A stretch of DNA of 64,000 nt. Source: a virus. The DNA lies in IMG/VR virus record IMGVR_UViG_3300021373_002801, positions 1 through 64,000 of that record; one strand, 5' to 3'. Within the stretch, counting starts at the first letter, position 1. Each line of letters starts with the position of its first letter. The translations under genes were made by a program, and so were the position numbers. The notes beneath the pieces are model-generated. The model ran no database searches. It saw only the letters and a list, made by a program, of their open reading frames with translations, and was not told where the DNA came from. Shown in pieces: positions 1 to 64,000 of the stretch.

Positions 1-455
1 AAGCATTTGCCGCTGAATACGGCAATAGCTATCTTAATGAAAAATCAGAGACTGCAAAGTTAATGAAAGTAATTAATATCAAAGACAAGCAGCTAACAGA
101 AGCTAAGAAAGCGGTTGAAGAAAAGAAAATGTTAGCAGAAGCTAAACAAGCTGAAATCAAACGCATGACTAACGCAGCTCAAAGAAAAGAAGTCATAAAT
201 GAATTAACTGCTCCTCTAAACAGGGATCAAAAAGAAATTATGATAGATTTACTGGAATCGGTTCAAACTGACAAACTAAAAACACAGTTTGACAAGTATC
301 TACCGGCGGTCATTGACGGTAAAACTCCAGAAAAGAAGGCGACACTGACAGAAGGCACATCACATACAGGCAATAGAGAAGAAATAAAAAGTCATGACAA
401 CGCAAGCATAGATAGCAACGTGGTTGATATCCGTAGACTTGCAGGATTAAAATAA
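1..455 (+). CDS. Prohead core/scaffolding protein (gp22-like), 5'-truncated
   Basis: Frame is open from position 3, upstream of the called ATG at 63. Product is coiled-coil and charged, ends 'IRRLAGLK', and lies directly upstream of the major capsid gene as in T4-like phages. Confidence 0.7.
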   Translation, partial: AFAAEYGNSYLNEKSETAKLMKVINIKDKQLTEAKKAVEEKKMLAEAKQAEIKRMTNAAQRKEVINELTAPLNRDQKEIMIDLLESVQTDKLKTQFDKYLPAVIDGKTPEKKATLTEGTSHTGNREEIKSHDNASIDSNVVDIRRLAGLK

Positions 456-466
456 GGAGAAACCAA

Positions 467-1639
467 ATGTCAGAACTATTAGAAAGTCGCTGGCAGGACA
501 CCAAAACTGCACTTCTTGAAGGCCTACAAGGCACAAAGAAACAGGTAATGGCAAGCACTCTTGAAAATACTCGCAAGTATCTTTCAGAGACAGCCACTGC
601 AGGTGCTACCTCAGCCGGTAATGTTGCAACTCTTAACAGAGTTATTTTACCAGTCATCAGACGTGTGATGCCAACTGTGATCGCAAACGAGATCGTTGGT
701 GTTCAGCCTATGACAGGTCCAGTGGGTCAAATCCACACACTAAGAGTACGCTACTCAGATACAGTAGGCACAGGCGCAAGCGGTGCTGTAGCTGGTGAGG
801 AAGCTCTTAGCCCATTCAAGATTGCTGAAGCATATTCAGGTAATGCTACATCAGGTAAAGCTGATGCAACTGCTGCACTTGAAGGTGCCGCTGGTAACAA
901 AATGTCAATTCAGATCTTGAAACAAACTGTAGAAGCAAAAACCAGAAAGCTATCAGCTCGCTGGACTTTTGAATCTGCACAGGACGCACAGTCACAGCAC
1001 GGTATCGACGTTGAAGCAGAAATTATGGCTGCTTTAGCACAAGAAATCACTGCTGAAATCGACCAAGAAATTCTTGGTTCACTTGCTACACTAGCAGGAA
1101 CTGGTACAGATACATTTGACCAGGCTGCTGTATCAGGTACAGCTACTTTTGTTGGCGACGAACATGCAGCACTTGCAGTTCTTGTTAACAGAGCAGCAAA
1201 CAGAATTGCACAGAGAACACGTAGAGGCGCAGGTAACTGGGCTGTTGTATCTCCAGCAATCCTAACAGTGCTACAAAGTGCAACTACTTCTGCGTTTGCA
1301 AGAACAACTGAAGGTTCATTTGAAGCTCCAACAAACACAAAATTCGTTGGCACATTAAATAACGCAATGAAAATTTACGTTAATACATATGCTGCAGACG
1401 ATGATGTACTTGTTGGTTACAAAGGCTCAAGCGAGTCAGATGCAGCGGCATTCTATTGCCCATACATCCCGCTAATGAGCTCAGGCGTTGTGCTTGACCC
1501 AACATCATTCGAGCCAGTCGTATCATTTATGACACGTTACGGATATGTTGAGTTATCAAACACAGCTTCATCGCTTGGTAACGCAGCTGACTACTTAGAA
1601 AAAGTAGAAGTAACAGCAGCAAACCTAAGCTTCAGCTAA
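467..1639 (+). CDS. Major capsid protein, T4 gp23 family
   Basis: gp23 motifs 'LPVIRRVMP..IANEIVGVQPMTGPVGQI', 'VEAKTRKLSARWT.E.AQD', 'EIDQEI', 'AFYCPYIPL', 'FMTRYG'; SD AGGAG upstream. Confidence 0.95.
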   Translation: MSELLESRWQDTKTALLEGLQGTKKQVMASTLENTRKYLSETATAGATSAGNVATLNRVILPVIRRVMPTVIANEIVGVQPMTGPVGQIHTLRVRYSDTVGTGASGAVAGEEALSPFKIAEAYSGNATSGKADATAALEGAAGNKMSIQILKQTVEAKTRKLSARWTFESAQDAQSQHGIDVEAEIMAALAQEITAEIDQEILGSLATLAGTGTDTFDQAAVSGTATFVGDEHAALAVLVNRAANRIAQRTRRGAGNWAVVSPAILTVLQSATTSAFARTTEGSFEAPTNTKFVGTLNNAMKIYVNTYAADDDVLVGYKGSSESDAAAFYCPYIPLMSSGVVLDPTSFEPVVSFMTRYGYVELSNTASSLGNAADYLEKVEVTAANLSFS

Positions 1640-1659
1640 GATTAGTAATTATAAACTTC

Positions 1660-1688
1660 AAAATAGGCCCTACGGGGCCTATTTTTTT
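1660..1688 (+). terminator. Rho-independent terminator after the capsid gene
   Basis: AAAATAGGCCC-TACG-GGGCCTATTTT stem with a cUACGg tetraloop, followed by a T-run. Confidence 0.9.
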
Positions 1689-1719
1689 GACTCCTAAAAA
1701 CTTACCTTTTTCCTTTTCG

Positions 1720-1727
1720 GATAAATA
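1720..1727 (+). promoter_or_regulatory. T4-like late promoter core (GATAAATA)
   Basis: Matches the TATAAATA consensus; intergenic, after a terminator. Confidence 0.7.
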
Positions 1728-1730
1728 CTT

Positions 1731-1803
1731 GTGTCAATAATCGTGTCACATAGTGTGGACTTATGCGGAAATGACCCACCGCGTATCCCTTAGAAGGGGA
1801 CAT
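1731..1803 (+). ncRNA. Candidate structured 5' leader (three hairpins, possible four-way junction)
   Basis: Stems CACA/TGTG (1747-1757), TATGCGG/CCGCGTA (1762-1785) and CCCT/AGGG (1787-1798), closable by GTGTC(1731-35)/GACAT(1799-1803). SD follows immediately. Confidence 0.45.
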
Positions 1804-1818
1804 TAAAGGAGAAAACAA

Positions 1819-2280
1819 ATGGGAAGACCTATTAACAAAGATAAAATTGGATTTGGTACAGGCCGAATCGCAGTAAGCAGACACTTTTTTACAGGTGGTG
1901 CAGAAGCAACGACAGGAGCACATATTTTGAGACAGATTGGTGATGCCAAATATGTTGTAAGATTAGATTCTAACAACGATGCAGGCGGACCATTTTCACC
2001 AAGAGATCATGCTAATGACGAAGTAATGACATTAGTTAACAAAGCAAATGGTGCAATGAGTGCAGGAGAGTTTAGAATTGACGCAACAGGAAGCGATTCA
2101 ACTGTATATCAAGTTACAAAGTTACGTAACAGAACTGTGCAGATTGAAGGATCAGGTGGAGGAGCCACTTCTTCAAGTGCGGACAATGCCATTTACGAAA
2201 TTGGTAATGCACCAGATTTAAGAGAAAATTCATCTGTGCCTAATGCCGTATTAAGTGTTTCTTTACCAAGGCAGTCTTAA
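1819..2280 (+). CDS. Hypothetical virion protein (possible head-associated)
   Basis: 153-aa ORF with strong SD (AAAGGAG), late promoter upstream, next to the capsid gene. Confidence 0.7.
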   Translation: MGRPINKDKIGFGTGRIAVSRHFFTGGAEATTGAHILRQIGDAKYVVRLDSNNDAGGPFSPRDHANDEVMTLVNKANGAMSAGEFRIDATGSDSTVYQVTKLRNRTVQIEGSGGGATSSSADNAIYEIGNAPDLRENSSVPNAVLSVSLPRQS

Positions 2281-2290
2281 AAAAATATTA

Positions 2291-2313
2291 TGTAGGGGTG
2301 TAATGCCCCTACA
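2291..2313. other. Intergenic GC-rich hairpin (stabiliser, or minus-strand terminator)
   Basis: TGTAGGGG...CCCCTACA 8-bp stem; an A-run lies upstream and there is no U-tail on the + strand. Confidence 0.5.
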
Positions 2314-2329
2314 CTATTAAGGAATTTTA

Positions 2330-3358
2330 ATGTCAAAAGTTTTAAGTGTAAACAACGGTAACTATACTGTTAAGGTAGAAGCAGGAGGACAAATAGTCCT
2401 GGACACTGCAAGAGGTTCTTTTGTAAGCGGAAAACCTGCAGGCACTGTAGTAATACGAGGTAGTTTAGAAGTTGAAGGAACAACTACCACAGTAGAAAGT
2501 AACGATACATTAATTAATGATAATATACTTACACTTAACAACGGACAAGCTGGCGCAGGAATAAGTGCATCAAAGAATTATCAATCAGGTATTGAAATTG
2601 ATAGAGGTTCAGAAGAAAATGCTAGTTTCGTTTTTGATGATAGCGTTACCTGGAATATAGGCGGAGATAGTGGTACTGGCGGATTTAAATTTTTTACAGG
2701 TGCCGGAAATAAAACAACTCTTGTTATAGATGGTATAAAATCCAATGGTGCGTTGTTTATTGATACAGGTAATAATGCAATTAGTGTTACAAATGCAACT
2801 GACTACGAAACTCGTGTTTTTCCGTATGCCGGTGGAGTAATTACAGGCGGGGCAATAGATGATGATTTAATACCAAATGCAAAAGCGGTTGTTGATTATG
2901 TTTCATTTGCATCTGCAAACGTTTTGCAAGATAGAATTGAAGAAGGCACTACATCTAAAACTTTTGTTGAAACAAAAGATTTTGAAGTTACCGGATCAGC
3001 TAGCCAAGTAAAAATTGGTGTGAATAACGTAGATAAAATTAGTGTTTATCAAAATTCAATTGAGTTAGAAGATATTTTAATTCAAGGAAGTCAAATAATG
3101 ACTTCTAGTAGTAACGAAAATCTACGTTTAGAAGCTGCTGGTACAGGCAGTGTACAGATAAACGATAAACTACTCATTACAACAACTTTACAAGCTGATG
3201 ATGCAGCAGTAGATCCATTGGCACCTAGTGCTGGATCTATAATTTACACAAAAGCCGAAGGCAATGGTGGAAGTGGTATATATTTTGTAAATAGTAGTAA
3301 TACACAAAATGAATTGATAAGTAATAATAGATCGTTACTTTACAGTATGATTTTTTAA
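2330..3358 (+). CDS. Virion structural / fibre-type protein
   Basis: 'VEGTTTTVESNDTLINDNILTLN' beta-repeat motif typical of phage fibres; C-terminal 'LLYSMIF' helix. Confidence 0.7.
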   Translation: MSKVLSVNNGNYTVKVEAGGQIVLDTARGSFVSGKPAGTVVIRGSLEVEGTTTTVESNDTLINDNILTLNNGQAGAGISASKNYQSGIEIDRGSEENASFVFDDSVTWNIGGDSGTGGFKFFTGAGNKTTLVIDGIKSNGALFIDTGNNAISVTNATDYETRVFPYAGGVITGGAIDDDLIPNAKAVVDYVSFASANVLQDRIEEGTTSKTFVETKDFEVTGSASQVKIGVNNVDKISVYQNSIELEDILIQGSQIMTSSSNENLRLEAAGTGSVQINDKLLITTTLQADDAAVDPLAPSAGSIIYTKAEGNGGSGIYFVNSSNTQNELISNNRSLLYSMIF

Positions 3359-3367
3359 GGAAACAAA

Positions 3368-3694
3368 ATGGCAATAGTAAACGCAAGATTAACTGGATCA
3401 CAACTTAATGTACTTACAGTACCAGCTGGAAAAAGATATGCAATTACAAACATATTAGTTTGTAATAATGCAAGTAGCGGATCACAAGACTTTGATTTAC
3501 ATTTTATTGCTAATTCTGGAGGGTCTATAGGTACGCTTGATAATAATGTAACTAGAGTAATAGCAAATTTAAGTTTACCTTTTGGCGAAACATTTACATT
3601 TGACAGCGAAAAAGTAGTATTAGAACCAGGCGATACTGTATCCTTTGTTGGCCATGCAGATTTAGCAACTACAGTAAGTTATTTGGAAGTGTAA
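3368..3694 (+). CDS. Small beta-rich structural protein (~108-aa family, copy 1)
   Basis: Resembles the ORFs at 12065, 26641 and 60192 (TVP...I.VCN/TN...EK.VL). Confidence 0.7.
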   Translation: MAIVNARLTGSQLNVLTVPAGKRYAITNILVCNNASSGSQDFDLHFIANSGGSIGTLDNNVTRVIANLSLPFGETFTFDSEKVVLEPGDTVSFVGHADLATTVSYLEV

Positions 3695-4497
3695 TGAGAT
3701 TAATTAAAGCTCAAAATACAAATTTGAGAAACATCTACGGTAAAGGTGTAAAGTATGACGTAAATGATCAAGTTATACTTGATAGCACCAACACTGTTTT
3801 AGTGCCATCAGGCACGACAGCACAAAGACCTACATCGCCAGTAAATGGACACATGAGGTATAATACAACTGACGCTAGATTTGAAATATACGAAAATAAT
3901 AAATGGGACGGCTTAAAAGTTGCTGCACCATCAACTGCGGCGCCTGTTTTACAACAAAATTTAGGTAGTGGAGATGCTGTAGAAACAATCTTTGGGCCTC
4001 TCAATAGCGGTGATCCTTTTTATCCTGTACCGGCTGCGGCACAAAATATTTTAGTTTTTGTTGAAAATGTTTTTCAAATTTCAGGAACAAACTATACACT
4101 AGTACAAAATCCAGGCGCACAAAATACTATTACAAATATTATAAGCACTGGAGTAACCACAATAATAGAAACAGCAACAGCACATGGTTTTACTACTGAC
4201 GATCTAATATATGTTAGTGGAGTTGAAAGCACAATTGATGATGCAGTTGAAAATCTAAACACAGACGATTCAAGTTCCCCGGGCAGTCATACTATTACAA
4301 GTATTCCTTCAACTACTAGAATAGAAATAGCTGTTAATACAGCAGGCGGTAACACTGCTAATTATATTGCAAGTAGCGGTATTATACTTAAGGCAGGCAC
4401 ATCAACAGGACCGTATCTTCCAGGATACTATCTATCATTTACATCAGCACCTGATTTAGATAAACCTATAACAGTCCTACACAACTTCGACAAGTAA
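3694..4497 (+). CDS. Virion/fibre protein with a TAQRP motif
   Basis: 'VPSGTTAQRP...GHMRYNT...FE.Y' motif; 'TATAHGFTTDDLIYVSGV' beta-domain; TAATG coupling to the upstream gene. Confidence 0.7.
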   Translation: MRLIKAQNTNLRNIYGKGVKYDVNDQVILDSTNTVLVPSGTTAQRPTSPVNGHMRYNTTDARFEIYENNKWDGLKVAAPSTAAPVLQQNLGSGDAVETIFGPLNSGDPFYPVPAAAQNILVFVENVFQISGTNYTLVQNPGAQNTITNIISTGVTTIIETATAHGFTTDDLIYVSGVESTIDDAVENLNTDDSSSPGSHTITSIPSTTRIEIAVNTAGGNTANYIASSGIILKAGTSTGPYLPGYYLSFTSAPDLDKPITVLHNFDK

Positions 4498-4500
4498 TCC

Positions 4501-4508
4501 AATAAATA
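4501..4508 (+). promoter_or_regulatory. Late promoter core (AATAAATA)
   Basis: Intergenic, upstream of SD AGGAG and a TTG start. Confidence 0.6.
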
Positions 4509-4527
4509 CTGTGTCAGGAGAATAAAT

Positions 4528-7500
4528 TTGGCACAAGTAGGTAGAATATCCGGTCCGCTATTACAGGACAATCTTTTAAGAAATGGTTTAGATCTTGCTT
4601 TTCGCAATGATTCTGGAACCACACAACTTCTTTATCTTGATGTCAATACTGGCAAAGTAGGCATTAATAAAAACGCTCCTATTGTAGAACTAAACATTGA
4701 AGGCGATGCACGTAGCACTAATTGGAATACTACTGCACTTACAAGTTTGACCGGCTACGAAATAAGTAACAACAACATTAATGTACGTTCTGGAAATATT
4801 AATTTAAATGCAGGCACAGCAATTAGATTAAGTAATCTAGAAACAGAAGCATTTCAAGCTACAGACAATACAATTAGCACACATATTTCTAATGCAAATA
4901 TTGATTTACGTCCTTGGCAAGAATATGAATTAGATACAAGCGACCCTTTCATTGCAGATCTAAATGATACACTTTTACAAGTTTCAAGGGGTCAAATAGG
5001 CCCTGGCAATGCAGACTACGAGTTTTGGACTACAGTTTTACCGAGTGGGTTTCAAAGAGGTGATTGGAACGAAAGCGGCTCAATTAGCATTGACGATGTT
5101 CTTGGATTTCTTAATTTCACAAGAGGAAATGTTAGCCCACCAAGTGCTGCATATGATCGTGGAATAGCAATAATAAATGCGAAATTACCTACTGTAGAAA
5201 GTTTAGCTAATACTAATGTCTCAGGAAATATACATGCAACTGGTAACATAACTACTGACGGAAATATAATATTTGGAGATCAAAATACTGATAGTATTAT
5301 CTTAAACGCAGAAGTTACATCTAGTATTATTCCTGCTGCTAACAACACGTATGCGTTAGGCGCACCAACAAAACGCTGGGACTATCTTTATAGCACACTT
5401 ATAAATGGAACTAATGTTGTTACTGGTAATTTTAATGTAAGCGGAATAGATCCATTAAGTCTTAGACAGGGGAACATATTTTGGGTTGCACAAAACGGTG
5501 ATGACAACAATGTAGGAGATCATCCTAACGGTCCTTTCAAAACACTTAAACATGCTCTTGATGTTGTTGATGCAAGCACACAAGGACCTGTTACAATACA
5601 TGTAATGCCTGGCGGATATGAAGAAGAACTTCCTTTGGTTGTGCCTAGTAATGTAACTATCAAAGGTGAAGATTTTAGAAATACAATTATACGTCCTACT
5701 AGTGCTGATCAATCAAAAGATGTTTTCCACCTAAACGGTGAAACTACAATAACGAATATTACTATAAAAGATTTTTATTATGACAGCGGCAATGACACAG
5801 GTTATGCATTTAGATTTGCGCCCGGCGCAGTAATAAGCACACGCTCTCCTTATATACAAAATGTAACAGTAATCACTCAAGGTACTACAACAAGTCCAAG
5901 TGATCCGAGAGGATTTGCAAGTGGTGATGCAGGCAAAGGCGCACTTATTGACGGAGCATCAGTGCCTAGTGCAAGTAATGAAGCAAGTATGCTTTTCCAT
6001 TCAGCAACATTTATTACACCAGGTGTTGATGCAATTACAATGACAAACGGTGTGCGTGTAGAGTGGCTGAATAGTTTTACCTACTTTGCAAACAGAGGAT
6101 TGTATGCAAAAAACGGAGCAACAGGACATCTAAGCACAGACGGATCAACTGTACAATATGGTGCTGAAATTCGTTCAATTGGTTCAGCTAGTGTCTACGG
6201 AAACAAAGGCGCAGAAGCAGACGGCAACGATTGTATCATGTATCTTATTGCACATAACTTTGCTTACATAGGTGCAGGTAAATTTGTAGATAATGATCCT
6301 AGTAGAGCCATACAAGCAAATGAAACAATAGAATTAAATAGCGGTAAAATTTATCATGTATCACAAGATCACGGCGGCGATTTCAGAATTGGTGATCAAT
6401 TCTTTGTTGATTTTGAAACTGGTACAACTAGTTTAAATCTTACAGCTGCACAAGTAGACAGTTTACAAACTTTGAATATTACTGACAGCAACGGCACAAC
6501 AATAGTAACACCAGCACTAATTGATATTGGTAATTTTAGAATATCAAACAATAACATTGATACACTATTTGGTGCAATGAATATAGATGCGGCTACAGAA
6601 ATTAAATTTAATAATGATGTAAACTTTAAAAAGAATTTAAGTCTAACTGGTAATATTAGTGTAGGTAGAGAACTTATAACATTTGGCGATACATTTGGAC
6701 AAGATACTATTGATATAAACGCTGATATTTCAAGTGATGTAGTGCCTGATATAAGCGGATATTATAATCTTGGAAGTAGTTCATATAAATGGAAACAAGG
6801 ATATTTTTCAGAAGCAAATATTGCTGACATAAAATTTAAAGACACAACAGTTACAACAACTATTTCAAATAGCAATCTAGAATTACAGGCCAACGGTGCT
6901 GGCGAAATATATCTACCAGATGCTGATTTAGAAATAACAAATGCCGCAACAGTAACAGGGTCAACAACTTTAAAAGATACAAATATTACAGGAAATGTTG
7001 TACTAGCAGGTAATTATAGTATTACAGATAATTTTAATCTAACGGGTAACTTGACTGTACAACAAAATTTTAGTGCAGTGCAAGCAACACTAGAAAAAGT
7101 CAATATCAAAAATAATGTTATAGAAACTTATTCAGGAAATGACAATTTAGATATCAGAGCAAGTGGCACAGGAAATATACTGTTTGACGAAAGTGTGATT
7201 ATAAACCAAAATCTTACAGTATCAGGAACAACTAGTGCTGTGGATTTATCTCTTGCAAGTGTGACAGCCGATCTCGCTACAGATGATATAGATATATTTG
7301 ATAATATAATTACCACTACAAATACAAATAGTAACTTAGATCTTAGAAGCACAGGATCAAGTACAGTGCAATTAGAGCAGATACTGTTAGACGGCACAAA
7401 CATAAGTTCTGCAAATAATATAACTTTCGATCCAACAGAAAATTTAATTATTAATACCGACAAGGCACTAAATTTACCTAAAGGAGATATCTCACAGCGT

Positions 7501-8109
7501 CCTCAAACACAAGGTGATGTACGATTTAACACAGAAAAAAATGTGTTTGAATTATATATAAATTCTGCTGTTGCACTTGGAGGTGTATATTCAGATAATT
7601 TGTTTACAAGTGTTTTAGCACATCCTACAAACAATACACTTCAACTAAACGTTGCCAATGTAAATGTAGGTAGTTTTGACAGTGACGGCATTAATATTCA
7701 CGCTATGCAAGTTGAGGATATTAATATCGATGCAAATACTATTGGTACAAACGTAAGTAACAGCGACTTAGAATTAGTACCAGACGGTTCTGGAGATGTT
7801 GTTATAGATAATATAACATTTGATGATAATGCTATTAGAAATACAGAAAATGATGCAGTAACACTATTAAGTAATACTGCTAAGGGTTACTGGAAATTTG
7901 GCGGAACTGGCACTATACGTATGCCCTTTGGCGATAACAGTACACGCCCTTCTACACCTGAAATAGGATTTACAAGAGTCAACACAGTATCTAACGAAAT
8001 GGAATCTTGGAACGGTACTTCTTGGGAAACATCAGCTGGTAGATTTGATAGTATTTCGGTAGAAGATATGGAAGACGAAGCTCTCATTCAGTCTCTAATC
8101 TACGGCTAA
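4528..8109 (+). CDS. Large fibre/appendage protein (GRISGPLL family, copy A) with a beta-helix domain
   Basis: N-terminus 'GRISGPLL..NL.R.G.DLAF'; pectin-lyase-like segment 'WVAQNGDD...PFKTLKHAL...PGGYEE'; NSNL.LR repeats; TTG start. Confidence 0.8.
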   Translation: MAQVGRISGPLLQDNLLRNGLDLAFRNDSGTTQLLYLDVNTGKVGINKNAPIVELNIEGDARSTNWNTTALTSLTGYEISNNNINVRSGNINLNAGTAIRLSNLETEAFQATDNTISTHISNANIDLRPWQEYELDTSDPFIADLNDTLLQVSRGQIGPGNADYEFWTTVLPSGFQRGDWNESGSISIDDVLGFLNFTRGNVSPPSAAYDRGIAIINAKLPTVESLANTNVSGNIHATGNITTDGNIIFGDQNTDSIILNAEVTSSIIPAANNTYALGAPTKRWDYLYSTLINGTNVVTGNFNVSGIDPLSLRQGNIFWVAQNGDDNNVGDHPNGPFKTLKHALDVVDASTQGPVTIHVMPGGYEEELPLVVPSNVTIKGEDFRNTIIRPTSADQSKDVFHLNGETTITNITIKDFYYDSGNDTGYAFRFAPGAVISTRSPYIQNVTVITQGTTTSPSDPRGFASGDAGKGALIDGASVPSASNEASMLFHSATFITPGVDAITMTNGVRVEWLNSFTYFANRGLYAKNGATGHLSTDGSTVQYGAEIRSIGSASVYGNKGAEADGNDCIMYLIAHNFAYIGAGKFVDNDPSRAIQANETIELNSGKIYHVSQDHGGDFRIGDQFFVDFETGTTSLNLTAAQVDSLQTLNITDSNGTTIVTPALIDIGNFRISNNNIDTLFGAMNIDAATEIKFNNDVNFKKNLSLTGNISVGRELITFGDTFGQDTIDINADISSDVVPDISGYYNLGSSSYKWKQGYFSEANIADIKFKDTTVTTTISNSNLELQANGAGEIYLPDADLEITNAATVTGSTTLKDTNITGNVVLAGNYSITDNFNLTGNLTVQQNFSAVQATLEKVNIKNNVIETYSGNDNLDIRASGTGNILFDESVIINQNLTVSGTTSAVDLSLASVTADLATDDIDIFDNIITTTNTNSNLDLRSTGSSTVQLEQILLDGTNISSANNITFDPTENLIINTDKALNLPKGDISQRPQTQGDVRFNTEKNVFELYINSAVALGGVYSDNLFTSVLAHPTNNTLQLNVANVNVGSFDSDGINIHAMQVEDINIDANTIGTNVSNSDLELVPDGSGDVVIDNITFDDNAIRNTENDAVTLLSNTAKGYWKFGGTGTIRMPFGDNSTRPSTPEIGFTRVNTVSNEMESWNGTSWETSAGRFDSISVEDMEDEALIQSLIYG

Positions 8110-8130
8110 ACAGCTATTATTTACAAATCA

Positions 8131-8138
8131 TATAAATA
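8131..8138 (+). promoter_or_regulatory. Late promoter TATAAATA
   Basis: Exact T4 late consensus, intergenic. Confidence 0.8.
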
Positions 8139-8145
8139 CTATTAA

Positions 8146-8256
8146 CGCTGCAATGGATCGACCAAATCCGTAGCGGGACAAACTGTGGTTAGCCAGCAAA
8201 GAGCATTAGCTGAAAATTAGGCTTGTGGGACAGGATCCCCGTGTTAAGGAGTAGAG
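8146..8256 (+). ncRNA. Conserved structured 5' leader, copy 1
   Basis: 8176-8256 aligns without gaps to 54342-54422 (68/81 identical by hand count). Stems AGCC/GGCT, AGC-N4-GCT and GGGA/TCCC. Confidence 0.65.
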
Positions 8257-11200
8257 ATGGCAGTTGGTCGCATATCCGGTCCGCTCTTAAAGGCAAATCT
8301 CATTAGAAATGGGATTGATTTAGCTTTTGAGACAGACCTATTATACTTAGATGTTAACAACCAGCGTGTTGGTATCAAAAATAGTTCTCCTCAGCACGAG
8401 TTAGATGTTACAGGAACATCTAGAGTAAATAATCTTACAGTTACAAATCAAGCAACATTAGGCGATGTAGTAGTGCAAGGAAATACTATTTCATCCAATC
8501 AAACCTATTTGAATTTAGGTACACTAGACAATGTTGTTTATCAAAATAAATTAATAATAGATTCTTTAGAGCTAGAAGGTAATGCAATTAGCACGAGAGA
8601 TTCTAACGCAAATTTAGAATTAAGACCAAACGGAACTGGTACTGTTGAAGTACTTGCAAATATGAATGTTGCTGGAAGCCTACACGCTACTGGTAATATT
8701 AGTGCAGACGGTGATATCACAATAGGTGATACTAGTTCAGATACAATTAATTTCAATGCAGAAGTTGCAAGCAATATTGTTCCAGATTCAACAAACACAT
8801 ATCAATTAGGGACAGATCCTGCAGGCGGCGGCAAACAATGGTCTGATATTTGGGTTAATAATTTTAATGCAACATCAGTTTCTGCAACTGCATTAACAGT
8901 TAACGGCATAGATTTAATATTAAAACAAGGCAATATAATTTATGTTGCAGAAAACGGCAACGACACAAACGACGGTGATCATCCTCAAGCACCTTATGCA
9001 ACTATACAAAAAGCATTAAGCGTAGCAACCGGCGGAGACACTGTGCATGTTTATCCTGGAGAATATACAGAAGTGTTTCCTTTGACTGTACCTGTAGGAG
9101 TTACTGTAAAAGGACACAGTATTAGAAGTGTAAATATTTCTCCAACAACTGCTACAAGATACAATGATGCTTTCTTATTGAACGGCGAAAGCACTGTTGA
9201 AGATTTAACTGTAAAAGATTTTTATAGTGGCGGTAACTATTTTACAACCACAAGCTCACTTCCTGGAGGCATAATAGTAAATGTAGGAACAACTGCTCAA
9301 GCACACACATATGTAAGCGGTGGAACAGTAACAGCAGGTGGTACTACTTATACTGTTACCGCACCTACCAACTATAATGAAGCTACAGGTGATTTAGCTA
9401 TTTTCTTTACGCCTGCTGTAGATTTAGGTATAGGCACAGAGGTATTTGTTTCTAACCTAACATTTAGTTGTAATGGAGACAATAGGATATTTCCAGACAA
9501 CGGATATGCATTCCGTTTTGCAACAGATTTTGCAGTTACTACTCGTTCACCTTACATAAGAAACATCACAGTAATCACAGCAGGTTCAACAACTACAGCA
9601 GATGATCCTAGAGGATTTTTATCAGGTGATGCTGGTAAAGGTGCTTATGTAGACGGAGCATATGCTACAGCTGCATCAAGAGAAGCAGCAATGTTGTTCC
9701 ACAGTGTAACTTTTATTACTCCGGGTGTTGATGGACTTGTCGCAACCAACGGTGCTAGAATTGAATGGTTAAACTGTTTTACGTATTTTGCAAACAGAGG
9801 CCTTCATGCGTTTGACAGCAATGCAGGATTAGCATACGACGGAAAAACAAGAATAAGACTTAGTGGAATAACAGGAACTTTTGTTTCTGGTAACACCGTT
9901 ACGTTTACTTCTACAGATGCATCCAGTGTTGTAAATGTTACAGTAGAAAGTGTCGACAATGATATACTTGTCCTAGATGGAAAAAATACTGATTTATTAA
10001 ATTTTGACACTACACCAGCTAGTATATCAAACGGTGGTGGAGCAACTGCAACAACAATTGAAAATGTAGATATTAGAGATTTTGGTGCAGAAGTAAGAAT
10101 GATTGGATCAGCTAATGTTTACGGTAACTATGGTTTGTATGGCGACGGCGAAGGGGTATTAGTTTATGCAATAGGACAAAACTTAGCATACATAGGTAAT
10201 GGTAAAGAAGTTACAAACGATACCGGTAGTGTTGTACAAGCAAACGAAGTTGTAGAACTTAATGGCGCACAAATTAGATACAGCTCAGTTGACCACAAAG
10301 GTGATTTTAGAGTTGGTGATTTATTTCATGTTAATCAAGAAAACGGTTCTGTAGACTTTGCTGTATCTTCATTAAACATAACACTTACTGACGGTGTTAC
10401 ATTTACTAACGGTGGTGATACAACATTTATTAATGGTTCTAGAATTGATACCGGAAACATTAGAATAAGCGGTAATACAATCGAAAGCACAGCAGGAGCA
10501 CTTAATTTTGTAAGTGCAACAGACCAAATTAATTTAGAAAATAATGTAAGTGTAACTGGTAATATTGATGTTACCGGCGATGTAACAATTGGTGGAAATA
10601 TTACACTCGGCGACAGCGGCGATGATAATTTACAAATTGTTGCAGGAATAGCAAGTGATCTACGTCCTAATGTTACAAGCACCCATAGCTTAGGTACAAG
10701 CACTAACACATGGGCAAACTTGCACGTAGATGAAATGTTTATTGATGATATAATTGTAAACACAAACTATATTACAACAACAAATTCAAATGCAAACTTA
10801 GAACTAAGAGCAAACGGTACCGGCAAAGTTCTAATACCTACAAATGATTTACAAATTGATAATAATATAAAAGTAGACGGCACAGCAACTTTAGCTAATA
10901 CAAGCATTACAGGCACAGTGACATTAGTAGGCGGTCATACACAAACTGGTAATACAGATATCAGCGGTGACGTAACAGTTACTCAAGATTTAACTGTAGG
11001 AGCAGCGGCACAATTTGAAGAAATTAAAATTGATGATAATATTATTACTACAACAAGTAGTAATGCTGATTTAGAACTACGTGCAAACGGTACAGGAAAT
11101 ATATTGATTCCTAATAATAATGTTACAATCAGTAATGACTTACAAATTTTAGGAACTACTAGTTTTGTAGATTTAACATCTACAGGGACTATAACTTCAT

Positions 11201-12060
11201 CACAATTTAGTACAGGTGATATTGTTATTAGAGAAAACTTTATTACTACTACAAATAGTAACAGTAATTTAGAACTAAGAGCCGCAGGTACAGGAAAAAT
11301 TGCAGTTGATGATTTGACATTTGACTCAAGTACTATTGCCAGTTCAGCTGATATTACTCTTACTCCTACTGATGGAGTTGTTACAATTAATGCAACTGGC
11401 GCTATAAATCTACCATCAGGTACAACAGCAGAACGTCCAACACCAGTAGCAGGACAATTTAGGTTCAACAGCGAACTTGCGAGATTTGAAGGATACGATG
11501 GATCAAATTGGATAAAACTAGATGGATTGCAAGATTTAGATGGCAATACAAAAATTACAGCTGAGCTAACTCCGGGAGCTAACGATAACAAAATTAGATT
11601 TTATATCAACGGAAGTATTGTAGCAGATATAGATGCAAGTAGATTTAACACAAATAGAGTAACCGTAGATGACATAGAGATAGACGGTAATCGGATAAGT
11701 AGTATTACTACTAACACAGATTTAAACTTCGTTGCTAATGGCACAGGACAGGTTAAATTTGAAAACTTGGGTGTTACTGATAGCACTATAAAAAATACCG
11801 TAGCTGATGCTGTAACAGTGTTCGAAAATACAGGCGACGGATATGTGAAGTTTGATGGATCTCAAGGTGTAGTGCTACCTGTAGGCGGAAACGCTACTCG
11901 TCCGACAGGAGAAACTGGAATGATAAGGTTTAATACTGATGATTCTAGAGTTGAACTATACGACGGAACAACTTGGGTAAGTGTTGCAGGTGCTAGTGGC
12001 GGTATTTCTTTTGCTCAAGCAGAAGAAATTGCAATAGAGAAAGTATTAATTTTTGGATAG
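8257..12060 (+). CDS. Large fibre/appendage protein (GRISGPLL family, copy B)
   Basis: Paralog of 4528 and 54423; beta-helix domain, five N-x-x-L-E/N-L/F repeats, TAERP motif, C-terminal 'VLIFG'. Confidence 0.8.
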   Translation: MAVGRISGPLLKANLIRNGIDLAFETDLLYLDVNNQRVGIKNSSPQHELDVTGTSRVNNLTVTNQATLGDVVVQGNTISSNQTYLNLGTLDNVVYQNKLIIDSLELEGNAISTRDSNANLELRPNGTGTVEVLANMNVAGSLHATGNISADGDITIGDTSSDTINFNAEVASNIVPDSTNTYQLGTDPAGGGKQWSDIWVNNFNATSVSATALTVNGIDLILKQGNIIYVAENGNDTNDGDHPQAPYATIQKALSVATGGDTVHVYPGEYTEVFPLTVPVGVTVKGHSIRSVNISPTTATRYNDAFLLNGESTVEDLTVKDFYSGGNYFTTTSSLPGGIIVNVGTTAQAHTYVSGGTVTAGGTTYTVTAPTNYNEATGDLAIFFTPAVDLGIGTEVFVSNLTFSCNGDNRIFPDNGYAFRFATDFAVTTRSPYIRNITVITAGSTTTADDPRGFLSGDAGKGAYVDGAYATAASREAAMLFHSVTFITPGVDGLVATNGARIEWLNCFTYFANRGLHAFDSNAGLAYDGKTRIRLSGITGTFVSGNTVTFTSTDASSVVNVTVESVDNDILVLDGKNTDLLNFDTTPASISNGGGATATTIENVDIRDFGAEVRMIGSANVYGNYGLYGDGEGVLVYAIGQNLAYIGNGKEVTNDTGSVVQANEVVELNGAQIRYSSVDHKGDFRVGDLFHVNQENGSVDFAVSSLNITLTDGVTFTNGGDTTFINGSRIDTGNIRISGNTIESTAGALNFVSATDQINLENNVSVTGNIDVTGDVTIGGNITLGDSGDDNLQIVAGIASDLRPNVTSTHSLGTSTNTWANLHVDEMFIDDIIVNTNYITTTNSNANLELRANGTGKVLIPTNDLQIDNNIKVDGTATLANTSITGTVTLVGGHTQTGNTDISGDVTVTQDLTVGAAAQFEEIKIDDNIITTTSSNADLELRANGTGNILIPNNNVTISNDLQILGTTSFVDLTSTGTITSSQFSTGDIVIRENFITTTNSNSNLELRAAGTGKIAVDDLTFDSSTIASSADITLTPTDGVVTINATGAINLPSGTTAERPTPVAGQFRFNSELARFEGYDGSNWIKLDGLQDLDGNTKITAELTPGANDNKIRFYINGSIVADIDASRFNTNRVTVDDIEIDGNRISSITTNTDLNFVANGTGQVKFENLGVTDSTIKNTVADAVTVFENTGDGYVKFDGSQGVVLPVGGNATRPTGETGMIRFNTDDSRVELYDGTTWVSVAGASGGISFAQAEEIAIEKVLIFG

Positions 12061-12064
12061 ATAA

Positions 12065-12394
12065 ATGGCAACAATATTAAAAAATACAGTAATAAAAAAT
12101 TGTGGGACAGTGCCTGTTTTAATTTATGAAACATTGCCTACTACAAGAGTAACAATTTTAGGTTTAAGTTTTACTAACCTAACAGATCAATTTATCTATT
12201 GCGATGTATTAATTAAAGACGACACAAGTGTAACAGGATATTATTTAAAAGACAGCATATTACCAGCAGGAACAAGTTTACGTGCAGTAAGTACAGGTGA
12301 AAAATTAGTTTTAGCACCTAGCAATCAATTACTTGTTAGATCAAGTGTAGATGATTCAGTTGATGTAATAGTTAGCTACGTGGAGATTACATAA
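12065..12394 (+). CDS. Small structural protein (~108-aa family, copy 2)
   Basis: Close paralog of 60192..60521. Confidence 0.75.
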   Translation: MATILKNTVIKNCGTVPVLIYETLPTTRVTILGLSFTNLTDQFIYCDVLIKDDTSVTGYYLKDSILPAGTSLRAVSTGEKLVLAPSNQLLVRSSVDDSVDVIVSYVEIT

Positions 12395-12840
12395 TGACAT
12401 ATTATATAGGAACAAGCCCAACTGATGTTATTGATAGTTTTATAAAACGTTATTTTTACGGAATACGTAGGAACGAAGACGGTGAATTATTTTTAATGAA
12501 ATCAGATCAGTTAGCAGGAGGCGATGAAAATATTGTAGTTGTTAATAATATTGGTATAGCTGAAGAAAACTATTTAGATTTTGAAGAAGGTATCGATTTT
12601 CTAAGCGGTATAGATGAAAATCATGACAAACTTTATGATAATGTACGATATCCTCAATTTAAATGGGACAGTAGATCATTAACATATTTTGTAGATCCTG
12701 TAGACGGACAGTTTATTCAAAGATTGTCACAGGCATATGTATATCCGGATGCAATAAGTAGTCCATCTTACAGCGACGGTGACGATAATTCAGTTTTAAC
12801 AGACCCAACAAGTTATAACCCAGACGGACAAGGATACTAA
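12394..12840 (+). CDS. Hypothetical virion protein
   Basis: Close paralog of 60521..60895 (YFYG.RRN.DGELFL, DFEEGIDFL). Confidence 0.75.
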   Translation: MTYYIGTSPTDVIDSFIKRYFYGIRRNEDGELFLMKSDQLAGGDENIVVVNNIGIAEENYLDFEEGIDFLSGIDENHDKLYDNVRYPQFKWDSRSLTYFVDPVDGQFIQRLSQAYVYPDAISSPSYSDGDDNSVLTDPTSYNPDGQGY

Positions 12841-12842
12841 TT

Positions 12843-15800
12843 ATGGCAGAGTTTTCAATTGATAGATTTAAGTATAACTGGAAGGGTGATTGGACAGCTG
12901 GTGCAGACTATATAAGAGACGATGTTGTTAGAGTAAACGGTAAGTCTTATGTATGTATAGTAACACATACTGCAAGTGCTGCTTTTAGAACAGATCAAGA
13001 AGCAACTGTTCCAGGATCAAGTCCACCAATTCCGCAACCTCGTTGGATTGTAATGACCAGCGGTAGATCTTTTGTAGGAAACTGGACTACTGCAACAGAT
13101 TATAACACAGGTGATATTGTATTATTCCAAGGCTCGTTATATGTGTGTCAAGTAGCACATGCTTCTACAGATTTTCATACTGATGCTGAAAATGTTGATC
13201 AAAGTGTAAGTTCTACTACTGATAAATGGGTAATAATTGCAGTAGGTACAAAATATTTAATAGATTGGAGCAGTGGCACAAGTTACGGATTGAACGCAAT
13301 AGTAAAATATGGCGGCATAGCATACAAGAGTATCAAGGCGCATCTAAGCACAGATAATTTTGGTGATGATACGAAAAATTGGGAGCAATTTTACAACGGG
13401 TACGAGTATAAAGGAGCTTGGGACACTACAACAGATTACAAAGTGAATGACCTTGTTAAGTACGGACCTTCTATTTTTACATGTAATGAAGCACATACTT
13501 CAGGAGATACAGAATTAGACGACACAAAATTTTCAATTACATTTCCTGGAAGCCAATATGATAATGATTGGAATTCAACAACACCTTATAACCAAGGGGA
13601 TATTGTAAGATATGGCGGTAATCTCTACTATGCTGTAAATAACAACTTAGATAGTAATCCTGGTAAAGTTTTAGTAAGTGATACTGAAGATAGCACGATT
13701 GATTGGATAGTATTAGCACACGGATATAATTTTAGAGGAACATGGGCCGGATATGACACAGGATATAAAACCGGTGATATAGTACAACGTGGAGGACAAC
13801 TGTTTATTGCTGTTAGAGATGTAAGTATAAGTGACGGTGATGGAAGTTCTTTAGATTACTTAGATGAAGAAGTTTGGACAAAACTTATGCCAGGCAAGAT
13901 ATTTGCTGGCCCTTGGAATCCTGGTATAATATATAGCGTAGGTGAAGTTGTAATTATTTACGGTGATAGCTATGTATGTAACCAAGAACACCTATCAGCT
14001 GATAATAACTTTCCGGGCGATAACGGTAGTGGGTATGTTTATTGGGATTTATTGGTGCAAGCTGGCCAGCCAGGCGGATTATTATATGCTGGAGACCTTT
14101 TAACATATGGAATAAGTAGGAATTTAGGTGTCGGTGCAGTGGGCGATGGATCAACTGTAGGTGATACTAGGTTAGCAATAGGTAAAACAGGCCAAGTTTT
14201 AAGTATAACAGACGAGTTGGAAGCCTATTGGAGGAATACAATAACTGATACAGACACTATATTTGTAGGAAGGCACGGAGTTGATACTACAGGATACGGA
14301 ATTTCAAAAGAAAAGCCTTTTAGAACTGTTAGATATGCTGCACAGTATATAGAAGATAATTTTACACCACTAAAACCTACAAAAATATCAGTGGCTACAG
14401 GTAGATTTGAAGAAGTAGGTCCTATAACTGTTCCTGCAGGTTGTGCCGTAGTAGGTGACGAACTCAGAGCTACTACTATTATTGCATCTGGACCTAAAAC
14501 AGCGTATTCAGGAACTTATATTACTGAACATTTTGCTGCAATCGACCATCTTACAACAATTATTTTTAATGTATTATCTGGAATTGCTGTAACACCGTTT
14601 GAAGGTAACACTGTGCAACAAAATTTAAAAACACCTCCAACAGATCTTGAGGCTGTAAACCTTTATGTTAATTTAATAGATGATTATAAAAATTATATAA
14701 ATTTTAGAATTGCATCTGGTGAAACTGATCCTGAAATTACAGGCAGTAACACACTTAACAGTGTAGAAAGAGTGAATGCTGGTACTGCAATTGAATTAAA
14801 CAAAGATTTTTTAGCGGCAGAAGCGTATGCATTTTTGGTTGGTACTTATCCAGAAAATACATACGACGAAGTACAAGTAAAACAAGATATACTTTACTAC
14901 TTACGTGGTACAAAAAGAGATGTACAATACGATGGCAATTACGCAATATGTTTTGCTGCTAGATATATAGCTAATAGTTTTACAGGATCACAAAATGACG
15001 ATTTATTTTGGATGCGTGATACTACAGGATTAAGAAATTGTACAACTGATGGATTAACCGGAACGCTTAATCCTCCAGGAGTTTTTGCACAATATCAAAG
15101 ACCAACAGGTGGTTCATTAGTTGCTCTAGATCCAGGATGGGGACCAGCAGACAATAGAACATGGATTGTAAACAGATCACCATACTTACAAGGAGTTACA
15201 AATCTAGGAACAGCATGTGTAGGACAAAAAATTGACGGCGCATTGCACAATGGTGGCAATCGCTCAATGGTATCAAACGATTTTACACAAGTGTTAAGTG
15301 ATGGAATTGGTGCTTGGGTGTTAAATAACGCAAGAGCAGAGCTAGTTTCGGTATTTACATACTATTGTCAAGTAGGATACTTAGCCGAAACAGGCGGAAT
15401 TATACGTGCTACTAACGGAAATAATTCATATGGAACATTCGGCGCTGTGGCAGAAGGCAATAATCCAAATGAAGTACCACAGTCTACAACAGTTAACAAT
15501 CAACAAAACGAAGCTCAAGTAAAAAGTGCTATTGCTGGCGGAACTACAGATCAAATTTTAATATATGAATATACACACTGTGGCGAAGAATATAATACAG
15601 CTAGTTCAGACATTGTTGGTGCAGGCGCAGATGCTAAAGTTGAATTTTCAGACTTTAGAGATGGTGGACTATACGAAGCCAGGTTAATTAATACCACTGG
15701 ATCTGGTAGTGAAGGCGGCTCTAATTATCTTATTAGACAAAATTCAGCACAGGTTACTATTCCAGCAACGGATAGTATAATACTTAACACTAACGAAGAA

Positions 15801-18428
15801 ACACAATTTGATACAGAAATCTTAGGAATGAGACTTCTTATTATTCAAGGCACAGGGGTTGGACAGTACGGGTATGTAGCAGCGTACGATACTAATACAA
15901 AAATTTGTACAGTCAGGAAAGAAAGCACAAACGAATTAGGATGGGATCATGTTATTCCTGGTTGGCCTATAGAAGCAAACTTAGATAGTACAACTACTTA
16001 CAGGATTGAACCAAGAGTAGCAACGACACACCCAGGTTTTTCAGCAACTTATGCAAATCTACCTCAATCAAGAGAAATTTTTGATAGTCAATTTGGCGAT
16101 TTAACAGCATTTTATTTTGATATTGCCATACCAGACGGAAGTGCAGGAGTTCAAGATACTGTTGCAGTGCCGGCGGTATTTAATGTTACAAGAAACGGTG
16201 AAACATATGTTGCCAACATAACAAATCCTGGTGCAGGTTATGCTGTTGGTGATGTATTAACAGTAGCAGGTACAACCTTTGGCGGCACAACACCAGCAAA
16301 CGATCTAATAATAACTGTTACAGAAACAACTCAAGATAGTTCGAATACAATAACAGATTTTACAGTAAGCGGTACAGCAAGATCGGGCAGATATGTTGCT
16401 ATAGCCTCACCAAACTTTGCTATTTACAGTGATGACGGTGTAAGTTGGAACGAAAGTAATTTGTCTAGTGTTAAAACTTATAGTAGACTAGTAGCTGGTA
16501 ACAATAGATTTTTAGCATTAGCTAAAGGCGGAACAGGCTATAGCTTTAGTTATGATGGCCAAAACTGGGTTGACAGAACATTACCAGCAAGTGCAGACTG
16601 GATAGCAGGAGTATACGGCACACCTCCAGGTGTTTCAGGTAGATTTGTTGTTATTGCAGAAAATAGTCAAACAGCAGCGTACAGCACAGATGGTCTGAAT
16701 TGGCAATCAACAACATTACCAGTAGGCGATGACAGTTCGGGAGATCAGTGGCAGGGTATTGCTTACGGACAAGATAGATATGTGGTTATTACAGGTTCTC
16801 AAACAAAAGATGTTGCATACTCACAAGACGGTATAACTTGGTTTAGGTACGACAATGTCTTACCAGCAGGAGATTATACTTGGTTAAATTTAGTCTACGG
16901 TAATAATAGATTTTTAGCATTTGCTTCAAATGGAGAAGTGGCATATAGTGTAGATAGGGGAGCTACTTGGTACTTAGGTACTCCAGCGCCATCATTAGAT
17001 GGATCAACAACGATGGCCTGGCGTGATATAAAATATGGCCAAGGTGTATTCTTAGCAGTGTGCGACACTGGAGGTAAAGAATTTGGAGACCCTACCGGAG
17101 CAACAGTAGGACCTACTACTTATTTGGCAACATCAGAAGATGGTATCAAATGGTATGAAAGAGAAGTACTTTGGCCGCACTATTGGAAAACAGTTATGTT
17201 TAGCAGATTAGGAGATGAGCCTCATTTCTTAATGTTAGCCGATAATAACACAACAAACGCTGTTGCTAAAATAAAAACAGGAGCTCAAGCTAAAGTTAGA
17301 GCAGATATAACAGCAAGATCATTTACTGCTTTCAAGATATGGGATCCAGGCAGCGGATATACAGATAGCAATTTACCAGTGCTTACAATAACCGACACTG
17401 CATTTGTGACAGAAGTAGAGTATGAAAGTCGAATAGGTAATAAAGTTTTAGCACAACCTGACTTTGTTAATAGAGGTTCGGGATATAGAACTAGTACAAG
17501 TACAATTACTATTACAGGTGATGGTTATGCAGACATCGTTGAACAAGGAGCGTTCCTTGTACTAAAGGGTGTTGATCCTACTCTACCTGGACCAGGAGTA
17601 CAAATTAGAATTACAGGTATTTTAGACGAAACAACAGCAGATCCTGAAGACTTAAAGTTATTTGTAGGAGTTTCCGCAACTGATTTAGGCGATGATGGTA
17701 CAGGAAATAATACACGCAATGTAAGATTTCAAATAACACCAACATTAAAAAATGAATACAATCTTGCACACGGCACAACTGCTACATTGTCGCAAGAATA
17801 TAGTCAGTGTAGAATTTCAGGACACGATTTCTTAGACATAGGTACAGGAAATTTCCTACAAACAAACTATCCTGAATTATATGCAGGTGGAGCATACTTT
17901 ACAAGTGCTCCGGAAAATGAAGTTTTAGAAGTTTCAGGAGGTAGAGTGTTCTATGTATCAACTGACCAAGATGGTAACTTTAGAGCAGGTGAATTATTTG
18001 GAGTAAACCAAGCAACAGGTGTTGTAACTATCAGTGCTGAATTTTTTGATTTAGACGGTCTTAGTGAATTATCATTAGGTGGAGTTAGACTTGGTGGTAC
18101 TGGTGCAGTAGTAAACGAATTTAGTACCGATCCAACTTTTAGTGCAGACAGTAATAATATTATTCCTACACAAAAAGCCATTGCTACATTCTTAGCTGCA
18201 CAGTTATCAGTTGGCGGTTCAGATTTAGAAACTAACAATATTGTTGCTGGTCAAGTTTCAGTAGGATCATCAGAAAATATTATTACAATGACAGGCGGCA
18301 GTTATTTAAACATAAACAGGCCTGTGGTGTTAGCTGGTGCTGACAGCAATGGCAATGCATCAGCATTGCAAGGAACTATATTAAGTCAAATGTTATTTTT
18401 AAGGAATTTCAATGACACAGTACAATAA
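12843..18428 (+). CDS. Giant virion protein: W-x5-Y-x3-D-x-V repeats, beta-helix and Asp-box propeller
   Basis: N-terminal repeats resembling CBM5/12 (WxxxxxYxxGDxVxYxG); GDELR motif; six SxDxGxxW-type BNR repeats; 'VNEFSTD' C-terminal region. Confidence 0.8.
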   Translation: MAEFSIDRFKYNWKGDWTAGADYIRDDVVRVNGKSYVCIVTHTASAAFRTDQEATVPGSSPPIPQPRWIVMTSGRSFVGNWTTATDYNTGDIVLFQGSLYVCQVAHASTDFHTDAENVDQSVSSTTDKWVIIAVGTKYLIDWSSGTSYGLNAIVKYGGIAYKSIKAHLSTDNFGDDTKNWEQFYNGYEYKGAWDTTTDYKVNDLVKYGPSIFTCNEAHTSGDTELDDTKFSITFPGSQYDNDWNSTTPYNQGDIVRYGGNLYYAVNNNLDSNPGKVLVSDTEDSTIDWIVLAHGYNFRGTWAGYDTGYKTGDIVQRGGQLFIAVRDVSISDGDGSSLDYLDEEVWTKLMPGKIFAGPWNPGIIYSVGEVVIIYGDSYVCNQEHLSADNNFPGDNGSGYVYWDLLVQAGQPGGLLYAGDLLTYGISRNLGVGAVGDGSTVGDTRLAIGKTGQVLSITDELEAYWRNTITDTDTIFVGRHGVDTTGYGISKEKPFRTVRYAAQYIEDNFTPLKPTKISVATGRFEEVGPITVPAGCAVVGDELRATTIIASGPKTAYSGTYITEHFAAIDHLTTIIFNVLSGIAVTPFEGNTVQQNLKTPPTDLEAVNLYVNLIDDYKNYINFRIASGETDPEITGSNTLNSVERVNAGTAIELNKDFLAAEAYAFLVGTYPENTYDEVQVKQDILYYLRGTKRDVQYDGNYAICFAARYIANSFTGSQNDDLFWMRDTTGLRNCTTDGLTGTLNPPGVFAQYQRPTGGSLVALDPGWGPADNRTWIVNRSPYLQGVTNLGTACVGQKIDGALHNGGNRSMVSNDFTQVLSDGIGAWVLNNARAELVSVFTYYCQVGYLAETGGIIRATNGNNSYGTFGAVAEGNNPNEVPQSTTVNNQQNEAQVKSAIAGGTTDQILIYEYTHCGEEYNTASSDIVGAGADAKVEFSDFRDGGLYEARLINTTGSGSEGGSNYLIRQNSAQVTIPATDSIILNTNEETQFDTEILGMRLLIIQGTGVGQYGYVAAYDTNTKICTVRKESTNELGWDHVIPGWPIEANLDSTTTYRIEPRVATTHPGFSATYANLPQSREIFDSQFGDLTAFYFDIAIPDGSAGVQDTVAVPAVFNVTRNGETYVANITNPGAGYAVGDVLTVAGTTFGGTTPANDLIITVTETTQDSSNTITDFTVSGTARSGRYVAIASPNFAIYSDDGVSWNESNLSSVKTYSRLVAGNNRFLALAKGGTGYSFSYDGQNWVDRTLPASADWIAGVYGTPPGVSGRFVVIAENSQTAAYSTDGLNWQSTTLPVGDDSSGDQWQGIAYGQDRYVVITGSQTKDVAYSQDGITWFRYDNVLPAGDYTWLNLVYGNNRFLAFASNGEVAYSVDRGATWYLGTPAPSLDGSTTMAWRDIKYGQGVFLAVCDTGGKEFGDPTGATVGPTTYLATSEDGIKWYEREVLWPHYWKTVMFSRLGDEPHFLMLADNNTTNAVAKIKTGAQAKVRADITARSFTAFKIWDPGSGYTDSNLPVLTITDTAFVTEVEYESRIGNKVLAQPDFVNRGSGYRTSTSTITITGDGYADIVEQGAFLVLKGVDPTLPGPGVQIRITGILDETTADPEDLKLFVGVSATDLGDDGTGNNTRNVRFQITPTLKNEYNLAHGTTATLSQEYSQCRISGHDFLDIGTGNFLQTNYPELYAGGAYFTSAPENEVLEVSGGRVFYVSTDQDGNFRAGELFGVNQATGVVTISAEFFDLDGLSELSLGGVRLGGTGAVVNEFSTDPTFSADSNNIIPTQKAIATFLAAQLSVGGSDLETNNIVAGQVSVGSSENIITMTGGSYLNINRPVVLAGADSNGNASALQGTILSQMLFLRNFNDTVQ

Positions 18429-18436
18429 GATAAATA
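18429..18436 (+). promoter_or_regulatory. Late promoter core (GATAAATA)
   Basis: Intergenic, upstream of SD GGAG. Confidence 0.6.
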
Positions 18437-18454
18437 ACATAGCGGAGCAGATTA

Positions 18455-20446
18455 ATGGCAGAATTTAAACTAGGTAGAATTAGATTTGTATGGAAAAATA
18501 CTTGGACTACAACTACTCAATATTTTCAAGATGACGTAGTTGCCTACGGCGGAAAAATATATATTTGTGTTATAGGACATATTGCTTCTGCTGATTTCTT
18601 TACAGATTTTGATATTAGTCCTCCCAAATGGAATTTAGTAAGTGACGGCCAGGCTTGGAAAGGTGAATGGCAACCTCAAGTAGATTATATTGTTGATAAT
18701 ATTGTAAGGTACGGTGGAAGATTATACATTTGCCAAACTAAGCATACATCAGCAGCAGATTCAACAACCGGATTAGAAGCAGACATTGCTAATTGGCAAA
18801 TTTATGCAGAAAGTGTTGACTGGAAAGGTGATTGGTCAACAAGTTTTGACTATAAAGCCAACGACTTAGTAAAATACGGAGGCACAACTTATGTTTGTAA
18901 TCAAAATCATATTTCTTCATCTACAGTATCAGCAGGATTAGAAGCAGATCTAAGTAAATGGGATATTTTTAATCAAGGATTTGATTATAAAGGAACATGG
19001 ACTGCATCTGTAAGATATAAAGTTAATGACGTTGTAAAATTTGGTGCAAACACTTGGATTGCAACAGCATATCACACATCTTCAGCAGCATTTGCAACAG
19101 ATAGTAGCAATTGGACAAAATTTGTAGAAGGTTTCCAATACGAAGCACGATGGAGCGGACCAGCTTCATATCAACCTGGCGATATTGTATCATACGGCGG
19201 TAACCAATATATTGCAAAAACAGAAAATAGTGGACAGCGACCACCTACAAACAGCAGTGACTGGGATTTATTTTCTGAAGGTATTAGATTTATTGGACAG
19301 TGGGGAGATGACAGTACAAACTTTGAATATGAAATTGGAGATGTAGTTAGACACGGTGGATACACATATAAGGCAGTACAAGATCATACAGGACAACAAC
19401 CACCTAATACAACATACTGGCAACTTTTTAACACTGGTATAGATTGGCGAGGCGCCTGGCTAGACGACCAGGAATATTTCTTAGGTGATGTTGTACGATA
19501 CGGTGATAACTCATATATTTGTGTTTTAGGACATATATCAGAAGGTGACGACTTTTCAACAGTTGGTGATGCACCAGGCGGGTTTGACGGCGGTAATGAA
19601 AATTCAAGACCAGATCTAGATGCAACAGGTACATATTGGAACTTATTCAGTATTGGTAGCGAACAAAGTGTTCTTACAACAGCAGGTGATTTATTATACT
19701 ACGGTGGAGCAGGACCAACTAGATTACCTATCGGAACCGACGGACAAATATTACAAGTAGGTGATACTGGATATCCGGAATGGGCAACAATAAGTGATGC
19801 TGATGACGTCTATTACGTAGCAGAACATGGTTCAGACAAGCCAGCACCTGTGTATGGCAAAACAGTTGATCGTCCTTGGAGATCAATTAGATACGCCGCA
19901 CAGCAAGTAGAAAGAGGAACAAAAGCTTCTTCGGCTTGTAGGTTATTAGAATTAAATAGAAGATTTATTCAAAGAGAAATAGTTGAATGGACTGACTATC
20001 AAATTGCAAATGGCACATCACCGTTTACTACATCGTTTGTATACGATAGTGCAAAATGCGAAAGAGATATGGGATTAATTATCGATGCATTTATTTGGGA
20101 CTTGGCACACGGTGGTAATGTGAGATCTAGAGAAGCTGCATTGAAATATGTCAACGAACCAGGAAGTTTTTACGTATTAGGGCAAAAGGAAGAAACTGTG
20201 GCGGCAATAAATTACGGACTAACATTGATTGAAAAAGTGCTTGCACAAACAGCACCAGCAGTTAATTATCAAACTACAAACGGAGACAATTCTACAGCAA
20301 TAGTTGCACAGTATTTTGAATCTGCATTAGGAAGTGAAGATAATGTAGAATATGAAAGTACAGTGACTGGGGGCAGTTCGATTGTCGCAGTAAGCTCCGG
20401 CGGCGGCGGTGGATCCGGCGGTGGTGGTGGCGGAGGAGGCTACTAA
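18455..20446 (+). CDS. N-terminal half of a split giant virion protein (MAEF family)
   Basis: Homologous to the N-terminal part of 12843; ends in a Gly/Ser tail. Confidence 0.75.
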   Translation: MAEFKLGRIRFVWKNTWTTTTQYFQDDVVAYGGKIYICVIGHIASADFFTDFDISPPKWNLVSDGQAWKGEWQPQVDYIVDNIVRYGGRLYICQTKHTSAADSTTGLEADIANWQIYAESVDWKGDWSTSFDYKANDLVKYGGTTYVCNQNHISSSTVSAGLEADLSKWDIFNQGFDYKGTWTASVRYKVNDVVKFGANTWIATAYHTSSAAFATDSSNWTKFVEGFQYEARWSGPASYQPGDIVSYGGNQYIAKTENSGQRPPTNSSDWDLFSEGIRFIGQWGDDSTNFEYEIGDVVRHGGYTYKAVQDHTGQQPPNTTYWQLFNTGIDWRGAWLDDQEYFLGDVVRYGDNSYICVLGHISEGDDFSTVGDAPGGFDGGNENSRPDLDATGTYWNLFSIGSEQSVLTTAGDLLYYGGAGPTRLPIGTDGQILQVGDTGYPEWATISDADDVYYVAEHGSDKPAPVYGKTVDRPWRSIRYAAQQVERGTKASSACRLLELNRRFIQREIVEWTDYQIANGTSPFTTSFVYDSAKCERDMGLIIDAFIWDLAHGGNVRSREAALKYVNEPGSFYVLGQKEETVAAINYGLTLIEKVLAQTAPAVNYQTTNGDNSTAIVAQYFESALGSEDNVEYESTVTGGSSIVAVSSGGGGGSGGGGGGGGY

Positions 20447-23400
20447 TGGCAACAATATTTGAAACAATTACAAGTTTAAACAAAATTATCACAGACGCTG
20501 TTACAGCTGGTGTAGCAACCGATATTCCATCAAGGATAATAAGAAATACATTAATAAAAGTAAGTACAGGAAAATACTACGAAGTACTTCCTATAATTGT
20601 GCCTGCAGAATGTTGTATCATTGGTGACGAATTACGTTCAACAAATGTACAACCTCGTAAAGCAAGTAATTCTAGTTTGACACCTACAACAGATTTTAAT
20701 TATACCTATCATAGTCTTTCTCGCATAGAAGCTGTTATAGGCGATATTGTAAGCGGTGTATCAGTGACTCCGACAACTGGTAACACTCGAACACAAGTCA
20801 GAAGCTGGCCGTATGCAGAAACAGAAGGACCTAAAAAAGCTGCAAAGCAACTTGCAAGAACAATTAGAAGAAGAGTAGATATTGGTTTAGCAGATAAGTT
20901 TGAAGCAAATTTAACACCTTCTTATGATATGGATGATCCTAATTACGGTTATGCAAGAGAAGCATTAAAATTAAATAAAAAGTTTTTACAAGAAGAAGTA
21001 ATTGCATACATTAAAGCTAACTATCCAAATTTAAATTATAGCAGAACCAAATGTAAACAAGATACAGGTTTTGTAATTGATGCGATAGGATATGATTTAA
21101 CTTATGGTGGAAATTGGCAAACTGTTAGAGCCGGCGAAGCATATTACGAAGGAACTAATTTACAAATTAATTCAAGTGAAAAAACTGCAACTGTTGCAGC
21201 CTACGGATATCTAAAAAGTATAGCACAAAGTGTGAGTAGAAATACTCCAGTGACTCCTGTATTAAATACTGTGACAACACAACTAACTCCTCCAAAAGTA
21301 GGATCTGTAGCAGCCGCAACTACTATTGCTGGGTTGTTTGATGACTTTATTAATATTGTTAATACTGGATCAGGAGCTGAAACTATTGTTTATCCTCCAT
21401 TAACTAATGTAAGTCAATCATTACAAGATGCAAGTTTAACATTAGTTAACGCCAAAGCATCTGTACAAAAAACAACAATAGATTTTATTAACGGACATTT
21501 TGGAAATTTCCAATATAATAGTGCAAAGTGTCGTAGAGATTTAGATAATATTATCACAGATACATCTTATGATGTTGCATTAGGCACAAATTATAATGCA
21601 GTATTTAATGGCAGAGCATACAATAGACCTAATAATAATTATAATTTACAAACACAAAGAATAGAAACAGTTGGTGCAATTAGAAATGCAAGAGATGAGT
21701 TGAAAATTAGTGTTACTACTGACGGTTCATCAGCAGTAGGTTCAAGCAATGCAAGTACAAGAATACAAACAGCTTATGATGAAATTGTTGACATGATAAA
21801 CAATGGCCTTGATGCAGAAAATGCATTAAGTTTTCCAAGCCCTACTGGCGTAGATCAAAATAGAGTTGATGCAAAAGATAATCTTATTGCAAACAGAACT
21901 TTTATACAAGAAGATACAGTAGCATATGTTAATAATACCTACGGATCATTAGTATACAATGAAGGCAAGTGTAAACGTGATGTTGGTTACATTGTTGATG
22001 CTTTGTGTTATGATATATTATATGGCGGAACACAAGCCACTACAAGAATTGCAGAAAGTTATTTTGTTGACGGTAATACTCAAGTTTACGGTCAAGAAAC
22101 AGAAACTGTTGCTGCATACAACCATGCAAAAAGTATTATCGGAGACATTGTAAAAGAAGTAAGTGTAACAGCTCAAAGCGGACATACAGAGCTTCAAACA
22201 ACACCCGGTACTCCTGCAACTGCAACAGAAGAAACAGAACTGGATGCAAAAATTGATATTATTACTGCGGCAATCACTGCTGGTAATTTAAACAGTTTGC
22301 CTGCTCCTGTCTATCCTAGTATTACATGGGCAGATGCAGAATACGAAGTGGCACATTCAAATATTTTAAGCGATAAACAAGATGTAATTACAAGTACAAT
22401 ACAGTTTATTAATACAACTTATAATACAACATTTAATTATAATCAAGCTAAGTGTTCAAGAGATATCGGTTTGCTTATAGATGCAGCACGATATGATTTT
22501 ATGCTAGGAACAAATTTTGCTAGTATTAATGCTGGTTTAAGTTATTTGAGAGCTCCTAGCAAAAAAGTATTAGGATTACAAAAAGATGCGACACTAGCGG
22601 CTAACGAATATGTTCGTACACAATTAGTCGCAGCAGTAGCAGGAAATGCAACAGCAGTAGCCGGAATAAACGATGGATGGGATTGGATACAAGACATTAT
22701 CTTTAGTGGTAGTAACGAAGGAAGCATAAACCAGACAACTGACATAGAGGCTTATAATGCCATAAGGCAATTAGAGCTAAACAAAGAATTTATAGTAGAT
22801 GAAGCACTAGCATTTGTAGATAACAAGTTTAAAGATACTGTACTAGGTATGGTAATGACCGAAGAGCTTGGACCTCCGGTTGTAGACGGACAATTTATTA
22901 TCAGCGACACAAGTTGGATGTTTGAAGGCATGCCAATTAAATTTACAGCAGGAGATGACAGTTCTGATTCTGTAGAAAATGCTAATTTAGTTGAAGATCA
23001 AACATACTACGTAAAGCATATTTATAGTTCTACAAACTTTAGTATAAGCGAAACACAGTACGGCACACTATACTCAACTACAAATTGGGGTCAAGGATTC
23101 CAGGTTGAGAAAGTTTATAATTATAATCGTGCTTTATGTCAACGTGATGTAAGAGAACATATTGATGCAATCAAATGGGATATGACTTGGCCACAAGAAC
23201 AATTTAGGACTTATAATAAATTTGGCTTTGACGTATCACTTTACTTACCAGGCATGTATAGAACAAATCTTGGAGCAAGGTATTATGTTAATAGTGTAAT
23301 CGGATCACAAGAAGAAGATTTCTATTACCTACGTAACGGAACTGGTTTGAGATTGCAAACATTGGAAGGCCTACAGGGAGATCTTGGACCTGCAAATACT

Positions 23401-26400
23401 TATGGCACAAGCCGACCAACAGCGGGTGCTTATGCATCGTTGGATCCAGGTTGGGGACCAGACGATACAAGAGTCTGGATTACAGCACGTTCACCGTATG
23501 TACAAAACTGTACAACATTTGGTTATGCAGCAGTTGGTCAAAAAATTGATGGCGCATTACATAACGGCGGCAACGATTCGATTGTTAGCAACGACTTTAC
23601 ACAAGTTATATCAGATGGTATAGGTGCATGGATTACAAACAACGGTAGAGGCGAACTTGTTTCGGTGTTTACATATTACTCACATGTAGGTTATTTGTGT
23701 GAGGCAGGCGGACGTATGAGAGCTACAAACGGAAACAACTCATATGGTAAATTTGGATCAGTTGCAGAAGGAGTAGATGCTGAAGAAACTCCAGTTACAG
23801 CAATAGTTGACAACGAGAAACAATATAGAGCAGTCATTGCTAATGTGTTTACAGATGCTGCAAATGAAATACTACAATTAGAATATTCACATGCAGGAAA
23901 TGATTATACCGAAGCACAAATAGATATATTTGGTGTAGGTGACAGTGAAACTCTAGTACAAGATGAATTTAGAGATCAAGGTGTCAATCAAGTAAGAATT
24001 ATTGAAGTAGATGATTCTACAGGAAATCCAGATGCAACAGCAGGTGGTAGTGGGTATTTACAAGTTACAAACACTGCACAGACTGGTGATTCAACTAGCT
24101 TAACAATAGCAGCTACTGACGGTAGTGCAAGTAGTGCATACATAGGCATGAAACTTTATATTACTTCAGGTGCAGGAGTTGGATTGTTTGGTATTGTAGA
24201 TACATACAATTCAGGATCTAAAGTTGCAACTGTTGTAAAAGAATCAGATGGTACAGCAGGTTGGGATCACGTTGTTCCAGGAACAACATTTGTATCTCCT
24301 AATAGTTCATCAATTTACTTGATTGAACCTAGATTGTCATTTACTGGGCCATCTAGAACAGACACTACACACACTATTACTAGTGATGTTTGGAACGATG
24401 TAAAATTTGTTGAAACATCTGCACAATATAATAATCAAAGTGTTACAACACAAAGTGACGGGGTAAATGCTACATTTGATGTTGTTAGAAATGGTTCAAA
24501 ATATTACGTATCATTAAATTCAGGCGGAACAGGCTACACTAGATTAGATACTGTTACAATACCTGGAACTAGTGTAGGCGGAGCAACTACAACTAACGAT
24601 ATAACAATAACAATTACAACAGTGAATAGTTCGACCGGTGCTATTGAAGAATTTGACATTGATGGAACAGGACAAAAAGGTGTATATGTTGCACTACCAG
24701 ATGGCGGAACAGGAGCACAAACATCAATAGACGGTGCTACTTGGACAAGTTCAACATTGGCAACTAGTGCAGATTATAAACGTGTAAGCAACGGTTTGAT
24801 AGATGATGGTTCAACTACATTCAAACAAAGTTATGCAATAGCAGTTGGGATTACAGGCGGAGCAACAGTTGTAAACTATAGTTTAAATGGTACAAGTTGG
24901 ACTGCACCTGGATCACAACCTTCGCTTACAGCGGCAACATATGCTGATACAGCATTTGGACAGATTAATTCAAATACTGGTAGATTCATAATTATTGGTG
25001 ATGGCGACAGAGATGTTTCATACTCAGATGATGGTGGCGCTTCCTGGACAACAACTTCAAACGCTTTACCTAGCACAGGATTTAGTTCCGTAGCTTACGG
25101 GCAAGGAAAGTTCGTTGCTGTAAAACGTGCAGCACAAAATGTTGCATACTCAACAGACGGTGTTACTTGGACTGAAGTTGCATCAGGTCTCCCTGCAGCA
25201 GATGATTGGGAAGATATAACATACGGTAAAGGTAGATTCTTTGCTATTGCAACTGACACAAGAAATGGTGCATTTAGTTTAGATGCAGGAGCAACTTGGA
25301 CACAACAAGCCATTACAACAGGCGGCTCTAACACAGCAACACCAAAACGTATTGCTTACGGACAAGGTGTATTTGTTGTTACAACAACTGACACTAACGA
25401 GCTATCATATAGCGAAGATGGTGTATACTGGCCTACTCCTTATGCAATTACAGGTGCAACATATACAGGTGGACTAAATGCAGTTGGATTTGGAAATAAT
25501 AATAGTGATCCAAAATTTGTAGCTATACAAACAGGAACAACTACAGCAGTTGGTAACTTTAACATAGGCTGTACTACAAAAGCTAGAGCTAGTGTTGCAA
25601 ACCAAAAAATATTCGCAGCAAGAATTACAGAGCCAGGATCAGGTTATGGAAGCACTGCACCTACAATGACTATAACTGATCCAAACAATATTAACGAGGC
25701 ATTATTTACTGTTAGATTAAACAACGGTATATTAGGACAGCCAACATTTATTGCTAGAGGTAATGGTTTCATATCAGCTAGTGGTGAAATAAACACAGAC
25801 AACAGCAATGGTTTTGCTGATTTCCTACAAGACGGACAATTTGTTGCAGTTAGACAACTATCAGCTGTTCCTGTAAATGGTTCAAACGTTGTGTTTGATA
25901 GCTTACCGGGGACTGTATTTAAACTTGTTAACGTAGTTAGTAGAGTTGGTACAAAAGACGGTTCTTATACTGCATTCTTACAATTATCACCTAATATGGA
26001 AATTGAAGATGCTGTACCTAACGGTGACGGTGTTACTATGCGTATTAGATTTAGTCAGGTACGTCTAACAGGACACGACTTCTTAGATATTGGTACAGGA
26101 AACTTTGACGATACAAATTATCCGAATAATGTTTACGGAGATCCAGTTAATACTCCATCGCAGTTAAATGAAACAGTAGCATCGAACGGTGGTAGGGTAT
26201 TCTTTACAAGTACTGACCAAGATGGTAACTTTAGAGTGGGCGATTTGTTTAGTATTGAACAGGCAACAGGTGTTGCGACATTGAATGCAGATGCATTTAA
26301 CATTGCAGGACTTCAAGAATTATCACTAGGTGAAGTTACACTAGGCGGAAACTCTGCAAGTGTTACAGAATTTAGTACAGATCCTTTCTTTACTGCAAAC

Positions 26401-26628
26401 AGTGATAATATTGTACCTACGCAACGTGCAATTAAATCATATATTGAGGCACAAATTGGTGGTGGTGGTGCATCACTAGTAGTTAACAGTGTAACAGCTG
26501 GCGACATCTTTATTAATAGTACACAAATTACTACGGTAAGTGGCGCAACGATAAATATAAAAGCAAATGTAAACTTTACAAAAAGTGTATTAGGTTTACC
26601 ACTGGCTTATAATTACTTTTTAAGATAG
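20446..26628 (+). CDS. C-terminal half of a split giant virion protein: helical KCxRD repeats, beta-helix and Asp-box propeller
   Basis: Homologous to 12843 from 'IKVSTG..E..PI.VPA.C...GDELR' onward; five C-x-R/Q-D helical repeats; BNR repeats; SD GGAGGAGG. Confidence 0.8.
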   Translation: MATIFETITSLNKIITDAVTAGVATDIPSRIIRNTLIKVSTGKYYEVLPIIVPAECCIIGDELRSTNVQPRKASNSSLTPTTDFNYTYHSLSRIEAVIGDIVSGVSVTPTTGNTRTQVRSWPYAETEGPKKAAKQLARTIRRRVDIGLADKFEANLTPSYDMDDPNYGYAREALKLNKKFLQEEVIAYIKANYPNLNYSRTKCKQDTGFVIDAIGYDLTYGGNWQTVRAGEAYYEGTNLQINSSEKTATVAAYGYLKSIAQSVSRNTPVTPVLNTVTTQLTPPKVGSVAAATTIAGLFDDFINIVNTGSGAETIVYPPLTNVSQSLQDASLTLVNAKASVQKTTIDFINGHFGNFQYNSAKCRRDLDNIITDTSYDVALGTNYNAVFNGRAYNRPNNNYNLQTQRIETVGAIRNARDELKISVTTDGSSAVGSSNASTRIQTAYDEIVDMINNGLDAENALSFPSPTGVDQNRVDAKDNLIANRTFIQEDTVAYVNNTYGSLVYNEGKCKRDVGYIVDALCYDILYGGTQATTRIAESYFVDGNTQVYGQETETVAAYNHAKSIIGDIVKEVSVTAQSGHTELQTTPGTPATATEETELDAKIDIITAAITAGNLNSLPAPVYPSITWADAEYEVAHSNILSDKQDVITSTIQFINTTYNTTFNYNQAKCSRDIGLLIDAARYDFMLGTNFASINAGLSYLRAPSKKVLGLQKDATLAANEYVRTQLVAAVAGNATAVAGINDGWDWIQDIIFSGSNEGSINQTTDIEAYNAIRQLELNKEFIVDEALAFVDNKFKDTVLGMVMTEELGPPVVDGQFIISDTSWMFEGMPIKFTAGDDSSDSVENANLVEDQTYYVKHIYSSTNFSISETQYGTLYSTTNWGQGFQVEKVYNYNRALCQRDVREHIDAIKWDMTWPQEQFRTYNKFGFDVSLYLPGMYRTNLGARYYVNSVIGSQEEDFYYLRNGTGLRLQTLEGLQGDLGPANTYGTSRPTAGAYASLDPGWGPDDTRVWITARSPYVQNCTTFGYAAVGQKIDGALHNGGNDSIVSNDFTQVISDGIGAWITNNGRGELVSVFTYYSHVGYLCEAGGRMRATNGNNSYGKFGSVAEGVDAEETPVTAIVDNEKQYRAVIANVFTDAANEILQLEYSHAGNDYTEAQIDIFGVGDSETLVQDEFRDQGVNQVRIIEVDDSTGNPDATAGGSGYLQVTNTAQTGDSTSLTIAATDGSASSAYIGMKLYITSGAGVGLFGIVDTYNSGSKVATVVKESDGTAGWDHVVPGTTFVSPNSSSIYLIEPRLSFTGPSRTDTTHTITSDVWNDVKFVETSAQYNNQSVTTQSDGVNATFDVVRNGSKYYVSLNSGGTGYTRLDTVTIPGTSVGGATTTNDITITITTVNSSTGAIEEFDIDGTGQKGVYVALPDGGTGAQTSIDGATWTSSTLATSADYKRVSNGLIDDGSTTFKQSYAIAVGITGGATVVNYSLNGTSWTAPGSQPSLTAATYADTAFGQINSNTGRFIIIGDGDRDVSYSDDGGASWTTTSNALPSTGFSSVAYGQGKFVAVKRAAQNVAYSTDGVTWTEVASGLPAADDWEDITYGKGRFFAIATDTRNGAFSLDAGATWTQQAITTGGSNTATPKRIAYGQGVFVVTTTDTNELSYSEDGVYWPTPYAITGATYTGGLNAVGFGNNNSDPKFVAIQTGTTTAVGNFNIGCTTKARASVANQKIFAARITEPGSGYGSTAPTMTITDPNNINEALFTVRLNNGILGQPTFIARGNGFISASGEINTDNSNGFADFLQDGQFVAVRQLSAVPVNGSNVVFDSLPGTVFKLVNVVSRVGTKDGSYTAFLQLSPNMEIEDAVPNGDGVTMRIRFSQVRLTGHDFLDIGTGNFDDTNYPNNVYGDPVNTPSQLNETVASNGGRVFFTSTDQDGNFRVGDLFSIEQATGVATLNADAFNIAGLQELSLGEVTLGGNSASVTEFSTDPFFTANSDNIVPTQRAIKSYIEAQIGGGGASLVVNSVTAGDIFINSTQITTVSGATINIKANVNFTKSVLGLPLAYNYFLR
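26550..26557 (+). promoter_or_regulatory. Possible late promoter core (GATAAATA) inside the 3' end of the preceding gene
   Basis: Motif match about 85 nt upstream of 26641. Confidence 0.35.
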
Positions 26629-26640
26629 GAGAAAAAAGAA

Positions 26641-26964
26641 ATGGCAACAGGAATATTAGGTACACCGGCAGATATGCCGGCAACCACAAACACCACAATC
26701 TATACTGTACCAGCTGACAATTTTGCTATTGTATCTATTAATGTTACAAATAGAGCAGGAAGTACACGTGATGTACGTATTGCACTAGCAGCAAGTGATA
26801 CACCAACTGATGCTGAATGGATAGAATACGATACAGAAATAGTTGCAAACGGTACACTTGAGCGTAGCGGTATTGTTTTAGATGCAACAAAAAAAGTTGT
26901 AGCATACGTAAACAGTACAGATGTAACTGTCATGGTGTATGGTATAGAAACAGCGACAGCGTAA
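26641..26964 (+). CDS. Small structural protein (~108-aa family, copy 3)
   Basis: 'TTIYTVP...INVTNR...GIVL...YGIE'; SD AGGAG. Confidence 0.75.
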   Translation: MATGILGTPADMPATTNTTIYTVPADNFAIVSINVTNRAGSTRDVRIALAASDTPTDAEWIEYDTEIVANGTLERSGIVLDATKKVVAYVNSTDVTVMVYGIETATA

Positions 26965-26974
26965 GGAGCAAATA

Positions 26975-27781
26975 ATGCGTAGAATAACAACAGGTATAGT
27001 AGGCGGACCAATATTAGGACAGTTATCAGCTTTCCAAAATAACGTTTCTGGTGTTGTTACTAACCAAGATATTACTTTGTCTCCAAGCGGAACTGGTATA
27101 GTAAAAGTGAATTCACATTTACAGTTGCAAGGCCAAGCGGATTTAAGACTAGGTGATGCAGATAGTACACATTATGTAGGCTTTCAGGCAGAATCATCTA
27201 TATCTACAAGTGTAGTTTATACAATGCCAGCAACAGGCCAATCAGCTGGTTACGTACTACAAACTGACGGTAGTGGTGTACTAAGTTGGACAAGCCCGGC
27301 TCTAGACATTACTGATCAAGTAGCTGCTACAGCAACATACTATCCTGCTATACTAAGTGCTACTAGCGGCGAAACAACTGTTTTAAACACATCAAGTTCT
27401 AAGCTAACATTCCAACCAAGTACAGGTAATTTTACAGTTTCAGGACAGGTAAGTGGCGGCAGTGCATCGTTTACAAACAATATGAGTGCAGGATCAATTA
27501 CTGAAACATCAAGTATTGTGTTAAAAGAAAATATAACTCCTATCGAAGACGCACTTGATGCAATATTAAAACTTACTGGAAAAGTATACGATCGTAAAGA
27601 CGGAAGTTCATACAACGAAGTTGGGTTAATTGCAGAAGAAGTTAACGAAGTAATACCAAATGTTGTAAAGAAAGACGCAAAAGGAAACACAGAATCTATA
27701 TACTATTCTAGGTTAAGTGCATATTTAATTGAAGCAGTGAAGGCACTAAAGACTGAAGTAGATAGCTTAAAAGGAAAATAA
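26975..27781 (+). CDS. Tail fibre protein with C-terminal intramolecular chaperone (peptidase S74-like)
   Basis: 'TSSIVLKENI..I..AL..I.KL....Y......GLIAEEV..VIP.VV...Y..L...LIEAVK.L' is the ICA/S74 signature. Confidence 0.85.
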   Translation: MRRITTGIVGGPILGQLSAFQNNVSGVVTNQDITLSPSGTGIVKVNSHLQLQGQADLRLGDADSTHYVGFQAESSISTSVVYTMPATGQSAGYVLQTDGSGVLSWTSPALDITDQVAATATYYPAILSATSGETTVLNTSSSKLTFQPSTGNFTVSGQVSGGSASFTNNMSAGSITETSSIVLKENITPIEDALDAILKLTGKVYDRKDGSSYNEVGLIAEEVNEVIPNVVKKDAKGNTESIYYSRLSAYLIEAVKALKTEVDSLKGK

Positions 27782-28846
27782 ATGGCACAGTTTAATCTCC
27801 AAACATCGTTTGATGAACTTACACTAGCAACAGGAACAACTGCCCAAAGACCAGGCGCTCCAGTAAATGGTATGATAAGATACAATACCACTATAAGTTT
27901 GTTAGAGTTTTATGATGGATCAAATTGGAGACCTGTAACAGGATTTTCACAAGGTAATATTGGCTCAGGTGGACAAAGTATACTAAAAAAAGGAAATAGT
28001 ATTGTTCATATGTTTACCACCACAGGCAACCACACATTTACTCCTGCTCACTCAGGATACGTACAAGTATTAGTAGTAGGTGGCGGTGGCGGAACTGGCG
28101 GCGGCTGGACTGGTGGCGGCGGCGGTGGCGGAATGATTTTTAACAGATCATTCCCTGTAAGCGCAGGTTCAGGATATGGCATAACTGTAGGCGGCGGCGC
28201 AGGCCGTGGTTCACGTAGTAATGGTGGCAATAGTGTATTTTCAACCATCACAGCAAATGGTGGCGGCTACGGCGGCTGGTGGTCCGGCGGTGATGCTGCT
28301 CCCGGCGGATCCGGCGGAGGTGGAGGAAACTCTAGTGCAGACGGAAGTAGACGCAGAGAGCCAGGCGGCTTAGGAGTTACAGGACAAGGCTTTCCAGGAG
28401 GAAGCGGTGTAAGATTCCATGATGACGGAACAAATACTCACAATGGCGGAGGTGGTGGAGGTGCTGGCGGACCAGGACTAGACAGCCAAGACGAAGCACA
28501 AGGTCAACCGACACACGGGGGTCCAGGTGCAGCATCAGACATATTAGGCGATACCCTTTATTGGGGTGGCGGTGGCGCAAGCGGACCACACATCTGTGAT
28601 GGTGGCGGTGGCAACGGCGGCGTTGGCGGCGGAGGAGGAGGAGCTGCACACTATGTTCCTAGATATCCAACTGTTGGTAACGGACGTGGTGGCGGACAAA
28701 GTTTAAACAAAGGGCAAAATGCAACTAACAATGACGGTCATGCAAGATATGGAGGCGATGGAGCAGCTAATACTGGCGGTGGTGGCGCACATGGCGGATC
28801 AGGTCATGGCGGTGGTGGCTCTGGTATAGTTGTAGTGAGGTACTAA
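27782..28846 (+). CDS. Glycine-rich fibre-tip/adhesin-like protein 1
   Basis: TAQRP N-terminus, then 'VLVVGGGG' and poly-Gly blocks separated by variable loops; ends 'GSGIVVVRY'. Confidence 0.8.
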   Translation: MAQFNLQTSFDELTLATGTTAQRPGAPVNGMIRYNTTISLLEFYDGSNWRPVTGFSQGNIGSGGQSILKKGNSIVHMFTTTGNHTFTPAHSGYVQVLVVGGGGGTGGGWTGGGGGGGMIFNRSFPVSAGSGYGITVGGGAGRGSRSNGGNSVFSTITANGGGYGGWWSGGDAAPGGSGGGGGNSSADGSRRREPGGLGVTGQGFPGGSGVRFHDDGTNTHNGGGGGGAGGPGLDSQDEAQGQPTHGGPGAASDILGDTLYWGGGGASGPHICDGGGGNGGVGGGGGGAAHYVPRYPTVGNGRGGGQSLNKGQNATNNDGHARYGGDGAANTGGGGAHGGSGHGGGGSGIVVVRY

Positions 28847-28847
28847 T

Positions 28848-29984
28848 ATGGCAGATTTAAAAAATACAATAATTAATGACACAGGATTTTTAACACTTCC
28901 AGTGGGTAATACAGCTCAAAGACCGTCGCCTGCATCTGGAATGATACGTTTAAACAATTCTAATAACTTAATGGAATTTTACGATAGCGGTGGCTGGCGA
29001 CCAATCACTGGAGTTTCAAAAGGAAGTATTGGCTCAGGTGGACAAAGTATACTATACAACGCAAGTCATTCCGGAAAACACGGTGGCGTTTTACACATAT
29101 TTACAACCACAGGAAACCATACATTTACACCTGCATTTAGTGGAACAGTAGAAGTTCTAGTAGTAGGTGGAGGCGCATCTGGCGGCGGACACTTAGGTGG
29201 TGGCGGAGGTGCTGGCGGAATGATTTTCAACAGAGCATATCCGGTATCAAACGGAAGCGGAATAAACGTCACTGTTGGTACTGGAGGACCTGCTAATAAC
29301 TACGGAAGATCACCTCCAGGTTTCCAAGGTGGAAACAGTGTATTTGGATCACTTACTGCTGATGGCGGTGGAGGAGGAGGATCATGGGACGGCAACGCAG
29401 CTCGAGCAGGTGGCTCAGGAGGCGGAGGTTGTACTGGTTCTAACGGAAACGGATCAAACGGACACACTGGACCAAACAATAGTCGTAACACCAACATGGG
29501 CGGTCGTGGAGTAACTGGCGAAGGCTTTCCTGGAGGCTCAGGCATAAGATTTAACAGACAAGGTGAAGATTCACACAAAGCCGGCGGCGGAGGTGGCGCT
29601 GGTGGACCTGGATGGAGTTCAGAAGATGATTGTCACGAAGGACGTAATGGATCAGGTGGCCCAGGCGCAGCAAATGATATACTAGGATACACGCTTTATT
29701 GGGCAGGTGGTGGTGGCGGAGCATGCCATGTAGGAAATGAAACACACGGTTCGTCGGGTGGTATTGGTGGAGGCGGAGGTGGTACTATGAACCACGGACA
29801 GCCAAGAAGACCTCCAGGAGGTAAAAGCAGTACTGGCGGCGGCTATGCTTACAACAACGGTGGTGGAGTTAATTCAAGCGGTTATGAAGGTGGCACAGCA
29901 GGTGCAAACACAGGTAGCGGATCAGGCGGAGCATATGGCTCAGCTAAAATTGGAGGCACTGGAATAGTGATAGTAAGGTACTAA
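28848..29984 (+). CDS. Glycine-rich fibre-tip/adhesin-like protein 2
   Basis: Paralog of 27782 with the same architecture; ends 'GIVIVRY'. Confidence 0.8.
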   Translation: MADLKNTIINDTGFLTLPVGNTAQRPSPASGMIRLNNSNNLMEFYDSGGWRPITGVSKGSIGSGGQSILYNASHSGKHGGVLHIFTTTGNHTFTPAFSGTVEVLVVGGGASGGGHLGGGGGAGGMIFNRAYPVSNGSGINVTVGTGGPANNYGRSPPGFQGGNSVFGSLTADGGGGGGSWDGNAARAGGSGGGGCTGSNGNGSNGHTGPNNSRNTNMGGRGVTGEGFPGGSGIRFNRQGEDSHKAGGGGGAGGPGWSSEDDCHEGRNGSGGPGAANDILGYTLYWAGGGGGACHVGNETHGSSGGIGGGGGGTMNHGQPRRPPGGKSSTGGGYAYNNGGGVNSSGYEGGTAGANTGSGSGGAYGSAKIGGTGIVIVRY

Positions 29985-29985
29985 T

Positions 29986-31122
29986 ATGGCAGATTTAAAA
30001 AATACAACAATAGGTACAACAAATGCAGTTGAACTTCCGGATCAAAATTTATCAGCTACAACAGGTTCTGCAAAACTTAGATTTAACACTACTGGTAGTT
30101 TAAATGCATTAGAGTTTTATGATGGATCAAATTGGAGACCTGTGACAGGATACAGTCAAGGTATTGTAGGTACAGGCGGACAAACTATTAACTATACTGA
30201 TCACGGTATTGTGCATATATTTACTACCACAGGAAACCATACATTTACACCATCTTTTACAGGTAATGTACAAGTAATGGTAGTAGGTGGCGGTGGTGCT
30301 AGTGGTTATGATTGGTCCGGCGGTGGCGGCGGTGGTGGAGTTATCTTTAACAGATCATTTCCAGTAAGCGCAGGCAGTGGTTATAATGTTACAGTAGGTG
30401 CAGAAGGCCGTGGAGGAAACGGCGCAGGAGGATCACCTACGATTGCAGGCCAAAACGGAGGTAATAGTGTATTTTCAACTATAACTGCTCAAGGCGGTGG
30501 CGGAGGTGGCTCTTGGCGTAACGGTTCGCCACAGGGTTATGATAATGGACACTCGTCTGGACGTACAGGTGGATCAGGCGGTGGCGGCAGTAATTCTAGA
30601 GACGATGGAAGTAGGCGTAGACACTTAGGTGGCAGGGATACAGACGGTCAAGGTTATCCAGGTGGATCTGGTGTTAGATTTAATGCTAATAGTGAAAACG
30701 CTCACTTAGGTGGCGGTGGTGGTGGAGCCGGCGGCGGCGGCGCAAGTGCACCTGACGGTCGTCAAAACTATAGAGGAAGTTTTCGTGGAAATCAAATTTC
30801 GGGCGGAGCAGGCCGTGCTACAGACTTGCTTGGTGGAACATTATATTTTGGTGCTGGCGGAGCAGGTGGTGGACACCTAGGTTGGAATGTTAATGGCAAT
30901 GCTGGAGGCATTGGCGGTGGAGGTGGAGGTAGTTTCCATCACAGCGGACCTTATGGTGGACCAAGAAAGATTGGCCAAGGTGGCGGACAAAGTCTTAATA
31001 ACGGCCAAGATGGATTTCCAACAGCACGTGGCGGCTCAGGCGGATCACACACCGGCAGCGGTGGCGGTGGCGGACAATGGGGATATCCAGGCGGTAACGG
31101 TGTTGTTATAGTTAGATATTAA
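29986..31122 (+). CDS. Glycine-rich fibre-tip/adhesin-like protein 3
   Basis: Paralog of 27782 and 28848; ends 'GVVIVRY'. Confidence 0.8.
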   Translation: MADLKNTTIGTTNAVELPDQNLSATTGSAKLRFNTTGSLNALEFYDGSNWRPVTGYSQGIVGTGGQTINYTDHGIVHIFTTTGNHTFTPSFTGNVQVMVVGGGGASGYDWSGGGGGGGVIFNRSFPVSAGSGYNVTVGAEGRGGNGAGGSPTIAGQNGGNSVFSTITAQGGGGGGSWRNGSPQGYDNGHSSGRTGGSGGGGSNSRDDGSRRRHLGGRDTDGQGYPGGSGVRFNANSENAHLGGGGGGAGGGGASAPDGRQNYRGSFRGNQISGGAGRATDLLGGTLYFGAGGAGGGHLGWNVNGNAGGIGGGGGGSFHHSGPYGGPRKIGQGGGQSLNNGQDGFPTARGGSGGSHTGSGGGGGQWGYPGGNGVVIVRY

Positions 31123-32687
31123 TCGTTATAAAAGTTTTCTTTTAAGAACGCATACAAAGATGGAACATGTTTAATTGCATTGTTCCATTTTTCTTTGCGT
31201 TGATCTAAGTTGTCTATCATATCTTTAAACTCGGATTTTTTATCTATGTGTTTAGGGAATATTTTGTTCAACACAGTAACATCGTTTGCATTCCAATTCA
31301 TACCTGCCGCCAAACAGTTTACTCCGTCATCGTCTTGTAGGAAATCAACAAAGTTTTTTTGGTAAATGCTTTGATAATATAGTCCTTGTGTTTGTAAATT
31401 ATTTAACGCTGGCATAAGATTGGTATAGCTCTTTTGTGTAATATCTTTCCAATATTTACTGTCATTTCTATGACTTAATGCATAGTGCATACTTACGAAA
31501 TTTGCCCAATAGTTAAATGTATCGTCGCATACAAGATTAAATTCGTCTCTATCCCATTGACTAATGCTGTTAGATCTTACTAACATTCTTACTAAATTTG
31601 TTGCAAAATCGTGGGTAGTAAGTAAGCCTGTACTTTCTAAAGGCTCAATAAATCCTGCACTTAATCCTATAGCTACAACATTCTTAACCCAAAGTTTTTC
31701 ATGTATGCCTACTCTCATCTCAATATCTTTAAAAGTGCAATTAGATGTATCATATCCTTTACTGTTAAGATGTGTTATAAAATCAATTTTTGCTTGTTTG
31801 GGATTTATATAATTATCGCTATAAACATACCCAGTACCAATCCTTGACCATAAAGGAATATTCCAGACCCAACCATTTTCTAATGCACTACAGTCTGTTA
31901 CACTATCTAGTTGTTTTTCCTTATCAGTGTAATCTACTCTTGTTGCCCATGCTCTATTATTTGGTAAAATATGTTCATAACTTTTAAAAGGAACTTTCAT
32001 CGCTTTACCTAGTAATAAACTATTGAAGCCTGTACAGTCTATAAATAAATCTCCAAATATTTTATCGCCATTGTCTAATACTATGCTATCAATGCCTATA
32101 TCTGATTTATTACAAGTAACAACTTCCCCATTTACATATTTTACTCCTAAGTTTTTACAAAATTTATCTCTAAGCCATATACCTAATTTAGCAGCATCAA
32201 AATGAAAAGCAGTATCATTATAAAAATCAAATCCTTTTAAATCAGGATGATCAACAAGCATTTTATTTTCTTTTACTAATGACATTTGAGGATAGTAACA
32301 ATCTACGTAATCATCTGAAGGCGTTTCTGGATATAAAGTTTTTTTAATAAACCAATCATCTCTTTGGTGCATACAATTATCAAATAACGGCTGTCCAAAG
32401 GGATAATACCAAGACCCGCTGTCATGTTTATGAAAGTTATTAAATTTTATAGCAAGTTTGTAACTTGCATCTGTTTCTTTTACAAAATCTTTATCGTGTA
32501 TTCCTACCATCCTTAACCAAGCACGTATTCCTCCTACTGTACTTTCGCCAACTCCCACTGTAGGTATATTAGGACTTTCTACTACAGTAATATTAACATT
32601 GTTAATCTGAGATGCTATTGTAGCGGCAGTCATCCATCCGGCACTACCTCCTCCCACTATAATAATATCTTGTATATCACTGCTCAT
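31119..32687 (-). CDS. Flavin-dependent tryptophan halogenase-like protein 1 (PrnA family)
   Basis: GGGSAG FAD motif, GVGEST, catalytic-Lys region ASYKLAIKF, FIDCTGF, WVWNIP, FIEPLESTG. Confidence 0.9.
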   Translation of the reverse strand: MSSDIQDIIIVGGGSAGWMTAATIASQINNVNITVVESPNIPTVGVGESTVGGIRAWLRMVGIHDKDFVKETDASYKLAIKFNNFHKHDSGSWYYPFGQPLFDNCMHQRDDWFIKKTLYPETPSDDYVDCYYPQMSLVKENKMLVDHPDLKGFDFYNDTAFHFDAAKLGIWLRDKFCKNLGVKYVNGEVVTCNKSDIGIDSIVLDNGDKIFGDLFIDCTGFNSLLLGKAMKVPFKSYEHILPNNRAWATRVDYTDKEKQLDSVTDCSALENGWVWNIPLWSRIGTGYVYSDNYINPKQAKIDFITHLNSKGYDTSNCTFKDIEMRVGIHEKLWVKNVVAIGLSAGFIEPLESTGLLTTHDFATNLVRMLVRSNSISQWDRDEFNLVCDDTFNYWANFVSMHYALSHRNDSKYWKDITQKSYTNLMPALNNLQTQGLYYQSIYQKNFVDFLQDDDGVNCLAAGMNWNANDVTVLNKIFPKHIDKKSEFKDMIDNLDQRKEKWNNAIKHVPSLYAFLKENFYND

Positions 32688-33405
32688 AGGGACATCCTTT
32701 TAATTTTGCTAGACTTTTATATCTTTCGTTTAATGGTCTAAATGTATGTTCGTTACGTATATTATTGCATAATTTTATATCTTCCCATGGACACTTTTGT
32801 TGTTGTAGTTTTACAATATTATCACTGTAAAATTTAAAATATGCAATAGCATCGCCTTTTTTGATTTTAATTTTATCTTTTATTTTTTTACATTCAAATA
32901 CAATTTCAGCAGGTCTTGTCCATTTTGCAATGTCAAACTCGCCAGGATATAATGTTGTTTTGTCTGTAAAATCGTTGTAGTGCAAAAATGCAGGTAGCAT
33001 TTGCATTTGCATACTGTCTGATGTTTGGAAAATATTTAACCAATCAATACCTATCATAGGATATACATTCTTTCCACGTTGACTATCAAACAAAAATCTG
33101 GTGTCAATTAAACAATTAAATTGTTCTTGATTAAGATTAGGACATGTAATTTTTACATCACCAGTTTTTTCATTTACATCTATTTCAATAGTAAGATCGT
33201 ATGGAGCATGAAACACAAACATATTCTTTATGAAGTCTGTATGTGCTGGACACTTTAAAACAATATTTCCTTTACGTTCGCTAATATAAGTTTTTTGTAG
33301 AGGAACTAAAACATCTTGCGAATTATCTAACAAATCAATTAAACACGCAGGATGGTCTATATCCCATTCACTGCTGGTTATAAACGACCAATTAATTAAT
33401 GCCAT
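32677..33405 (-). CDS. Hypothetical protein (CPA...PG.FD...W.RP...IKKGD), possibly a dUTPase-like beta fold
   Basis: 242-aa ORF translationally coupled between two halogenase genes; the fold is a guess. Confidence 0.6.
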   Translation of the reverse strand: MALINWSFITSSEWDIDHPACLIDLLDNSQDVLVPLQKTYISERKGNIVLKCPAHTDFIKNMFVFHAPYDLTIEIDVNEKTGDVKITCPNLNQEQFNCLIDTRFLFDSQRGKNVYPMIGIDWLNIFQTSDSMQMQMLPAFLHYNDFTDKTTLYPGEFDIAKWTRPAEIVFECKKIKDKIKIKKGDAIAYFKFYSDNIVKLQQQKCPWEDIKLCNNIRNEHTFRPLNERYKSLAKLKGCPYEQ

Positions 33406-34867
33406 GTTTTTTTATTTCTCTTAATCTATCTAATTCTGTGCTATGATGATGTCCGTCTAAATATCTAAATTTTTCAAATTCAACATAATTCTTTATTATT
33501 ATGTTTTTTGCTGTTTCCTTATCTATACCAATATTTTTTTCTGTTAACTTATATCCTAGTTGAATAAGGAATATTGTCCAATTAGGGCCACCAAACATTG
33601 TGTTATATTTAACTGTAGTAGGTAGTTGTATATTGGGATTTTTAAAGTCTTCGATATAACTTAACATCTCATCACTGGGGACAAAAAGGTCGTTTACATA
33701 ATTCCAAAAAGGTGTAGTCCTAATATTATCTGCATAATGCATTGCAACGAAGTTAACACAATTTTCAAATACAATTTTCATTTGTATGTTAAAATAATCA
33801 ACTTCGTTTTTTGTATAGTGATTTTCGTTTAATATTCCGTTTAACTGACCAACTGCATAGGTCATTAGTGCTACACCTGAACTTTCTAAAGGTTCAATAA
33901 ACCCTGCGCTAAGTCCTATACTTACAATGTTATCGTGCCACTGATCTTCGTTATAATAAGGATCCCAATTTATTACTTTTAAATTATCTTTATCTATTCT
34001 ATTATCCCAATAATCTACAAAATAATTTTTAGCATCATCTATATCAGTTATGTTCCTGTTGAATAGCATACCAGTACCAATTCTATCTTGTACAGGTATT
34101 TTCCAAACCCATCCATGATCTACAGCATCGCATTTGACATACGGGGTTAGTTCATTTTCCCTATCATTGTACGGAACATGCCCTGCAATAGCAGTGTTAA
34201 CAAATAAACGTTTGTCCAAATTTACACGTTTACAATTTTTTCGTAAAACTTGTTTAAACCCAGTGCAGTCGATATACAAATCGCTTTTAATTATGTCGCT
34301 GTTTTGTAAATGTAAACAGTCTATACCTTCATTTTGATTATAATCAATATCGATTACATCACTGTTTATAATAGTAACTTTGTTTTCTAATTTTTTCCTT
34401 ACATAAGACACAAGTTTACCACAATCAATGTGTACAGCATAGCGTTCTAATTCTGTCATGTCTACACTATTTTTCATGCTATTTTCATAAAACGCTGTAC
34501 AATATTTTTTAAAATCTAAATCCTGCACATTTGTATATAGATCATAAAGATTCCAGTTTTTTAAAATTCTATCATTGCCTTTATAAAAAGGGTGCCAAAT
34601 ATCTTCACCAGGTTTTTGCCAATTCGTAAAAAGTATACCTGACTTATAAGCACTTTTTATTTCTAAAAACCAATCTTCTATAGGAAATCCTGCTTCCTCA
34701 AGAAACGGTCTAAAAGTTAAAAGCGTAGCCTCTCCAACACCAATAGGTTCTGGTACTTCTTTGTCAACTACAGTAATGTTAATATGTGGTTGTCTATGGC
34801 TAAGATATGCAGCTGTAAGCCATCCAGCAGTACCGCCGCCTACAATAGTAAGTGTGTTGACTTTCAT
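33392..34867 (-). CDS. Flavin-dependent halogenase-like protein 2
   Basis: GGGTAG, GVGEAT, SAYKSGILF, WVWKIP, FIEPLESSG. Confidence 0.9.
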   Translation of the reverse strand: MKVNTLTIVGGGTAGWLTAAYLSHRQPHINITVVDKEVPEPIGVGEATLLTFRPFLEEAGFPIEDWFLEIKSAYKSGILFTNWQKPGEDIWHPFYKGNDRILKNWNLYDLYTNVQDLDFKKYCTAFYENSMKNSVDMTELERYAVHIDCGKLVSYVRKKLENKVTIINSDVIDIDYNQNEGIDCLHLQNSDIIKSDLYIDCTGFKQVLRKNCKRVNLDKRLFVNTAIAGHVPYNDRENELTPYVKCDAVDHGWVWKIPVQDRIGTGMLFNRNITDIDDAKNYFVDYWDNRIDKDNLKVINWDPYYNEDQWHDNIVSIGLSAGFIEPLESSGVALMTYAVGQLNGILNENHYTKNEVDYFNIQMKIVFENCVNFVAMHYADNIRTTPFWNYVNDLFVPSDEMLSYIEDFKNPNIQLPTTVKYNTMFGGPNWTIFLIQLGYKLTEKNIGIDKETAKNIIIKNYVEFEKFRYLDGHHHSTELDRLREIKKHGIN

Positions 34868-34889
34868 ATATTGTATCCTTTGTTTAATG

Positions 34890-34901
34890 TACTTATAAAT
34901 A
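34890..34901. promoter_or_regulatory. Overlapping divergent late promoters (+ TATAAATA 34894-34901; - TATAAGTA 34897-34890)
   Basis: Both motifs lie in the 39-bp gap between divergent genes. Confidence 0.6.
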
Positions 34902-34906
34902 TTGCT

Positions 34907-35482
34907 ATGCTTATAGTTGACGATCTGATATCAAAACCGTATCAAGAAGAAATAAAAGAAAATTTCTTAGATATTGAAAATAAAAATTCTTATAAGTTTC
35001 CTTGGTCTTTTGTGCCGGATGTAACATCGGCAGATGTTGGCATTGTTGCTCCAGCAATGATGCATAATTTTTGTTGGGAGCGGGGAAATTATTCTCAATA
35101 TTTTGATTTAGTTGAGCCAATTGCAATAGCAGGAGCAAATGCAGTAAACTATCCTGCAACCACAGTAATACAAGCTAGAAGTTTTTTACAATATCCTCTA
35201 AGCAAAACATTTCACGATAAACAAGTTGATCGCTTGCATATAGATTTAGATTATAAACATTTGGTTGTGCTATATTATGTTTTAGATTCTGATGGCGATA
35301 CTATTATAACAAATAAAACATATGACGAACATAATGAACATTATTTAGATAAAATTGATGATGTTGTAATGCGAGTCACACCAAAACAAGGTAGAGCTGT
35401 AATTTTTGATGGTAAGTACTATCATACAGCAGAACAGCCTAAAGATAATTTGAGATGCATTATAAATTTTAATGTAGAGTAA
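34907..35482 (+). CDS. 2OG-Fe(II) oxygenase-like protein
   Basis: HID...LYYV.DSDGDT...FDG..YHTA...R..IN. Start reassigned to ATG 34907 because the called 34784 start overlaps the halogenase gene. Confidence 0.8.
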   Translation: MLIVDDLISKPYQEEIKENFLDIENKNSYKFPWSFVPDVTSADVGIVAPAMMHNFCWERGNYSQYFDLVEPIAIAGANAVNYPATTVIQARSFLQYPLSKTFHDKQVDRLHIDLDYKHLVVLYYVLDSDGDTIITNKTYDEHNEHYLDKIDDVVMRVTPKQGRAVIFDGKYYHTAEQPKDNLRCIINFNVE

Positions 35483-35485
35483 AAA

Positions 35486-36097
35486 ATGATAGAATTTGAA
35501 GTTATAGATAATTTTTTACCTAATGATCAGTTTACGAAACTGTCTAGCTATCTACTGTCTCAAGATTTTCCTTGGTTTTACACAGAGCATGTTTCATTAG
35601 ATCCTATAGATAACAATATTAAAAATCCTGAAGCAATAGAAACAGACGGATATGCACATTTGTTTTATGATAGAGATAACGGATTAGAAGCTGTTACGCA
35701 CAAAGTAATGGAAGACTTTAATAAACAAATACAAATTAAATTTGGTGTAACCTACAATGATATAATCCGATCAAGAGCTAGTATAAAGCATCCAAAAATA
35801 GGATACACTGAAGAAAATTATAACTTACCCCATGTTGATTATTTTATACCTCATCTTAGTTTAATTTATTATCTTAATGATTGTGACGGCGATACAAGAA
35901 TATTTGAAGAAAAATTTACTCCAGTACCCTCTGGCCCTAATTTAGGGATAAGTTATGATACGTTTACGGTTAAAGATAGAGTATCACCAAAAGCAAATCG
36001 ACTTCTTGTTATTAACGGACTGCGATATCATACAGCAAGTAACCCTATAAAAAGTAAAAGACGTGTAATTATTAATATTAATACGGAGGCAAAATGA
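35486..36097 (+). CDS. 2OG-Fe(II) oxygenase-like protein
   Basis: PHVD...IYYLND.DGDT...YHTA...RVIN. Confidence 0.85.
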   Translation: MIEFEVIDNFLPNDQFTKLSSYLLSQDFPWFYTEHVSLDPIDNNIKNPEAIETDGYAHLFYDRDNGLEAVTHKVMEDFNKQIQIKFGVTYNDIIRSRASIKHPKIGYTEENYNLPHVDYFIPHLSLIYYLNDCDGDTRIFEEKFTPVPSGPNLGISYDTFTVKDRVSPKANRLLVINGLRYHTASNPIKSKRRVIININTEAK

Positions 36098-36744
36098 GAA
36101 TAGATCATGCATTTCCAATTCCTATAGTTACACTAGATTTAGATAAATCTGCATTAGATGATGCACACAAAAAAGTATGTACTTACATTAAAGAAAAAAT
36201 GCCAGAAAGCACACAAGAAAAAAATAAATTGCTTACTACATACTACCATGATAATAAAAACTTTTTAGGCACAATAAATGCTATTCCTATATTAGAGGAA
36301 ATTAATAAACATGTGAGGGGATTTTTAGAATTAAGGGGATTTAGACCTGATTGTTATGTTGAAATTACTAGTTGGTTACAAATAAACCAGCCTGGTTCTT
36401 TGTTTAACAGACACGATCATTATGGAGCAATAGTTAGCGGAGTGTTTTATTTAGAAGTTCCTGAAAATTCTGGAAACTTAAAATTTCATAATCCTTTAGA
36501 ACCAAGACGTGCATCTGATGTCTTTTTTGATAGGATAAGAAAAGAAGAAAATCAGTATAATTATGATTATATTGAATATGTCCCCAAAGTAGGCGAAATG
36601 ATAATGTTTGAATCTTGGCTACAACATAGCGTAGAGATTAATAAAGCAGATAAAGATAGGTTATCTGTTTCGTATAATGTTTGGGCAGACGTAGACGATA
36701 CAGTAAAAAAATTACGTAATGAAAGAGGCGATAATGGATCCTAG
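36094..36744 (+). CDS. 2OG-Fe(II) oxygenase, HxH type (TIGR02466-like)
   Basis: HDH...SGVFYL.VP..SG.L.F...F.SWL.H.V...R.SVSYN. Confidence 0.85.
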   Translation: MRIDHAFPIPIVTLDLDKSALDDAHKKVCTYIKEKMPESTQEKNKLLTTYYHDNKNFLGTINAIPILEEINKHVRGFLELRGFRPDCYVEITSWLQINQPGSLFNRHDHYGAIVSGVFYLEVPENSGNLKFHNPLEPRRASDVFFDRIRKEENQYNYDYIEYVPKVGEMIMFESWLQHSVEINKADKDRLSVSYNVWADVDDTVKKLRNERGDNGS

Positions 36745-37318
36745 TGTTGAAATGTGGTTTCCAGTAGCAATATACAAAGACACTGGAATTATATCTATAC
36801 AAGAAAATACAAAAATTTACAATCGTGGTTTAGAACTACAAAAGACTGTTGCTAATGGAGGTAAAGAGTGGTACGGTGACACATACAATACTCATGACAC
36901 TTTCGATTTAACCAACGATGAAATATTTCATCCATTATTAGATCAAATCACAGCCCATGCACACAATTTTGCTGAAATGCACGGATCAAGCTCTGAACTA
37001 AAACTGTCGGGCGCCTGGCTTAATATTAATTCTGAAGGCACATTTCAAGAGTTTCATACTCATAATAATGCAATTTTTAGTTGTGTGTATTGGGTAGCAG
37101 CACCACCAGGATCAGGTAAATTAATTTTCGAAGACCCTAAAGAACCAGATATGTTACAAATTAGAGACATAAAATCTAGAAATAGTTTAAGTTTTACACG
37201 AATAGGATACGAAGCAGAGGAACGCAAATTACTAATTTTTAGATCTTATCTTCGTCATATGGTAGAACCTTGTAAAAATAAAACTCCAAGAATGAGTATT
37301 GCTGTAAACTATAGTTAA
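36734..37318 (+). CDS. 2OG-Fe(II) oxygenase, HxH type (TIGR02466-like)
   Basis: HTH...FRSYLRHMV...RMSIAVN; start ATG 36734 follows SD GAGG. Confidence 0.85.
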   Translation: MDPSVEMWFPVAIYKDTGIISIQENTKIYNRGLELQKTVANGGKEWYGDTYNTHDTFDLTNDEIFHPLLDQITAHAHNFAEMHGSSSELKLSGAWLNINSEGTFQEFHTHNNAIFSCVYWVAAPPGSGKLIFEDPKEPDMLQIRDIKSRNSLSFTRIGYEAEERKLLIFRSYLRHMVEPCKNKTPRMSIAVNYS

Positions 37319-37322
37319 ATGA

Positions 37323-37961
37323 ATGCTTAATAAATTAGAAATAAACCCCAATTTTAAAGTTACCGAAGAAGTTTTTAAAGATAGTAAGATTTACTATGTT
37401 GATGAAATTTATAAAAATCCTGACGAGCTAGTTTCTTATTTGCTGACTATAGAAAAACCAGATCTACACAAAGCAAACGATATTCCTAGTTACAACGGTG
37501 TACATTTTTTAGATTACAGACACAATTTTATTGATTATGATGTAGAAAAGGTCGCAGATGAATTAGCAAAAGTTTGTGGACAAAGGTGTCTACCTCCACA
37601 TAGGAGTGTTGTAGCAACAAATTGTACAAAATTTATTGACAAAAACTTTAATAATTACAAAGAAAATTATTGGTGTCCTCATGTTGACTTTGAAGGATAT
37701 ATTGGAATAATTTATCTAAATCCTACTACAAGTCAAGGAACTAATTTGTACGAACAACTAGAAGACGATGTTTATGATGGACCTGAACATTATCAACCAT
37801 GGCGTCCTGCAGGCAAATACAAAATAATTAAAACACTTGAGGGTAAGTTTAACAGAGCAATTCTTTTTGATGCTGAATATTTTTTACACGGAATGAGTGT
37901 TACTAATGATGATTTTTTTAAAATATTTAGACTAAATCAAGTACTATTCTTTAGCCCGTAG
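37323..37961 (+). CDS. 2OG-Fe(II) oxygenase-like protein
   Basis: PHVD...IIYLNP...GT.LY...FNR.ILFD...HG...RLNQV.F. Confidence 0.75.
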   Translation: MLNKLEINPNFKVTEEVFKDSKIYYVDEIYKNPDELVSYLLTIEKPDLHKANDIPSYNGVHFLDYRHNFIDYDVEKVADELAKVCGQRCLPPHRSVVATNCTKFIDKNFNNYKENYWCPHVDFEGYIGIIYLNPTTSQGTNLYEQLEDDVYDGPEHYQPWRPAGKYKIIKTLEGKFNRAILFDAEYFLHGMSVTNDDFFKIFRLNQVLFFSP

Positions 37962-39404
37962 TCTTTGTAAAAAGTCTTTATGTCCTATCATTACTTTATT
38001 CATACCTAATACATTACGTTCTTCACGAATGCCGTCAGCAAGTTTTCTATTTGCATCACTCAACATATTGTATTCAGAGAGAAGACCGTCTCGATTAAAT
38101 AATTCTAATCCTGCTAAAATTTGTATGAAATGAGGATCTTTAAATAATGCATAGCTACCAGTATGTATAAAATCTTCTAGTATAGGCAAATTGTTTTTCC
38201 AATGAGCTAACCAATCAGATAAATCTCCCGGTAATGGTACATTTTTTATATCTTTCCAAAATTCATTATGACCTTTATTTGTAACATAATGCAACGCAAC
38301 AAAATCTCTTATATTATGCAACACAATTTCTATTTGTTTGTTGTATTCGTCTATTGACTTTTTGGTATAGTTGGGAAGTCGGTGCATAAGCAAAAATGTT
38401 TGATTAATACTAGTGCCAATACTAGTCGCCTCTAAAGGTTCTACAAAACTTGCACTTAGCCCTATTGCACAACAGTTGTTTATCCATACACGATCTAATG
38501 CACCCGGATCAAACTTCAAATGTTTACCAACATTTATTTTCTTACCAAGCAATTCTTCTACTTCTTGCTGTGCTTGATCAGCAGTTATATAATCACTGTC
38601 GAAAATATATCCATTGCCGCAACGATCCCAAACCGGAATAGTAAACATCCATCCATAATCCATTGCTCGCGCTGTAGTCCAAAGATCAATTTCTTGCTTT
38701 TGTTCTGTAGGAAATACAATAGCAGATTTCATTTTTAAATATTTGCTGTAACTATTCCACTTTGCTCCTAATTTATTAATTAACAACCGTTTAAATCCAG
38801 TGCAATCAATAAAAAAATCACTAGCATAGTTTGTTTTTTCACCTACAATATAACTGATATCGCCTTGATCAGATAAAACAACATCTTTTATTTCGTCATC
38901 TAATATGTTTATACCTTTTTGTTCTGCAATTATATGCAAATAATCATTAAGTTTTTGTGTATTAAAATGAAACTGATTGTAGGGACTGTCGTTATCTAAA
39001 TGCCATTCGTCGACTGTATTTTCCCAAGTTCCTAAAGGATTTAGTTCTTTGTTTGACCAATCATGTGAAATTACTTTACCGTAGTATGTTCTATACTGGC
39101 CGTTTATAATTTCATGTTCAGGACCTATGCTGTGTAAATAATCTTTGTCGTGCCAATTTTTGAACATGATGCCGCTTTTAAATGTTGCATCACAGTTTTT
39201 TATTATGTCTTGAAAAGTCAATCCTATATAATTCATAAATTCGTTCCAGTGTTCGGTGCTACCCTCACCCACACCAATAATTCCTATTTTTTCAGAACGA
39301 ATTATTTGTATTTTTTTACTAGGAAAACGAGTTTTTAAAATTAAGGCGGCAACAAGTCCTGCTGTACCGCCCCCTACAACTGAAATTTTCTCTAACTTAT
39401 TCAA
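37944..39404 (-). CDS. Flavin-dependent halogenase-like protein 3
   Basis: GGGTAG, GVGEGS, ATFKSGIMF, WMFTIP, FVEPLEATS; TTG start with SD AAGGA. Confidence 0.9.
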   Translation of the reverse strand: MNKLEKISVVGGGTAGLVAALILKTRFPSKKIQIIRSEKIGIIGVGEGSTEHWNEFMNYIGLTFQDIIKNCDATFKSGIMFKNWHDKDYLHSIGPEHEIINGQYRTYYGKVISHDWSNKELNPLGTWENTVDEWHLDNDSPYNQFHFNTQKLNDYLHIIAEQKGINILDDEIKDVVLSDQGDISYIVGEKTNYASDFFIDCTGFKRLLINKLGAKWNSYSKYLKMKSAIVFPTEQKQEIDLWTTARAMDYGWMFTIPVWDRCGNGYIFDSDYITADQAQQEVEELLGKKINVGKHLKFDPGALDRVWINNCCAIGLSASFVEPLEATSIGTSINQTFLLMHRLPNYTKKSIDEYNKQIEIVLHNIRDFVALHYVTNKGHNEFWKDIKNVPLPGDLSDWLAHWKNNLPILEDFIHTGSYALFKDPHFIQILAGLELFNRDGLLSEYNMLSDANRKLADGIREERNVLGMNKVMIGHKDFLQRLRAKE

Positions 39405-39430
39405 TTTAGTATTTTCCTTTTAATGTTAAC

Positions 39431-39438
39431 AATAAATA
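39431..39438 (+). promoter_or_regulatory. Late promoter core (AATAAATA)
   Basis: Lies 5 nt before ATG 39444. Confidence 0.6.
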
Positions 39439-39443
39439 TCTGT

Positions 39444-40070
39444 ATGAACAATATACATCTAGAACACCATCCAATGTTTGTTACATCTGCTTATGTTACT
39501 TATGTCGAAGATATAGACAACACCAAGATAAGTGAACATGTATATCACTTAGATAAAAATGTTCCTAATGTTAGACGACAGCGTAGCAATGCCGGAGGCT
39601 TTCAAACTAATGATATTTACCCAATGCCCTATGATTTTGACGAAACAGGTAAATTATTTGATAATTTTATTAAACCGTCGGTTGGTACTATATTAAATGG
39701 TTGGCAAGTTCCGCATGATATTGATAGTTTTAGTTATTGGTATAATTTAAATCCAAAATACACATACAACAGAGAACATATACATGCAAATGCTCTTGTT
39801 AGCGGAGTGTATTATGTTAAAGTTCCTAAAGATAGTGGTAGGATAGTTTTTAATCGTAGTACCAACGAATACGATCGTATGCATAATATTCAAACTATTT
39901 ACGCATCTAACGATTCTATAGTAGATAATCCACAAACAAATAATTCACATTGGTTTATTCCAGTAGAAGGAATGCTTGTGCTTTTTCCTAGTCATGTCAG
40001 TCATTATGTAGAACAGAATGTTACAGATGACGAAAGTGATGGTCGAATATCACTAAGTTTTAATTTTTAA
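39444..40070 (+). CDS. 2OG-Fe(II) oxygenase, HxH type (TIGR02466-like)
   Basis: SN.GG.Q, HIH...SGVYYV, FPS.V.H.V, RISLSFN; start reassigned to 39444. Confidence 0.85.
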   Translation: MNNIHLEHHPMFVTSAYVTYVEDIDNTKISEHVYHLDKNVPNVRRQRSNAGGFQTNDIYPMPYDFDETGKLFDNFIKPSVGTILNGWQVPHDIDSFSYWYNLNPKYTYNREHIHANALVSGVYYVKVPKDSGRIVFNRSTNEYDRMHNIQTIYASNDSIVDNPQTNNSHWFIPVEGMLVLFPSHVSHYVEQNVTDDESDGRISLSFNF

Positions 40071-41559
40071 ATCTATACTGGTGAAACTCTTCGCTAGTCA
40101 TACAATAAGACATAGTATTATACCATTCATCTTGCATGTCTAACAATGCATGTTCAATATCATCTTGGGTGTGTATTCTACTTAAATCATTTACTGCAAT
40201 TTCTGGATTAATTAAGCCTATTTGATACATAACATGACTATATAACGGACCGCCTCCACTGCCGTAATATGTAGGGAAATCGTATCTACTTGGAATTCTT
40301 GACTTAGAACTTTCAATTAGTGTTTTATTATATTCTGTTGCCGAATTATTAGTAACATATTTCCAAAATTCAGTATCTGTTCTTCCCCCCATATAATGCA
40401 TGTTTAAAAAATGCATATAATCATCTACAGATTTAGCATTTGTTTCATTATATATTTTTTGAGAAGATTCATTACATGTATCTTCAATTGTATTTTTTAA
40501 AAACTGTTTACTAAAGATCTGTGTTTGCACTACAGTATGATGTATTGCTGTAGCTTCCATGGGTTCTAAAAATTGCGAACTTAATCCGTTAGCAAAACAA
40601 TTTTTGATCCAAGATTGTTTTAGCCTTCCTGCATCAAACTTTACAACTTTTATAGGATCAATACTATGTCCGTATACTGTTTCTACTTCTTTTATAGCAT
40701 CGTCTATACTTATAAAATTGTCACTGAATACATATCCGTTGCCTCTTCGGTGTGCAAGAGGACCGCGCCACACCCATCCGTTGTTTTGTGCCCAGGCAGT
40801 TGTATATAATTCGGGATATTCATGTTCGTTATATTGTGTAAAAAACGGTATTGCAGTGTTAACTGGTAAATGATCTTTATAACTTATCCAATTATTTTCT
40901 TTTAACTCATTTATTAAGATTTTTTTAAATCCACTACAATCTATAAAAAAATCTGCGCCAATATCTGTTTGATTAGACAAATTTAGAGATTTTATAAAAC
41001 CTTTATCGTCAAAATTAACATTAATAACTTCTGTATCTATTAATTTTACATTTTTTAATTGTAAACAGTGATTTTTTAAATATTCACTAGTTTTCATACC
41101 GTCTATATGTAATGCAAAATTGTAATCTATAAAATCTTGATCTGTTTTATGAAATAATGTAAACTTTTTATCAATAAAATTACCAAGTCGACTAATTTTT
41201 CCAAGATCTTTTCGAGGCAAGTTGTTCATACCCCAATAGAAAAACAGATCTTGGTCTAATCCGCTAGTATAACTACCGTCAATGGGCGCAGTATAGTAAT
41301 CTGTAACATCAGGAGCCCAATTTATGTGCCGAATGGCATATTTTGGAGTAGCATTTGTCTTTAACATGAAATCTTTTAAAGACAGTCCGTACCTTCCGTC
41401 TAATAAGTTTGTAAAATACCCTGTAGTACTTTCACCTACACCTATAATACCAAATTTTGATGATTCAATTACTGTAAATGTGTGGTTAGGGTGTTCGTGT
41501 GCTAAAATTAGTGCAGTCGTCCAGCCACTTGTACCCCCACCAACAATGACTATGTTCAT
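40060..41559 (-). CDS. Flavin-dependent halogenase-like protein 4
   Basis: GGGTSG, GVGESTT, ATPKYAI, WVWRGP (variant), FLEPMEATA. Confidence 0.88.
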   Translation of the reverse strand: MNIVIVGGGTSGWTTALILAHEHPNHTFTVIESSKFGIIGVGESTTGYFTNLLDGRYGLSLKDFMLKTNATPKYAIRHINWAPDVTDYYTAPIDGSYTSGLDQDLFFYWGMNNLPRKDLGKISRLGNFIDKKFTLFHKTDQDFIDYNFALHIDGMKTSEYLKNHCLQLKNVKLIDTEVINVNFDDKGFIKSLNLSNQTDIGADFFIDCSGFKKILINELKENNWISYKDHLPVNTAIPFFTQYNEHEYPELYTTAWAQNNGWVWRGPLAHRRGNGYVFSDNFISIDDAIKEVETVYGHSIDPIKVVKFDAGRLKQSWIKNCFANGLSSQFLEPMEATAIHHTVVQTQIFSKQFLKNTIEDTCNESSQKIYNETNAKSVDDYMHFLNMHYMGGRTDTEFWKYVTNNSATEYNKTLIESSKSRIPSRYDFPTYYGSGGGPLYSHVMYQIGLINPEIAVNDLSRIHTQDDIEHALLDMQDEWYNTMSYCMTSEEFHQYRFKN

Positions 41560-43085
41560 AAATTTCGTAATCCTCTAAAATATTCAATAAACTCTTTATA
41601 AGAGTAACAATATTGTGTCTCATTTGCCCAATGATTTTTAAGTTCATAATGACTATGTTGTGTTAGCTCATATAAATTACCTTCTGGCAAGCTAAAATCT
41701 ATTTCTGAACTAGCAATATCTTTGTTAAGAACATTTATACCTTCCATAACATAACTGTACAACGGCCAACCAGCACTACCTTGGTAATGAGGGAAATCGT
41801 TAAATGTCGGTGTCCTATATTTTGCCATTTCTAATAATTCTTTTACAAACTCAGTTTGAGTTACTCCGGTTTTAATATATTTCCAAAATTCGCTGTCGTC
41901 TCGGCCACCCATGTAGTGCAATACTAGAAAATCTTTAATGTCATCGTATAATTTTCTTGTTCGTTTGTTATATATTGCCATACTTCCTTCATTTATAGTT
42001 TGTTCGATAGTAGGTTTTACATATTCAAAGAATAAATTATTAGCTTGTACAATAGTTGAATGAATACTAGTTGCTTCCAACGGTTCTAAAAAGGCACTAC
42101 TAAGTCCGATAGTAACACAATTTTTAATCCAAGCACTTTCTTGCCGCCCTGAATCAAATTTTATTACTCTGATAGGATCTATTTCTTGTCCTAGTATTGT
42201 TTCTATTTCTTCTTGGGCTTTGTCAGGAGTTGTATAAGCATCGCAATAAACATATCCGCATCCTTTTCGATCCATTAGAGGTATCTGCCACATCCAACCT
42301 GCTTTTTGTGCCCAGGCAGTTGTATATGGTTCTGGAACTTCGCCTTCTTTGTATTTTAAATGAAACGGCAACCCTGTGTTTAGAGGCAAGTTGTCTTGGA
42401 AACTTACCCATTTACTAGGAAGATGTTTCATTACCACACGATTAAATCCTGAACAATCAATAAAAAAATCACCGTCTAATATTTGTTGGTTAGATAACAC
42501 CAAACTTTTCACAAATCCCTTATCATTGAGTTTTACATCTAGTACTTCGGTATCAATGTGTTTAGTGTTAAGTCGACGAAGTGCAACTTTTTTAAAATAT
42601 TGCCCTGCAAGGTGTGCGTCTATGTGATATGCATGATGATTGTCTATAAATTCTTTTTTAAATTTATTAAAATTACTTAATTCGTTGTAAATCCAATAAC
42701 CACAACGAGAAAGATTTAACATTTCTTTTCTTTGTAGTTTGTCTAAACCATAATTAAACATACAATCGGGTACAGCACTAGCAGTAGTGGTACCATCAAT
42801 AGGGCCTATATAATAATCATCAACGTCATTAGTCCACCCCTTGTGTTTAATAGCGTATTTTAAAGTTGCACCAGTTTCTTTAATAAATTCGTTTTGATCA
42901 CATCCGTAATTTGTAGCCCAGTTAACTAGTACATCGGTAAAGTGTCCAGTAGTGCTTTCACCAACACCAACTACCCCTATTTTACTACTTTCAATAACAG
43001 TAATTTCGTGATCAGGATGCCTTGCACTAGCAATCAATGCCGTGATCCATCCTGCTGTGCCGCCTCCTACAATTACAATCTTCAT
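41556..43085 (-). CDS. Flavin-dependent halogenase-like protein 5
   Basis: GGGTAG, GVGESTT, ATLKYAI, WMWQIP, FLEPLEATS. Confidence 0.9.
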   Translation of the reverse strand: MKIVIVGGGTAGWITALIASARHPDHEITVIESSKIGVVGVGESTTGHFTDVLVNWATNYGCDQNEFIKETGATLKYAIKHKGWTNDVDDYYIGPIDGTTTASAVPDCMFNYGLDKLQRKEMLNLSRCGYWIYNELSNFNKFKKEFIDNHHAYHIDAHLAGQYFKKVALRRLNTKHIDTEVLDVKLNDKGFVKSLVLSNQQILDGDFFIDCSGFNRVVMKHLPSKWVSFQDNLPLNTGLPFHLKYKEGEVPEPYTTAWAQKAGWMWQIPLMDRKGCGYVYCDAYTTPDKAQEEIETILGQEIDPIRVIKFDSGRQESAWIKNCVTIGLSSAFLEPLEATSIHSTIVQANNLFFEYVKPTIEQTINEGSMAIYNKRTRKLYDDIKDFLVLHYMGGRDDSEFWKYIKTGVTQTEFVKELLEMAKYRTPTFNDFPHYQGSAGWPLYSYVMEGINVLNKDIASSEIDFSLPEGNLYELTQHSHYELKNHWANETQYCYSYKEFIEYFRGLRNL

Positions 43086-43717
43086 TAAAAATCCTCTGTC
43101 GCTAATCCGGAGTTAAAAGCCATGTTAATCCTTTTCCGATCAATAGGGTTATTATGTACTTTGTGTATTAAATAACTTGGAAATAATAGTATATCTCCAT
43201 CCTTAGGTTCATAATATGAAGTTCCATGATAAGGCCAAGAAACATGTGTTGTTCTATGCATATAATGTTGTGGTATAAATTCAATCGCTCCAGTTCCTGT
43301 GCCTTGAAAGTAAAAAACTCCACTTACTAAGTTTGCACTAGATGTGTGAGCATGTTCTCGATTTTCTGCACCCTTTTCATTCATATTGAACCAAGCATCT
43401 ACATTCCACTGAGTTGATATTTCTACATCTTGTATATTTAAGTTATTAGGTTTAGGTAAAGCAGACATGTATTGGTTTGAAACTTCTAAAATTTTATTTA
43501 CAAGGTACTGTTGTGTTTGCTCATCAAATCCATTGTGTAAATGCGGCTTCCCCCTCCAGCATCCAAAATGACTATTTTTTAACATTTTTATATCTGCATT
43601 CAGTGTTTGATCTTTATATATTTTAATTTGATTACTAATTTTGTCACACATTGCTTGTGGAATTTCATTTTCCATGTGTAATATAATTGTTTGATCAATA
43701 ATATTTAAATTATGCAT
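43085..43717 (-). CDS. 2OG-Fe(II) oxygenase, HxH type (TIGR02466-like)
   Basis: HAH...SGVFY...FPSYLIHKV...RINMAFN. Confidence 0.85.
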   Translation of the reverse strand: MHNLNIIDQTIILHMENEIPQAMCDKISNQIKIYKDQTLNADIKMLKNSHFGCWRGKPHLHNGFDEQTQQYLVNKILEVSNQYMSALPKPNNLNIQDVEISTQWNVDAWFNMNEKGAENREHAHTSSANLVSGVFYFQGTGTGAIEFIPQHYMHRTTHVSWPYHGTSYYEPKDGDILLFPSYLIHKVHNNPIDRKRINMAFNSGLATEDF

Positions 43718-44315
43718 ATGTAAATACTACTACTACTCGTCTTTCGTGTAATGACGGATATTTATGGGCATGATAACAACCTTTAAATTGTGATACTTGC
43801 CATTTTTGTGCAGGTAATTCGTTCCAATCATTTATTTCCTCGTTCCATACTAGCGTAGGAGCTGTTGGATTATCTGTTAGATATAGTAACCAATTATAGT
43901 GATGCCAAGTATGATCTTCATGCGGCACGGTTATAGCATTTTCGCCATTATACCAATTACAATTTACATTTGCTCTAAAAATATTATGATAAGATTTGTT
44001 ATTTTGGCTCATCCAATTATGAAAAATTTCAAAAAAGAATTCTGCATACCCTTCACTAAAATGATCAGTTGGTCTATCAGTGTGTTTAACATGTTCTTCT
44101 TCAGTTCTGCGTAGAAGTGCATGACTTAAGAAAGGACCATTTACATATGATCCCTGTTTTATTTTTTCGGGAGTATTTTCAGGTGGAATATAAGTTGTTT
44201 GTTTAGATACATAGTACCAAGGAAAATGATAACCTAAAACATCATTTTCAATAATTGCTTTGTGCTGGTCCGACAGTAGTCCATCTGAATATGTTGTATC
44301 TTTTGGTAAAATCAT
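43710..44315 (-). CDS. 2OG-Fe(II) oxygenase-like protein
   Basis: FPWYY, PHED...LLYL...YHAH...RRVV; start reassigned to ATG 44315. Confidence 0.75.
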   Translation of the reverse strand: MILPKDTTYSDGLLSDQHKAIIENDVLGYHFPWYYVSKQTTYIPPENTPEKIKQGSYVNGPFLSHALLRRTEEEHVKHTDRPTDHFSEGYAEFFFEIFHNWMSQNNKSYHNIFRANVNCNWYNGENAITVPHEDHTWHHYNWLLYLTDNPTAPTLVWNEEINDWNELPAQKWQVSQFKGCYHAHKYPSLHERRVVVVFTYA

Positions 44316-44320
44316 ATACA

Positions 44321-44328
44321 TATTTAAC
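44321..44328 (-). promoter_or_regulatory. Late promoter core variant (GTTAAATA)
   Basis: TAAATA lies 5 nt before ATG 44315 on the minus strand. Confidence 0.5.
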
Positions 44329-44389
44329 GATAAATGACACATAGCTTATGAAATACGAATCAAAAAAATATTAAATAATAATGTGCGTA

Positions 44390-44397
44390 GATAAGTA
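44390..44397 (+). promoter_or_regulatory. Late promoter core variant (GATAAGTA)
   Basis: Intergenic, upstream of SD GGAGG. Confidence 0.4.
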
Positions 44398-44424
44398 AAT
44401 GTGTATGCTACCTGGAGGAAAGAA

Positions 44425-45042
44425 ATGAACACAGAAAATTCAAGCGGATTTACACAGCCAGCTATGGAACGCACCGAATCGGATAAGCCAGACCAAGAAG
44501 CAAGTTTACAGATTACTTCAATAAACTTTAATCCACTGTTTGACAACGAGGAAGTCAAAACCATATGTGAAAATACTATTGACGAACTTTGGATGCCTAT
44601 CAAAGTTATGGGTAACGAAGATTTACATAAAGGGTTTAGGCAAAAGCTAAGAGGAGATGTTGCAGATTTTCCTTTTACTAAGATTAGAGATATAACAAAA
44701 TCTGCAAACGATCAAATCTACAATTTTGATCTATTAGGGATTATTGATCAAGATTTCCCCCAAGTCTATAAATATACTGAAGAATGTTATTATAAAACCC
44801 ATATAGATTTGAATGTTCTTGCACCTACAAGAAAAATTACTTGGATAATAAATTTATCAGATGAAGACGAATACGAAGGTGGAAATATTTCTTTTTTAAA
44901 TATTGACACTACCGAAGTAAATACTAACACAAAGGGATCAATTTTAATTTTTCCTTCTTTTATACCTTATAGTATTGATAAAATTACTAAAGGAGAAAAG
45001 AAATTTATTGTTGGTCATGTGCATGGAGCTGTTTTCCGTTGA
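44425..45042 (+). CDS. PKHD/prolyl-hydroxylase-like 2OG-Fe(II) protein with a degenerate metal site
   Basis: HID...RKIT..INLS...YEGG...FPSFIPY (His replaced by Tyr); start follows GGAGG. Confidence 0.75.
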   Translation: MNTENSSGFTQPAMERTESDKPDQEASLQITSINFNPLFDNEEVKTICENTIDELWMPIKVMGNEDLHKGFRQKLRGDVADFPFTKIRDITKSANDQIYNFDLLGIIDQDFPQVYKYTEECYYKTHIDLNVLAPTRKITWIINLSDEDEYEGGNISFLNIDTTEVNTNTKGSILIFPSFIPYSIDKITKGEKKFIVGHVHGAVFR

Positions 45043-45827
45043 TTTTAGATTATGATTATTGGTATTTTGAAAAAGCAATAGATCCATCCCTCTGTGATCA
45101 TATAATTCAACAGGGTCTTGCAAAAATGAAAGCACAAGAAGATCAATTTGGTAAAGAAGTATCTATTGCCACTACAGGTGGTTGGCAACACAAAGGGTCT
45201 GAAGGCTACAAAAAAGCAGTAAATGATAAATCTATAGAAGAATTAAAACAAGAAGGATTAGATCCTTCTGAAGCATATGTAAGAGACTCAAACATTACAT
45301 GGCTAAACGACGAACCTTTGTTTGAAATGGTTCAGGCTTTTGTTAAAGAAGCTAACATACAAGCAGGTTGGAATTTTGATTGGGATTATACCGAAGAATT
45401 TCAATTTACAAAATATGGACCAGGCCAATTTTACGGATGGCATGTTGATATGGGCTCAAAACCCTATCGTGAATTTAAACCTGAAGAAGATAATTGGAAA
45501 CTTAATCCTAACGGAACTCCCATGTTAGATACATTTGGTAATCCTTTGACTGAAGATAATTTAGCAACTTCAAATCCTAATTTAATTGGTAAGATAAGAA
45601 AACTAAGTGTGACAATTAGTTTAAATAAACCTGAAGAATACGAAGGAGGAAATTTAAAATTTGACTTTGGACCGCATGCCGATGAAAGATTCCATGAATG
45701 TACAGAAATTAGACCACAAGGCAGTGTTATAGTATTTCCATCACATGTCTACCACCAAGTAACACCAGTCACAAAAGGTACAAGATATAGTTTAGTGGGT
45801 TGGAATTTAGGATATCCATTTAGATGA
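45039..45827 (+). CDS. PKHD/prolyl-hydroxylase-like 2OG-Fe(II) oxygenase
   Basis: QFTKY...WHVD...RKLS...YEGG...FPS..YHQVTPVTKGTRYSLV.W; TTG start. Confidence 0.9.
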   Translation: MILDYDYWYFEKAIDPSLCDHIIQQGLAKMKAQEDQFGKEVSIATTGGWQHKGSEGYKKAVNDKSIEELKQEGLDPSEAYVRDSNITWLNDEPLFEMVQAFVKEANIQAGWNFDWDYTEEFQFTKYGPGQFYGWHVDMGSKPYREFKPEEDNWKLNPNGTPMLDTFGNPLTEDNLATSNPNLIGKIRKLSVTISLNKPEEYEGGNLKFDFGPHADERFHECTEIRPQGSVIVFPSHVYHQVTPVTKGTRYSLVGWNLGYPFR

Positions 45828-46468
45828 CAAATCCAGAGCTTTTTAAACAAAATTTATATGTTGACTGTAAATCAATCGTACCAAAAGATATATGCAATCT
45901 AGTATCTAAATACTGTTTGATGAGAGAAGAAAATAAATTAGATGCACCTGAAGAAGCAGACGGCCAAGTACCATTTTCTCATAGCGTGTACGGTGATACA
46001 CTAATGGAAACATTAGAATTTTTCTTGCTACCCTATATGGAATCAAATACTGGACTGAGACTAGCTCCTACTTACAGTTATTATAGAGTATATAGGCCCG
46101 GAATGGAACTTGAAAGGCATAAAGATAGAGAAAGTTGCGAAATAAGCACATCGGTGTGTTTTGATTTTAAATATAACGATACATCAGAAGATTATCATTG
46201 GAGTATGTATGTAGATAAAGAATCTGTAAATACACCTGTACTGGGAGATTTTGTAAGTGCGGGTAATCCAGGAATTCCAGTACAACAGTCACCAGGTGAT
46301 ATTTTAATATATAGAGGTGTTGATATCGAACATTGGAGAGATCCTTTTGTAGCAGGAATAAATAGTTATCATATACAAGGATTTTTCCATTATATAGACA
46401 AAGACGGACCTTTTTATCCTGAATGGGTATATGACAAGCGTCCTAGATTAGGCTATAAAGAATTTTAG
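45824..46468 (+). CDS. 2OG-Fe(II) oxygenase-like protein
   Basis: PTYSY.RVY...L.RHKDR.SCEIS...GD..IYRG...EHWR...Q.F.HY. Confidence 0.8.
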   Translation: MTNPELFKQNLYVDCKSIVPKDICNLVSKYCLMREENKLDAPEEADGQVPFSHSVYGDTLMETLEFFLLPYMESNTGLRLAPTYSYYRVYRPGMELERHKDRESCEISTSVCFDFKYNDTSEDYHWSMYVDKESVNTPVLGDFVSAGNPGIPVQQSPGDILIYRGVDIEHWRDPFVAGINSYHIQGFFHYIDKDGPFYPEWVYDKRPRLGYKEF

Positions 46469-46474
46469 ATTTTG

Positions 46475-46482
46475 TATAAATA
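46475..46482 (+). promoter_or_regulatory. Late promoter TATAAATA
   Basis: Exact consensus, intergenic. Confidence 0.8.
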
Positions 46483-46505
46483 CTATTGTAATTTAAGGAG
46501 TTGGA

Positions 46506-46946
46506 ATGGCTATTAAAAATGTCCCCGCAAGCGATGTAGTTGCTGTTCAAGATGCATGTTATGTGATGGGTGTAGAAGAAGTTTGGTGCAGAATCAAATT
46601 TAAAGACTGTGAAAACTTTTGTGAATACCTTGCAATGCCTGATTCAGATGAACCACTTTCAAGAGAGCTTTACACAAAATTAAATAATGGTGACTACGGT
46701 GAATTATCACACGGAACTGATAGCTATCGTACACAGCCAAAAACTCAAGCTGAGCTAGAAGCAGACGTAAAAGCAACTAGAAACCAGCTACTACTAGAAT
46801 CAGATTTTTCTGGGTTACCTGATGTATCTGCTTCAATGACTGCTAGTAAAAGAGCAGAATGGTCTGCATATAGAACAGCGTTACGTGATCTTACTACACA
46901 AACTAGATTTCCTTGGGATCCAGATTGGCCAACTAAGCCGTCATAA
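46506..46946 (+). CDS. Tail fibre assembly chaperone (Tfa-like)
   Basis: C-terminal 'RNQLL.ESD...LPD...W.AYR.ALRDL..Q..FP....WP.KP'. Confidence 0.85.
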   Translation: MAIKNVPASDVVAVQDACYVMGVEEVWCRIKFKDCENFCEYLAMPDSDEPLSRELYTKLNNGDYGELSHGTDSYRTQPKTQAELEADVKATRNQLLLESDFSGLPDVSASMTASKRAEWSAYRTALRDLTTQTRFPWDPDWPTKPS

Positions 46947-46978
46947 GCCACAATTTAGCATTCGTAAAAAACTACTAC

Positions 46979-46986
46979 TATAAATA
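46979..46986 (+). promoter_or_regulatory. Late promoter TATAAATA
   Basis: Exact consensus upstream of groES. Confidence 0.8.
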
Positions 46987-47013
46987 CCATGCAATGTCGT
47001 TACTAAGGAGAAG

Positions 47014-47322
47014 ATGATGCAGGTATTTGAACCTATACGAGATAGACTTCTTGTAAAAAAAGTCGAAGACGAAAATAAAACAAAGTCAGGTCTTGTTCTT
47101 TCTGATGACACTAAAGAACGCCCCACTAAAGGCGAAGTTATTAGTGTAGGACCAGGTAAGATCAATGATGATGGTAAGTTATTAGATATGGTTGTACAAG
47201 CAGGAGACATGATTGTTTACCCGCGCTACGCAGGACACCAAATTAAAATTAACAAAGAAGAATTTTTAATTTTAGAAGAACACGAAGTTCTTGGAAAATT
47301 AAAAGGAGAAGATAATGTCTAA
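47014..47322 (+). CDS. groES: Co-chaperonin GroES (Cpn10)
   Basis: 'P..DRLLVK..E.E.KTKSGLVL....KE.P..GEV..VGPG...V..GD...Y.G..IK'. Confidence 0.95.
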   Translation: MMQVFEPIRDRLLVKKVEDENKTKSGLVLSDDTKERPTKGEVISVGPGKINDDGKLLDMVVQAGDMIVYPRYAGHQIKINKEEFLILEEHEVLGKLKGEDNV

Positions 47323-49009
47323 AATTATTCATAGAGTAGTTGTTCAGGGTGCACCAGGACGTAAAAAGATAATCGACGGTGTTAACATACTTGCAAATGC
47401 AGTTAAGGTAACACTTGGACCTAAAGGTAGAAACGTAATTTGTCAAAGAACGTTTGGTCCGCCTCATGTAACAAAGGATGGAGTTACTGTTGCGAAAGAA
47501 ATTTGGTTAAAAGACAAACTTGAAGATACTGGTGTTCGTATGATTAAGCAGGCGGCTACACAAACATTCCAAGATATTGGTGATGGAACAACTACAGCAA
47601 CACTGTTAGCCCAAAAAATGATCAACGAGGGCAATAAATTTTTAACAGCAGGTATCAGTGGCATTAATTTAAAAAGAGGTATGGATATAGCTGTAGAAGC
47701 AGTGATGAAAGAACTTAAAGCTGATGCAAAAGTTTGTAAAGATAGAGCATCAACTGAAGCTGTTGCAACCATTGCAACCAACAATGATCCTAAGTTAGGT
47801 AAACTAATTACAGATGCTCTTGGCGGCGACAACGCAACACACGAAGCACTGGTATCAGTTGAGCCAGGTATGAATTATTATGATGAGCTTGTTAATGTTA
47901 ACGGATTTCAATACGAACACGGATACCTATCTCCACAATTTGTTAATGCAGATAAACAAAAATGTATTTTAGAAAATCCGCTAATTTTAATTTGTGACAG
48001 ACCAATTTTAAATATGAATGATGTTTTACCTATACTAGAAAAACTAGTAGAAACTAAACGTCCATTTTTAATTATGGCCGAAGAAGTAGAGCAAGACGTG
48101 CTTGCTACATTGGTAATAAACAACTTAAACGGATCTATACAATGTTGTGCGGTTAAACCACCAGATTGGAAAGGCAAGATGCGTACAAAATACTGCGAAG
48201 ATATTGCTGTACTGACAGGCGGAACTGTAATTTCTGATCAAACAGGTAGAAAAGTAGAAAGTGCCGAATTAGAAGATTGCGGAGTAGCAAATAGAATAGA
48301 GATTACCGATAGTCAGGTAACTATTATTGGCGGCCACGGCGACAAAGACACTATTGCAAAATATATAGATGAAAAAATTAAACACTATATTGGTGCTCCT
48401 AGAGGAGATGACGTTTTTACTGACAAAGGCCAAGAAAAACGTATTAGTAACCTAACCGGTGCTGTGAGTATTATTAGAGTTGGATCAGCAACAAAAATTG
48501 AACTGCGCGAAAAAGAAGACAGAATTGATGATGCTCTTCATGCTACAAAAGCGGCTCTAAAAGATGGTATTGTACCAGGTGGCGGAGTTGCATTAATACG
48601 TGCGATGAACAAAGTGAAAGATCTTAAAGGTGCAAATTCAGAACAGGATGCAGGTATACAAGTTGTTCTCAAAGCGTTACAAGAGCCGTTAAGGCAAATT
48701 GTTATAAATGCAGGTGATAGTCCCGATGTTGTTGCAAATGAAGTAAACAAAGGTGATGCTGAATTTGGTTACGATGCATCTACAGGCGAATACGGAAATA
48801 TGTTTAATATCGGTATTATTGATCCTATTACTGTTGTACAAAAAGCTCTTATGAATGCTGCAAGTATTGCAGGATTACTGCTAATGACAGATTGCGCTAT
48901 ATACGAAGACAACGATGAAGATGATATAACTGTCCTTGGCCCTTCGCCTAGTGCAGGTGAAAAAGTATTGCCGCCCCAATACGACCAAGGTAACGGTGAT
49001 ACATACTAA
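47315..49009 (+). CDS. groEL: Chaperonin GroEL (Cpn60), phage-encoded
   Basis: AVKVTLGPKGRNV, TKDGVTVAKEI, GDGTTTAT, DDALHATKAA, GIVPGGG, GIIDP. Confidence 0.95.
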   Translation: MSKIIHRVVVQGAPGRKKIIDGVNILANAVKVTLGPKGRNVICQRTFGPPHVTKDGVTVAKEIWLKDKLEDTGVRMIKQAATQTFQDIGDGTTTATLLAQKMINEGNKFLTAGISGINLKRGMDIAVEAVMKELKADAKVCKDRASTEAVATIATNNDPKLGKLITDALGGDNATHEALVSVEPGMNYYDELVNVNGFQYEHGYLSPQFVNADKQKCILENPLILICDRPILNMNDVLPILEKLVETKRPFLIMAEEVEQDVLATLVINNLNGSIQCCAVKPPDWKGKMRTKYCEDIAVLTGGTVISDQTGRKVESAELEDCGVANRIEITDSQVTIIGGHGDKDTIAKYIDEKIKHYIGAPRGDDVFTDKGQEKRISNLTGAVSIIRVGSATKIELREKEDRIDDALHATKAALKDGIVPGGGVALIRAMNKVKDLKGANSEQDAGIQVVLKALQEPLRQIVINAGDSPDVVANEVNKGDAEFGYDASTGEYGNMFNIGIIDPITVVQKALMNAASIAGLLLMTDCAIYEDNDEDDITVLGPSPSAGEKVLPPQYDQGNGDTY

Positions 49010-49017
49010 AGAACTTT

Positions 49018-49054
49018 GTCCTTCACAATATCGATAAATAGTATTGTGAAGGAC
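49018..49054 (+). promoter_or_regulatory. 13-bp hairpin masking the RBS, with a late promoter core in its loop
   Basis: GTCCTTCACAATA (49018-30) / TATTGTGAAGGAC (49042-54); the loop holds GATAAATA (49033-40) and the 3' arm holds the SD AAGGA. Confidence 0.75.
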
Positions 49055-49061
49055 TTATAAT

Positions 49062-50348
49062 ATGGCATCAAACCAAGCACCAATAGTAGACAGAATTAGA
49101 ATTATACCACGTCCCGACGACTTTCTTGATAGAAACGTTGGAAATAGTGGCGAAGTATTTTTTGATAAACAGTCTAATACATTAAGATTATATTCTGGTA
49201 ATTTAGCAGGTGGATATAGTGTACTAACTGATAAAAATATTAGTGAACACATACTTTCTTCTGGTGTAGGTGTAGTTGAATATGTTGTTACTGTTCAATC
49301 AGGTGATCACGGAGAAGGCGATCACGGAAATGTTTATAACATTGATGGCCAATATAAACCCCAACTAAATTTAGTCACAGGTTTTACATATGTCTTTAAT
49401 CAAAACGATCAAACAAACGAATTTTGGCCTAATGCACAAGGTGGTGTTGCAAATCCGCATCCTTTAAGTTTTTCAGCAGATGATGTAAACGGAGAACTGG
49501 GAGTTGGTACAACTTATCTAACAAATGTAATTTACAAATTAGAAAATGATATTGTTACAAAAGCACAATATGTAGCAGGATTTGCAAAAAGTACCCAACG
49601 CAGCGTACAAATAACAATTACAAGTGCTACACCTGCCACTTTACATTATTATTGTACGAACCATGCGGGTATGGGTAACACTTTAAATAGTGCTGATCCA
49701 GGCGCAGGTGGTTCAGCTGCAAGTATTAGTGTAAGTGATACATCACCTGATAATCCTGCTAGTGGTGCAATTTGGTATAATAGTACAAATGGTATACTTT
49801 ATGTCTATGTAGCAGATGGCGATAGCAATCAATGGGTACAACCCACAGCACCTTTCCAAAATATTACTGCAATAACAGATTTAGGAATTGCAGATGGAAC
49901 TAATGGTCAAGTATTGACTACAGACGGAAGCGGAGCATTTACATTTCAGGATCCTGCTACAGGTGATTCTAACGGCAATTTTACAATAGGTAATAGTATT
50001 ATTGATACAGACGATAGTAGTGGAATAACAATAACTCCTCCAGTAACTACATCATCAGACTTAACTGTAGAGAATGATTTAAGTGTACGTAACACTGCAT
50101 ATGCAAATAATTTTGTATCTACATCAAATGGTACGCCTACAATAGATAGTGCTACTGTAATAAATTTATCTAGTCAAGATGGAACTGTTGTTAGTGGAGG
50201 TCCATTTAGGTTACCTAGTTATACAAACTCTCAGAGAGATGCGTTATCGGCTGTCAACGGCGATATGATATACAACACCCAAGACAATAAAATCCAAGCA
50301 TATATAAATGGAACATGGCGTAGATTAGACGATTCAGGAATAGTCTAA
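49062..50348 (+). CDS. Virion protein with a cupredoxin-like motif and fibre segments
   Basis: HP...LHYYCTNHAGMG; 'G.IWYNS..G.LYVY..D....QWV'; 'GQVLTTDGSG'; 'GDMIYNT'. Confidence 0.7.
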   Translation: MASNQAPIVDRIRIIPRPDDFLDRNVGNSGEVFFDKQSNTLRLYSGNLAGGYSVLTDKNISEHILSSGVGVVEYVVTVQSGDHGEGDHGNVYNIDGQYKPQLNLVTGFTYVFNQNDQTNEFWPNAQGGVANPHPLSFSADDVNGELGVGTTYLTNVIYKLENDIVTKAQYVAGFAKSTQRSVQITITSATPATLHYYCTNHAGMGNTLNSADPGAGGSAASISVSDTSPDNPASGAIWYNSTNGILYVYVADGDSNQWVQPTAPFQNITAITDLGIADGTNGQVLTTDGSGAFTFQDPATGDSNGNFTIGNSIIDTDDSSGITITPPVTTSSDLTVENDLSVRNTAYANNFVSTSNGTPTIDSATVINLSSQDGTVVSGGPFRLPSYTNSQRDALSAVNGDMIYNTQDNKIQAYINGTWRRLDDSGIV

Positions 50349-50349
50349 C

Positions 50350-53300
50350 ATGGAAAAAGAATACACAGTAGTTGTACATAAAGGTGTAAATTTAGTAGAA
50401 TTAGAATCTGAAATTACAGCAAGTTCAGGTGCCGGACCTATTCCAAATAGGAGTGTCGATATAGCTAATCCAAGACCTGGATCAAAAAGACAAACACATT
50501 TTATGCTTACAGACGAAGAAGCAACTGCTCTTGAAGCGGATAGTAGGGTGCTTGCTGTTGAAATTCCTCCCGACCAACGAACAGATATCCAAATAGGATT
50601 AAATTCAACACAATTAGGTAATTTTACAAAACCTGTAACATTTGATAATAACACTTATATTAATTGGGGGTTGCGTAGAAGTATAATGGAACTTAATAGT
50701 TACGGAAGCGGAATAACAGCAGATAATACATTTCCTTATGCACTCACAGGTAAGGGCGTAGACATAGTTATTCAAGATAGCGGTATACAACCAGACCATC
50801 CTGATTTTATAGATAGCAATGGCATTAGCAGAGTCAAACCAATAGACTGGTATACAGCACAATCAGTTGTAAGTGGGACACAGAGTTCAAATTATAATAG
50901 AGATTTTGACGGACACGGAACTTTGTGTGCAAGTATTACAGCAGGAAATATATACGGATTTGCTAAAGATGCACATCTATACTCTATGAAAATTGCAGGT
51001 TTAGAAGGTCCTGGAGATGCAGGATCAGGAACTCCTGTAGCCGATTGTTTTGATGTTATAAAAGAATGGCATAATGCTAAAACAAATGGCCGTCCAACTG
51101 TTGTTAATATGAGTTGGGGATATTCTAGCTCAGTAACTGGTGACCCAACAAGCGGAACATACCAAGGATCACCTTGGGTATGGGGAGTTGACTACACAAC
51201 TGATCTTTCTTTATGGCAAAATACTGGTATTGTTATTCCTGTAGCAGGAGATACTCGTAGAATACCTGTAAGAATAGCATCAGTAGATGCAGATGTCGAC
51301 GAATTGATTGCAGCCGGAGTACATGTTGCGATTGCTGCCGGAAATGATTATTACAAAGGCGATGTATCGGGCGGTGATGATTATGATAACACTGTAATAT
51401 TTGGTGCTAGTACTTTATTTTATGCTAGAGGTTCTAGTCCACACAGTGATGATTGTTTTATGGTTGGAAATATAGATACTACTGTGTTTGATGAAAACGG
51501 AGTATACAAAGACAGAACTAGAGGTAGTAGTTCTAAAGGTCCTAGAGTAAATATTTGGGCACCTGGAACCAACATTGTAGGAGCAACAAGCACTACAAAT
51601 ATTTACACAACCCTAGATAGTCCAATAGATGATACATTTAAAATTGTTAGCAATTCAGGTACAAGTTTTGCTGCACCACAAGTAGCAGGAGTAGCTGCAC
51701 TTCATTTACAAGTAAATGCAAACAGCACACCAGCACAACTAAAAACAAAATTATTAGCCGAAGCTAAACCAGTAATGTACGATACTGCATCAGACACAGA
51801 TTATGCTGCTTTTACTACAAGTTTATTAGGGGCATCAAACAAAGTGTTATTCGACAAGTACGGTAGACAGCCTGTAGAAGTAAACGGAGCAAATCTTAAA
51901 TTAGAGGGAATTTTTCCTAACTATACTTCAGCTGCACCTGCAATAGATCCAGAATATAACAACGGTGCAATTATTGATCTTACTGGCGATGGTAGCGATT
52001 TCTTTAGTAGAGAAGTTACAGTTAATGGTGTAAGAATTGTGGCGGCAGGAACTGTCGGCGGCCAAACAGCAGTGCCTGATGCCTTTGTTGAAAAGGTAGC
52101 ACGTATGTTTGAATTGTTTACAGATCCAAATGGTGCAGGCATTAACGAAACATCACAGCGTACATTTATTAAAACGCTAAGTGGTGACGCAGGAACTTAT
52201 CACGCAGCAGTTGGCCCAACGTTACAACGAGTAGCAAGAGGTGCTGGTGCTGATTACACACCAAACTTCTTAACTGATGCAGGTATTGCTTCTTATAACT
52301 TGTCACCACTATTTGATAGTCACGTTGCCAACGATATGGTTTGGTATCTAAACTCAACTGGTGATGCCCCTGGAGACGGCGACAATGATGCACAAGAAGT
52401 AATTGAACACGTATTTCATACATTACATATGCACGGTCTTGACGCAGTATCATTAAAGATGTATCCATATATTAGTGCAGACTGGGCAAGTGGTCCATTA
52501 TATGCGGCTATGGAAGAAGCATACGATGCAGGCAAATGGGATTCATCAGGATATGGCGGAAACGCTTGGAAGACTGATGGAGATGCATTTGAAGTAGCAG
52601 CTAAAGAATATTTGTTTTTGTTAAACTTTGGTATGTTTGAATACTCAAGTCTATGGGATGGTGGAAGTCTTAGTCCTGAATGGACAGACGATATGCGTAC
52701 ACAATCCGGCATACAAGCAAATAACCCATTAGGCTATGCATTACACAATACATATATTGCTCCTGTTATTAGTAAGCCTTCGTTGACAACAATTAGAACT
52801 ATATTCCAAGACGGTGACGTAGGCGATCCTACACTAGCAGGTGCATCAGGATATGTAGTAGACACAGGTGCAAGTAATGTTGTTGTTCAAGAAAATACAA
52901 CATTAGAACAAAATCTAACAGTAAACGGTAATACTAATTTACAAGGTACTACAATTAATGGTACACTAACGCACAGTGGCAATCGTGTACAAACAGGCAA
53001 TGTTGCACTAACAGGTTCACTAACAGCAGGACTACTAACGCTTTCAAGACCTCTACAGGTTGGTGATATTAAAATTAGTGGAAATGTAGTTGAAACTGTG
53101 GTTTCTAATTCTAATTTAGATTTACGTGCAAGCGGCACTGGATTAGTTAAATTACAAGAAGCAGTAGATATACAAAATGATCTAAGTGTGCGTAATTTTA
53201 ATGTTGACAGTATATCTGTTGCCAACAGTGTTGACTTAGAAATAATTGAACTTAGTACTGATGTACAATTTGAAGATAACACTATTACTACTACAAATTC

Positions 53301-54261
53301 TAACAGTAATCTAGAACTTAGGGCTGCTGGTACTGGAAGCGTTTACTTACAAAATATAGAAATAACACAAGACAGTATTAGCACTAGGACACCAATTGAC
53401 AGTACAGCATCTAGTATTACACTAGCACCAACAGAAAATTTAATAGTTAATTCAACTGCGTCACTACAAGTTCCAAGAGGCACTACACTACAACGAGTTG
53501 TTTCTCAAGATACATTCTTAGATGGCGGGGCAGCAATAAACAGCGCAAGTATACTAGACGGTGGTAATGCTTCTACAGTATTTGGTGCAAGTGATACCAT
53601 TTACAATTCAGGTGGCGCAGTACTAACTACATCTGGAAACATAGGCGATATTAGATTTAATACCAGCGATAGCGTATTTGAAGCTACTGGAGCAACTAGT
53701 ACAATCTCACTAGGCGGAGTTTACTCAGCAGATAGACAAACTAGTATTACTGCTGATCCTACATCAAATACTATTAGATTTATTGTTAACGGTTCGTCAA
53801 ATCCACTAGATAGTTCAAGTTTAGTAGGGGAAGTTACAGGCGAAGGTCTTACAATACACGGGTTACAAACTGATGATATACTATTAGATAACAATGTTAT
53901 TAGCACAACAGTTTCTAATTCAAATTTAGATTTAGCAGCAAACGGTACTGGAAAATTAGTATTAGACGATTTGTCATTTAACAGTAACTTTATACAAGAT
54001 AATGGCAATAATCTTATAGTTAAACATACTAATTTTGGTCACGCAAAAATATCAGGAACTTATGGTGTTGTAGTTCCAAACGGAACTACTGTAGTGCCGT
54101 CACCTGCGCCACAGCTCGGTGATACTAGATGGAACACTACTTCTAACTTGTTAGAGACTTGGGACGGTGCAACTTATGTAACTTCCGCAGGTGTTGCCGC
54201 AGCAATTACGGCTGAAGAATTTGATGATCTCCTCTTAGAATTCACTCTAATATTTGGGTAA
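50350..54261 (+). CDS. Subtilase (S8) / putative metal-binding domain / fibre fusion protein
   Basis: Catalytic triad VIQDSG (D 50776), GHGT (H 50914), SGTSFAAPQVAG (S 51664); central EHVFHTLH; C-terminal third homologous to the 4528 C-terminus. Confidence 0.85.
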   Translation: MEKEYTVVVHKGVNLVELESEITASSGAGPIPNRSVDIANPRPGSKRQTHFMLTDEEATALEADSRVLAVEIPPDQRTDIQIGLNSTQLGNFTKPVTFDNNTYINWGLRRSIMELNSYGSGITADNTFPYALTGKGVDIVIQDSGIQPDHPDFIDSNGISRVKPIDWYTAQSVVSGTQSSNYNRDFDGHGTLCASITAGNIYGFAKDAHLYSMKIAGLEGPGDAGSGTPVADCFDVIKEWHNAKTNGRPTVVNMSWGYSSSVTGDPTSGTYQGSPWVWGVDYTTDLSLWQNTGIVIPVAGDTRRIPVRIASVDADVDELIAAGVHVAIAAGNDYYKGDVSGGDDYDNTVIFGASTLFYARGSSPHSDDCFMVGNIDTTVFDENGVYKDRTRGSSSKGPRVNIWAPGTNIVGATSTTNIYTTLDSPIDDTFKIVSNSGTSFAAPQVAGVAALHLQVNANSTPAQLKTKLLAEAKPVMYDTASDTDYAAFTTSLLGASNKVLFDKYGRQPVEVNGANLKLEGIFPNYTSAAPAIDPEYNNGAIIDLTGDGSDFFSREVTVNGVRIVAAGTVGGQTAVPDAFVEKVARMFELFTDPNGAGINETSQRTFIKTLSGDAGTYHAAVGPTLQRVARGAGADYTPNFLTDAGIASYNLSPLFDSHVANDMVWYLNSTGDAPGDGDNDAQEVIEHVFHTLHMHGLDAVSLKMYPYISADWASGPLYAAMEEAYDAGKWDSSGYGGNAWKTDGDAFEVAAKEYLFLLNFGMFEYSSLWDGGSLSPEWTDDMRTQSGIQANNPLGYALHNTYIAPVISKPSLTTIRTIFQDGDVGDPTLAGASGYVVDTGASNVVVQENTTLEQNLTVNGNTNLQGTTINGTLTHSGNRVQTGNVALTGSLTAGLLTLSRPLQVGDIKISGNVVETVVSNSNLDLRASGTGLVKLQEAVDIQNDLSVRNFNVDSISVANSVDLEIIELSTDVQFEDNTITTTNSNSNLELRAAGTGSVYLQNIEITQDSISTRTPIDSTASSITLAPTENLIVNSTASLQVPRGTTLQRVVSQDTFLDGGAAINSASILDGGNASTVFGASDTIYNSGGAVLTTSGNIGDIRFNTSDSVFEATGATSTISLGGVYSADRQTSITADPTSNTIRFIVNGSSNPLDSSSLVGEVTGEGLTIHGLQTDDILLDNNVISTTVSNSNLDLAANGTGKLVLDDLSFNSNFIQDNGNNLIVKHTNFGHAKISGTYGVVVPNGTTVVPSPAPQLGDTRWNTTSNLLETWDGATYVTSAGVAAAITAEEFDDLLLEFTLIFG

Positions 54262-54274
54262 TATACCCCTTTTT
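54256..54274 (+). terminator. Weak terminator candidate
   Basis: GGGTA-ATA-TACCC followed by CTTTTT. Confidence 0.35.
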
Positions 54275-54283
54275 CACATAATC

Positions 54284-54291
54284 GATAAATA
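54284..54291 (+). promoter_or_regulatory. Late promoter core (GATAAATA)
   Basis: Followed by CTATTAA, exactly as at 8131. Confidence 0.75.
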
Positions 54292-54298
54292 CTATTAA

Positions 54299-54422
54299 TG
54301 CAACGCAGACCAGTATCATTCTATGTTTGATATGCTGAGCAGGACGAACTGTGGTTATCCGGCAAAGAGCGCAAGCTGAAAATTTGGGTAGAGGGACAGG
54401 ATCCCCGTATTGAGGAGTACAG
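54299..54422 (+). ncRNA. Conserved structured 5' leader, copy 2
   Basis: Homologous to 8146-8256; TATCCG/TGGGTA stem, AGC-GCAA-GCT GNRA hairpin, GGGA/TCCC. Confidence 0.65.
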
Positions 54423-57400
54423 ATGAGCGCACTTGGTCGTATTAGCGGTCCGCTCTTAAAGTCAAATCTTATCCGTAATGGAATAGATCTGGCGTTTGAG
54501 ACAGATCTGCTGTATTTAGATGTAAACAACCAGCGAATTGGTGTTAAAACCACGAATCCTCAATACGAGTTAGATGTCACAGGTACAACACGTACAACAA
54601 ATTTAATAGTAACTAATAGAGCAGATATTGGAGATGTAAATATCCAAAATAACACCATCTGGAGTGATGGTCAATATCTTAACTTAGGTACTTTGGATAA
54701 CGTTATATACCAAAATAAATTACGTGTAGATGATATTGATATTGAAGGCAATGTTATCAGCACAAACACTTCTAATAGCAATTTAGAACTTCGTCCTAAC
54801 GGCACTGGTACTGTAGAAGTACTATCAGATATGAATGTGTCCGGAAACATCCACGCAACTGGAAATATAAGTGCGGACGGCAATATTACACTAGGTGATG
54901 CCGATACTGATAACGTAACTTTTAATGCTGAAATTGCTAGTAATATTATTCCAGATCAAGATAGAACATATTCACTTGGTACAGCTGGAACAGAATATGC
55001 ATCAGGAACCGATTATACAATTGGCGATGCTACAATAGTAATATCAAGTGGAACTGGAACACTAAGTGTTCCGGCTGCTGGCGTTGCTTGGATTGACGAT
55101 GTTACGTCTGAAACAACAGGATATTATTATCTAATAACAATAGAAGCACAAATTGGTACTAGGTATGCTGCAACTACTACAGCAAATTGGACAGGGTCAA
55201 ACCCGCAAACAGTTACAGTTAATATTCCCGGCGCACCAGACGGAACATACAATGTAGTACAAATAAACAAAGATGCTAAACGTTGGGATGATATTTGGGT
55301 TAAGAACATTAGAACTGACGGTATTAATACTGGAACTATTGTTGTTGACGGAATCAACTTAACACTGCGTCAAGGAAATATTTATTACGTTAGTGAAAAT
55401 GGTGACGACACTAACTACGGTGATCACCCCCAAGACCCATTTGCATCATTATCATATGCACTAAGTGTTGCAGCAATAGATATAGGAAACGGAGAACTTC
55501 CTCCTACTATTCATATTACTCCGGGTGTGTACACAGAAACATTTCCATTAACAGTTCCAGCAGGAGTTACAGTTAAAGGTGAAAATTTAAGAAGTGTAAA
55601 AATTGTACCTACAACTGAAACACGATACAACGATGCATTTTTGTTAAATGGTGAAACTACTGTAGAAGATGTCACAGTTGCAGATTTTTATAGTGGCGGA
55701 GTATTTACTAACGCACTTAGCGGCGGAATAGGCGACACACTAGTTAATGTTGGAACAGCACCATTTGCTCACACATATGTAAGCGGTGGAACAATTGAAA
55801 TTGCCGGCACAGAATATAATATTTCTAATGCAATATACATACACCAAAACGGAATACTAGAAATATTCCACTCAGGACCTGGTGCAACTATTGGCGATCC
55901 AGTTTTTATTAAAGGTCTCGTATTTAGTTGCAACGGCGGCACAAGAACATTCCCTGACAACGGATATGCTTTCCGCTTTGCAACAGATTTTCAAGTAACA
56001 AGTCGTAGTCCATACATTAAAAATGTATCTGTAATTACAAAAGGTAGTACTGTTACAGCAGATGATCCTAGAGGATTTTTATCAGGAGACGCTGGTAAAG
56101 GGGCATATGTTGATGGAGCATATGCAACAGCAGCATCACGAGAAGCAGCAATGCTATTCCATAGTGCAACATTTATTACACCAGGTGTCGATGCATTAAC
56201 AGCAACCAACGGTGCTAGAATAGAATGGTTAAACTCGTTTACATATTTTGCTAATAGAGGACTATATGCATTTGATAGTAACGATGGGTTAAAAGGCGCT
56301 GGTAAGACACGTATTAGATTAAGTGGACTTTCAGGAACTGCACCAGCAGCAAGTCAAACAGTAACATTTACATCAACCGACAGTTCAACTGTAGTTGGAC
56401 CTTTAACAATTGAAAGTGTTGAAGGTGGTGACATTCTTATAGTTGATGGTAAAGATACAGACCTAATAGGCTTTGATACAACGCCGGCTAGTATTACATT
56501 TAGTGGCGGCGGAACTGCTACAAAAATCGAAAATGTTGACGTAAAAGACTTCGGTGCTGAAATACGTATGATCGGTAGTGCCAGTGTTTACGGTAACTTT
56601 GGACTAGTAGGCGACGGAGAAGGTGTACTAGTATATGCTATTGGACATAACCTAGCATACATTGGTAATGGTAAAGAAGTTACTAACGAACCTAGTTCAG
56701 TTATACAAGCAAATGAAGTTGTAGAAACAAATGGAGCTCAAATACGTTTTAACTCAGTTGACCACAAAGGCGATTTTAGAGTTGGTGACTTATTTTATGT
56801 TAACCAAGAAACTGGTAGTGCAGCATTTAGTGTAAGTGACTTTATTATTAATACTAGTAACGGAGTCTCATTTAATACCGGAAGCGATACTACATTTGTT
56901 GACGGTACAAAAGTCGAAACAGGCGATTGGAGATTCAGTGGCAACACTGTTGAAACACTAACACAAGATGCTAATTTTGCAGCGGCAAGCGGTACAATTA
57001 ATTTACAAGATAATACAAATATTACAGGTGACTTAGATGTTACAGGTAATGTAACTATCGGCGGCAACATTACTATAGGTGATGAAGCAACTGATACTAT
57101 ACAATTTGTAGCAGGAATAGATAGTGACATTGTTCCAAGATTAGATAGCACATACAGTTTGGGTACTGCATCAAAAACTTGGAGTAACTTATATGCTAAT
57201 CAAGTTAACGTAGATGACATACAAATTCGTGACAACTATATCACAACTACTGTTTCAAACAGTGATTTAGAATTACGTGCAAGCGGAACTGGCGAAGTAC
57301 GTGTACCCAGCAACGATGTACAAATTGACAACGATCTAACTGTTGACGGAACTGTAACCCTTGCTAATACAAGTATCACAGGTACACTAACACTAACTGG

Positions 57401-60188
57401 TGATTTTAATCAAACAGGAAATTACACACTTACAGAAGATTTAACAGTTGGACAAAATCTAACTGTTGGTGCAGCAGCGCAATTTGAAGAAATATTAATC
57501 GATGATAACTTTATTACTACAACTACCTCAAACACAGACTTAGAGTTACGTGCTAATGGAACAGGTGAAATACTTGTACCAAACAACGATGTAAACATTA
57601 CCAACGACTTAGCAGTCACAGGCGATATTAGTGCTAACAACCTAACAGTCACAGCAAACATAACCAGCACAGATGCAAACATCGGCGATGTGCAAATTAG
57701 CGGAACAACCGTTGAAGCAACTGCTACAAACGCAGACCTAGAACTACGTGCAAACGGTACAGGTATTATTAGCATACCGTCAAATGATGTTACTCTAGGA
57801 CAAGCACTTACAGTAAGTGGTGCTACAGACTTACAAGATCTAACTGTTACTGGTACACTAACACACACCGGTGATACAACACAGACTGGTAATTATACAA
57901 TTACTGGACAGTTTAGTAATGGCGATATCCAAATAGATGCTAATACAATTGAAACTACACTTTCAAATAGTAACCTAGAACTACGTGCAAATGGCAGCGG
58001 CGTTATCAGCGTACCAACCAACAATGTTACAATTACAAACAACTTAGATGTAGATGGTATTACTAACCTAGACGATACAAATATCGACGGCACACTAACA
58101 CACGTTGGTGACACTACACAAACTGGCAACTACACAATTACTGGACAGTTTAGCAATGGCGATATTCAAATAGATGCCAACACAATTGAAACTACTGTTT
58201 CGGATAGTGATTTAGAGTTACGTGCTAATGGCAGTGGTACAATAAATGTACCTAGCAACGATGTTACATTCAGCCAAGCACTTACAGTAAGTGGTGCTAC
58301 AGATTTACAGGATACAAATATTACTGGTACAGTTACACACGTTGGTGATACTGTTCAGACTGGTAACTTTACTATTGGCGGCGAAATATCAAATGGTAAT
58401 ATACTGATTGAAGATAATTTTATTGCTACCACTGCTTCAAACGCAGACCTAGAACTACGTGCAGCAGGAACAGGTGAAGTATTAATACCAAACAATGATG
58501 TTAGAATTACTAATAACTTGTTTGTTAACGGTGATGCTACACTAGGTGATACAACACTTACAGGTAATGTTAATATCACAGGTGATATCACACAAACTGG
58601 TGATTACTCAATCACTAGCGATTTATCAGTAGGCGGCAACTTAACTGTAACACGTTCTGCACAGTTTGAAGAAATACTAATTGATGATAATTTTATCACA
58701 ACAACTACGTCAAACACAGATTTAGAATTACGTGCTAATGGAACTGGCGATGTTCTTATTCCAAATAATGATTTACATATTACTAATGATTTAGCAGTAG
58801 ACGGAACAATTACTGTAGGTGATATTAATAGTGCAGGTACTATTACTGCTAATAGATTTAGTACCGGCGATATACTAATTGATGATAATTTTATTACAAC
58901 AACCACAAGCAACAGTGACTTAGAACTACGTGCTAATGGCACAGGTGATGTTGTAGTTCCAAGTAACGATGTTACACTAGAACAGGATCTAACAGTTAAC
59001 GGAGATACTGATTTAGAAGATACTTCTGTTACTGGAACAATCACACACGTTGGCGACACTACACAAACTGGTGATTATGATCTAACTGGAAATCTAACTG
59101 TTTCAGGAGATGTAAACAGCAATGGCGTACAACTTGAAAATATACAACTTGTTGGAAATGTACTAACTACTACACTTTCAAACTCGGATTTAGAACTACG
59201 TGCTAACGGAACTGGCAGTATTGTTATTCCAAACAATAATGTTGAAATCACAGGCGATCTAACAGTTAATGGCACACTAACTGTAACAGACATTGACAGC
59301 ATTGGACAAATTGCTGCTAATACTTTTCATACCGGCGATATACTTGTAGATGACAATTTTATTACTACAACAAACTCAAACAGTGACTTAGAGTTACGTA
59401 CATCTGGTACCGGAAGCATTGTAATCGATGACTTTACTTTCCAAAGCAGCACAATTAGTTCAACTGGTGATATAACACTTAGCCCAAGTAGCGAAGCAGT
59501 TATTATTGATGCTACAGGATCACTCAAATTACCGTCCGGTAACACAAGCCAACGTCCAACAGGAGTAGCGGGTCAAATTAGATATAACTCAGAGCTTGCT
59601 AGATTTGAAGGATATAACAGTTCTAATTGGATTAATCTAAAAGGTGTAGAAGACTTAGACGGTGATACTAAGGTTACAGCTGAATTAACTGAAGGTGCAA
59701 ATGACGATAAAATTAGATTTTATAATGCAGGAGTACTAACTGTAGACATTGATGCAAATAGATTAAATGCACCAAAAGTAGTCGTAGATGACATTACCAT
59801 TGACGGTAATTTGATAAGTACAACTACAAATAATACTGATTTAGAATTAACTGCAAATGGTAGTGGTTCTGTTAAGTTTGATAACTTTGCATTTAAAGAT
59901 AACACTATTACTAACACTGTTTCTGATAGTGTAACAACTTTTGAAGCAACTGACAATGGTTATGTAAAGTTTGATGGAACATATGGTTTAGTTATACCAG
60001 CAGGTGGAAACGCACAACGTCCACCGTTAGCAAATACTGAATTAGGACAGCTACGTTGGAATACAGATGCAGCAAGAACAGAAATATATGATGGAACAAA
60101 CTGGGTAAGTGTAGCAGGTTCAAGTGCAGGTATATCAAGAGCAGACGCAGAAAACATTGCATTTGAGATTGTATTGAGTTTAGGATAA
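54423..60188 (+). CDS. Large fibre/appendage protein (GRISGPLL family, copy C, repeat-expanded)
   Basis: Close paralog of 8257 with twelve LELR/LELT-type repeats. Confidence 0.8.
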   Translation: MSALGRISGPLLKSNLIRNGIDLAFETDLLYLDVNNQRIGVKTTNPQYELDVTGTTRTTNLIVTNRADIGDVNIQNNTIWSDGQYLNLGTLDNVIYQNKLRVDDIDIEGNVISTNTSNSNLELRPNGTGTVEVLSDMNVSGNIHATGNISADGNITLGDADTDNVTFNAEIASNIIPDQDRTYSLGTAGTEYASGTDYTIGDATIVISSGTGTLSVPAAGVAWIDDVTSETTGYYYLITIEAQIGTRYAATTTANWTGSNPQTVTVNIPGAPDGTYNVVQINKDAKRWDDIWVKNIRTDGINTGTIVVDGINLTLRQGNIYYVSENGDDTNYGDHPQDPFASLSYALSVAAIDIGNGELPPTIHITPGVYTETFPLTVPAGVTVKGENLRSVKIVPTTETRYNDAFLLNGETTVEDVTVADFYSGGVFTNALSGGIGDTLVNVGTAPFAHTYVSGGTIEIAGTEYNISNAIYIHQNGILEIFHSGPGATIGDPVFIKGLVFSCNGGTRTFPDNGYAFRFATDFQVTSRSPYIKNVSVITKGSTVTADDPRGFLSGDAGKGAYVDGAYATAASREAAMLFHSATFITPGVDALTATNGARIEWLNSFTYFANRGLYAFDSNDGLKGAGKTRIRLSGLSGTAPAASQTVTFTSTDSSTVVGPLTIESVEGGDILIVDGKDTDLIGFDTTPASITFSGGGTATKIENVDVKDFGAEIRMIGSASVYGNFGLVGDGEGVLVYAIGHNLAYIGNGKEVTNEPSSVIQANEVVETNGAQIRFNSVDHKGDFRVGDLFYVNQETGSAAFSVSDFIINTSNGVSFNTGSDTTFVDGTKVETGDWRFSGNTVETLTQDANFAAASGTINLQDNTNITGDLDVTGNVTIGGNITIGDEATDTIQFVAGIDSDIVPRLDSTYSLGTASKTWSNLYANQVNVDDIQIRDNYITTTVSNSDLELRASGTGEVRVPSNDVQIDNDLTVDGTVTLANTSITGTLTLTGDFNQTGNYTLTEDLTVGQNLTVGAAAQFEEILIDDNFITTTTSNTDLELRANGTGEILVPNNDVNITNDLAVTGDISANNLTVTANITSTDANIGDVQISGTTVEATATNADLELRANGTGIISIPSNDVTLGQALTVSGATDLQDLTVTGTLTHTGDTTQTGNYTITGQFSNGDIQIDANTIETTLSNSNLELRANGSGVISVPTNNVTITNNLDVDGITNLDDTNIDGTLTHVGDTTQTGNYTITGQFSNGDIQIDANTIETTVSDSDLELRANGSGTINVPSNDVTFSQALTVSGATDLQDTNITGTVTHVGDTVQTGNFTIGGEISNGNILIEDNFIATTASNADLELRAAGTGEVLIPNNDVRITNNLFVNGDATLGDTTLTGNVNITGDITQTGDYSITSDLSVGGNLTVTRSAQFEEILIDDNFITTTTSNTDLELRANGTGDVLIPNNDLHITNDLAVDGTITVGDINSAGTITANRFSTGDILIDDNFITTTTSNSDLELRANGTGDVVVPSNDVTLEQDLTVNGDTDLEDTSVTGTITHVGDTTQTGDYDLTGNLTVSGDVNSNGVQLENIQLVGNVLTTTLSNSDLELRANGTGSIVIPNNNVEITGDLTVNGTLTVTDIDSIGQIAANTFHTGDILVDDNFITTTNSNSDLELRTSGTGSIVIDDFTFQSSTISSTGDITLSPSSEAVIIDATGSLKLPSGNTSQRPTGVAGQIRYNSELARFEGYNSSNWINLKGVEDLDGDTKVTAELTEGANDDKIRFYNAGVLTVDIDANRLNAPKVVVDDITIDGNLISTTTNNTDLELTANGSGSVKFDNFAFKDNTITNTVSDSVTTFEATDNGYVKFDGTYGLVIPAGGNAQRPPLANTELGQLRWNTDAARTEIYDGTNWVSVAGSSAGISRADAENIAFEIVLSLG
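57200..59420 (+). repeat. Intragenic tandem repeats (~60-90 aa units, 'NSDLELRANGTG')
   Basis: Ten recurrences of the LELR motif; near-identical DNA blocks about 240 bp apart near 57880 and 58120. Confidence 0.8.
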
Positions 60189-60191
60189 GAT

Positions 60192-60521
60192 ATGGCAACA
60201 TTATTTAAAAATAAAGTAGTAAACAACATAGGAGTAGTACCTGTTGATGTATACGAAACTGATGCGAGCACTCGTGCAACAGTAATTGGTATGAGTTTAA
60301 CAAATCTAACACAAAGTTTTGTATACGTAGATGTACTAATGCAAGACGATACTAGTGTAACAGGGTATTACTTAAAAGAAACATTGCTTCCGGCAAATAC
60401 TAGTTTGCGAGTTGTAGCTACAGGTGAAAAATTAATTATAGCACCAAGTAATAAATTACAAGTGCGTTCGAGCATTGACGACAGTGTTGATGTTGTGTTA
60501 AGTTTTGTGGAGATTGTATAA
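60192..60521 (+). CDS. Small structural protein (~108-aa family, copy 4)
   Basis: Close paralog of 12065. Confidence 0.75.
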   Translation: MATLFKNKVVNNIGVVPVDVYETDASTRATVIGMSLTNLTQSFVYVDVLMQDDTSVTGYYLKETLLPANTSLRVVATGEKLIIAPSNKLQVRSSIDDSVDVVLSFVEIV

Positions 60522-60895
60522 TGAGTCATTATATAGGTAATAGTCCAGAATCAATTGTTCAAGGATTTATTAAACAATATTTTTATGGTATGCGTAGAAA
60601 CGACGATGGTGAATTGTTCTTAGTTAGACAAGATCAGTTAAGCGGTCAAGGTACTGTAACTGTAAATGATATCGGAATTGGCGCAAACAACTATCCTGAC
60701 TTTGAAGAAGGCATTGACTTTCTTGAAGGTATAGATGCAGATCATAACATAGTCTATGAAAATTTACGTTACCAACAAATTAAATGGGATGGTAGATTGT
60801 TAACATATTACATCGATCCAACTGACGGACAATTTATTGTAAGAATATCAGAAGATTATCAATACCCTGAGAATATCTCAGGACCGGGGTACTAA
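60521..60895 (+). CDS. Hypothetical virion protein
   Basis: Close paralog of 12394. Confidence 0.75.
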   Translation: MSHYIGNSPESIVQGFIKQYFYGMRRNDDGELFLVRQDQLSGQGTVTVNDIGIGANNYPDFEEGIDFLEGIDADHNIVYENLRYQQIKWDGRLLTYYIDPTDGQFIVRISEDYQYPENISGPGY

Positions 60896-60905
60896 GGAAT
60901 AGAAA

Positions 60906-63900
60906 ATGGCAGAATTTAAACTAGAAAGATTTAAGTACAATTGGAGAGGTGACTGGGTAACAGGAACAGCATACAAACGTGACGACATAGTAAGAGTCAG
61001 CGGCAAGAGTTATGTTTGTATAATTACTCACGCAGCAAGTGCAAACTTTAGAGATGACTTAGATGCTATCCTTCCAGGTTCAGTGCCTCCCCAAGCATTA
61101 CCTCGATGGACAGTAATGACAAACGGTTTTAGTTTTGTCGGAGATTGGCAGGAAAATACAGTATATGATTTAGGCGATATAGTAAAGTTTCAAGGTTCTC
61201 TATGGAGATGTACTATAAATCATACAGGATCGTCATTTGCAGGTGATATAGCTAATTGGACAGCATTTAGTCAAACAACGAGTTTTGTTGGTCCTTGGGC
61301 TTCGTCTACCTCGTACGCAGCAGGCGCAGTTGTAAGTTATAACGGAAATGCTTATAAATGTCTAACTGCTCACGCATCGTCGTCAACACTAGAAGATAAT
61401 ATAGACGATTGGGAATTATATCGAGCAGGCACAGCTTGGGTTGGCGAGTTTGCCCCAAGCACAGTATATAGAATAAATGATCTTGTTAAATATGGCGGGA
61501 CTATATTTCGTTGTATAGAAACACATACATCAGATACAACACTAGACGATACTAAATTTACTGTAGAAATATTTGGTAGTGAATATAACGGAGTTTGGAA
61601 TAGTACTACAGTTTATAACATAGGAGATATTGTAAGACACGAAGGATTCTCATATTACGCAGTTAATAATAACACAGACTCTAAACCATATATTAGTTCC
61701 GACGGCGGAAGCACTGATTGGATAGTACTATCTAAGAATATAAATTTTGTAGGCTCCTGGACAGTTGACGGTGTTTATAAAACAGGTGATGTAGTATTGA
61801 GAGGCGGCAACTTGTATCTTGCATTGAGAGATATCGGTGGAGTATACGAAGAATCAGGTGGCGGTGATGGCATTGAAATTAATAGAACACTAATATCAGG
61901 AGAATTGCTAGACGGTAGTACACTTGATTATTTAGAAGCCGATACGTGGGAACTCTTAATACCAGGCAAAAGTTTTAAAAATTATTGGAGTAGTGGAACA
62001 ACATACAGTGTTGGCGATGTAGTATTATTTAAAGGAACAGCATATACTTGTAATACAGAACACGCAGCTAGTTTTGTAAATTTTCCAGGTGATAACGGCA
62101 GCGGATATGAATATTGGACTATTTTAATCCAAGCTGGCCAACCTGCTGCACTCGAAGTTAAAGGTGACTTATTAACCTTTGGTCCTAATAGACAAATTGA
62201 CAGTGCTGGTGACAGATTACAAGATGGAAGTACTGTTTTTGACGACAGTAGTTTAGGTGATACTAGATTAGGTATCGGAAATAATGGACAACTATTATCA
62301 GTGTCGTCTGATCTAGAAGCGTTTTGGAGAAATATACAAGAAGATGCCGATTCAATATGGGTTGCAACTAACGGTATAGATGACGAAGATAGAGGAACGT
62401 TTCAAAAACCATTCCGTACAATTAGATACGCAGCAGAATATGTAGAAGATACCTTTGCTGCAGGCACACCAGTAATTATTAGAGTAAGTACAGGGAAATT
62501 TGAAGAAGTATCGCCAATCGTTGTTCCGGCAGGCTGTGCAATTAACGGAGACGAACTACGTTCTACTACAGTATTAGCAAATAGCCCTATCACAAAATAT
62601 TTAGATAACTATCAGTATGCAACTGCATATTTTACACATTTTACATCTATAATAGCTGATATTGTAACAGCACAAGAGATAGTCCCTCAAACCGGAAATG
62701 AAGAACCTCAAGTGCGACAAATATTAACACCTATCATAGATGAATCTACAGGAGAACAAGCAGTAGATCAGATTACCGGTGAACTTCGATTTAATGATTC
62801 ATTTCCGGCATCAAATATAGCAGGAGCTAACTTAGTACTTGATTTAATAACTGATTGGAAAAACTATGTAGAATTTAATACAGCCGACGGCGAAGTATCG
62901 CCTACTTTAGTAGGTTCTAATACTTTAAATAGTGACTTTACAATTAGTAATGCTGGTGAAGCATTACATCTTAATAAGAAATTTATAGCGCAGGAACTAT
63001 TGTCATATTTACAAAATACTTACCCTGCTGTTACATTTGATGAATTACAAATTAAAAACGATGTAAAACATTTTTTACGTGCAGCTAGAAGAGATACAAA
63101 GTATTCAGGAAATTATGCTACACTACTTTCAGCACAACGATATGCTAACTCAATTAAAGGCAGCCAAACAACAAACTTATTTTATATGCGAGACACTACT
63201 GGCTTAAGAGATATAACCACTGGCGGCTTACAAGGCGTATTAAATCCACCGGGTGTATTTGAATTGTATCAAAAGCCAACAGGCGGAGCACTTGTAAGTC
63301 TTGATCCAGGTTGGGGGCCAACGGACGAACGAACTTGGATTACTACACGTTCGCCATACATACAAGGTGTTACAAACACCGGGTTTGGATGTGTAGGGAT
63401 GAAAGTAGACGGTGCGCTACACAATGGCGGTAATCGTTCAATGACAGCTAATGACTTTACACAAGTATTAAGTGACGGCATTGGTGCGTGGATTACAAAT
63501 AATGCTAGAGCAGAACTTGTATCTGTATTTACTTACTACTGTCAAATTGGTTATTTTGCAGAAGACGGCGGAATTATTCGAGCAGCAAACGGCAACAACT
63601 CGTACGGACGTTATGGGTCAATTGCAGATGGCATTGATGATACTGAAGTACCACAGATTACAGAAGCATTTAACAGGAATAATCAAGCAACAGTATCAGA
63701 AGCGTTTGCAGGTGGCGCAACTGACGAAATTAAAATATTTGAATACTCAAATGCAGGCGAAGAATATACAACTGCTAGTGCAACTATAACAGGTGCAGGT
63801 GCAAATGCTAGTGTAGAATATACTGATTTTAGAGATGGCGGCCTATTTGAAGAAAGATTAATTAGTGCAGACGGATCTAGTAAAGCTGGCGGCGCAGGAT

Positions 63901-64000
63901 ATCTAAGACGTCAAGGAAATGCACAAGAAACTGCTGATGCAAGTAGTAGTATCATACTTGCTGCTACAGACGCAACACAATTTTTATCAGAAATTGACGG
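60906..64000 (+). CDS. Giant virion protein (MAEF family), paralog of 12843, 3'-truncated; absent from the ORF track
   Basis: Reads MAEFKLERFKYNWRGDW...; later GDELR and LDPGWGP...RSPY.QGVT motifs are in the same frame; runs off the window end. Confidence 0.85.
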   Translation, partial: MAEFKLERFKYNWRGDWVTGTAYKRDDIVRVSGKSYVCIITHAASANFRDDLDAILPGSVPPQALPRWTVMTNGFSFVGDWQENTVYDLGDIVKFQGSLWRCTINHTGSSFAGDIANWTAFSQTTSFVGPWASSTSYAAGAVVSYNGNAYKCLTAHASSSTLEDNIDDWELYRAGTAWVGEFAPSTVYRINDLVKYGGTIFRCIETHTSDTTLDDTKFTVEIFGSEYNGVWNSTTVYNIGDIVRHEGFSYYAVNNNTDSKPYISSDGGSTDWIVLSKNINFVGSWTVDGVYKTGDVVLRGGNLYLALRDIGGVYEESGGGDGIEINRTLISGELLDGSTLDYLEADTWELLIPGKSFKNYWSSGTTYSVGDVVLFKGTAYTCNTEHAASFVNFPGDNGSGYEYWTILIQAGQPAALEVKGDLLTFGPNRQIDSAGDRLQDGSTVFDDSSLGDTRLGIGNNGQLLSVSSDLEAFWRNIQEDADSIWVATNGIDDEDRGTFQKPFRTIRYAAEYVEDTFAAGTPVIIRVSTGKFEEVSPIVVPAGCAINGDELRSTTVLANSPITKYLDNYQYATAYFTHFTSIIADIVTAQEIVPQTGNEEPQVRQILTPIIDESTGEQAVDQITGELRFNDSFPASNIAGANLVLDLITDWKNYVEFNTADGEVSPTLVGSNTLNSDFTISNAGEALHLNKKFIAQELLSYLQNTYPAVTFDELQIKNDVKHFLRAARRDTKYSGNYATLLSAQRYANSIKGSQTTNLFYMRDTTGLRDITTGGLQGVLNPPGVFELYQKPTGGALVSLDPGWGPTDERTWITTRSPYIQGVTNTGFGCVGMKVDGALHNGGNRSMTANDFTQVLSDGIGAWITNNARAELVSVFTYYCQIGYFAEDGGIIRAANGNNSYGRYGSIADGIDDTEVPQITEAFNRNNQATVSEAFAGGATDEIKIFEYSNAGEEYTTASATITGAGANASVEYTDFRDGGLFEERLISADGSSKAGGAGYLRRQGNAQETADASSSIILAATDATQFLSEID

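Follow-up and report, generated by a model that had tools for sequence, protein, structure and literature searches.

Two fibre/baseplate genes in the window, a 64,000-nt stretch of viral DNA (IMG/VR record IMGVR_UViG_3300021373_002801, positions 1 to 64,000), are preceded by copies of one sequence, and comparison with its homologues indicates that this is a real, widely conserved, uncatalogued folded mRNA leader of uncultured aquatic jumbo T4-like phages. The predicted fold is shown by covariation. We infer, with moderate confidence, that this double-pseudoknot leader works as a cis throttle or tuner of fibre translation initiation.

The two copies (copy A, 8176-8256; copy B, 54342-54422) align without gaps, with 68 of 81 nt the same (84%), and both follow a late promoter, (T/G)ATAAATACTATTAA. 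Copy A runs up to the SD and ATG of ORF 8257-12060 and copy B to those of ORF 54423-60188; the products (1267 and 1921 aa, respectively) are fibre/baseplate proteins. The differences that the first-pass annotation had read between the copies were seen again: AGCC/GGCT in one is ATCC/GGGT in the other and the loop ATTA is GCAA, while GGGA-CAGGA-TCCC is unchanged and a GACCA-bearing hairpin of differing sequence precedes each copy. The leader identity of 84% compares with 54-59% at synonymous third positions over the first 100 codons of the two genes, so that the similarity exceeds chance or hitch-hiking. When run on the 64 kb window, the covariance model R1 finds exactly two copies, at 92 bits apiece, with the next match at 11 bits. 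Both copies carry the promoter, P0 with its GACC loop, the UGU..GCA pseudoknot on P1, P3, the SD and the codon 3-5 site, and the window's remaining intergenic late promoters have leaders of 25-34 nt. The features, with helices as predicted, are as follows.

8131-8138, + strand: copy A, late promoter box TATAAATA
8148-8176, + strand: copy A, P0, the 5′-terminal hairpin (-10.9 kcal/mol), with loop CGACCAA at 8159-8165
8184-8198, + strand: copy A, 5′ half of the pseudoknot core
8184-8188, + strand: copy A, S1 5′ strand UGU (8184-8186) and L1 GG (8187-8188)
8189-8198, + strand: copy A, P1 5′ strand UUAGCCA (8189-8195) and S1 3′ strand GCA (8196-8198)
8202-8211, + strand: copy A, P2, AGC-AUUA-GCU, an optional hairpin inside loop L3
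8218-8225, + strand: copy A, P1 3′ strand U(A)GGCUUG, with A8219 bulged and a U8224/U8190 mismatch
8227-8239, + strand: copy A, P3, GGGA-CAGGA-UCCC, ending 7 nt 5′ of the SD
8246-8270, + strand: copy A, SD AAGGAG (8246-8251), start codon (8257-8259) and UGGUCG (8265-8270, codons 3-5), the partner of loop CGACCA 8159-8164 (duplex -7.8 kcal/mol)
54284-54291, + strand: copy B, late promoter box GATAAATA
54299-54341, + strand: copy B, P0 domain, with GACCA 54308-54312 unpaired, then an inserted hairpin 54314-54332
54350-54364, + strand: copy B, S1 5′ strand UGU (54350-54352), L1 GG, P1 5′ strand UUAUCCG (54355-54361) and S1 3′ strand GCA (54362-54364)
54368-54377, + strand: copy B, P2, AGC-GCAA-GCU, with a GNRA loop
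54384-54391, + strand: copy B, P1 3′ strand U(U)GGGUAG, with U54385 bulged
54393-54405, + strand: copy B, P3, GGGA-CAGGA-UCCC
54412-54439, + strand: copy B, SD GAGGAG (54412-54417), start codon (54423-54425) and UGGUC (54434-54438), the partner of GACCA 54308-54312 (-6.8 kcal/mol)
4502-4530, + strand: leaderless paralogue, late promoter ATAAATA 26 nt 5′ of a TTG start

The promoter box shows no variation in the 130-sequence alignment A2. By analogy with T4 late promoters, the transcript of copy A is predicted to start about 6 nt 3′ of the box, 2-4 nt before P0. In copy B, the fold with GACCA forced unpaired lies 0.1 kcal/mol above the MFE, and the same type of P0 insertion is found in four other homologues (L106, L129, L131 and L184).

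Homologues came from three scans of IMG/VR, two with leader words and one anchored on the CDS. Among the matches listed are more than 180 distinct leader versions, in contigs from many samples, and in these matches a T4-type late promoter always precedes the leader and a MAxGRISGPL fibre/baseplate gene always follows it. R1 matched 54 times in 712 kb, once per locus and at fibre-gene starts only; all 54 matches and all pattern matches listed precede the same fibre/baseplate-wedge-like gene. The leader usually occurs once per jumbo genome, as in each of five genomes of 210-358 kb searched with R1, and the present window has two.

Among cultured phages, blastn with class I and class II leaders gave no match and tblastn with the N-terminus only weak partial ones. 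The gene is thinly covered in metatranscriptome contigs X15-X18, and such contigs cannot reveal transcript starts; one metatranscriptome contig has a relative's leader fused to 8227-8293, which provides neither a 5′ end nor proof of transcription.

Covariation backs an H-type pseudoknot composed of S1 (3 bp) and P1 (7 bp). Pairing statistics were computed on 90 representatives with 500 shuffles and slid-partner controls: 91.9% of cells were paired versus 81.7% in shuffles, a value reached by none of the 500, and 24-45% with slid partners. S1 was 100% paired in these representatives, including column 7.22 (UA 79, CG 6, AU 5, zero unpaired) and column 9.20 (UG 86, CG 4). P1 varies more widely, at columns 19.66 (AU 38, CG 31, GU 13, GC 6), 16.70 (AU 47, GC 25, UG 6) and 13.72 (UA 45, CG 15). 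P2 is found in 104 distinct cores and missing from 49, with GNRA in 61 of 106 of its loops. Many unpaired nucleotides are fixed across classes, namely AAC before S1, GG in L1, A-W-G after S1 and the GACC loop.

The three helices proposed earlier, AGCC/GGCT (P1), AGC-N4-GCT (P2) and GGGA/TCCC (P3), are borne out by covariation in more than 180 homologues among the matches listed. The pseudoknot of UGU 8184-8186 with GCA 8196-8198 had been overlooked. Two further pairings were rejected: G10-N19 as a fourth S1 pair, which is paired in only 29 of 88 and whose N19 covaries with column 66 instead, and CUGU before P1 with ACAG of the P3 loop, where ACCGUGG and ACAGUGG variants leave the CAGGA loop unaltered. 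Folded singly, the two window copies did no better than shuffled sequences (z = +0.3 to +0.9), which is what a pseudoknotted RNA would be expected to give.

P0 was assessed from single folds because RNAalifold predicted no structure on the ungapped P0 alignment, a blank that we attribute to shifts of the loop register. A hairpin of ≥ 5 bp was present in 167 of 167 distinct 5′ segments (mean z = -2.7 versus shuffles), and a GACC-like word in 166 of the 167, unpaired in 158. The stem sequence drifts freely among homologues. A few members lack any P0 (L035, L256, L260 and L265), so a closed ring is not indispensable.

P3 behaves differently, being near-frozen within each class and exchanged wholesale between classes: the exact 16-mer occurs in 110 of 119 pattern-1 matches among those listed, and GGCA/UGCC, CCGUG/CACGG, CGGUG/CACCG and UCCG/CGGA replace it at the equivalent place. 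Its end lies 5-7 nt 5′ of the SD across the family. The SD-AUG spacer is rich in purines and U, no conserved anti-SD was found among homologues, and nested folding and partition functions give a median SD unpaired probability of 0.5, neither notably open nor closed. An upstream ORF or leader peptide was considered and rejected, as an ATG near the transcript start exists in only 95 of 183 leaders among the matches listed, with lengths of 1 to 53 codons and no conserved peptide, and is missing from class II/III.

The first-pass annotation had paired GACCA with the conserved TGGTT. That pairing fails, as GUCCA loop variants occur without a matching change at TGGTT (UGGUY). The change that matches them lies in the gene itself, where codons 4-5 go from GGUCG to GGACG; this places the partner of the P0 loop in the coding region. 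These compensatory changes indicate that the loop GACCA pairs with UGGUCG, codons 3-5. Joint loop/CDS counts among the matches listed are GACC/GGUC 230, GGCC/GGUC 16 and GUCC/GGAC 3; the GUCC/GGAC cases come from lineages of both class I and class II, and homologue L136 has UUACC/GGUAG. At loci fetched by leader words alone, Gly is GGU in 129 of 131 and Arg is CGN in 130 of 131, and all three codon exceptions are compensated in the P0 loop. Within the class-I alignment alone, double changes in this helix are few (2 pairs, 7 cells), and the case for it rests on a handful of lineages and on codon choice. The other alternative pairing put forward, AGC(N)GGAC with GTCCGCT, was not sustained: its 5′ segment is not conserved, and homologues have GGGUCAA, GGUCCAA, AUAUUCA and others.

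Codon usage in the adjacent leaderless paralogue, which has the same N-terminal domain as the leader-bearing gene, follows another pattern. This third paralogue (4528) does lack such a leader, as noted before, with 26 nt from promoter to start, and 57 of 61 distinct starts orthologous to it have a short leader only. Its Gly-Arg word is GGUAGA, not GGUCG, and among the matches listed the Arg codon is AGA in 76 of 103 starts that lack a leader, versus CGN in 186 of 188 that have one.

In the mechanism that we propose, each copy would form the untranslated 5′ end of a late mRNA, with some 115-130 nt between the predicted start and the AUG, and would fold in the order P0, H-type pseudoknot and P3, the last placed 5-7 nt before the SD. 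In the pseudoknot, S1 (UGU/GCA) would stack on P1 (7 bp); L1 has 2 nt, and the long L3 may carry P2. Pairing of the P0 loop NGACCA with UGGUCG in codons 3-5 would then form the second, long-range pseudoknot and leave the SD and AUG inside a closed RNA ring. A helix at +8 to +13 falls within the 30S footprint and would have to open before initiation, so the leader is probably a cis throttle or tuner of translation initiation; that it represses rather than enhances is deduced solely from the location of this helix. The throttle may set the output of the fibre/baseplate paralogue relative to the adjacent leaderless one, and the 5′ hairpin would incidentally shield the 5′ end.

The original description of a riboswitch-like cis-regulatory RNA thus survives in part: the leader is structured and specific to fibre cassettes, with covariation, and uncatalogued in Rfam 15, but 'riboswitch-like' is not supported: the linked gene is always a virion structural one, homologues showed no alternative pairing with the SD that is conserved, and nothing points to a ligand, although a switch between open and closed forms of the loop-CDS helix is conceivable. 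A purely structural throttle leaves the near-frozen P3 unexplained, which hints at a bound factor. It is conceivable, if improbable, that the leader is a gated switch, in which a metabolite, an ion or an assembly-state protein binds the pseudoknot/P3 core and decides whether the P0 loop clamps codons 3-5. Such a switch would let an accessory fibre (host-range) cassette be turned on or off by host state, and would be the first known sensor RNA controlling a virion structural gene.

A factor of this kind could also be a trans-acting phage protein, either unassembled fibre/baseplate protein or an assembly factor, that recognises the pseudoknot/P3 core as an operator and stabilises the closed form or blocks the 30S, giving assembly-coupled feedback like that of T4 gp32 and E. 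coli S15 and L20. The many unpaired nucleotides fixed across classes favour this, as does a P3 that is near-invariant within a class and replaced between classes while the P0 stem drifts, the pattern expected of an RNA hairpin co-evolving with a protein partner. The class-specific P3 sequences could merely mirror lineage, however, and no candidate RNA-binding protein was found among the small cassette ORFs (109, 148 and 124 aa), for which PHROGs of unknown function are the only matches, Pfam giving none; we regard an operator as possible but unlikely. A constitutive stabiliser or insulator, with P0 and the pseudoknot protecting the late mRNA from 5′-end-dependent RNase E/J decay and keeping the RBS context constant, would raise rather than limit fibre expression. 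It agrees with a P0 that begins 2-4 nt past the predicted transcript start in nearly all members, with the spacer composition and lack of a conserved anti-SD described above, and with a leader that stands at the head of multi-kb giant genes. Yet a 5′ stem alone would suffice for protection, the giant late genes 18455 and 49062 of the same phage do with leaders of only 25-34 nt, and the GACCA loop, the compensation in codons 3-5 and the preference for CGN over AGA are left unexplained, all of which makes this reading rather doubtful.

The compact H-type pseudoknot, fixed junction nucleotides and optional GNRA hairpin resemble pseudoknot aptamers in general, and a small-molecule or ion riboswitch would use the loop-CDS helix as its expression platform. 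This is very unlikely: none of the riboswitch models in Rfam gave a match up to E = 10, the leader is linked to one virion structural gene only and never to metabolic or transport genes (54 R1 matches and the pattern matches listed), and no pairings that exclude each other were found to be conserved; UGGUY, the candidate second partner, is not kept when the loop mutates. Even less credible is processive antitermination or an elongation element, in which the RNA would act in cis on the polymerase, as HK022 put and the Bacillus EAR RNA do, and so carry transcription through the long cassette. The leader does come straight after a promoter and is followed by long genes, and EAR RNA likewise contains a pseudoknot; against this, terminator-like sites scanned in 7500-27400 are at chance level (10 versus 10.0 in shuffles), an internal late promoter lies at 18430, and antitermination has no need of a fixed spacing to the RBS and first codons. 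That there is no RNA function, with conservation left by a recent duplication or caused by gene conversion or by a site acting at the DNA level (a recombination block, for instance), is hardly tenable and already contradicted by the covariation results. Both window copies do belong to duplicated cassettes, and GGATCC within P3 is a DNA palindrome; set against these are compensatory changes in four helices across more than 180 versions from many samples among the matches listed, leader conservation far above that of synonymous sites, and a single copy in most genomes (the five of 210-358 kb).

If the throttle is confirmed, RNA catalogues would gain a large, cleanly covarying family in which two pseudoknots enclose the ribosome-binding site. 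Its members, from hundreds of uncultured jumbo phages of marine and fresh waters, would serve just one of two fibre/baseplate paralogues. The family would offer a concrete way into how giant phages balance the amounts of their receptor-binding parts, and a compact natural module for translation control whose GACC/GGUC and GUCC/GGAC variants are ready-made compensatory tests.

Neither copy matches any Rfam 15 family, which agrees with the first reading. Scans of both copies up to E = 10 returned noise only (mir-283, GP_knot2 and sR39, at 10-18 bits versus thresholds of 50-94), with no ribozyme model among hammerhead, twister, pistol, hatchet and HDV-like; five class II/III loci gave no match at E ≤ 1. 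The sequence of helices, P0 followed by S1-P1, P2 and P3, also differs from the topology of HDV and pistol ribozymes. The sole match in the whole window at the gathering threshold is freshwater-2 (RF02980), at 1744-1821. Like the fibre leader, it is a folded leader of a late transcript of this phage with no assigned function, behind late promoter 1721, but it differs in sequence, fold and downstream gene (ORF 1819-2280), and R1 scores only 9 bits there. Given its presence in the same window, this phage lineage seems prone to structured late leaders.

Like the preQ1-II, SAM-II/V, fluoride and guanidine-III aptamers, the leader is a 5′-UTR element with a small H-type pseudoknot whose junction nucleotides are fixed, but it has no Rfam match, keeps the SD outside the pseudoknot and precedes a structural rather than a metabolic gene. 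The E. coli rpmI-rplT (L20) and rpsO (S15) operators resemble it in layout and outcome, with a loop that pairs a distant stretch near the start, an RBS inside the pseudoknot, and translation control as the result. They belong to bacterial ribosomal-protein mRNAs, have a known protein ligand and show no homology to the fibre leader, whose pairing partner lies inside the coding region (+8 to +13).

The pseudoknot in the T4/T2 gene 32 leader is an autogenous translational operator. It resembles the fibre leader in being an H-type pseudoknot of a T4-type phage, tens of nt 5′ of the RBS, that is thought to set translation of the downstream gene. It is also treated in Fremin et al. 2023 (PMC10690425), which reports more than 10,000 candidate phage RNAs; our invariant 14-mer had no match in the papers searched, though the motif may still figure in the supplement to that study. 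The two leaders share no sequence or Rfam similarity. The T4 element stands before the gene for the ssDNA-binding protein and is followed by an unstructured A/U-rich tract coated by gp32, whereas the fibre leader serves a fibre/baseplate gene, has hairpin P3 after the pseudoknot and would add a second long-range pairing into codons 3-5.

Two copies of the leader were present in the window, each between a T4-type late promoter and a giant fibre ORF whose Shine–Dalgarno sequence (SD) and start codon close the leader.

8131–8138, late promoter box of copy A, T4-type, TATAAATA
8257–12060, giant ORF behind copy A, 1267 aa
54284–54291, late promoter box of copy B, T4-type, GATAAATA
54423–60188, giant ORF behind copy B, 1921 aa

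The ungapped alignment of the two cores reported in the first-pass annotation (8176–8256 against 54342–54422, 68/81 nt identical) was reproduced, and this conservation exceeds the third-position synonymous identity of the two fibre genes (54–59% over the first 100 codons). The third fibre paralogue indeed lacks such a leader, its TTG start at 4528 lying just 26 nt from its promoter. When the window was searched with the covariance model R1, exactly two copies were recovered at 92 bits each, with the next best match at 11 bits.

Rfam 15 yielded a single family in the window, freshwater-2 (RF02980) at 1744–1821 (57 bits vs a gathering score of 49.9), and neither leader copy was matched. The freshwater-2 RNA lies directly behind a late promoter ATAAATA (1721) and before ORF 1819–2280, adjacent to the capsid gene, and is the sole long late leader in the window besides the two fibre leaders. 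Elsewhere on the plus strand, intergenic ATAAATA late promoters (4502, 18430, 46476, 46980, and 49034) are 25–34 nt upstream of their start codons; thus, long structured leaders are exceptional in this phage.

Covariation among homologous loci from IMG/VR defined five helices, listed in 5′ to 3′ order:

P0, hairpin starting 2–4 nt past the predicted transcript start, stem sequence free
S1, 3 bp, UGU just 5′ of P1 with GCA just 3′ of the P1 5′ strand
P1, 7 bp, one-nucleotide bulge in the 3′ strand
P2, within loop L3
P3, hairpin, 3′ end 5–7 nt upstream of the SD

In the alignment of 90 representatives, paired cells reached 91.9% in the model vs 81.7% in shuffles (0/500 reached the model value) and 24–45% with slid partners. 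S1 column 7.22 was UA in 79, CG in 6, and AU in 5 representatives and unpaired in none, so that of nine combinations permitted by the collecting pattern just the three complementary ones were seen; column 9.20 was UG in 86 and CG in 4. P1 varied at columns 19.66 (AU 38, CG 31, GU 13, GC 6), 16.70 (AU 47, GC 25, UG 6), and 13.72 (UA 45, CG 15). Together, S1 and P1 make up a textbook H-type pseudoknot in which L1 is GG, the P1 5′ strand directly abuts the 3′ strand of S1, and L3 is long. P2 was found in 104 distinct cores and missing in 49, with GNRA loops in 61/106. All 167 distinct 5′ segments have a P0 of ≥ 5 bp (mean z = −2.7), and GACC(A/U) is almost always contained in its loop.

The leaders fall into three classes that have the core in common and differ in P3:

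Class I, P3 GGGA-CAGGA-UCCC, both window copies
Class II, P3 CCGUG-AAA-CACGG and relatives
Class III, ACAGCG, P1 different, UCCGUGUAAGUCGGU

Pair changes in P3 occur within class I (GGGA/UCCC to GGCA/UGCC) and class II (CCGUG/CACGG to CGGUG/CACCG), and between classes the entire hairpin is swapped. Class II/III leaders (L286–L365; e.g. L295:9407–9474 and L301:7074–7141) keep P0, S1, and P1 with a different P3, and some carry two hairpins within L3.

Two words from the leader, each searched for as an exact match in IMG/VR, were found in at least about 119 contigs per word. Among the matches listed for a scan anchored in coding sequence alone (TNGGTCGNATNNNNGGNCCNCT), which are a lower bound, practically every MAxGRISGPL start with a CGN arginine had the leader, and distinct leaders collected from the IMG/VR matches listed exceeded 180 in total. 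Of 61 distinct orthologues of the 4528-type paralogue, 57 have a short leader only. Across 712 kb of flanking DNA from phages, R1 gave 54 matches, a single one at each locus and every one at the start of a fibre gene; five contigs of 210–358 kb, one of them rated complete, had one copy apiece.

The partner of the P0 loop lies in the first codons of the fibre gene. The loop could be scored in 257 leader/gene pairs, and the combination of loop and gene words was GACC/GGUC in 230 and GGCC/GGUC (wobble) in 16; GUCC/GGAC occurred three times, in loci L030 and L118 (class I) and L355 (class II), and UUACC/GGUAG once, in L136. At loci fetched by leader words alone, and hence gene-unbiased, the glycine codon was GGU in 129/131 and the arginine CGN in 130/131, all three exceptions being compensated in the P0 loop; the same arginine is mostly AGA in the leaderless paralogue. 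In the class I alignment alone, the four core pairs formed in 124–127 of 129 with few double changes; support for this helix is therefore good, but S1 and P1 have the richer support. The window copies pair as follows:

8159–8164 with 8265–8270, copy A, CGACCA + UGGUCG, −7.8 kcal/mol
54308–54312 with 54434–54438, copy B, GACCA + UGGUC, −6.8 kcal/mol

The first-pass annotation had proposed that GACCA pairs with UGGUU inside the leader, but the leader's UGUGGUC is unaltered in the GUCC variants, so this partner is not maintained; two other pseudoknots, both covariation-supported, replace that pairing and the alternative pairing proposed with it. P0 and its GACC loop are absent in L035:6627–6692, L256:1437–1503, L260, and L265, where the late promoter abuts the pseudoknot and the gene still reads GGUCG.

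The window's contig (76.6 kb, CheckV completeness 21%) encodes a major capsid protein (467–1639) that shares 71% identity with its counterpart in Vibrio phage 2.275.O (349 kb) and 65–69% with those of the PA5oct-type and Sinorhizobium Phosso jumbo phages. The leader-bearing phages are therefore uncultured jumbo T4-like myoviruses, and these identities, with 21% for 76.6 kb, point to a genome of ∼350 kb. Salt-marsh and seawater metagenomes contain near-identical DNA. Upstream of copy B, a 1303-aa protein (50350–54261) has a domain of the subtilase family (Peptidase_S8, E = 3.5e-27), unusual within a tail-gene block. Behind each fibre gene lie two small ORFs (12065–12840, 109 + 148 aa; 60192–60895, 109 + 124 aa) that match function-unknown PHROGs (26609/1276 and 8997) and may encode regulators or factors for fibre assembly. 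In a metatranscriptome contig (run X15), 8227–8293 is joined to 36 nt from the short-type leader of a relative (GTGGTCAACCCGCAATGCAAGGTGGTTGGA); this fits a leader that is part of an RNA, with DNA carry-over as the alternative.

With both pseudoknots formed, the SD and AUG would be enclosed in a ring bounded by P3 and the helix at +8 to +13, a position inside the 30S footprint; the 5′-terminal hairpin may also shield the 5′ end. The simplest reading of the function, which we infer, is that the leader throttles initiation in cis for the paralogue that bears it. Three observations agree with this reading: the leader is held at fixed spacing to the ribosome-binding site and first codons, is on only one of two adjacent paralogues with a common N-terminal domain, and stands out from the 25–34 nt leaders at the window's other intergenic late promoters. 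A purely structural throttle does not explain why P3 and several junction nucleotides are near-frozen within a class, nor the loss of P0 in a few members, so a protein bound to the leader has to be considered seriously, either as a rival to the throttle or in addition to it.

A riboswitch for a metabolite is less probable, as the associated gene is structural, Rfam gave no match, and a conserved alternative pairing was not found; the earlier label “riboswitch-like” remains unsupported. Antitermination is unlikely, as terminator-like sites are no commoner than expected by chance and a late promoter lies internally at 18430, and conservation purely at the DNA level is excluded by the compensatory changes.

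Permissive Rfam scans of both copies and five divergent homologous loci returned only noise, the leader's invariant 14-mer had no match in the literature searched, and the leader was found in no cultured phage in GenBank. Fibre genes are not mentioned in the text of PMC10690425, which catalogues candidate phage RNAs on a large scale, and the leader may overlap with entries in its tables. The Rfam result and the covariation support the first-pass view of an uncatalogued leader RNA of fibre cassettes, presumably cis-regulatory. The leader is a new RNA family whose general kind, the pseudoknotted translational leader, is known, and whose double-pseudoknot ring is unusual.

Follow-up and report, generated by a model that had tools for sequence, protein, structure and literature searches.

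Background

In cyanomyoviruses of the Syn9/Syn10 type, an enzyme cluster (gp41–gp54 in Syn9) encodes halogenases, several unrelated families of 2OG/Fe dioxygenases, and a protein of the dUTPase fold that has a conserved Cys (Iyer et al. 2010, PMC2938197). In Syn9 it comes after the Gly_rich_2 genes gp38 and gp39. The Syn9 halogenase gp42 is essentially identical (1271 bits) to VirX1 from cyanophage Syn10 (PDB 6QGM), an enzyme with a large open active site that accepts bulky substrates and for which no natural product is listed (PMC8407142). MibH (PDB 5UAO), from a RiPP pathway, belongs to the same enzyme superfamily and acts on Trp within a ribosomal peptide. Glycine-rich fiber tips are known from cyanophage Pam3, in which the glycine-rich domain is a hypervariable receptor-binding tip that requires a Tfa-like chaperone (PMC9608196). 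The Pam3 proteins gp24/gp25 (7YPX) and the gp38 adhesin of Salmonella phage S16 are the known tips closest to those studied here, whose Gly-rich domain likewise combines variable loops with runs of conserved Gly. The Pam3 fiber gene is directly followed by that of its chaperone, and there are no tailoring enzymes.

Composition of the Island

The window analyzed here is a 64,000-nucleotide stretch of viral DNA. Positions 31119–46468 hold five intact flavin-dependent halogenase genes, 11 genes for 2OG/Fe oxygenase-like proteins, and one dUTPase-fold gene, flanked on one side by three Gly_rich_2 fiber-tip genes and on the other by a Tfa chaperone gene and groES/groEL (Table 1). Matches to Pfam and PHROG profiles, together with the identified flanks, confirm this arrangement, which an earlier note had proposed from the letters of the DNA alone. 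The catalytic motifs are intact in all 16 enzyme genes. The genes lie on both strands in six blocks, and the GC content across the island is 0.30–0.34, below that of the flanks.

The island is an enlarged version of the Syn9-type dioxygenase/halogenase cluster; that cluster was already known (Iyer et al. 2010, PMC2938197) and is not new here. The Syn9 homologues are gp41/gp42 for h1, gp51/gp53 for s2/s3, gp45/gp48 for s4–s8, and gp54 for s12. Five halogenases are found, whereas Syn9 has two, and the JmjC/MINA member of the Syn9-type cluster was not detected in this island. Unlike the Syn9 cluster, the island is spread over both strands, is bordered by GroES/GroEL and a Pfam-recognizable Tfa, and resides in a Rak2-like jumbo phage rather than a member of the Kyanoviridae. 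Assignment of the phage as T4-like was rejected; its capsid protein is 71% identical to that of Vibrio phage 2.275.O and 60–65% identical to those of the Rak2-like phages. The host of the island is an uncultured marine Rak2-like jumbo phage with a genome of roughly 365 kb, of which the 76.6-kb contig represents about 21%.

Table 1. Genes of the island and its flanks, with the evidence for each assignment
Gene	Position	Strand	Assignment	Evidence
	26975–27781	+	Short fiber protein, C-terminal Peptidase_S74 intramolecular chaperone domain	PF13884, E 8.5e-12
gly1	27782–28846	+	Gly_rich_2 fiber-tip (adhesin-type) protein, 32% Gly	PF21722, E 4.9e-09
gly2	28848–29984	+	Gly_rich_2 fiber-tip protein	PF21722, E 5.5e-11; phrog_863 (gp38-type), E 2e-13
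gly3	29986–31122	+	Gly_rich_2 fiber-tip protein	PF21722, E 2.5e-10
h1	31119–32687	-	VirX1-type clade I flavin-dependent halogenase	PF04820, E 1.1e-101; tree
s1	32677–33405	-	dUTPase-fold protein with conserved Cys, phrog_17480	AF2 model
h2	33392–34867	-	Clade I flavin-dependent halogenase	PF04820, E 1e-79; tree
s2	34907–35482	+	2OG/Fe oxygenase-like, phrog_274	E 4.5e-28; HxD..H..R
s3	35486–36097	+	2OG/Fe oxygenase-like, phrog_274, Syn9 gp51/gp53 type	Profile and alignment
s4	36094–36744	+	2OG-FeII_Oxy_5, PF13759	E 1.6e-23; HxH..H..R, alignment A6
s5	36719–37318	+	2OG-FeII_Oxy_5, PF13759	E 2.2e-19
s6	37323–37961	+	Oxygenase-like, phrog_1644, Syn9 gp46/gp52 type	E 1.1e-33; HVD..H
h3	37944–39404	-	Clade II flavin-dependent halogenase	PF04820, E 9.9e-93; tree
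s7	39444–40070	+	Oxygenase-like, PF13759	E 1.4e-19
h4	40060–41559	-	Clade II flavin-dependent halogenase	PF04820, E 1.7e-87
h5	41556–43085	-	Clade II flavin-dependent halogenase	PF04820, E 3.2e-96
s8	43085–43717	-	Oxygenase-like, PF13759	E 3.6e-15
s9	43710–44342	-	Oxygenase-like, phrog_274	E 2.2e-17; alignment A2
s10	44425–45042	+	Prolyl-4-hydroxylase-like oxygenase, PF13640	E 4.8e-08; phrog_61
s11	45039–45827	+	Oxygenase, PF13640	E 1.6e-14; phrog_61
s12	45824–46468	+	Oxygenase-like, Syn9 gp54 type, phrog_2954	E 8.9e-39; HxD..H
tfa	46506–46946	+	Tfa-type tail-fiber assembly chaperone (Phage_tail_APC)	PF16778, E 1.7e-12
groES	47014–47322	+	Cpn10	PF00166, E 1.4e-28
groEL	47315–49009	+	Cpn60	PF00118, E 2.2e-66

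Halogenases and Oxygenases

As the earlier note had read, the GxGxxG motif and the catalytic Lys are kept in all five halogenases, as are GVGE and the Glu of EP[LM]E. The WxWxIP motif is degenerate in h3 (WMFTIP) and h4 (WVWRGP), and h4 retains a YY motif resembling that of the bacterial free-Trp halogenases. The pairwise identities are only 26–48%, and the five are therefore old paralogues. The best solved relative of h1 is VirX1, which aligns over the full length with 348.7 bits (next match, 252 bits), and the tree places h1 in clade I, whose members accompany Gly-rich fiber genes. The likeness to VirX1 has limits, since the predicted halogenase h1 is about 37% identical to Syn9 gp42, and h3–h5 are of another type. 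The best solved relatives of h5 are bacterial Trp halogenases, and VirX1 scores only 158.6 bits with this protein. The search for a flavin reductase (PF01613) gave no match in the contig, in agreement with the earlier note; this absence says little because the contig covers so small a part of the genome.

The count of 11 oxygenase-like genes (s2–s12) stands, and the profiles resolve the previously estimated "at least four" subtypes into five families; 6 of the 11 proteins pass Pfam's own cutoff. The families are PF13759/phrog_81 (s4, s5, s7, and s8), phrog_274 (s2, s3, and s9), in which HxD..H..R is invariant in alignment A2, PF13640/phrog_61 (s10 and s11), phrog_1644 (s6), and phrog_2954 (s12), in which HxD..H is invariant in alignment A3. 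The PHROG labels "minor coat protein" for s6 and "ferrochelatase" for s12 are doubtful. A weak match of s6 to DUF6445 and an ESM Atlas lead from s12 to an Fe2OG dioxygenase were also noted. The assignment of s1 as an oxygenase was rejected, as the best 13 structural matches of its AF2 model (pLDDT 62) are all dUTPases (Z 5.0–6.8). It matches Syn9 gp43 weakly around the conserved Cys; a connection to DUF6065 in the ESM Atlas is a lead only.

Fiber-Tip Proteins

By profile match and predicted fold, gly1–gly3 are real fiber-tip proteins. The best match to the AF2 model of gly1 (pLDDT 65) is the Pam3 fiber 7YPX (E 6.9e-5), and the likeness to Pam3 extends to the Gly runs, the variable loops, and a Tfa-type chaperone encoded nearby. 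Unlike Pam3, 15.4 kb of enzyme genes separates the fiber-tip genes from the chaperone gene. The Peptidase_S74 fiber gene is found upstream of the Gly-rich genes here and in three other loci (L028, L034, and L121). All of the Trp motifs listed earlier (GGWTGG, GGWWSG, GSWDG, YDWSG, GSWRNG, LGWNV, and GQWGY) were located in the Gly-rich proteins. The loops had also been described as rich in W, H, Y, R, D, and N. Among non-Gly residues of the Gly-rich domains, enrichment holds for H (5.2-fold), R (1.9-fold), and W (1.6-fold), with P at 1.7-fold, but not for Y and N (about 1) or D, which is depleted (0.56).

Promoters and Strand Layout

The core ATAAATA occurs in 10 short intergenic stretches 5' of genes on the plus strand (s2, s7, tfa, and groES among them), and comparison with relatives demonstrated that the late-promoter cores 5' of s2–s6, s7, tfa, and groES are conserved. 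The likely true start of s2 is the ATG at 34907, 5 nt past TATAAATA at 34894–34901; that of s7 is the ATG at 39444, 5 nt past AATAAATA at 39431–39438, a geometry kept in seven relatives. Further copies of TATAAATA lie at 46475 upstream of tfa and at 46979 upstream of groES/groEL, and overall this sequence is not enriched (7 found versus 10.9 expected). The likely start of s10 (ATG 44425) is preceded by GGAGG. The claim that the island genes carry late-promoter cores thus holds for the plus-strand oxygenase groups but not for the five minus-strand halogenases, all of which are antisense to the late genes. No ATAAATA core was found 5' of any of the halogenase operons, and a one-mismatch TATAAGTA 25 nt upstream of h2 is the sole near-core at any halogenase. 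The 3' end of h1 overlaps the convergent end of gly3 by 4 nt.

Linkage to Gly-Rich Fiber Genes in Other Phages

The tie between the island and Gly-rich fiber genes holds well beyond the window. The whole island is syntenic in close and distant relatives (50–99% amino acid identity), with three Gly-rich genes on one edge and Tfa and groESL on the other. A Gly-rich fiber-tip ORF lies no more than 1.5 kb from the enzyme array in 17 of the 24 evaluable viral locus groups, which were de-replicated at 70% halogenase identity and are phylogenetically non-independent; PF21722 was matched by 9 of 10 sampled Gly-rich ORFs. A same-strand module of a Gly-rich gene followed by s11-like, h1-like, and s12-like genes recurs, and in the locus layouts of other phages s11 is the member that most commonly separates the Gly-rich gene from the halogenase. 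The module is present in two unrelated myophage lineages, the Kyanoviridae and the Rak2-like jumbo phage.

Among cultured phages, the enzymes adjoin Gly_rich_2 genes in Syn9, S-RIM44, P-TIM40, HTVC008M, S-SM1, and Syn33. In Syn9, S-RIM44, and P-TIM40 a tandem halogenase pair lies directly downstream of two or three Gly_rich_2 genes, and in S-SM1 an oxygenase array lacking a halogenase is downstream of a Gly_rich_2 gene. Between the fiber genes and gp13, S-RIM44 carries three Gly-rich genes, two halogenases, and an oxygenase array, whereas Syn1, of the same genus, has a tip protein that is not Gly-rich and a single oxygenase; this difference is a cassette swap.

Only the VirX1-type clade I (h1 and h2) shows a strict link. 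Clade II halogenases (h3–h5 type) are present in S-PM2, Syn1, S-H38, S-SRM01, and a complete 134.5-kb contig that encodes an h5 relative (75% identical), all of which lack a Gly_rich_2 gene, and they are 65–87 kb distant from the Gly_rich_2 gene in P-SSM2 and S-B64. Conversely, S-SM1 and Syn33 have Gly_rich_2 genes and no halogenase. Of the two kinds of linkage that the earlier note proposed to check, co-localization is observed, but co-variation of halogenase and Gly_rich_2 presence among 17 genomes is not significant (Fisher p = 0.33). The fiber-to-neck region of the Kyanoviridae is known to vary, so that inherited position, and not shared function, may account for part of the adjacency.

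Proposed Function

From the observed gene content, catalytic motifs, and conserved gene neighborhood, tailoring of the fiber proteins by the island enzymes is plausible but unproven. We tentatively suggest that the island acts on the Gly-rich tips, as a Syn9-type cassette within an adhesin/Tfa unit that would hydroxylate and halogenate their loops. The oxygenases, made late with the fibers, would hydroxylate side chains of the variable loops, with Pro, His, Arg, Asn, and Asp as candidate residues, and the VirX1-type h1 and h2 would halogenate exposed aromatic residues. Tfa and GroES/GroEL could then aid folding and trimerization of the tips, and altered receptor binding or tip stability would be expected. 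The clade II enzymes h3–h5 probably have another or an additional substrate, since their relatives work in phages without such tips. The repeated placement beside fiber tips may also offer a guess at the substrate of viral halogenases such as VirX1.

The open active site of VirX1 and its acceptance of bulky substrates (PMC8407142), as the nearest solved relative of h1, count in favor of tailoring. So do the tandem arrangements in cultured phages, the cassette swap within one genus, the recurrence of the module in two lineages, and the conserved late-promoter cores at the oxygenases, tfa, and groES. Counted against it are the modest enrichment of Trp, the antisense placement of the halogenases and their lack of ATAAATA cores, the presence of clade II halogenases without Gly_rich_2 genes and of Gly_rich_2 genes without halogenases, the lack of significant co-variation, and the variable-site character of the Kyanoviridae region. 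We know of no flavin-dependent halogenase that acts natively on a full-size folded protein. MibH performs the chemistry proposed here, yet it ranks with the weakest of the solved relatives (1.1e-44 for h5). The interpretation of the earlier note is partly supported; its description of a RiPP-like line is not, because a gene for a precursor with a leader is absent and the proteins proposed as substrates are structural ones of 354–378 aa. The island also lacks machinery of the lanthipeptide or lasso type and leaves no room for a small precursor gene.

Secondary metabolism was proposed for the Syn9 cluster (Iyer et al. 2010, PMC2938197), and the enzymes might act instead on small molecules or free amino acids, so that a halogenated, hydroxylated metabolite (perhaps derived from Trp/indole, perhaps a non-ribosomal peptide or a compound of the host) is built or altered during infection and the adjacency to fiber genes is a mere legacy of a variable insertion site. 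The kinship of h5 with bacterial free-Trp halogenases, the similar YY motif of h4, and the lack of late promoters at the halogenases fit this explanation. So do clade II relatives found among metabolic genes without a Gly-rich gene: gp061 of S-RIM44 is beside talC and hli, and the halogenase of locus L015 adjoins a dehydrogenase and a gp46-like nuclease. We nevertheless regard it as rather unlikely, for Pfam and PHROG profiles revealed neither a synthetase nor a carrier protein or exporter within the island or close to it, and this reading leaves unexplained both the persistence of clade I and s11/s12 beside Gly-rich tips in two lineages and the cassette-wise swapping of enzymes with tip genes.

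Tight adhesin–enzyme linkage and cassette exchange would likewise arise if the enzymes act not on the adhesin itself but on a target that varies along with adhesin specificity, such as host envelope or receptor precursors (to block superinfection or reduce sticking of progeny to debris) or further proteins of the virion or the host. P22-like phages, in which serotype-converting genes adjoin the tailspike genes, follow a similar logic, and this reading would be compatible with minus-strand halogenases that are expressed early or in the middle period. This possibility is improbable given that the island has no membrane, secretion, or sugar-handling gene, that prediction makes the enzymes soluble proteins of the cytoplasm, and that such chemistry on bacterial receptors has no known precedent. 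Still less probable is an assemblage of auxiliary genes that were acquired independently of one another and share no pathway. The low GC content and the strand mosaic could be read in this way, as could one relative in which h4/h5 are 99% identical versus about 75% elsewhere, and Sullivan et al. (2010) suggested roles for cyanophage oxygenases in the 2OG level (draining 2-oxoglutarate) and in DNA repair. However, no catalytic motif of the 16 genes has decayed, the gene order is kept across about 50% amino acid divergence, and the same enzyme families co-occur repeatedly in many lineages.

Source Phage and Gene Content

The DNA belongs to a 76.6-kb IMG/VR viral contig that is 21% complete according to CheckV. 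The major capsid protein shares 71% identity with the counterpart in Vibrio phage 2.275.O (349 kb) and 60-65% with those of the Rak2-like jumbo phages 121Q, PA5oct, CBB, and GAP32. On these capsid identities, the source phage is assigned as a jumbo myophage of approximately 365 kb rather than a T4-like cyanophage. The phage was detected in metagenomes of salt marshes and seawater from 16 or more studies. Nearly all genes in the window are plus-strand late structural genes, including those for the capsid and for baseplate-wedge-like proteins as well as several fibre genes (660-2060 aa).

The island at 31119-46468 contains 17 tightly packed genes, which comprise five halogenases (h1-h5), eleven oxygenase-like genes (s2-s12), and one further small gene, s1. 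On its 5′ side are genes for a short fibre that carries a Peptidase_S74 chaperone domain and for three Gly_rich_2 (PF21722) proteins in which Gly makes up 30-32% of the residues; on its 3′ side are a Phage_tail_APC (Tfa) gene, groES, and groEL. The enzyme genes are placed between adhesin genes and a presumptive chaperone. A DNA megablast search of the island against cultured phages returned zero matches. Since the cultured capsid relatives have neither a halogenase nor a Gly_rich_2 gene, the module was probably acquired horizontally. The features are collected in the table.

Positions and assignments of the features discussed
Feature	Position	Strand	Assignment or remark
Major capsid protein	467-1639
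gly1-gly3, glycine-rich fibre-tip proteins	27782-31122	+	PF21722
gly3/h1 convergent 3′ overlap	31119-31122		4 nt
h1, halogenase	31119-32687	-	clade I
s1, small gene	32677-33405	-	dUTPase-fold (model)
h2, halogenase	33392-34867	-	clade I
Core to ATG before s2	34894-34909
s2, s3, s9			phrog_274; invariant HxD..H..R
s4, s5, s7, s8	36094-37318, 39444-40070, 43085-43717		PF13759/phrog_81; invariant HxH..H..R, not HxD..H
s6			phrog_1644
s10, s11			PF13640/phrog_61
s12			phrog_2954; invariant HxD..H
s6/h3 convergent 3′ overlap	37944-37961		18 nt
h3, halogenase	37944-39404	-	clade II
Segment near-identical in L004	39423-43085		s7, h4, h5
Core to ATG before s7	39431-39446
s7/h4 convergent 3′ overlap	40060-40070		11 nt
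h4, halogenase	40060-41559	-	clade II
h5, halogenase	41556-43085	-	clade II
Subtilase-domain protein	50350-54261		1303 aa
Second fibre module	64001-76580		contig past window
Fourth Gly_rich_2 gene	~75201-76580		contig past window

Enzymes of the Island

All five halogenases match PF04820 with scores of 269-341 bits, relative to a cut-off of 21 (E values of 1e-79 to 1e-101). The GxGxxG motif and the catalytic lysine (K79 position of PrnA) are retained in all five, as had been read from the sequence in the earlier note, together with GVGE and the conserved glutamate (E346 position). The catalytic lysine aligns with that of solved Trp halogenases. The WxWxIP motif is intact in h1, h2, and h5 and degenerate in h3 (WMFTIP) and h4 (WVWRGP). 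The pairwise identities among the five proteins are only 26-48%, and therefore these predicted flavin-dependent halogenases are old paralogues or separate acquisitions. No match to the flavin reductase family PF01613 was found in the 76.6-kb contig, which represents ~21% of the genome.

A quick maximum-likelihood tree separates the halogenases into two well-supported clades. Clade I (SH-aLRT of 99 in this quick tree) contains h1, h2, Syn9 gp41/gp42, and S-RIM44 gp164/gp165; clade II contains h3, h4, h5, the HTVC008M enzyme, and S-RIM44 gp061. The best solved relative of h1 is VirX1 (348.7 bits versus 252 for the next match), which in turn is essentially the same protein as Syn9 gp42 (1271 bits). 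Judged from these matches, clade I is the VirX1 clade, with h2 assigned to it by the tree only; h5 is nearer to bacterial Trp halogenases than to VirX1. VirX1 is an iodinating enzyme, has a large, open active site that takes bulky substrates, and is listed without a natural product (PMC8407142). The related locus L004 (IMGVR_UViG_3300040806_002483) encodes h5, h4, and s7 homologues whose identities to the window proteins are 99%, 98%, and 94%, relative to 64-84% for all other island genes, which suggests that ~3.6 kb was exchanged between phage lineages by recent recombination.

The previous count of eleven oxygenase-like genes holds, and the subtypes, put earlier at four or more, resolve into five families. 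The HxD/E...H iron triad and a distal Arg or Lys for 2OG are present in s2, s3, s6, s9, s10, s11, and s12. This triad is absent from the alignment of all four PF13759 members, which still match that family at 1e-15 to 1e-23. The HxH...H...R pattern of these proteins is also invariant in homologues from Syn9, HTVC008M, and the viral locus L015, and a three-His metal site is possible. A double-stranded beta-helix fold is possible for s3, s9, and s12, which have no Pfam match; the profile-profile (hhalign) matches between the oxygenase families are weak (E of 5e-4, probability of 32%). No solved relative was found in the PDB by sequence for the s2/s3/s9, s12, and s1 profiles.

The PHROG labels "DNA endonuclease V" (phrog_274), "ferrochelatase" (phrog_2954), and "minor coat protein" (phrog_1644) were rejected as probable mis-annotations because they do not fit the motifs, and the invariant HxD..H..R patterns point to oxygenases. 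The same three labels stand in the RefSeq annotation of Syn9, S-RIM44, S-SM1, and HTVC008M, where they are probably wrong as well. The assignment of s1 as a twelfth oxygenase was also rejected. The best 13 structural matches to its AlphaFold model (a modest pLDDT of 62) are all dUTPases, with Z scores of 5.0-6.8, and its Cys52-Pro motif aligns with Syn9 gp43. On this model, s1 is a dUTPase-fold protein with a conserved cysteine.

Relationship to the Syn9 Cluster

Iyer, Abhiman, de Souza and Aravind (2010) described a cluster in Syn9 in which a tandem run of ten dioxygenases, drawn from five or more families, is joined by two tryptophan halogenases and by a dUTPase-fold protein that has a conserved cysteine, and proposed halogenated secondary metabolites as the product (PMC2938197). 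For the oxygenases, other authors have suggested the tuning of 2OG levels or DNA repair. The island proteins have direct homologues in the Syn9 cluster and in Pelagibacter phage HTVC008M. As in Syn9, several unrelated dioxygenase families, here five, are combined with halogenases, here also five, in a single array that includes a dUTPase-fold protein with a conserved cysteine (s1). Unlike Syn9, whose gp49 matches JmjC_2, the island has no JmjC/MINA-type member. The cluster type has been in print since 2010; the island adds a large member to it, from a phage lineage new to the type.

The earlier proposal of a RiPP-like tailoring line does not hold in the strict sense. The island genes abut or overlap, the longest intergenic gaps are ~40-80 nt, and neither a short precursor gene with a leader nor leader-recognition or processing domains were found in the island by domain searches and inspection of these gaps. 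No paper connecting the halogenases with fibre proteins of the glycine-rich kind came up in a literature search.

Glycine-Rich Fibre-Tip Proteins

PF21722 was found in all three glycine-rich proteins, which align with conserved Gly runs and variable loops. The best structural match to the gly1 model (pLDDT of 65) is the fibre of cyanophage Pam3 (7YPX; E of 6.9e-5, TM scores of 0.38/0.51), followed by Bxb1 tail-tip proteins and, weakly, the glycine-rich domain of ALK. In the Pam3 fibre domain, glycine-rich motifs are stacked and the distal tip, which binds the receptor, is hypervariable; the domain is similar to the S16 gp38 adhesin and folds with a Tfa-like chaperone (PMC9608196). The loops had been described as rich in W, H, Y, R, D, and N. 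The quoted Trp motifs are all present, and His (5.2-fold), Arg (1.9-fold), Pro (1.7-fold), and Trp (1.6-fold) are enriched in these domains, but Tyr and Asn are not, and Asp is depleted. Complex prediction for h1 with a glycine-rich domain gave a score of 0.05, which weighs neither for nor against binding.

Genomic Linkage of Enzymes and Fibre Tips

A total of 115 viral loci were collected using relatives of h5 and h1 as anchors. The glycine-rich families were searched by profile, since tblastn with a glycine-rich protein returned only one 52-aa N-terminal match because of low-complexity filtering. The close relatives carry the entire island in order at 60-99% identity. Most of the island is also present in more distant relatives (50-65%), where it is bounded by groESL and Tfa on one side and by two or three glycine-rich genes on the other. 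The loci anchored on h1 (45-50% identity) contain a recurrent same-strand module of one to three glycine-rich genes followed by an s11-like oxygenase, a halogenase, and an s12-like oxygenase. After de-replication at 70% halogenase identity, a glycine-rich ORF lies within 1.5 kb of the enzyme array in 17 of the 24 evaluable locus groups, and none is found in the other seven. Nine of ten sampled ORFs are PF21722 proteins, and the tenth matches the glycine-rich domain of ALK/LTK. The frequency of 17 in 24 groups is far above a crude random-placement null (~6%), for which any p-value is illustrative only since the groups are related. The arrangements in complete genomes of cultured phages are summarized in the table.

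Gly_rich_2 genes and enzyme genes in complete genomes of cultured phages
Phage	Gly_rich_2 genes	Enzyme genes
Syn9, S-RIM44, P-TIM40	2-3	tandem halogenase pair directly behind, then oxygenase array
HTVC008M	1	oxygenase array adjoining; halogenase 8 kb off
S-SM1	1	no halogenase; an oxygenase array follows
Syn33	1	flanked by oxygenase-like genes; halogenase absent
P-SSM2, S-B64	1 each	single halogenase, 65-87 kb distant
S-PM2, Syn1, S-H38, S-SRM01	0	single halogenase
P-SSM4, P-HM1, S-SM2, Syn19, Vibrio 2.275.O	0	none

The cassettes of Syn9, S-RIM44, and P-TIM40 are co-directional with structural genes throughout. In S-RIM44 the cassette of three glycine-rich genes, two halogenases, and an oxygenase array is located between a giant fibre gene and the neck gene gp13, and the same locus of Syn1 encodes a tip protein that is not glycine-rich (12% Gly) and a single oxygenase. 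By gene content, this locus varies as a cassette within one genus.

Clade I adjoins glycine-rich genes in essentially every evaluable case, and clade II is mixed. Solitary clade II enzymes surrounded by metabolic genes occur in S-RIM44 and in a complete 134.5-kb contig, which encodes an h5 relative of 75% identity and lacks Gly_rich_2 genes. The reverse test, on neighbours of glycine-rich loci, covered 17 cultured genomes; in this non-random sample the presence of halogenase and Gly_rich_2 genes does not co-vary significantly (Fisher p = 0.33).

Expression Signals

Copies of the exact T4 late core TATAAATA show no enrichment in the window (7 found versus 10.9 expected). ATAAATA occurs 17 times, and 10 of these copies are in short intergenic stretches just 5′ of plus-strand genes in the context [TGA]ATAAATAC[TC]. 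Before s2 and s7, the core reads [TA]ATAAATAT and is followed by four bases and ATG. This geometry, with the core 5 nt from the start codon and no Shine-Dalgarno sequence, is kept in seven relatives despite diverged surroundings and suggests late, leaderless or near-leaderless transcripts for the plus-strand oxygenase blocks. The late core is absent before all three minus-strand blocks, which contain all five halogenases; the best candidate there is the one-mismatch TATAAGTA, 25 nt before h2. The late-promoter cores previously ascribed to the enzyme genes are therefore borne out for part of the oxygenases and for tfa/groES, and unsupported for the halogenases.

Scans for sigma-70 promoters and terminators were at chance level. 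Contigs from salt-marsh RNA libraries match gly2/gly3, h1, h3, h5, s2, s7, s12, and tfa with 0-1 mismatches; carried-over DNA is possible, strand and timing are not given, and these matches are not counted as proof of expression. The convergent 3′ overlaps of gly3/h1, s6/h3, and s7/h4 leave no room for terminators, and therefore the transcripts of the two strands collide or overlap as antisense RNA.

Interpretation

Marine phage genomes commonly encode halogenases and 2OG oxygenases, which have for two decades been filed as auxiliary metabolic genes without substrates. To our knowledge, VirX1 is the sole viral halogenase characterized so far, and we know of no natural target for it. The neighbourhood described here persists over deep divergence, recurs in two myophage lineages that are unrelated, and is kept through gains and losses of whole cassettes. 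It speaks for a functional link of glycine-rich fibre tips with the VirX1-type halogenases and the core oxygenases of the s11 and s12 types, and more loosely with the other oxygenases. The simplest mechanism for this neighbourhood may be that the phage enzymes covalently tailor the tip proteins before chaperone-assisted assembly. We hold this view tentatively because the halogenases here do not seem to be timed with late transcription, clade II enzymes plainly work in phages that lack such tips, and cyanomyoviruses vary in the fibre-to-neck region. The more specific proposal is that, ahead of assembly, phage enzymes covalently hydroxylate the receptor-binding tips and also place I, Br or Cl on their Trp, Tyr or His residues; we consider it less likely than not. 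If true, glycine-rich adhesins would be the natural substrate of the VirX1-type viral halogenases, and this would be the first flavin-dependent halogenase to act on a full-size structural protein, with chemical diversification of host recognition.

The enzymes could instead perform small-molecule chemistry, with a linkage to the tips that is merely positional. The metabolic surroundings of some clade II enzymes and the variability of the fibre-to-neck site are compatible with this explanation, the recurrence of the clade I arrangement across two phage lineages is less so, and on balance we think it unlikely, if worth serious attention. A host component or other target that co-varies with adhesin specificity would also keep enzymes and tips together, including their exchange as one cassette; it seems improbable to us. 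That the genes share no common pathway is, in our view, very improbable.

In a published proteomics study of marine phage virions, the modification search was limited to phosphorylation, acetylation, and Met oxidation. The value of the present analysis lies in a substrate hypothesis for viral halogenases and in their division into fibre-linked and free-standing clades. Since VirX1-type halogenases and specific oxygenases are conserved neighbours of glycine-rich tips, these tips become a concrete candidate substrate, and one open to testing with the cultured phages Syn9/Syn10, S-RIM44, and P-TIM40 and with an enzyme already available in purified form. If the pairing reflects tailoring, virion chemistry would be a new axis of host-range variation; otherwise, the division of the clades tells which halogenases to try on proteins and which on small molecules.

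Additional Observations

Directly 3′ of groEL and a 428-aa fibre-like gene is a gene whose 1303-aa product carries a subtilase (Peptidase_S8) domain at the N terminus; the place of this gene is kept in the relatives. The h1/glycine-rich junction is also the break point of several related contigs. Past the window, the contig (L121) continues with a second fibre module that contains fibres, a p107-like gene, an S74-domain protein, and a fourth Gly_rich_2 gene, which stops exactly at the contig end.
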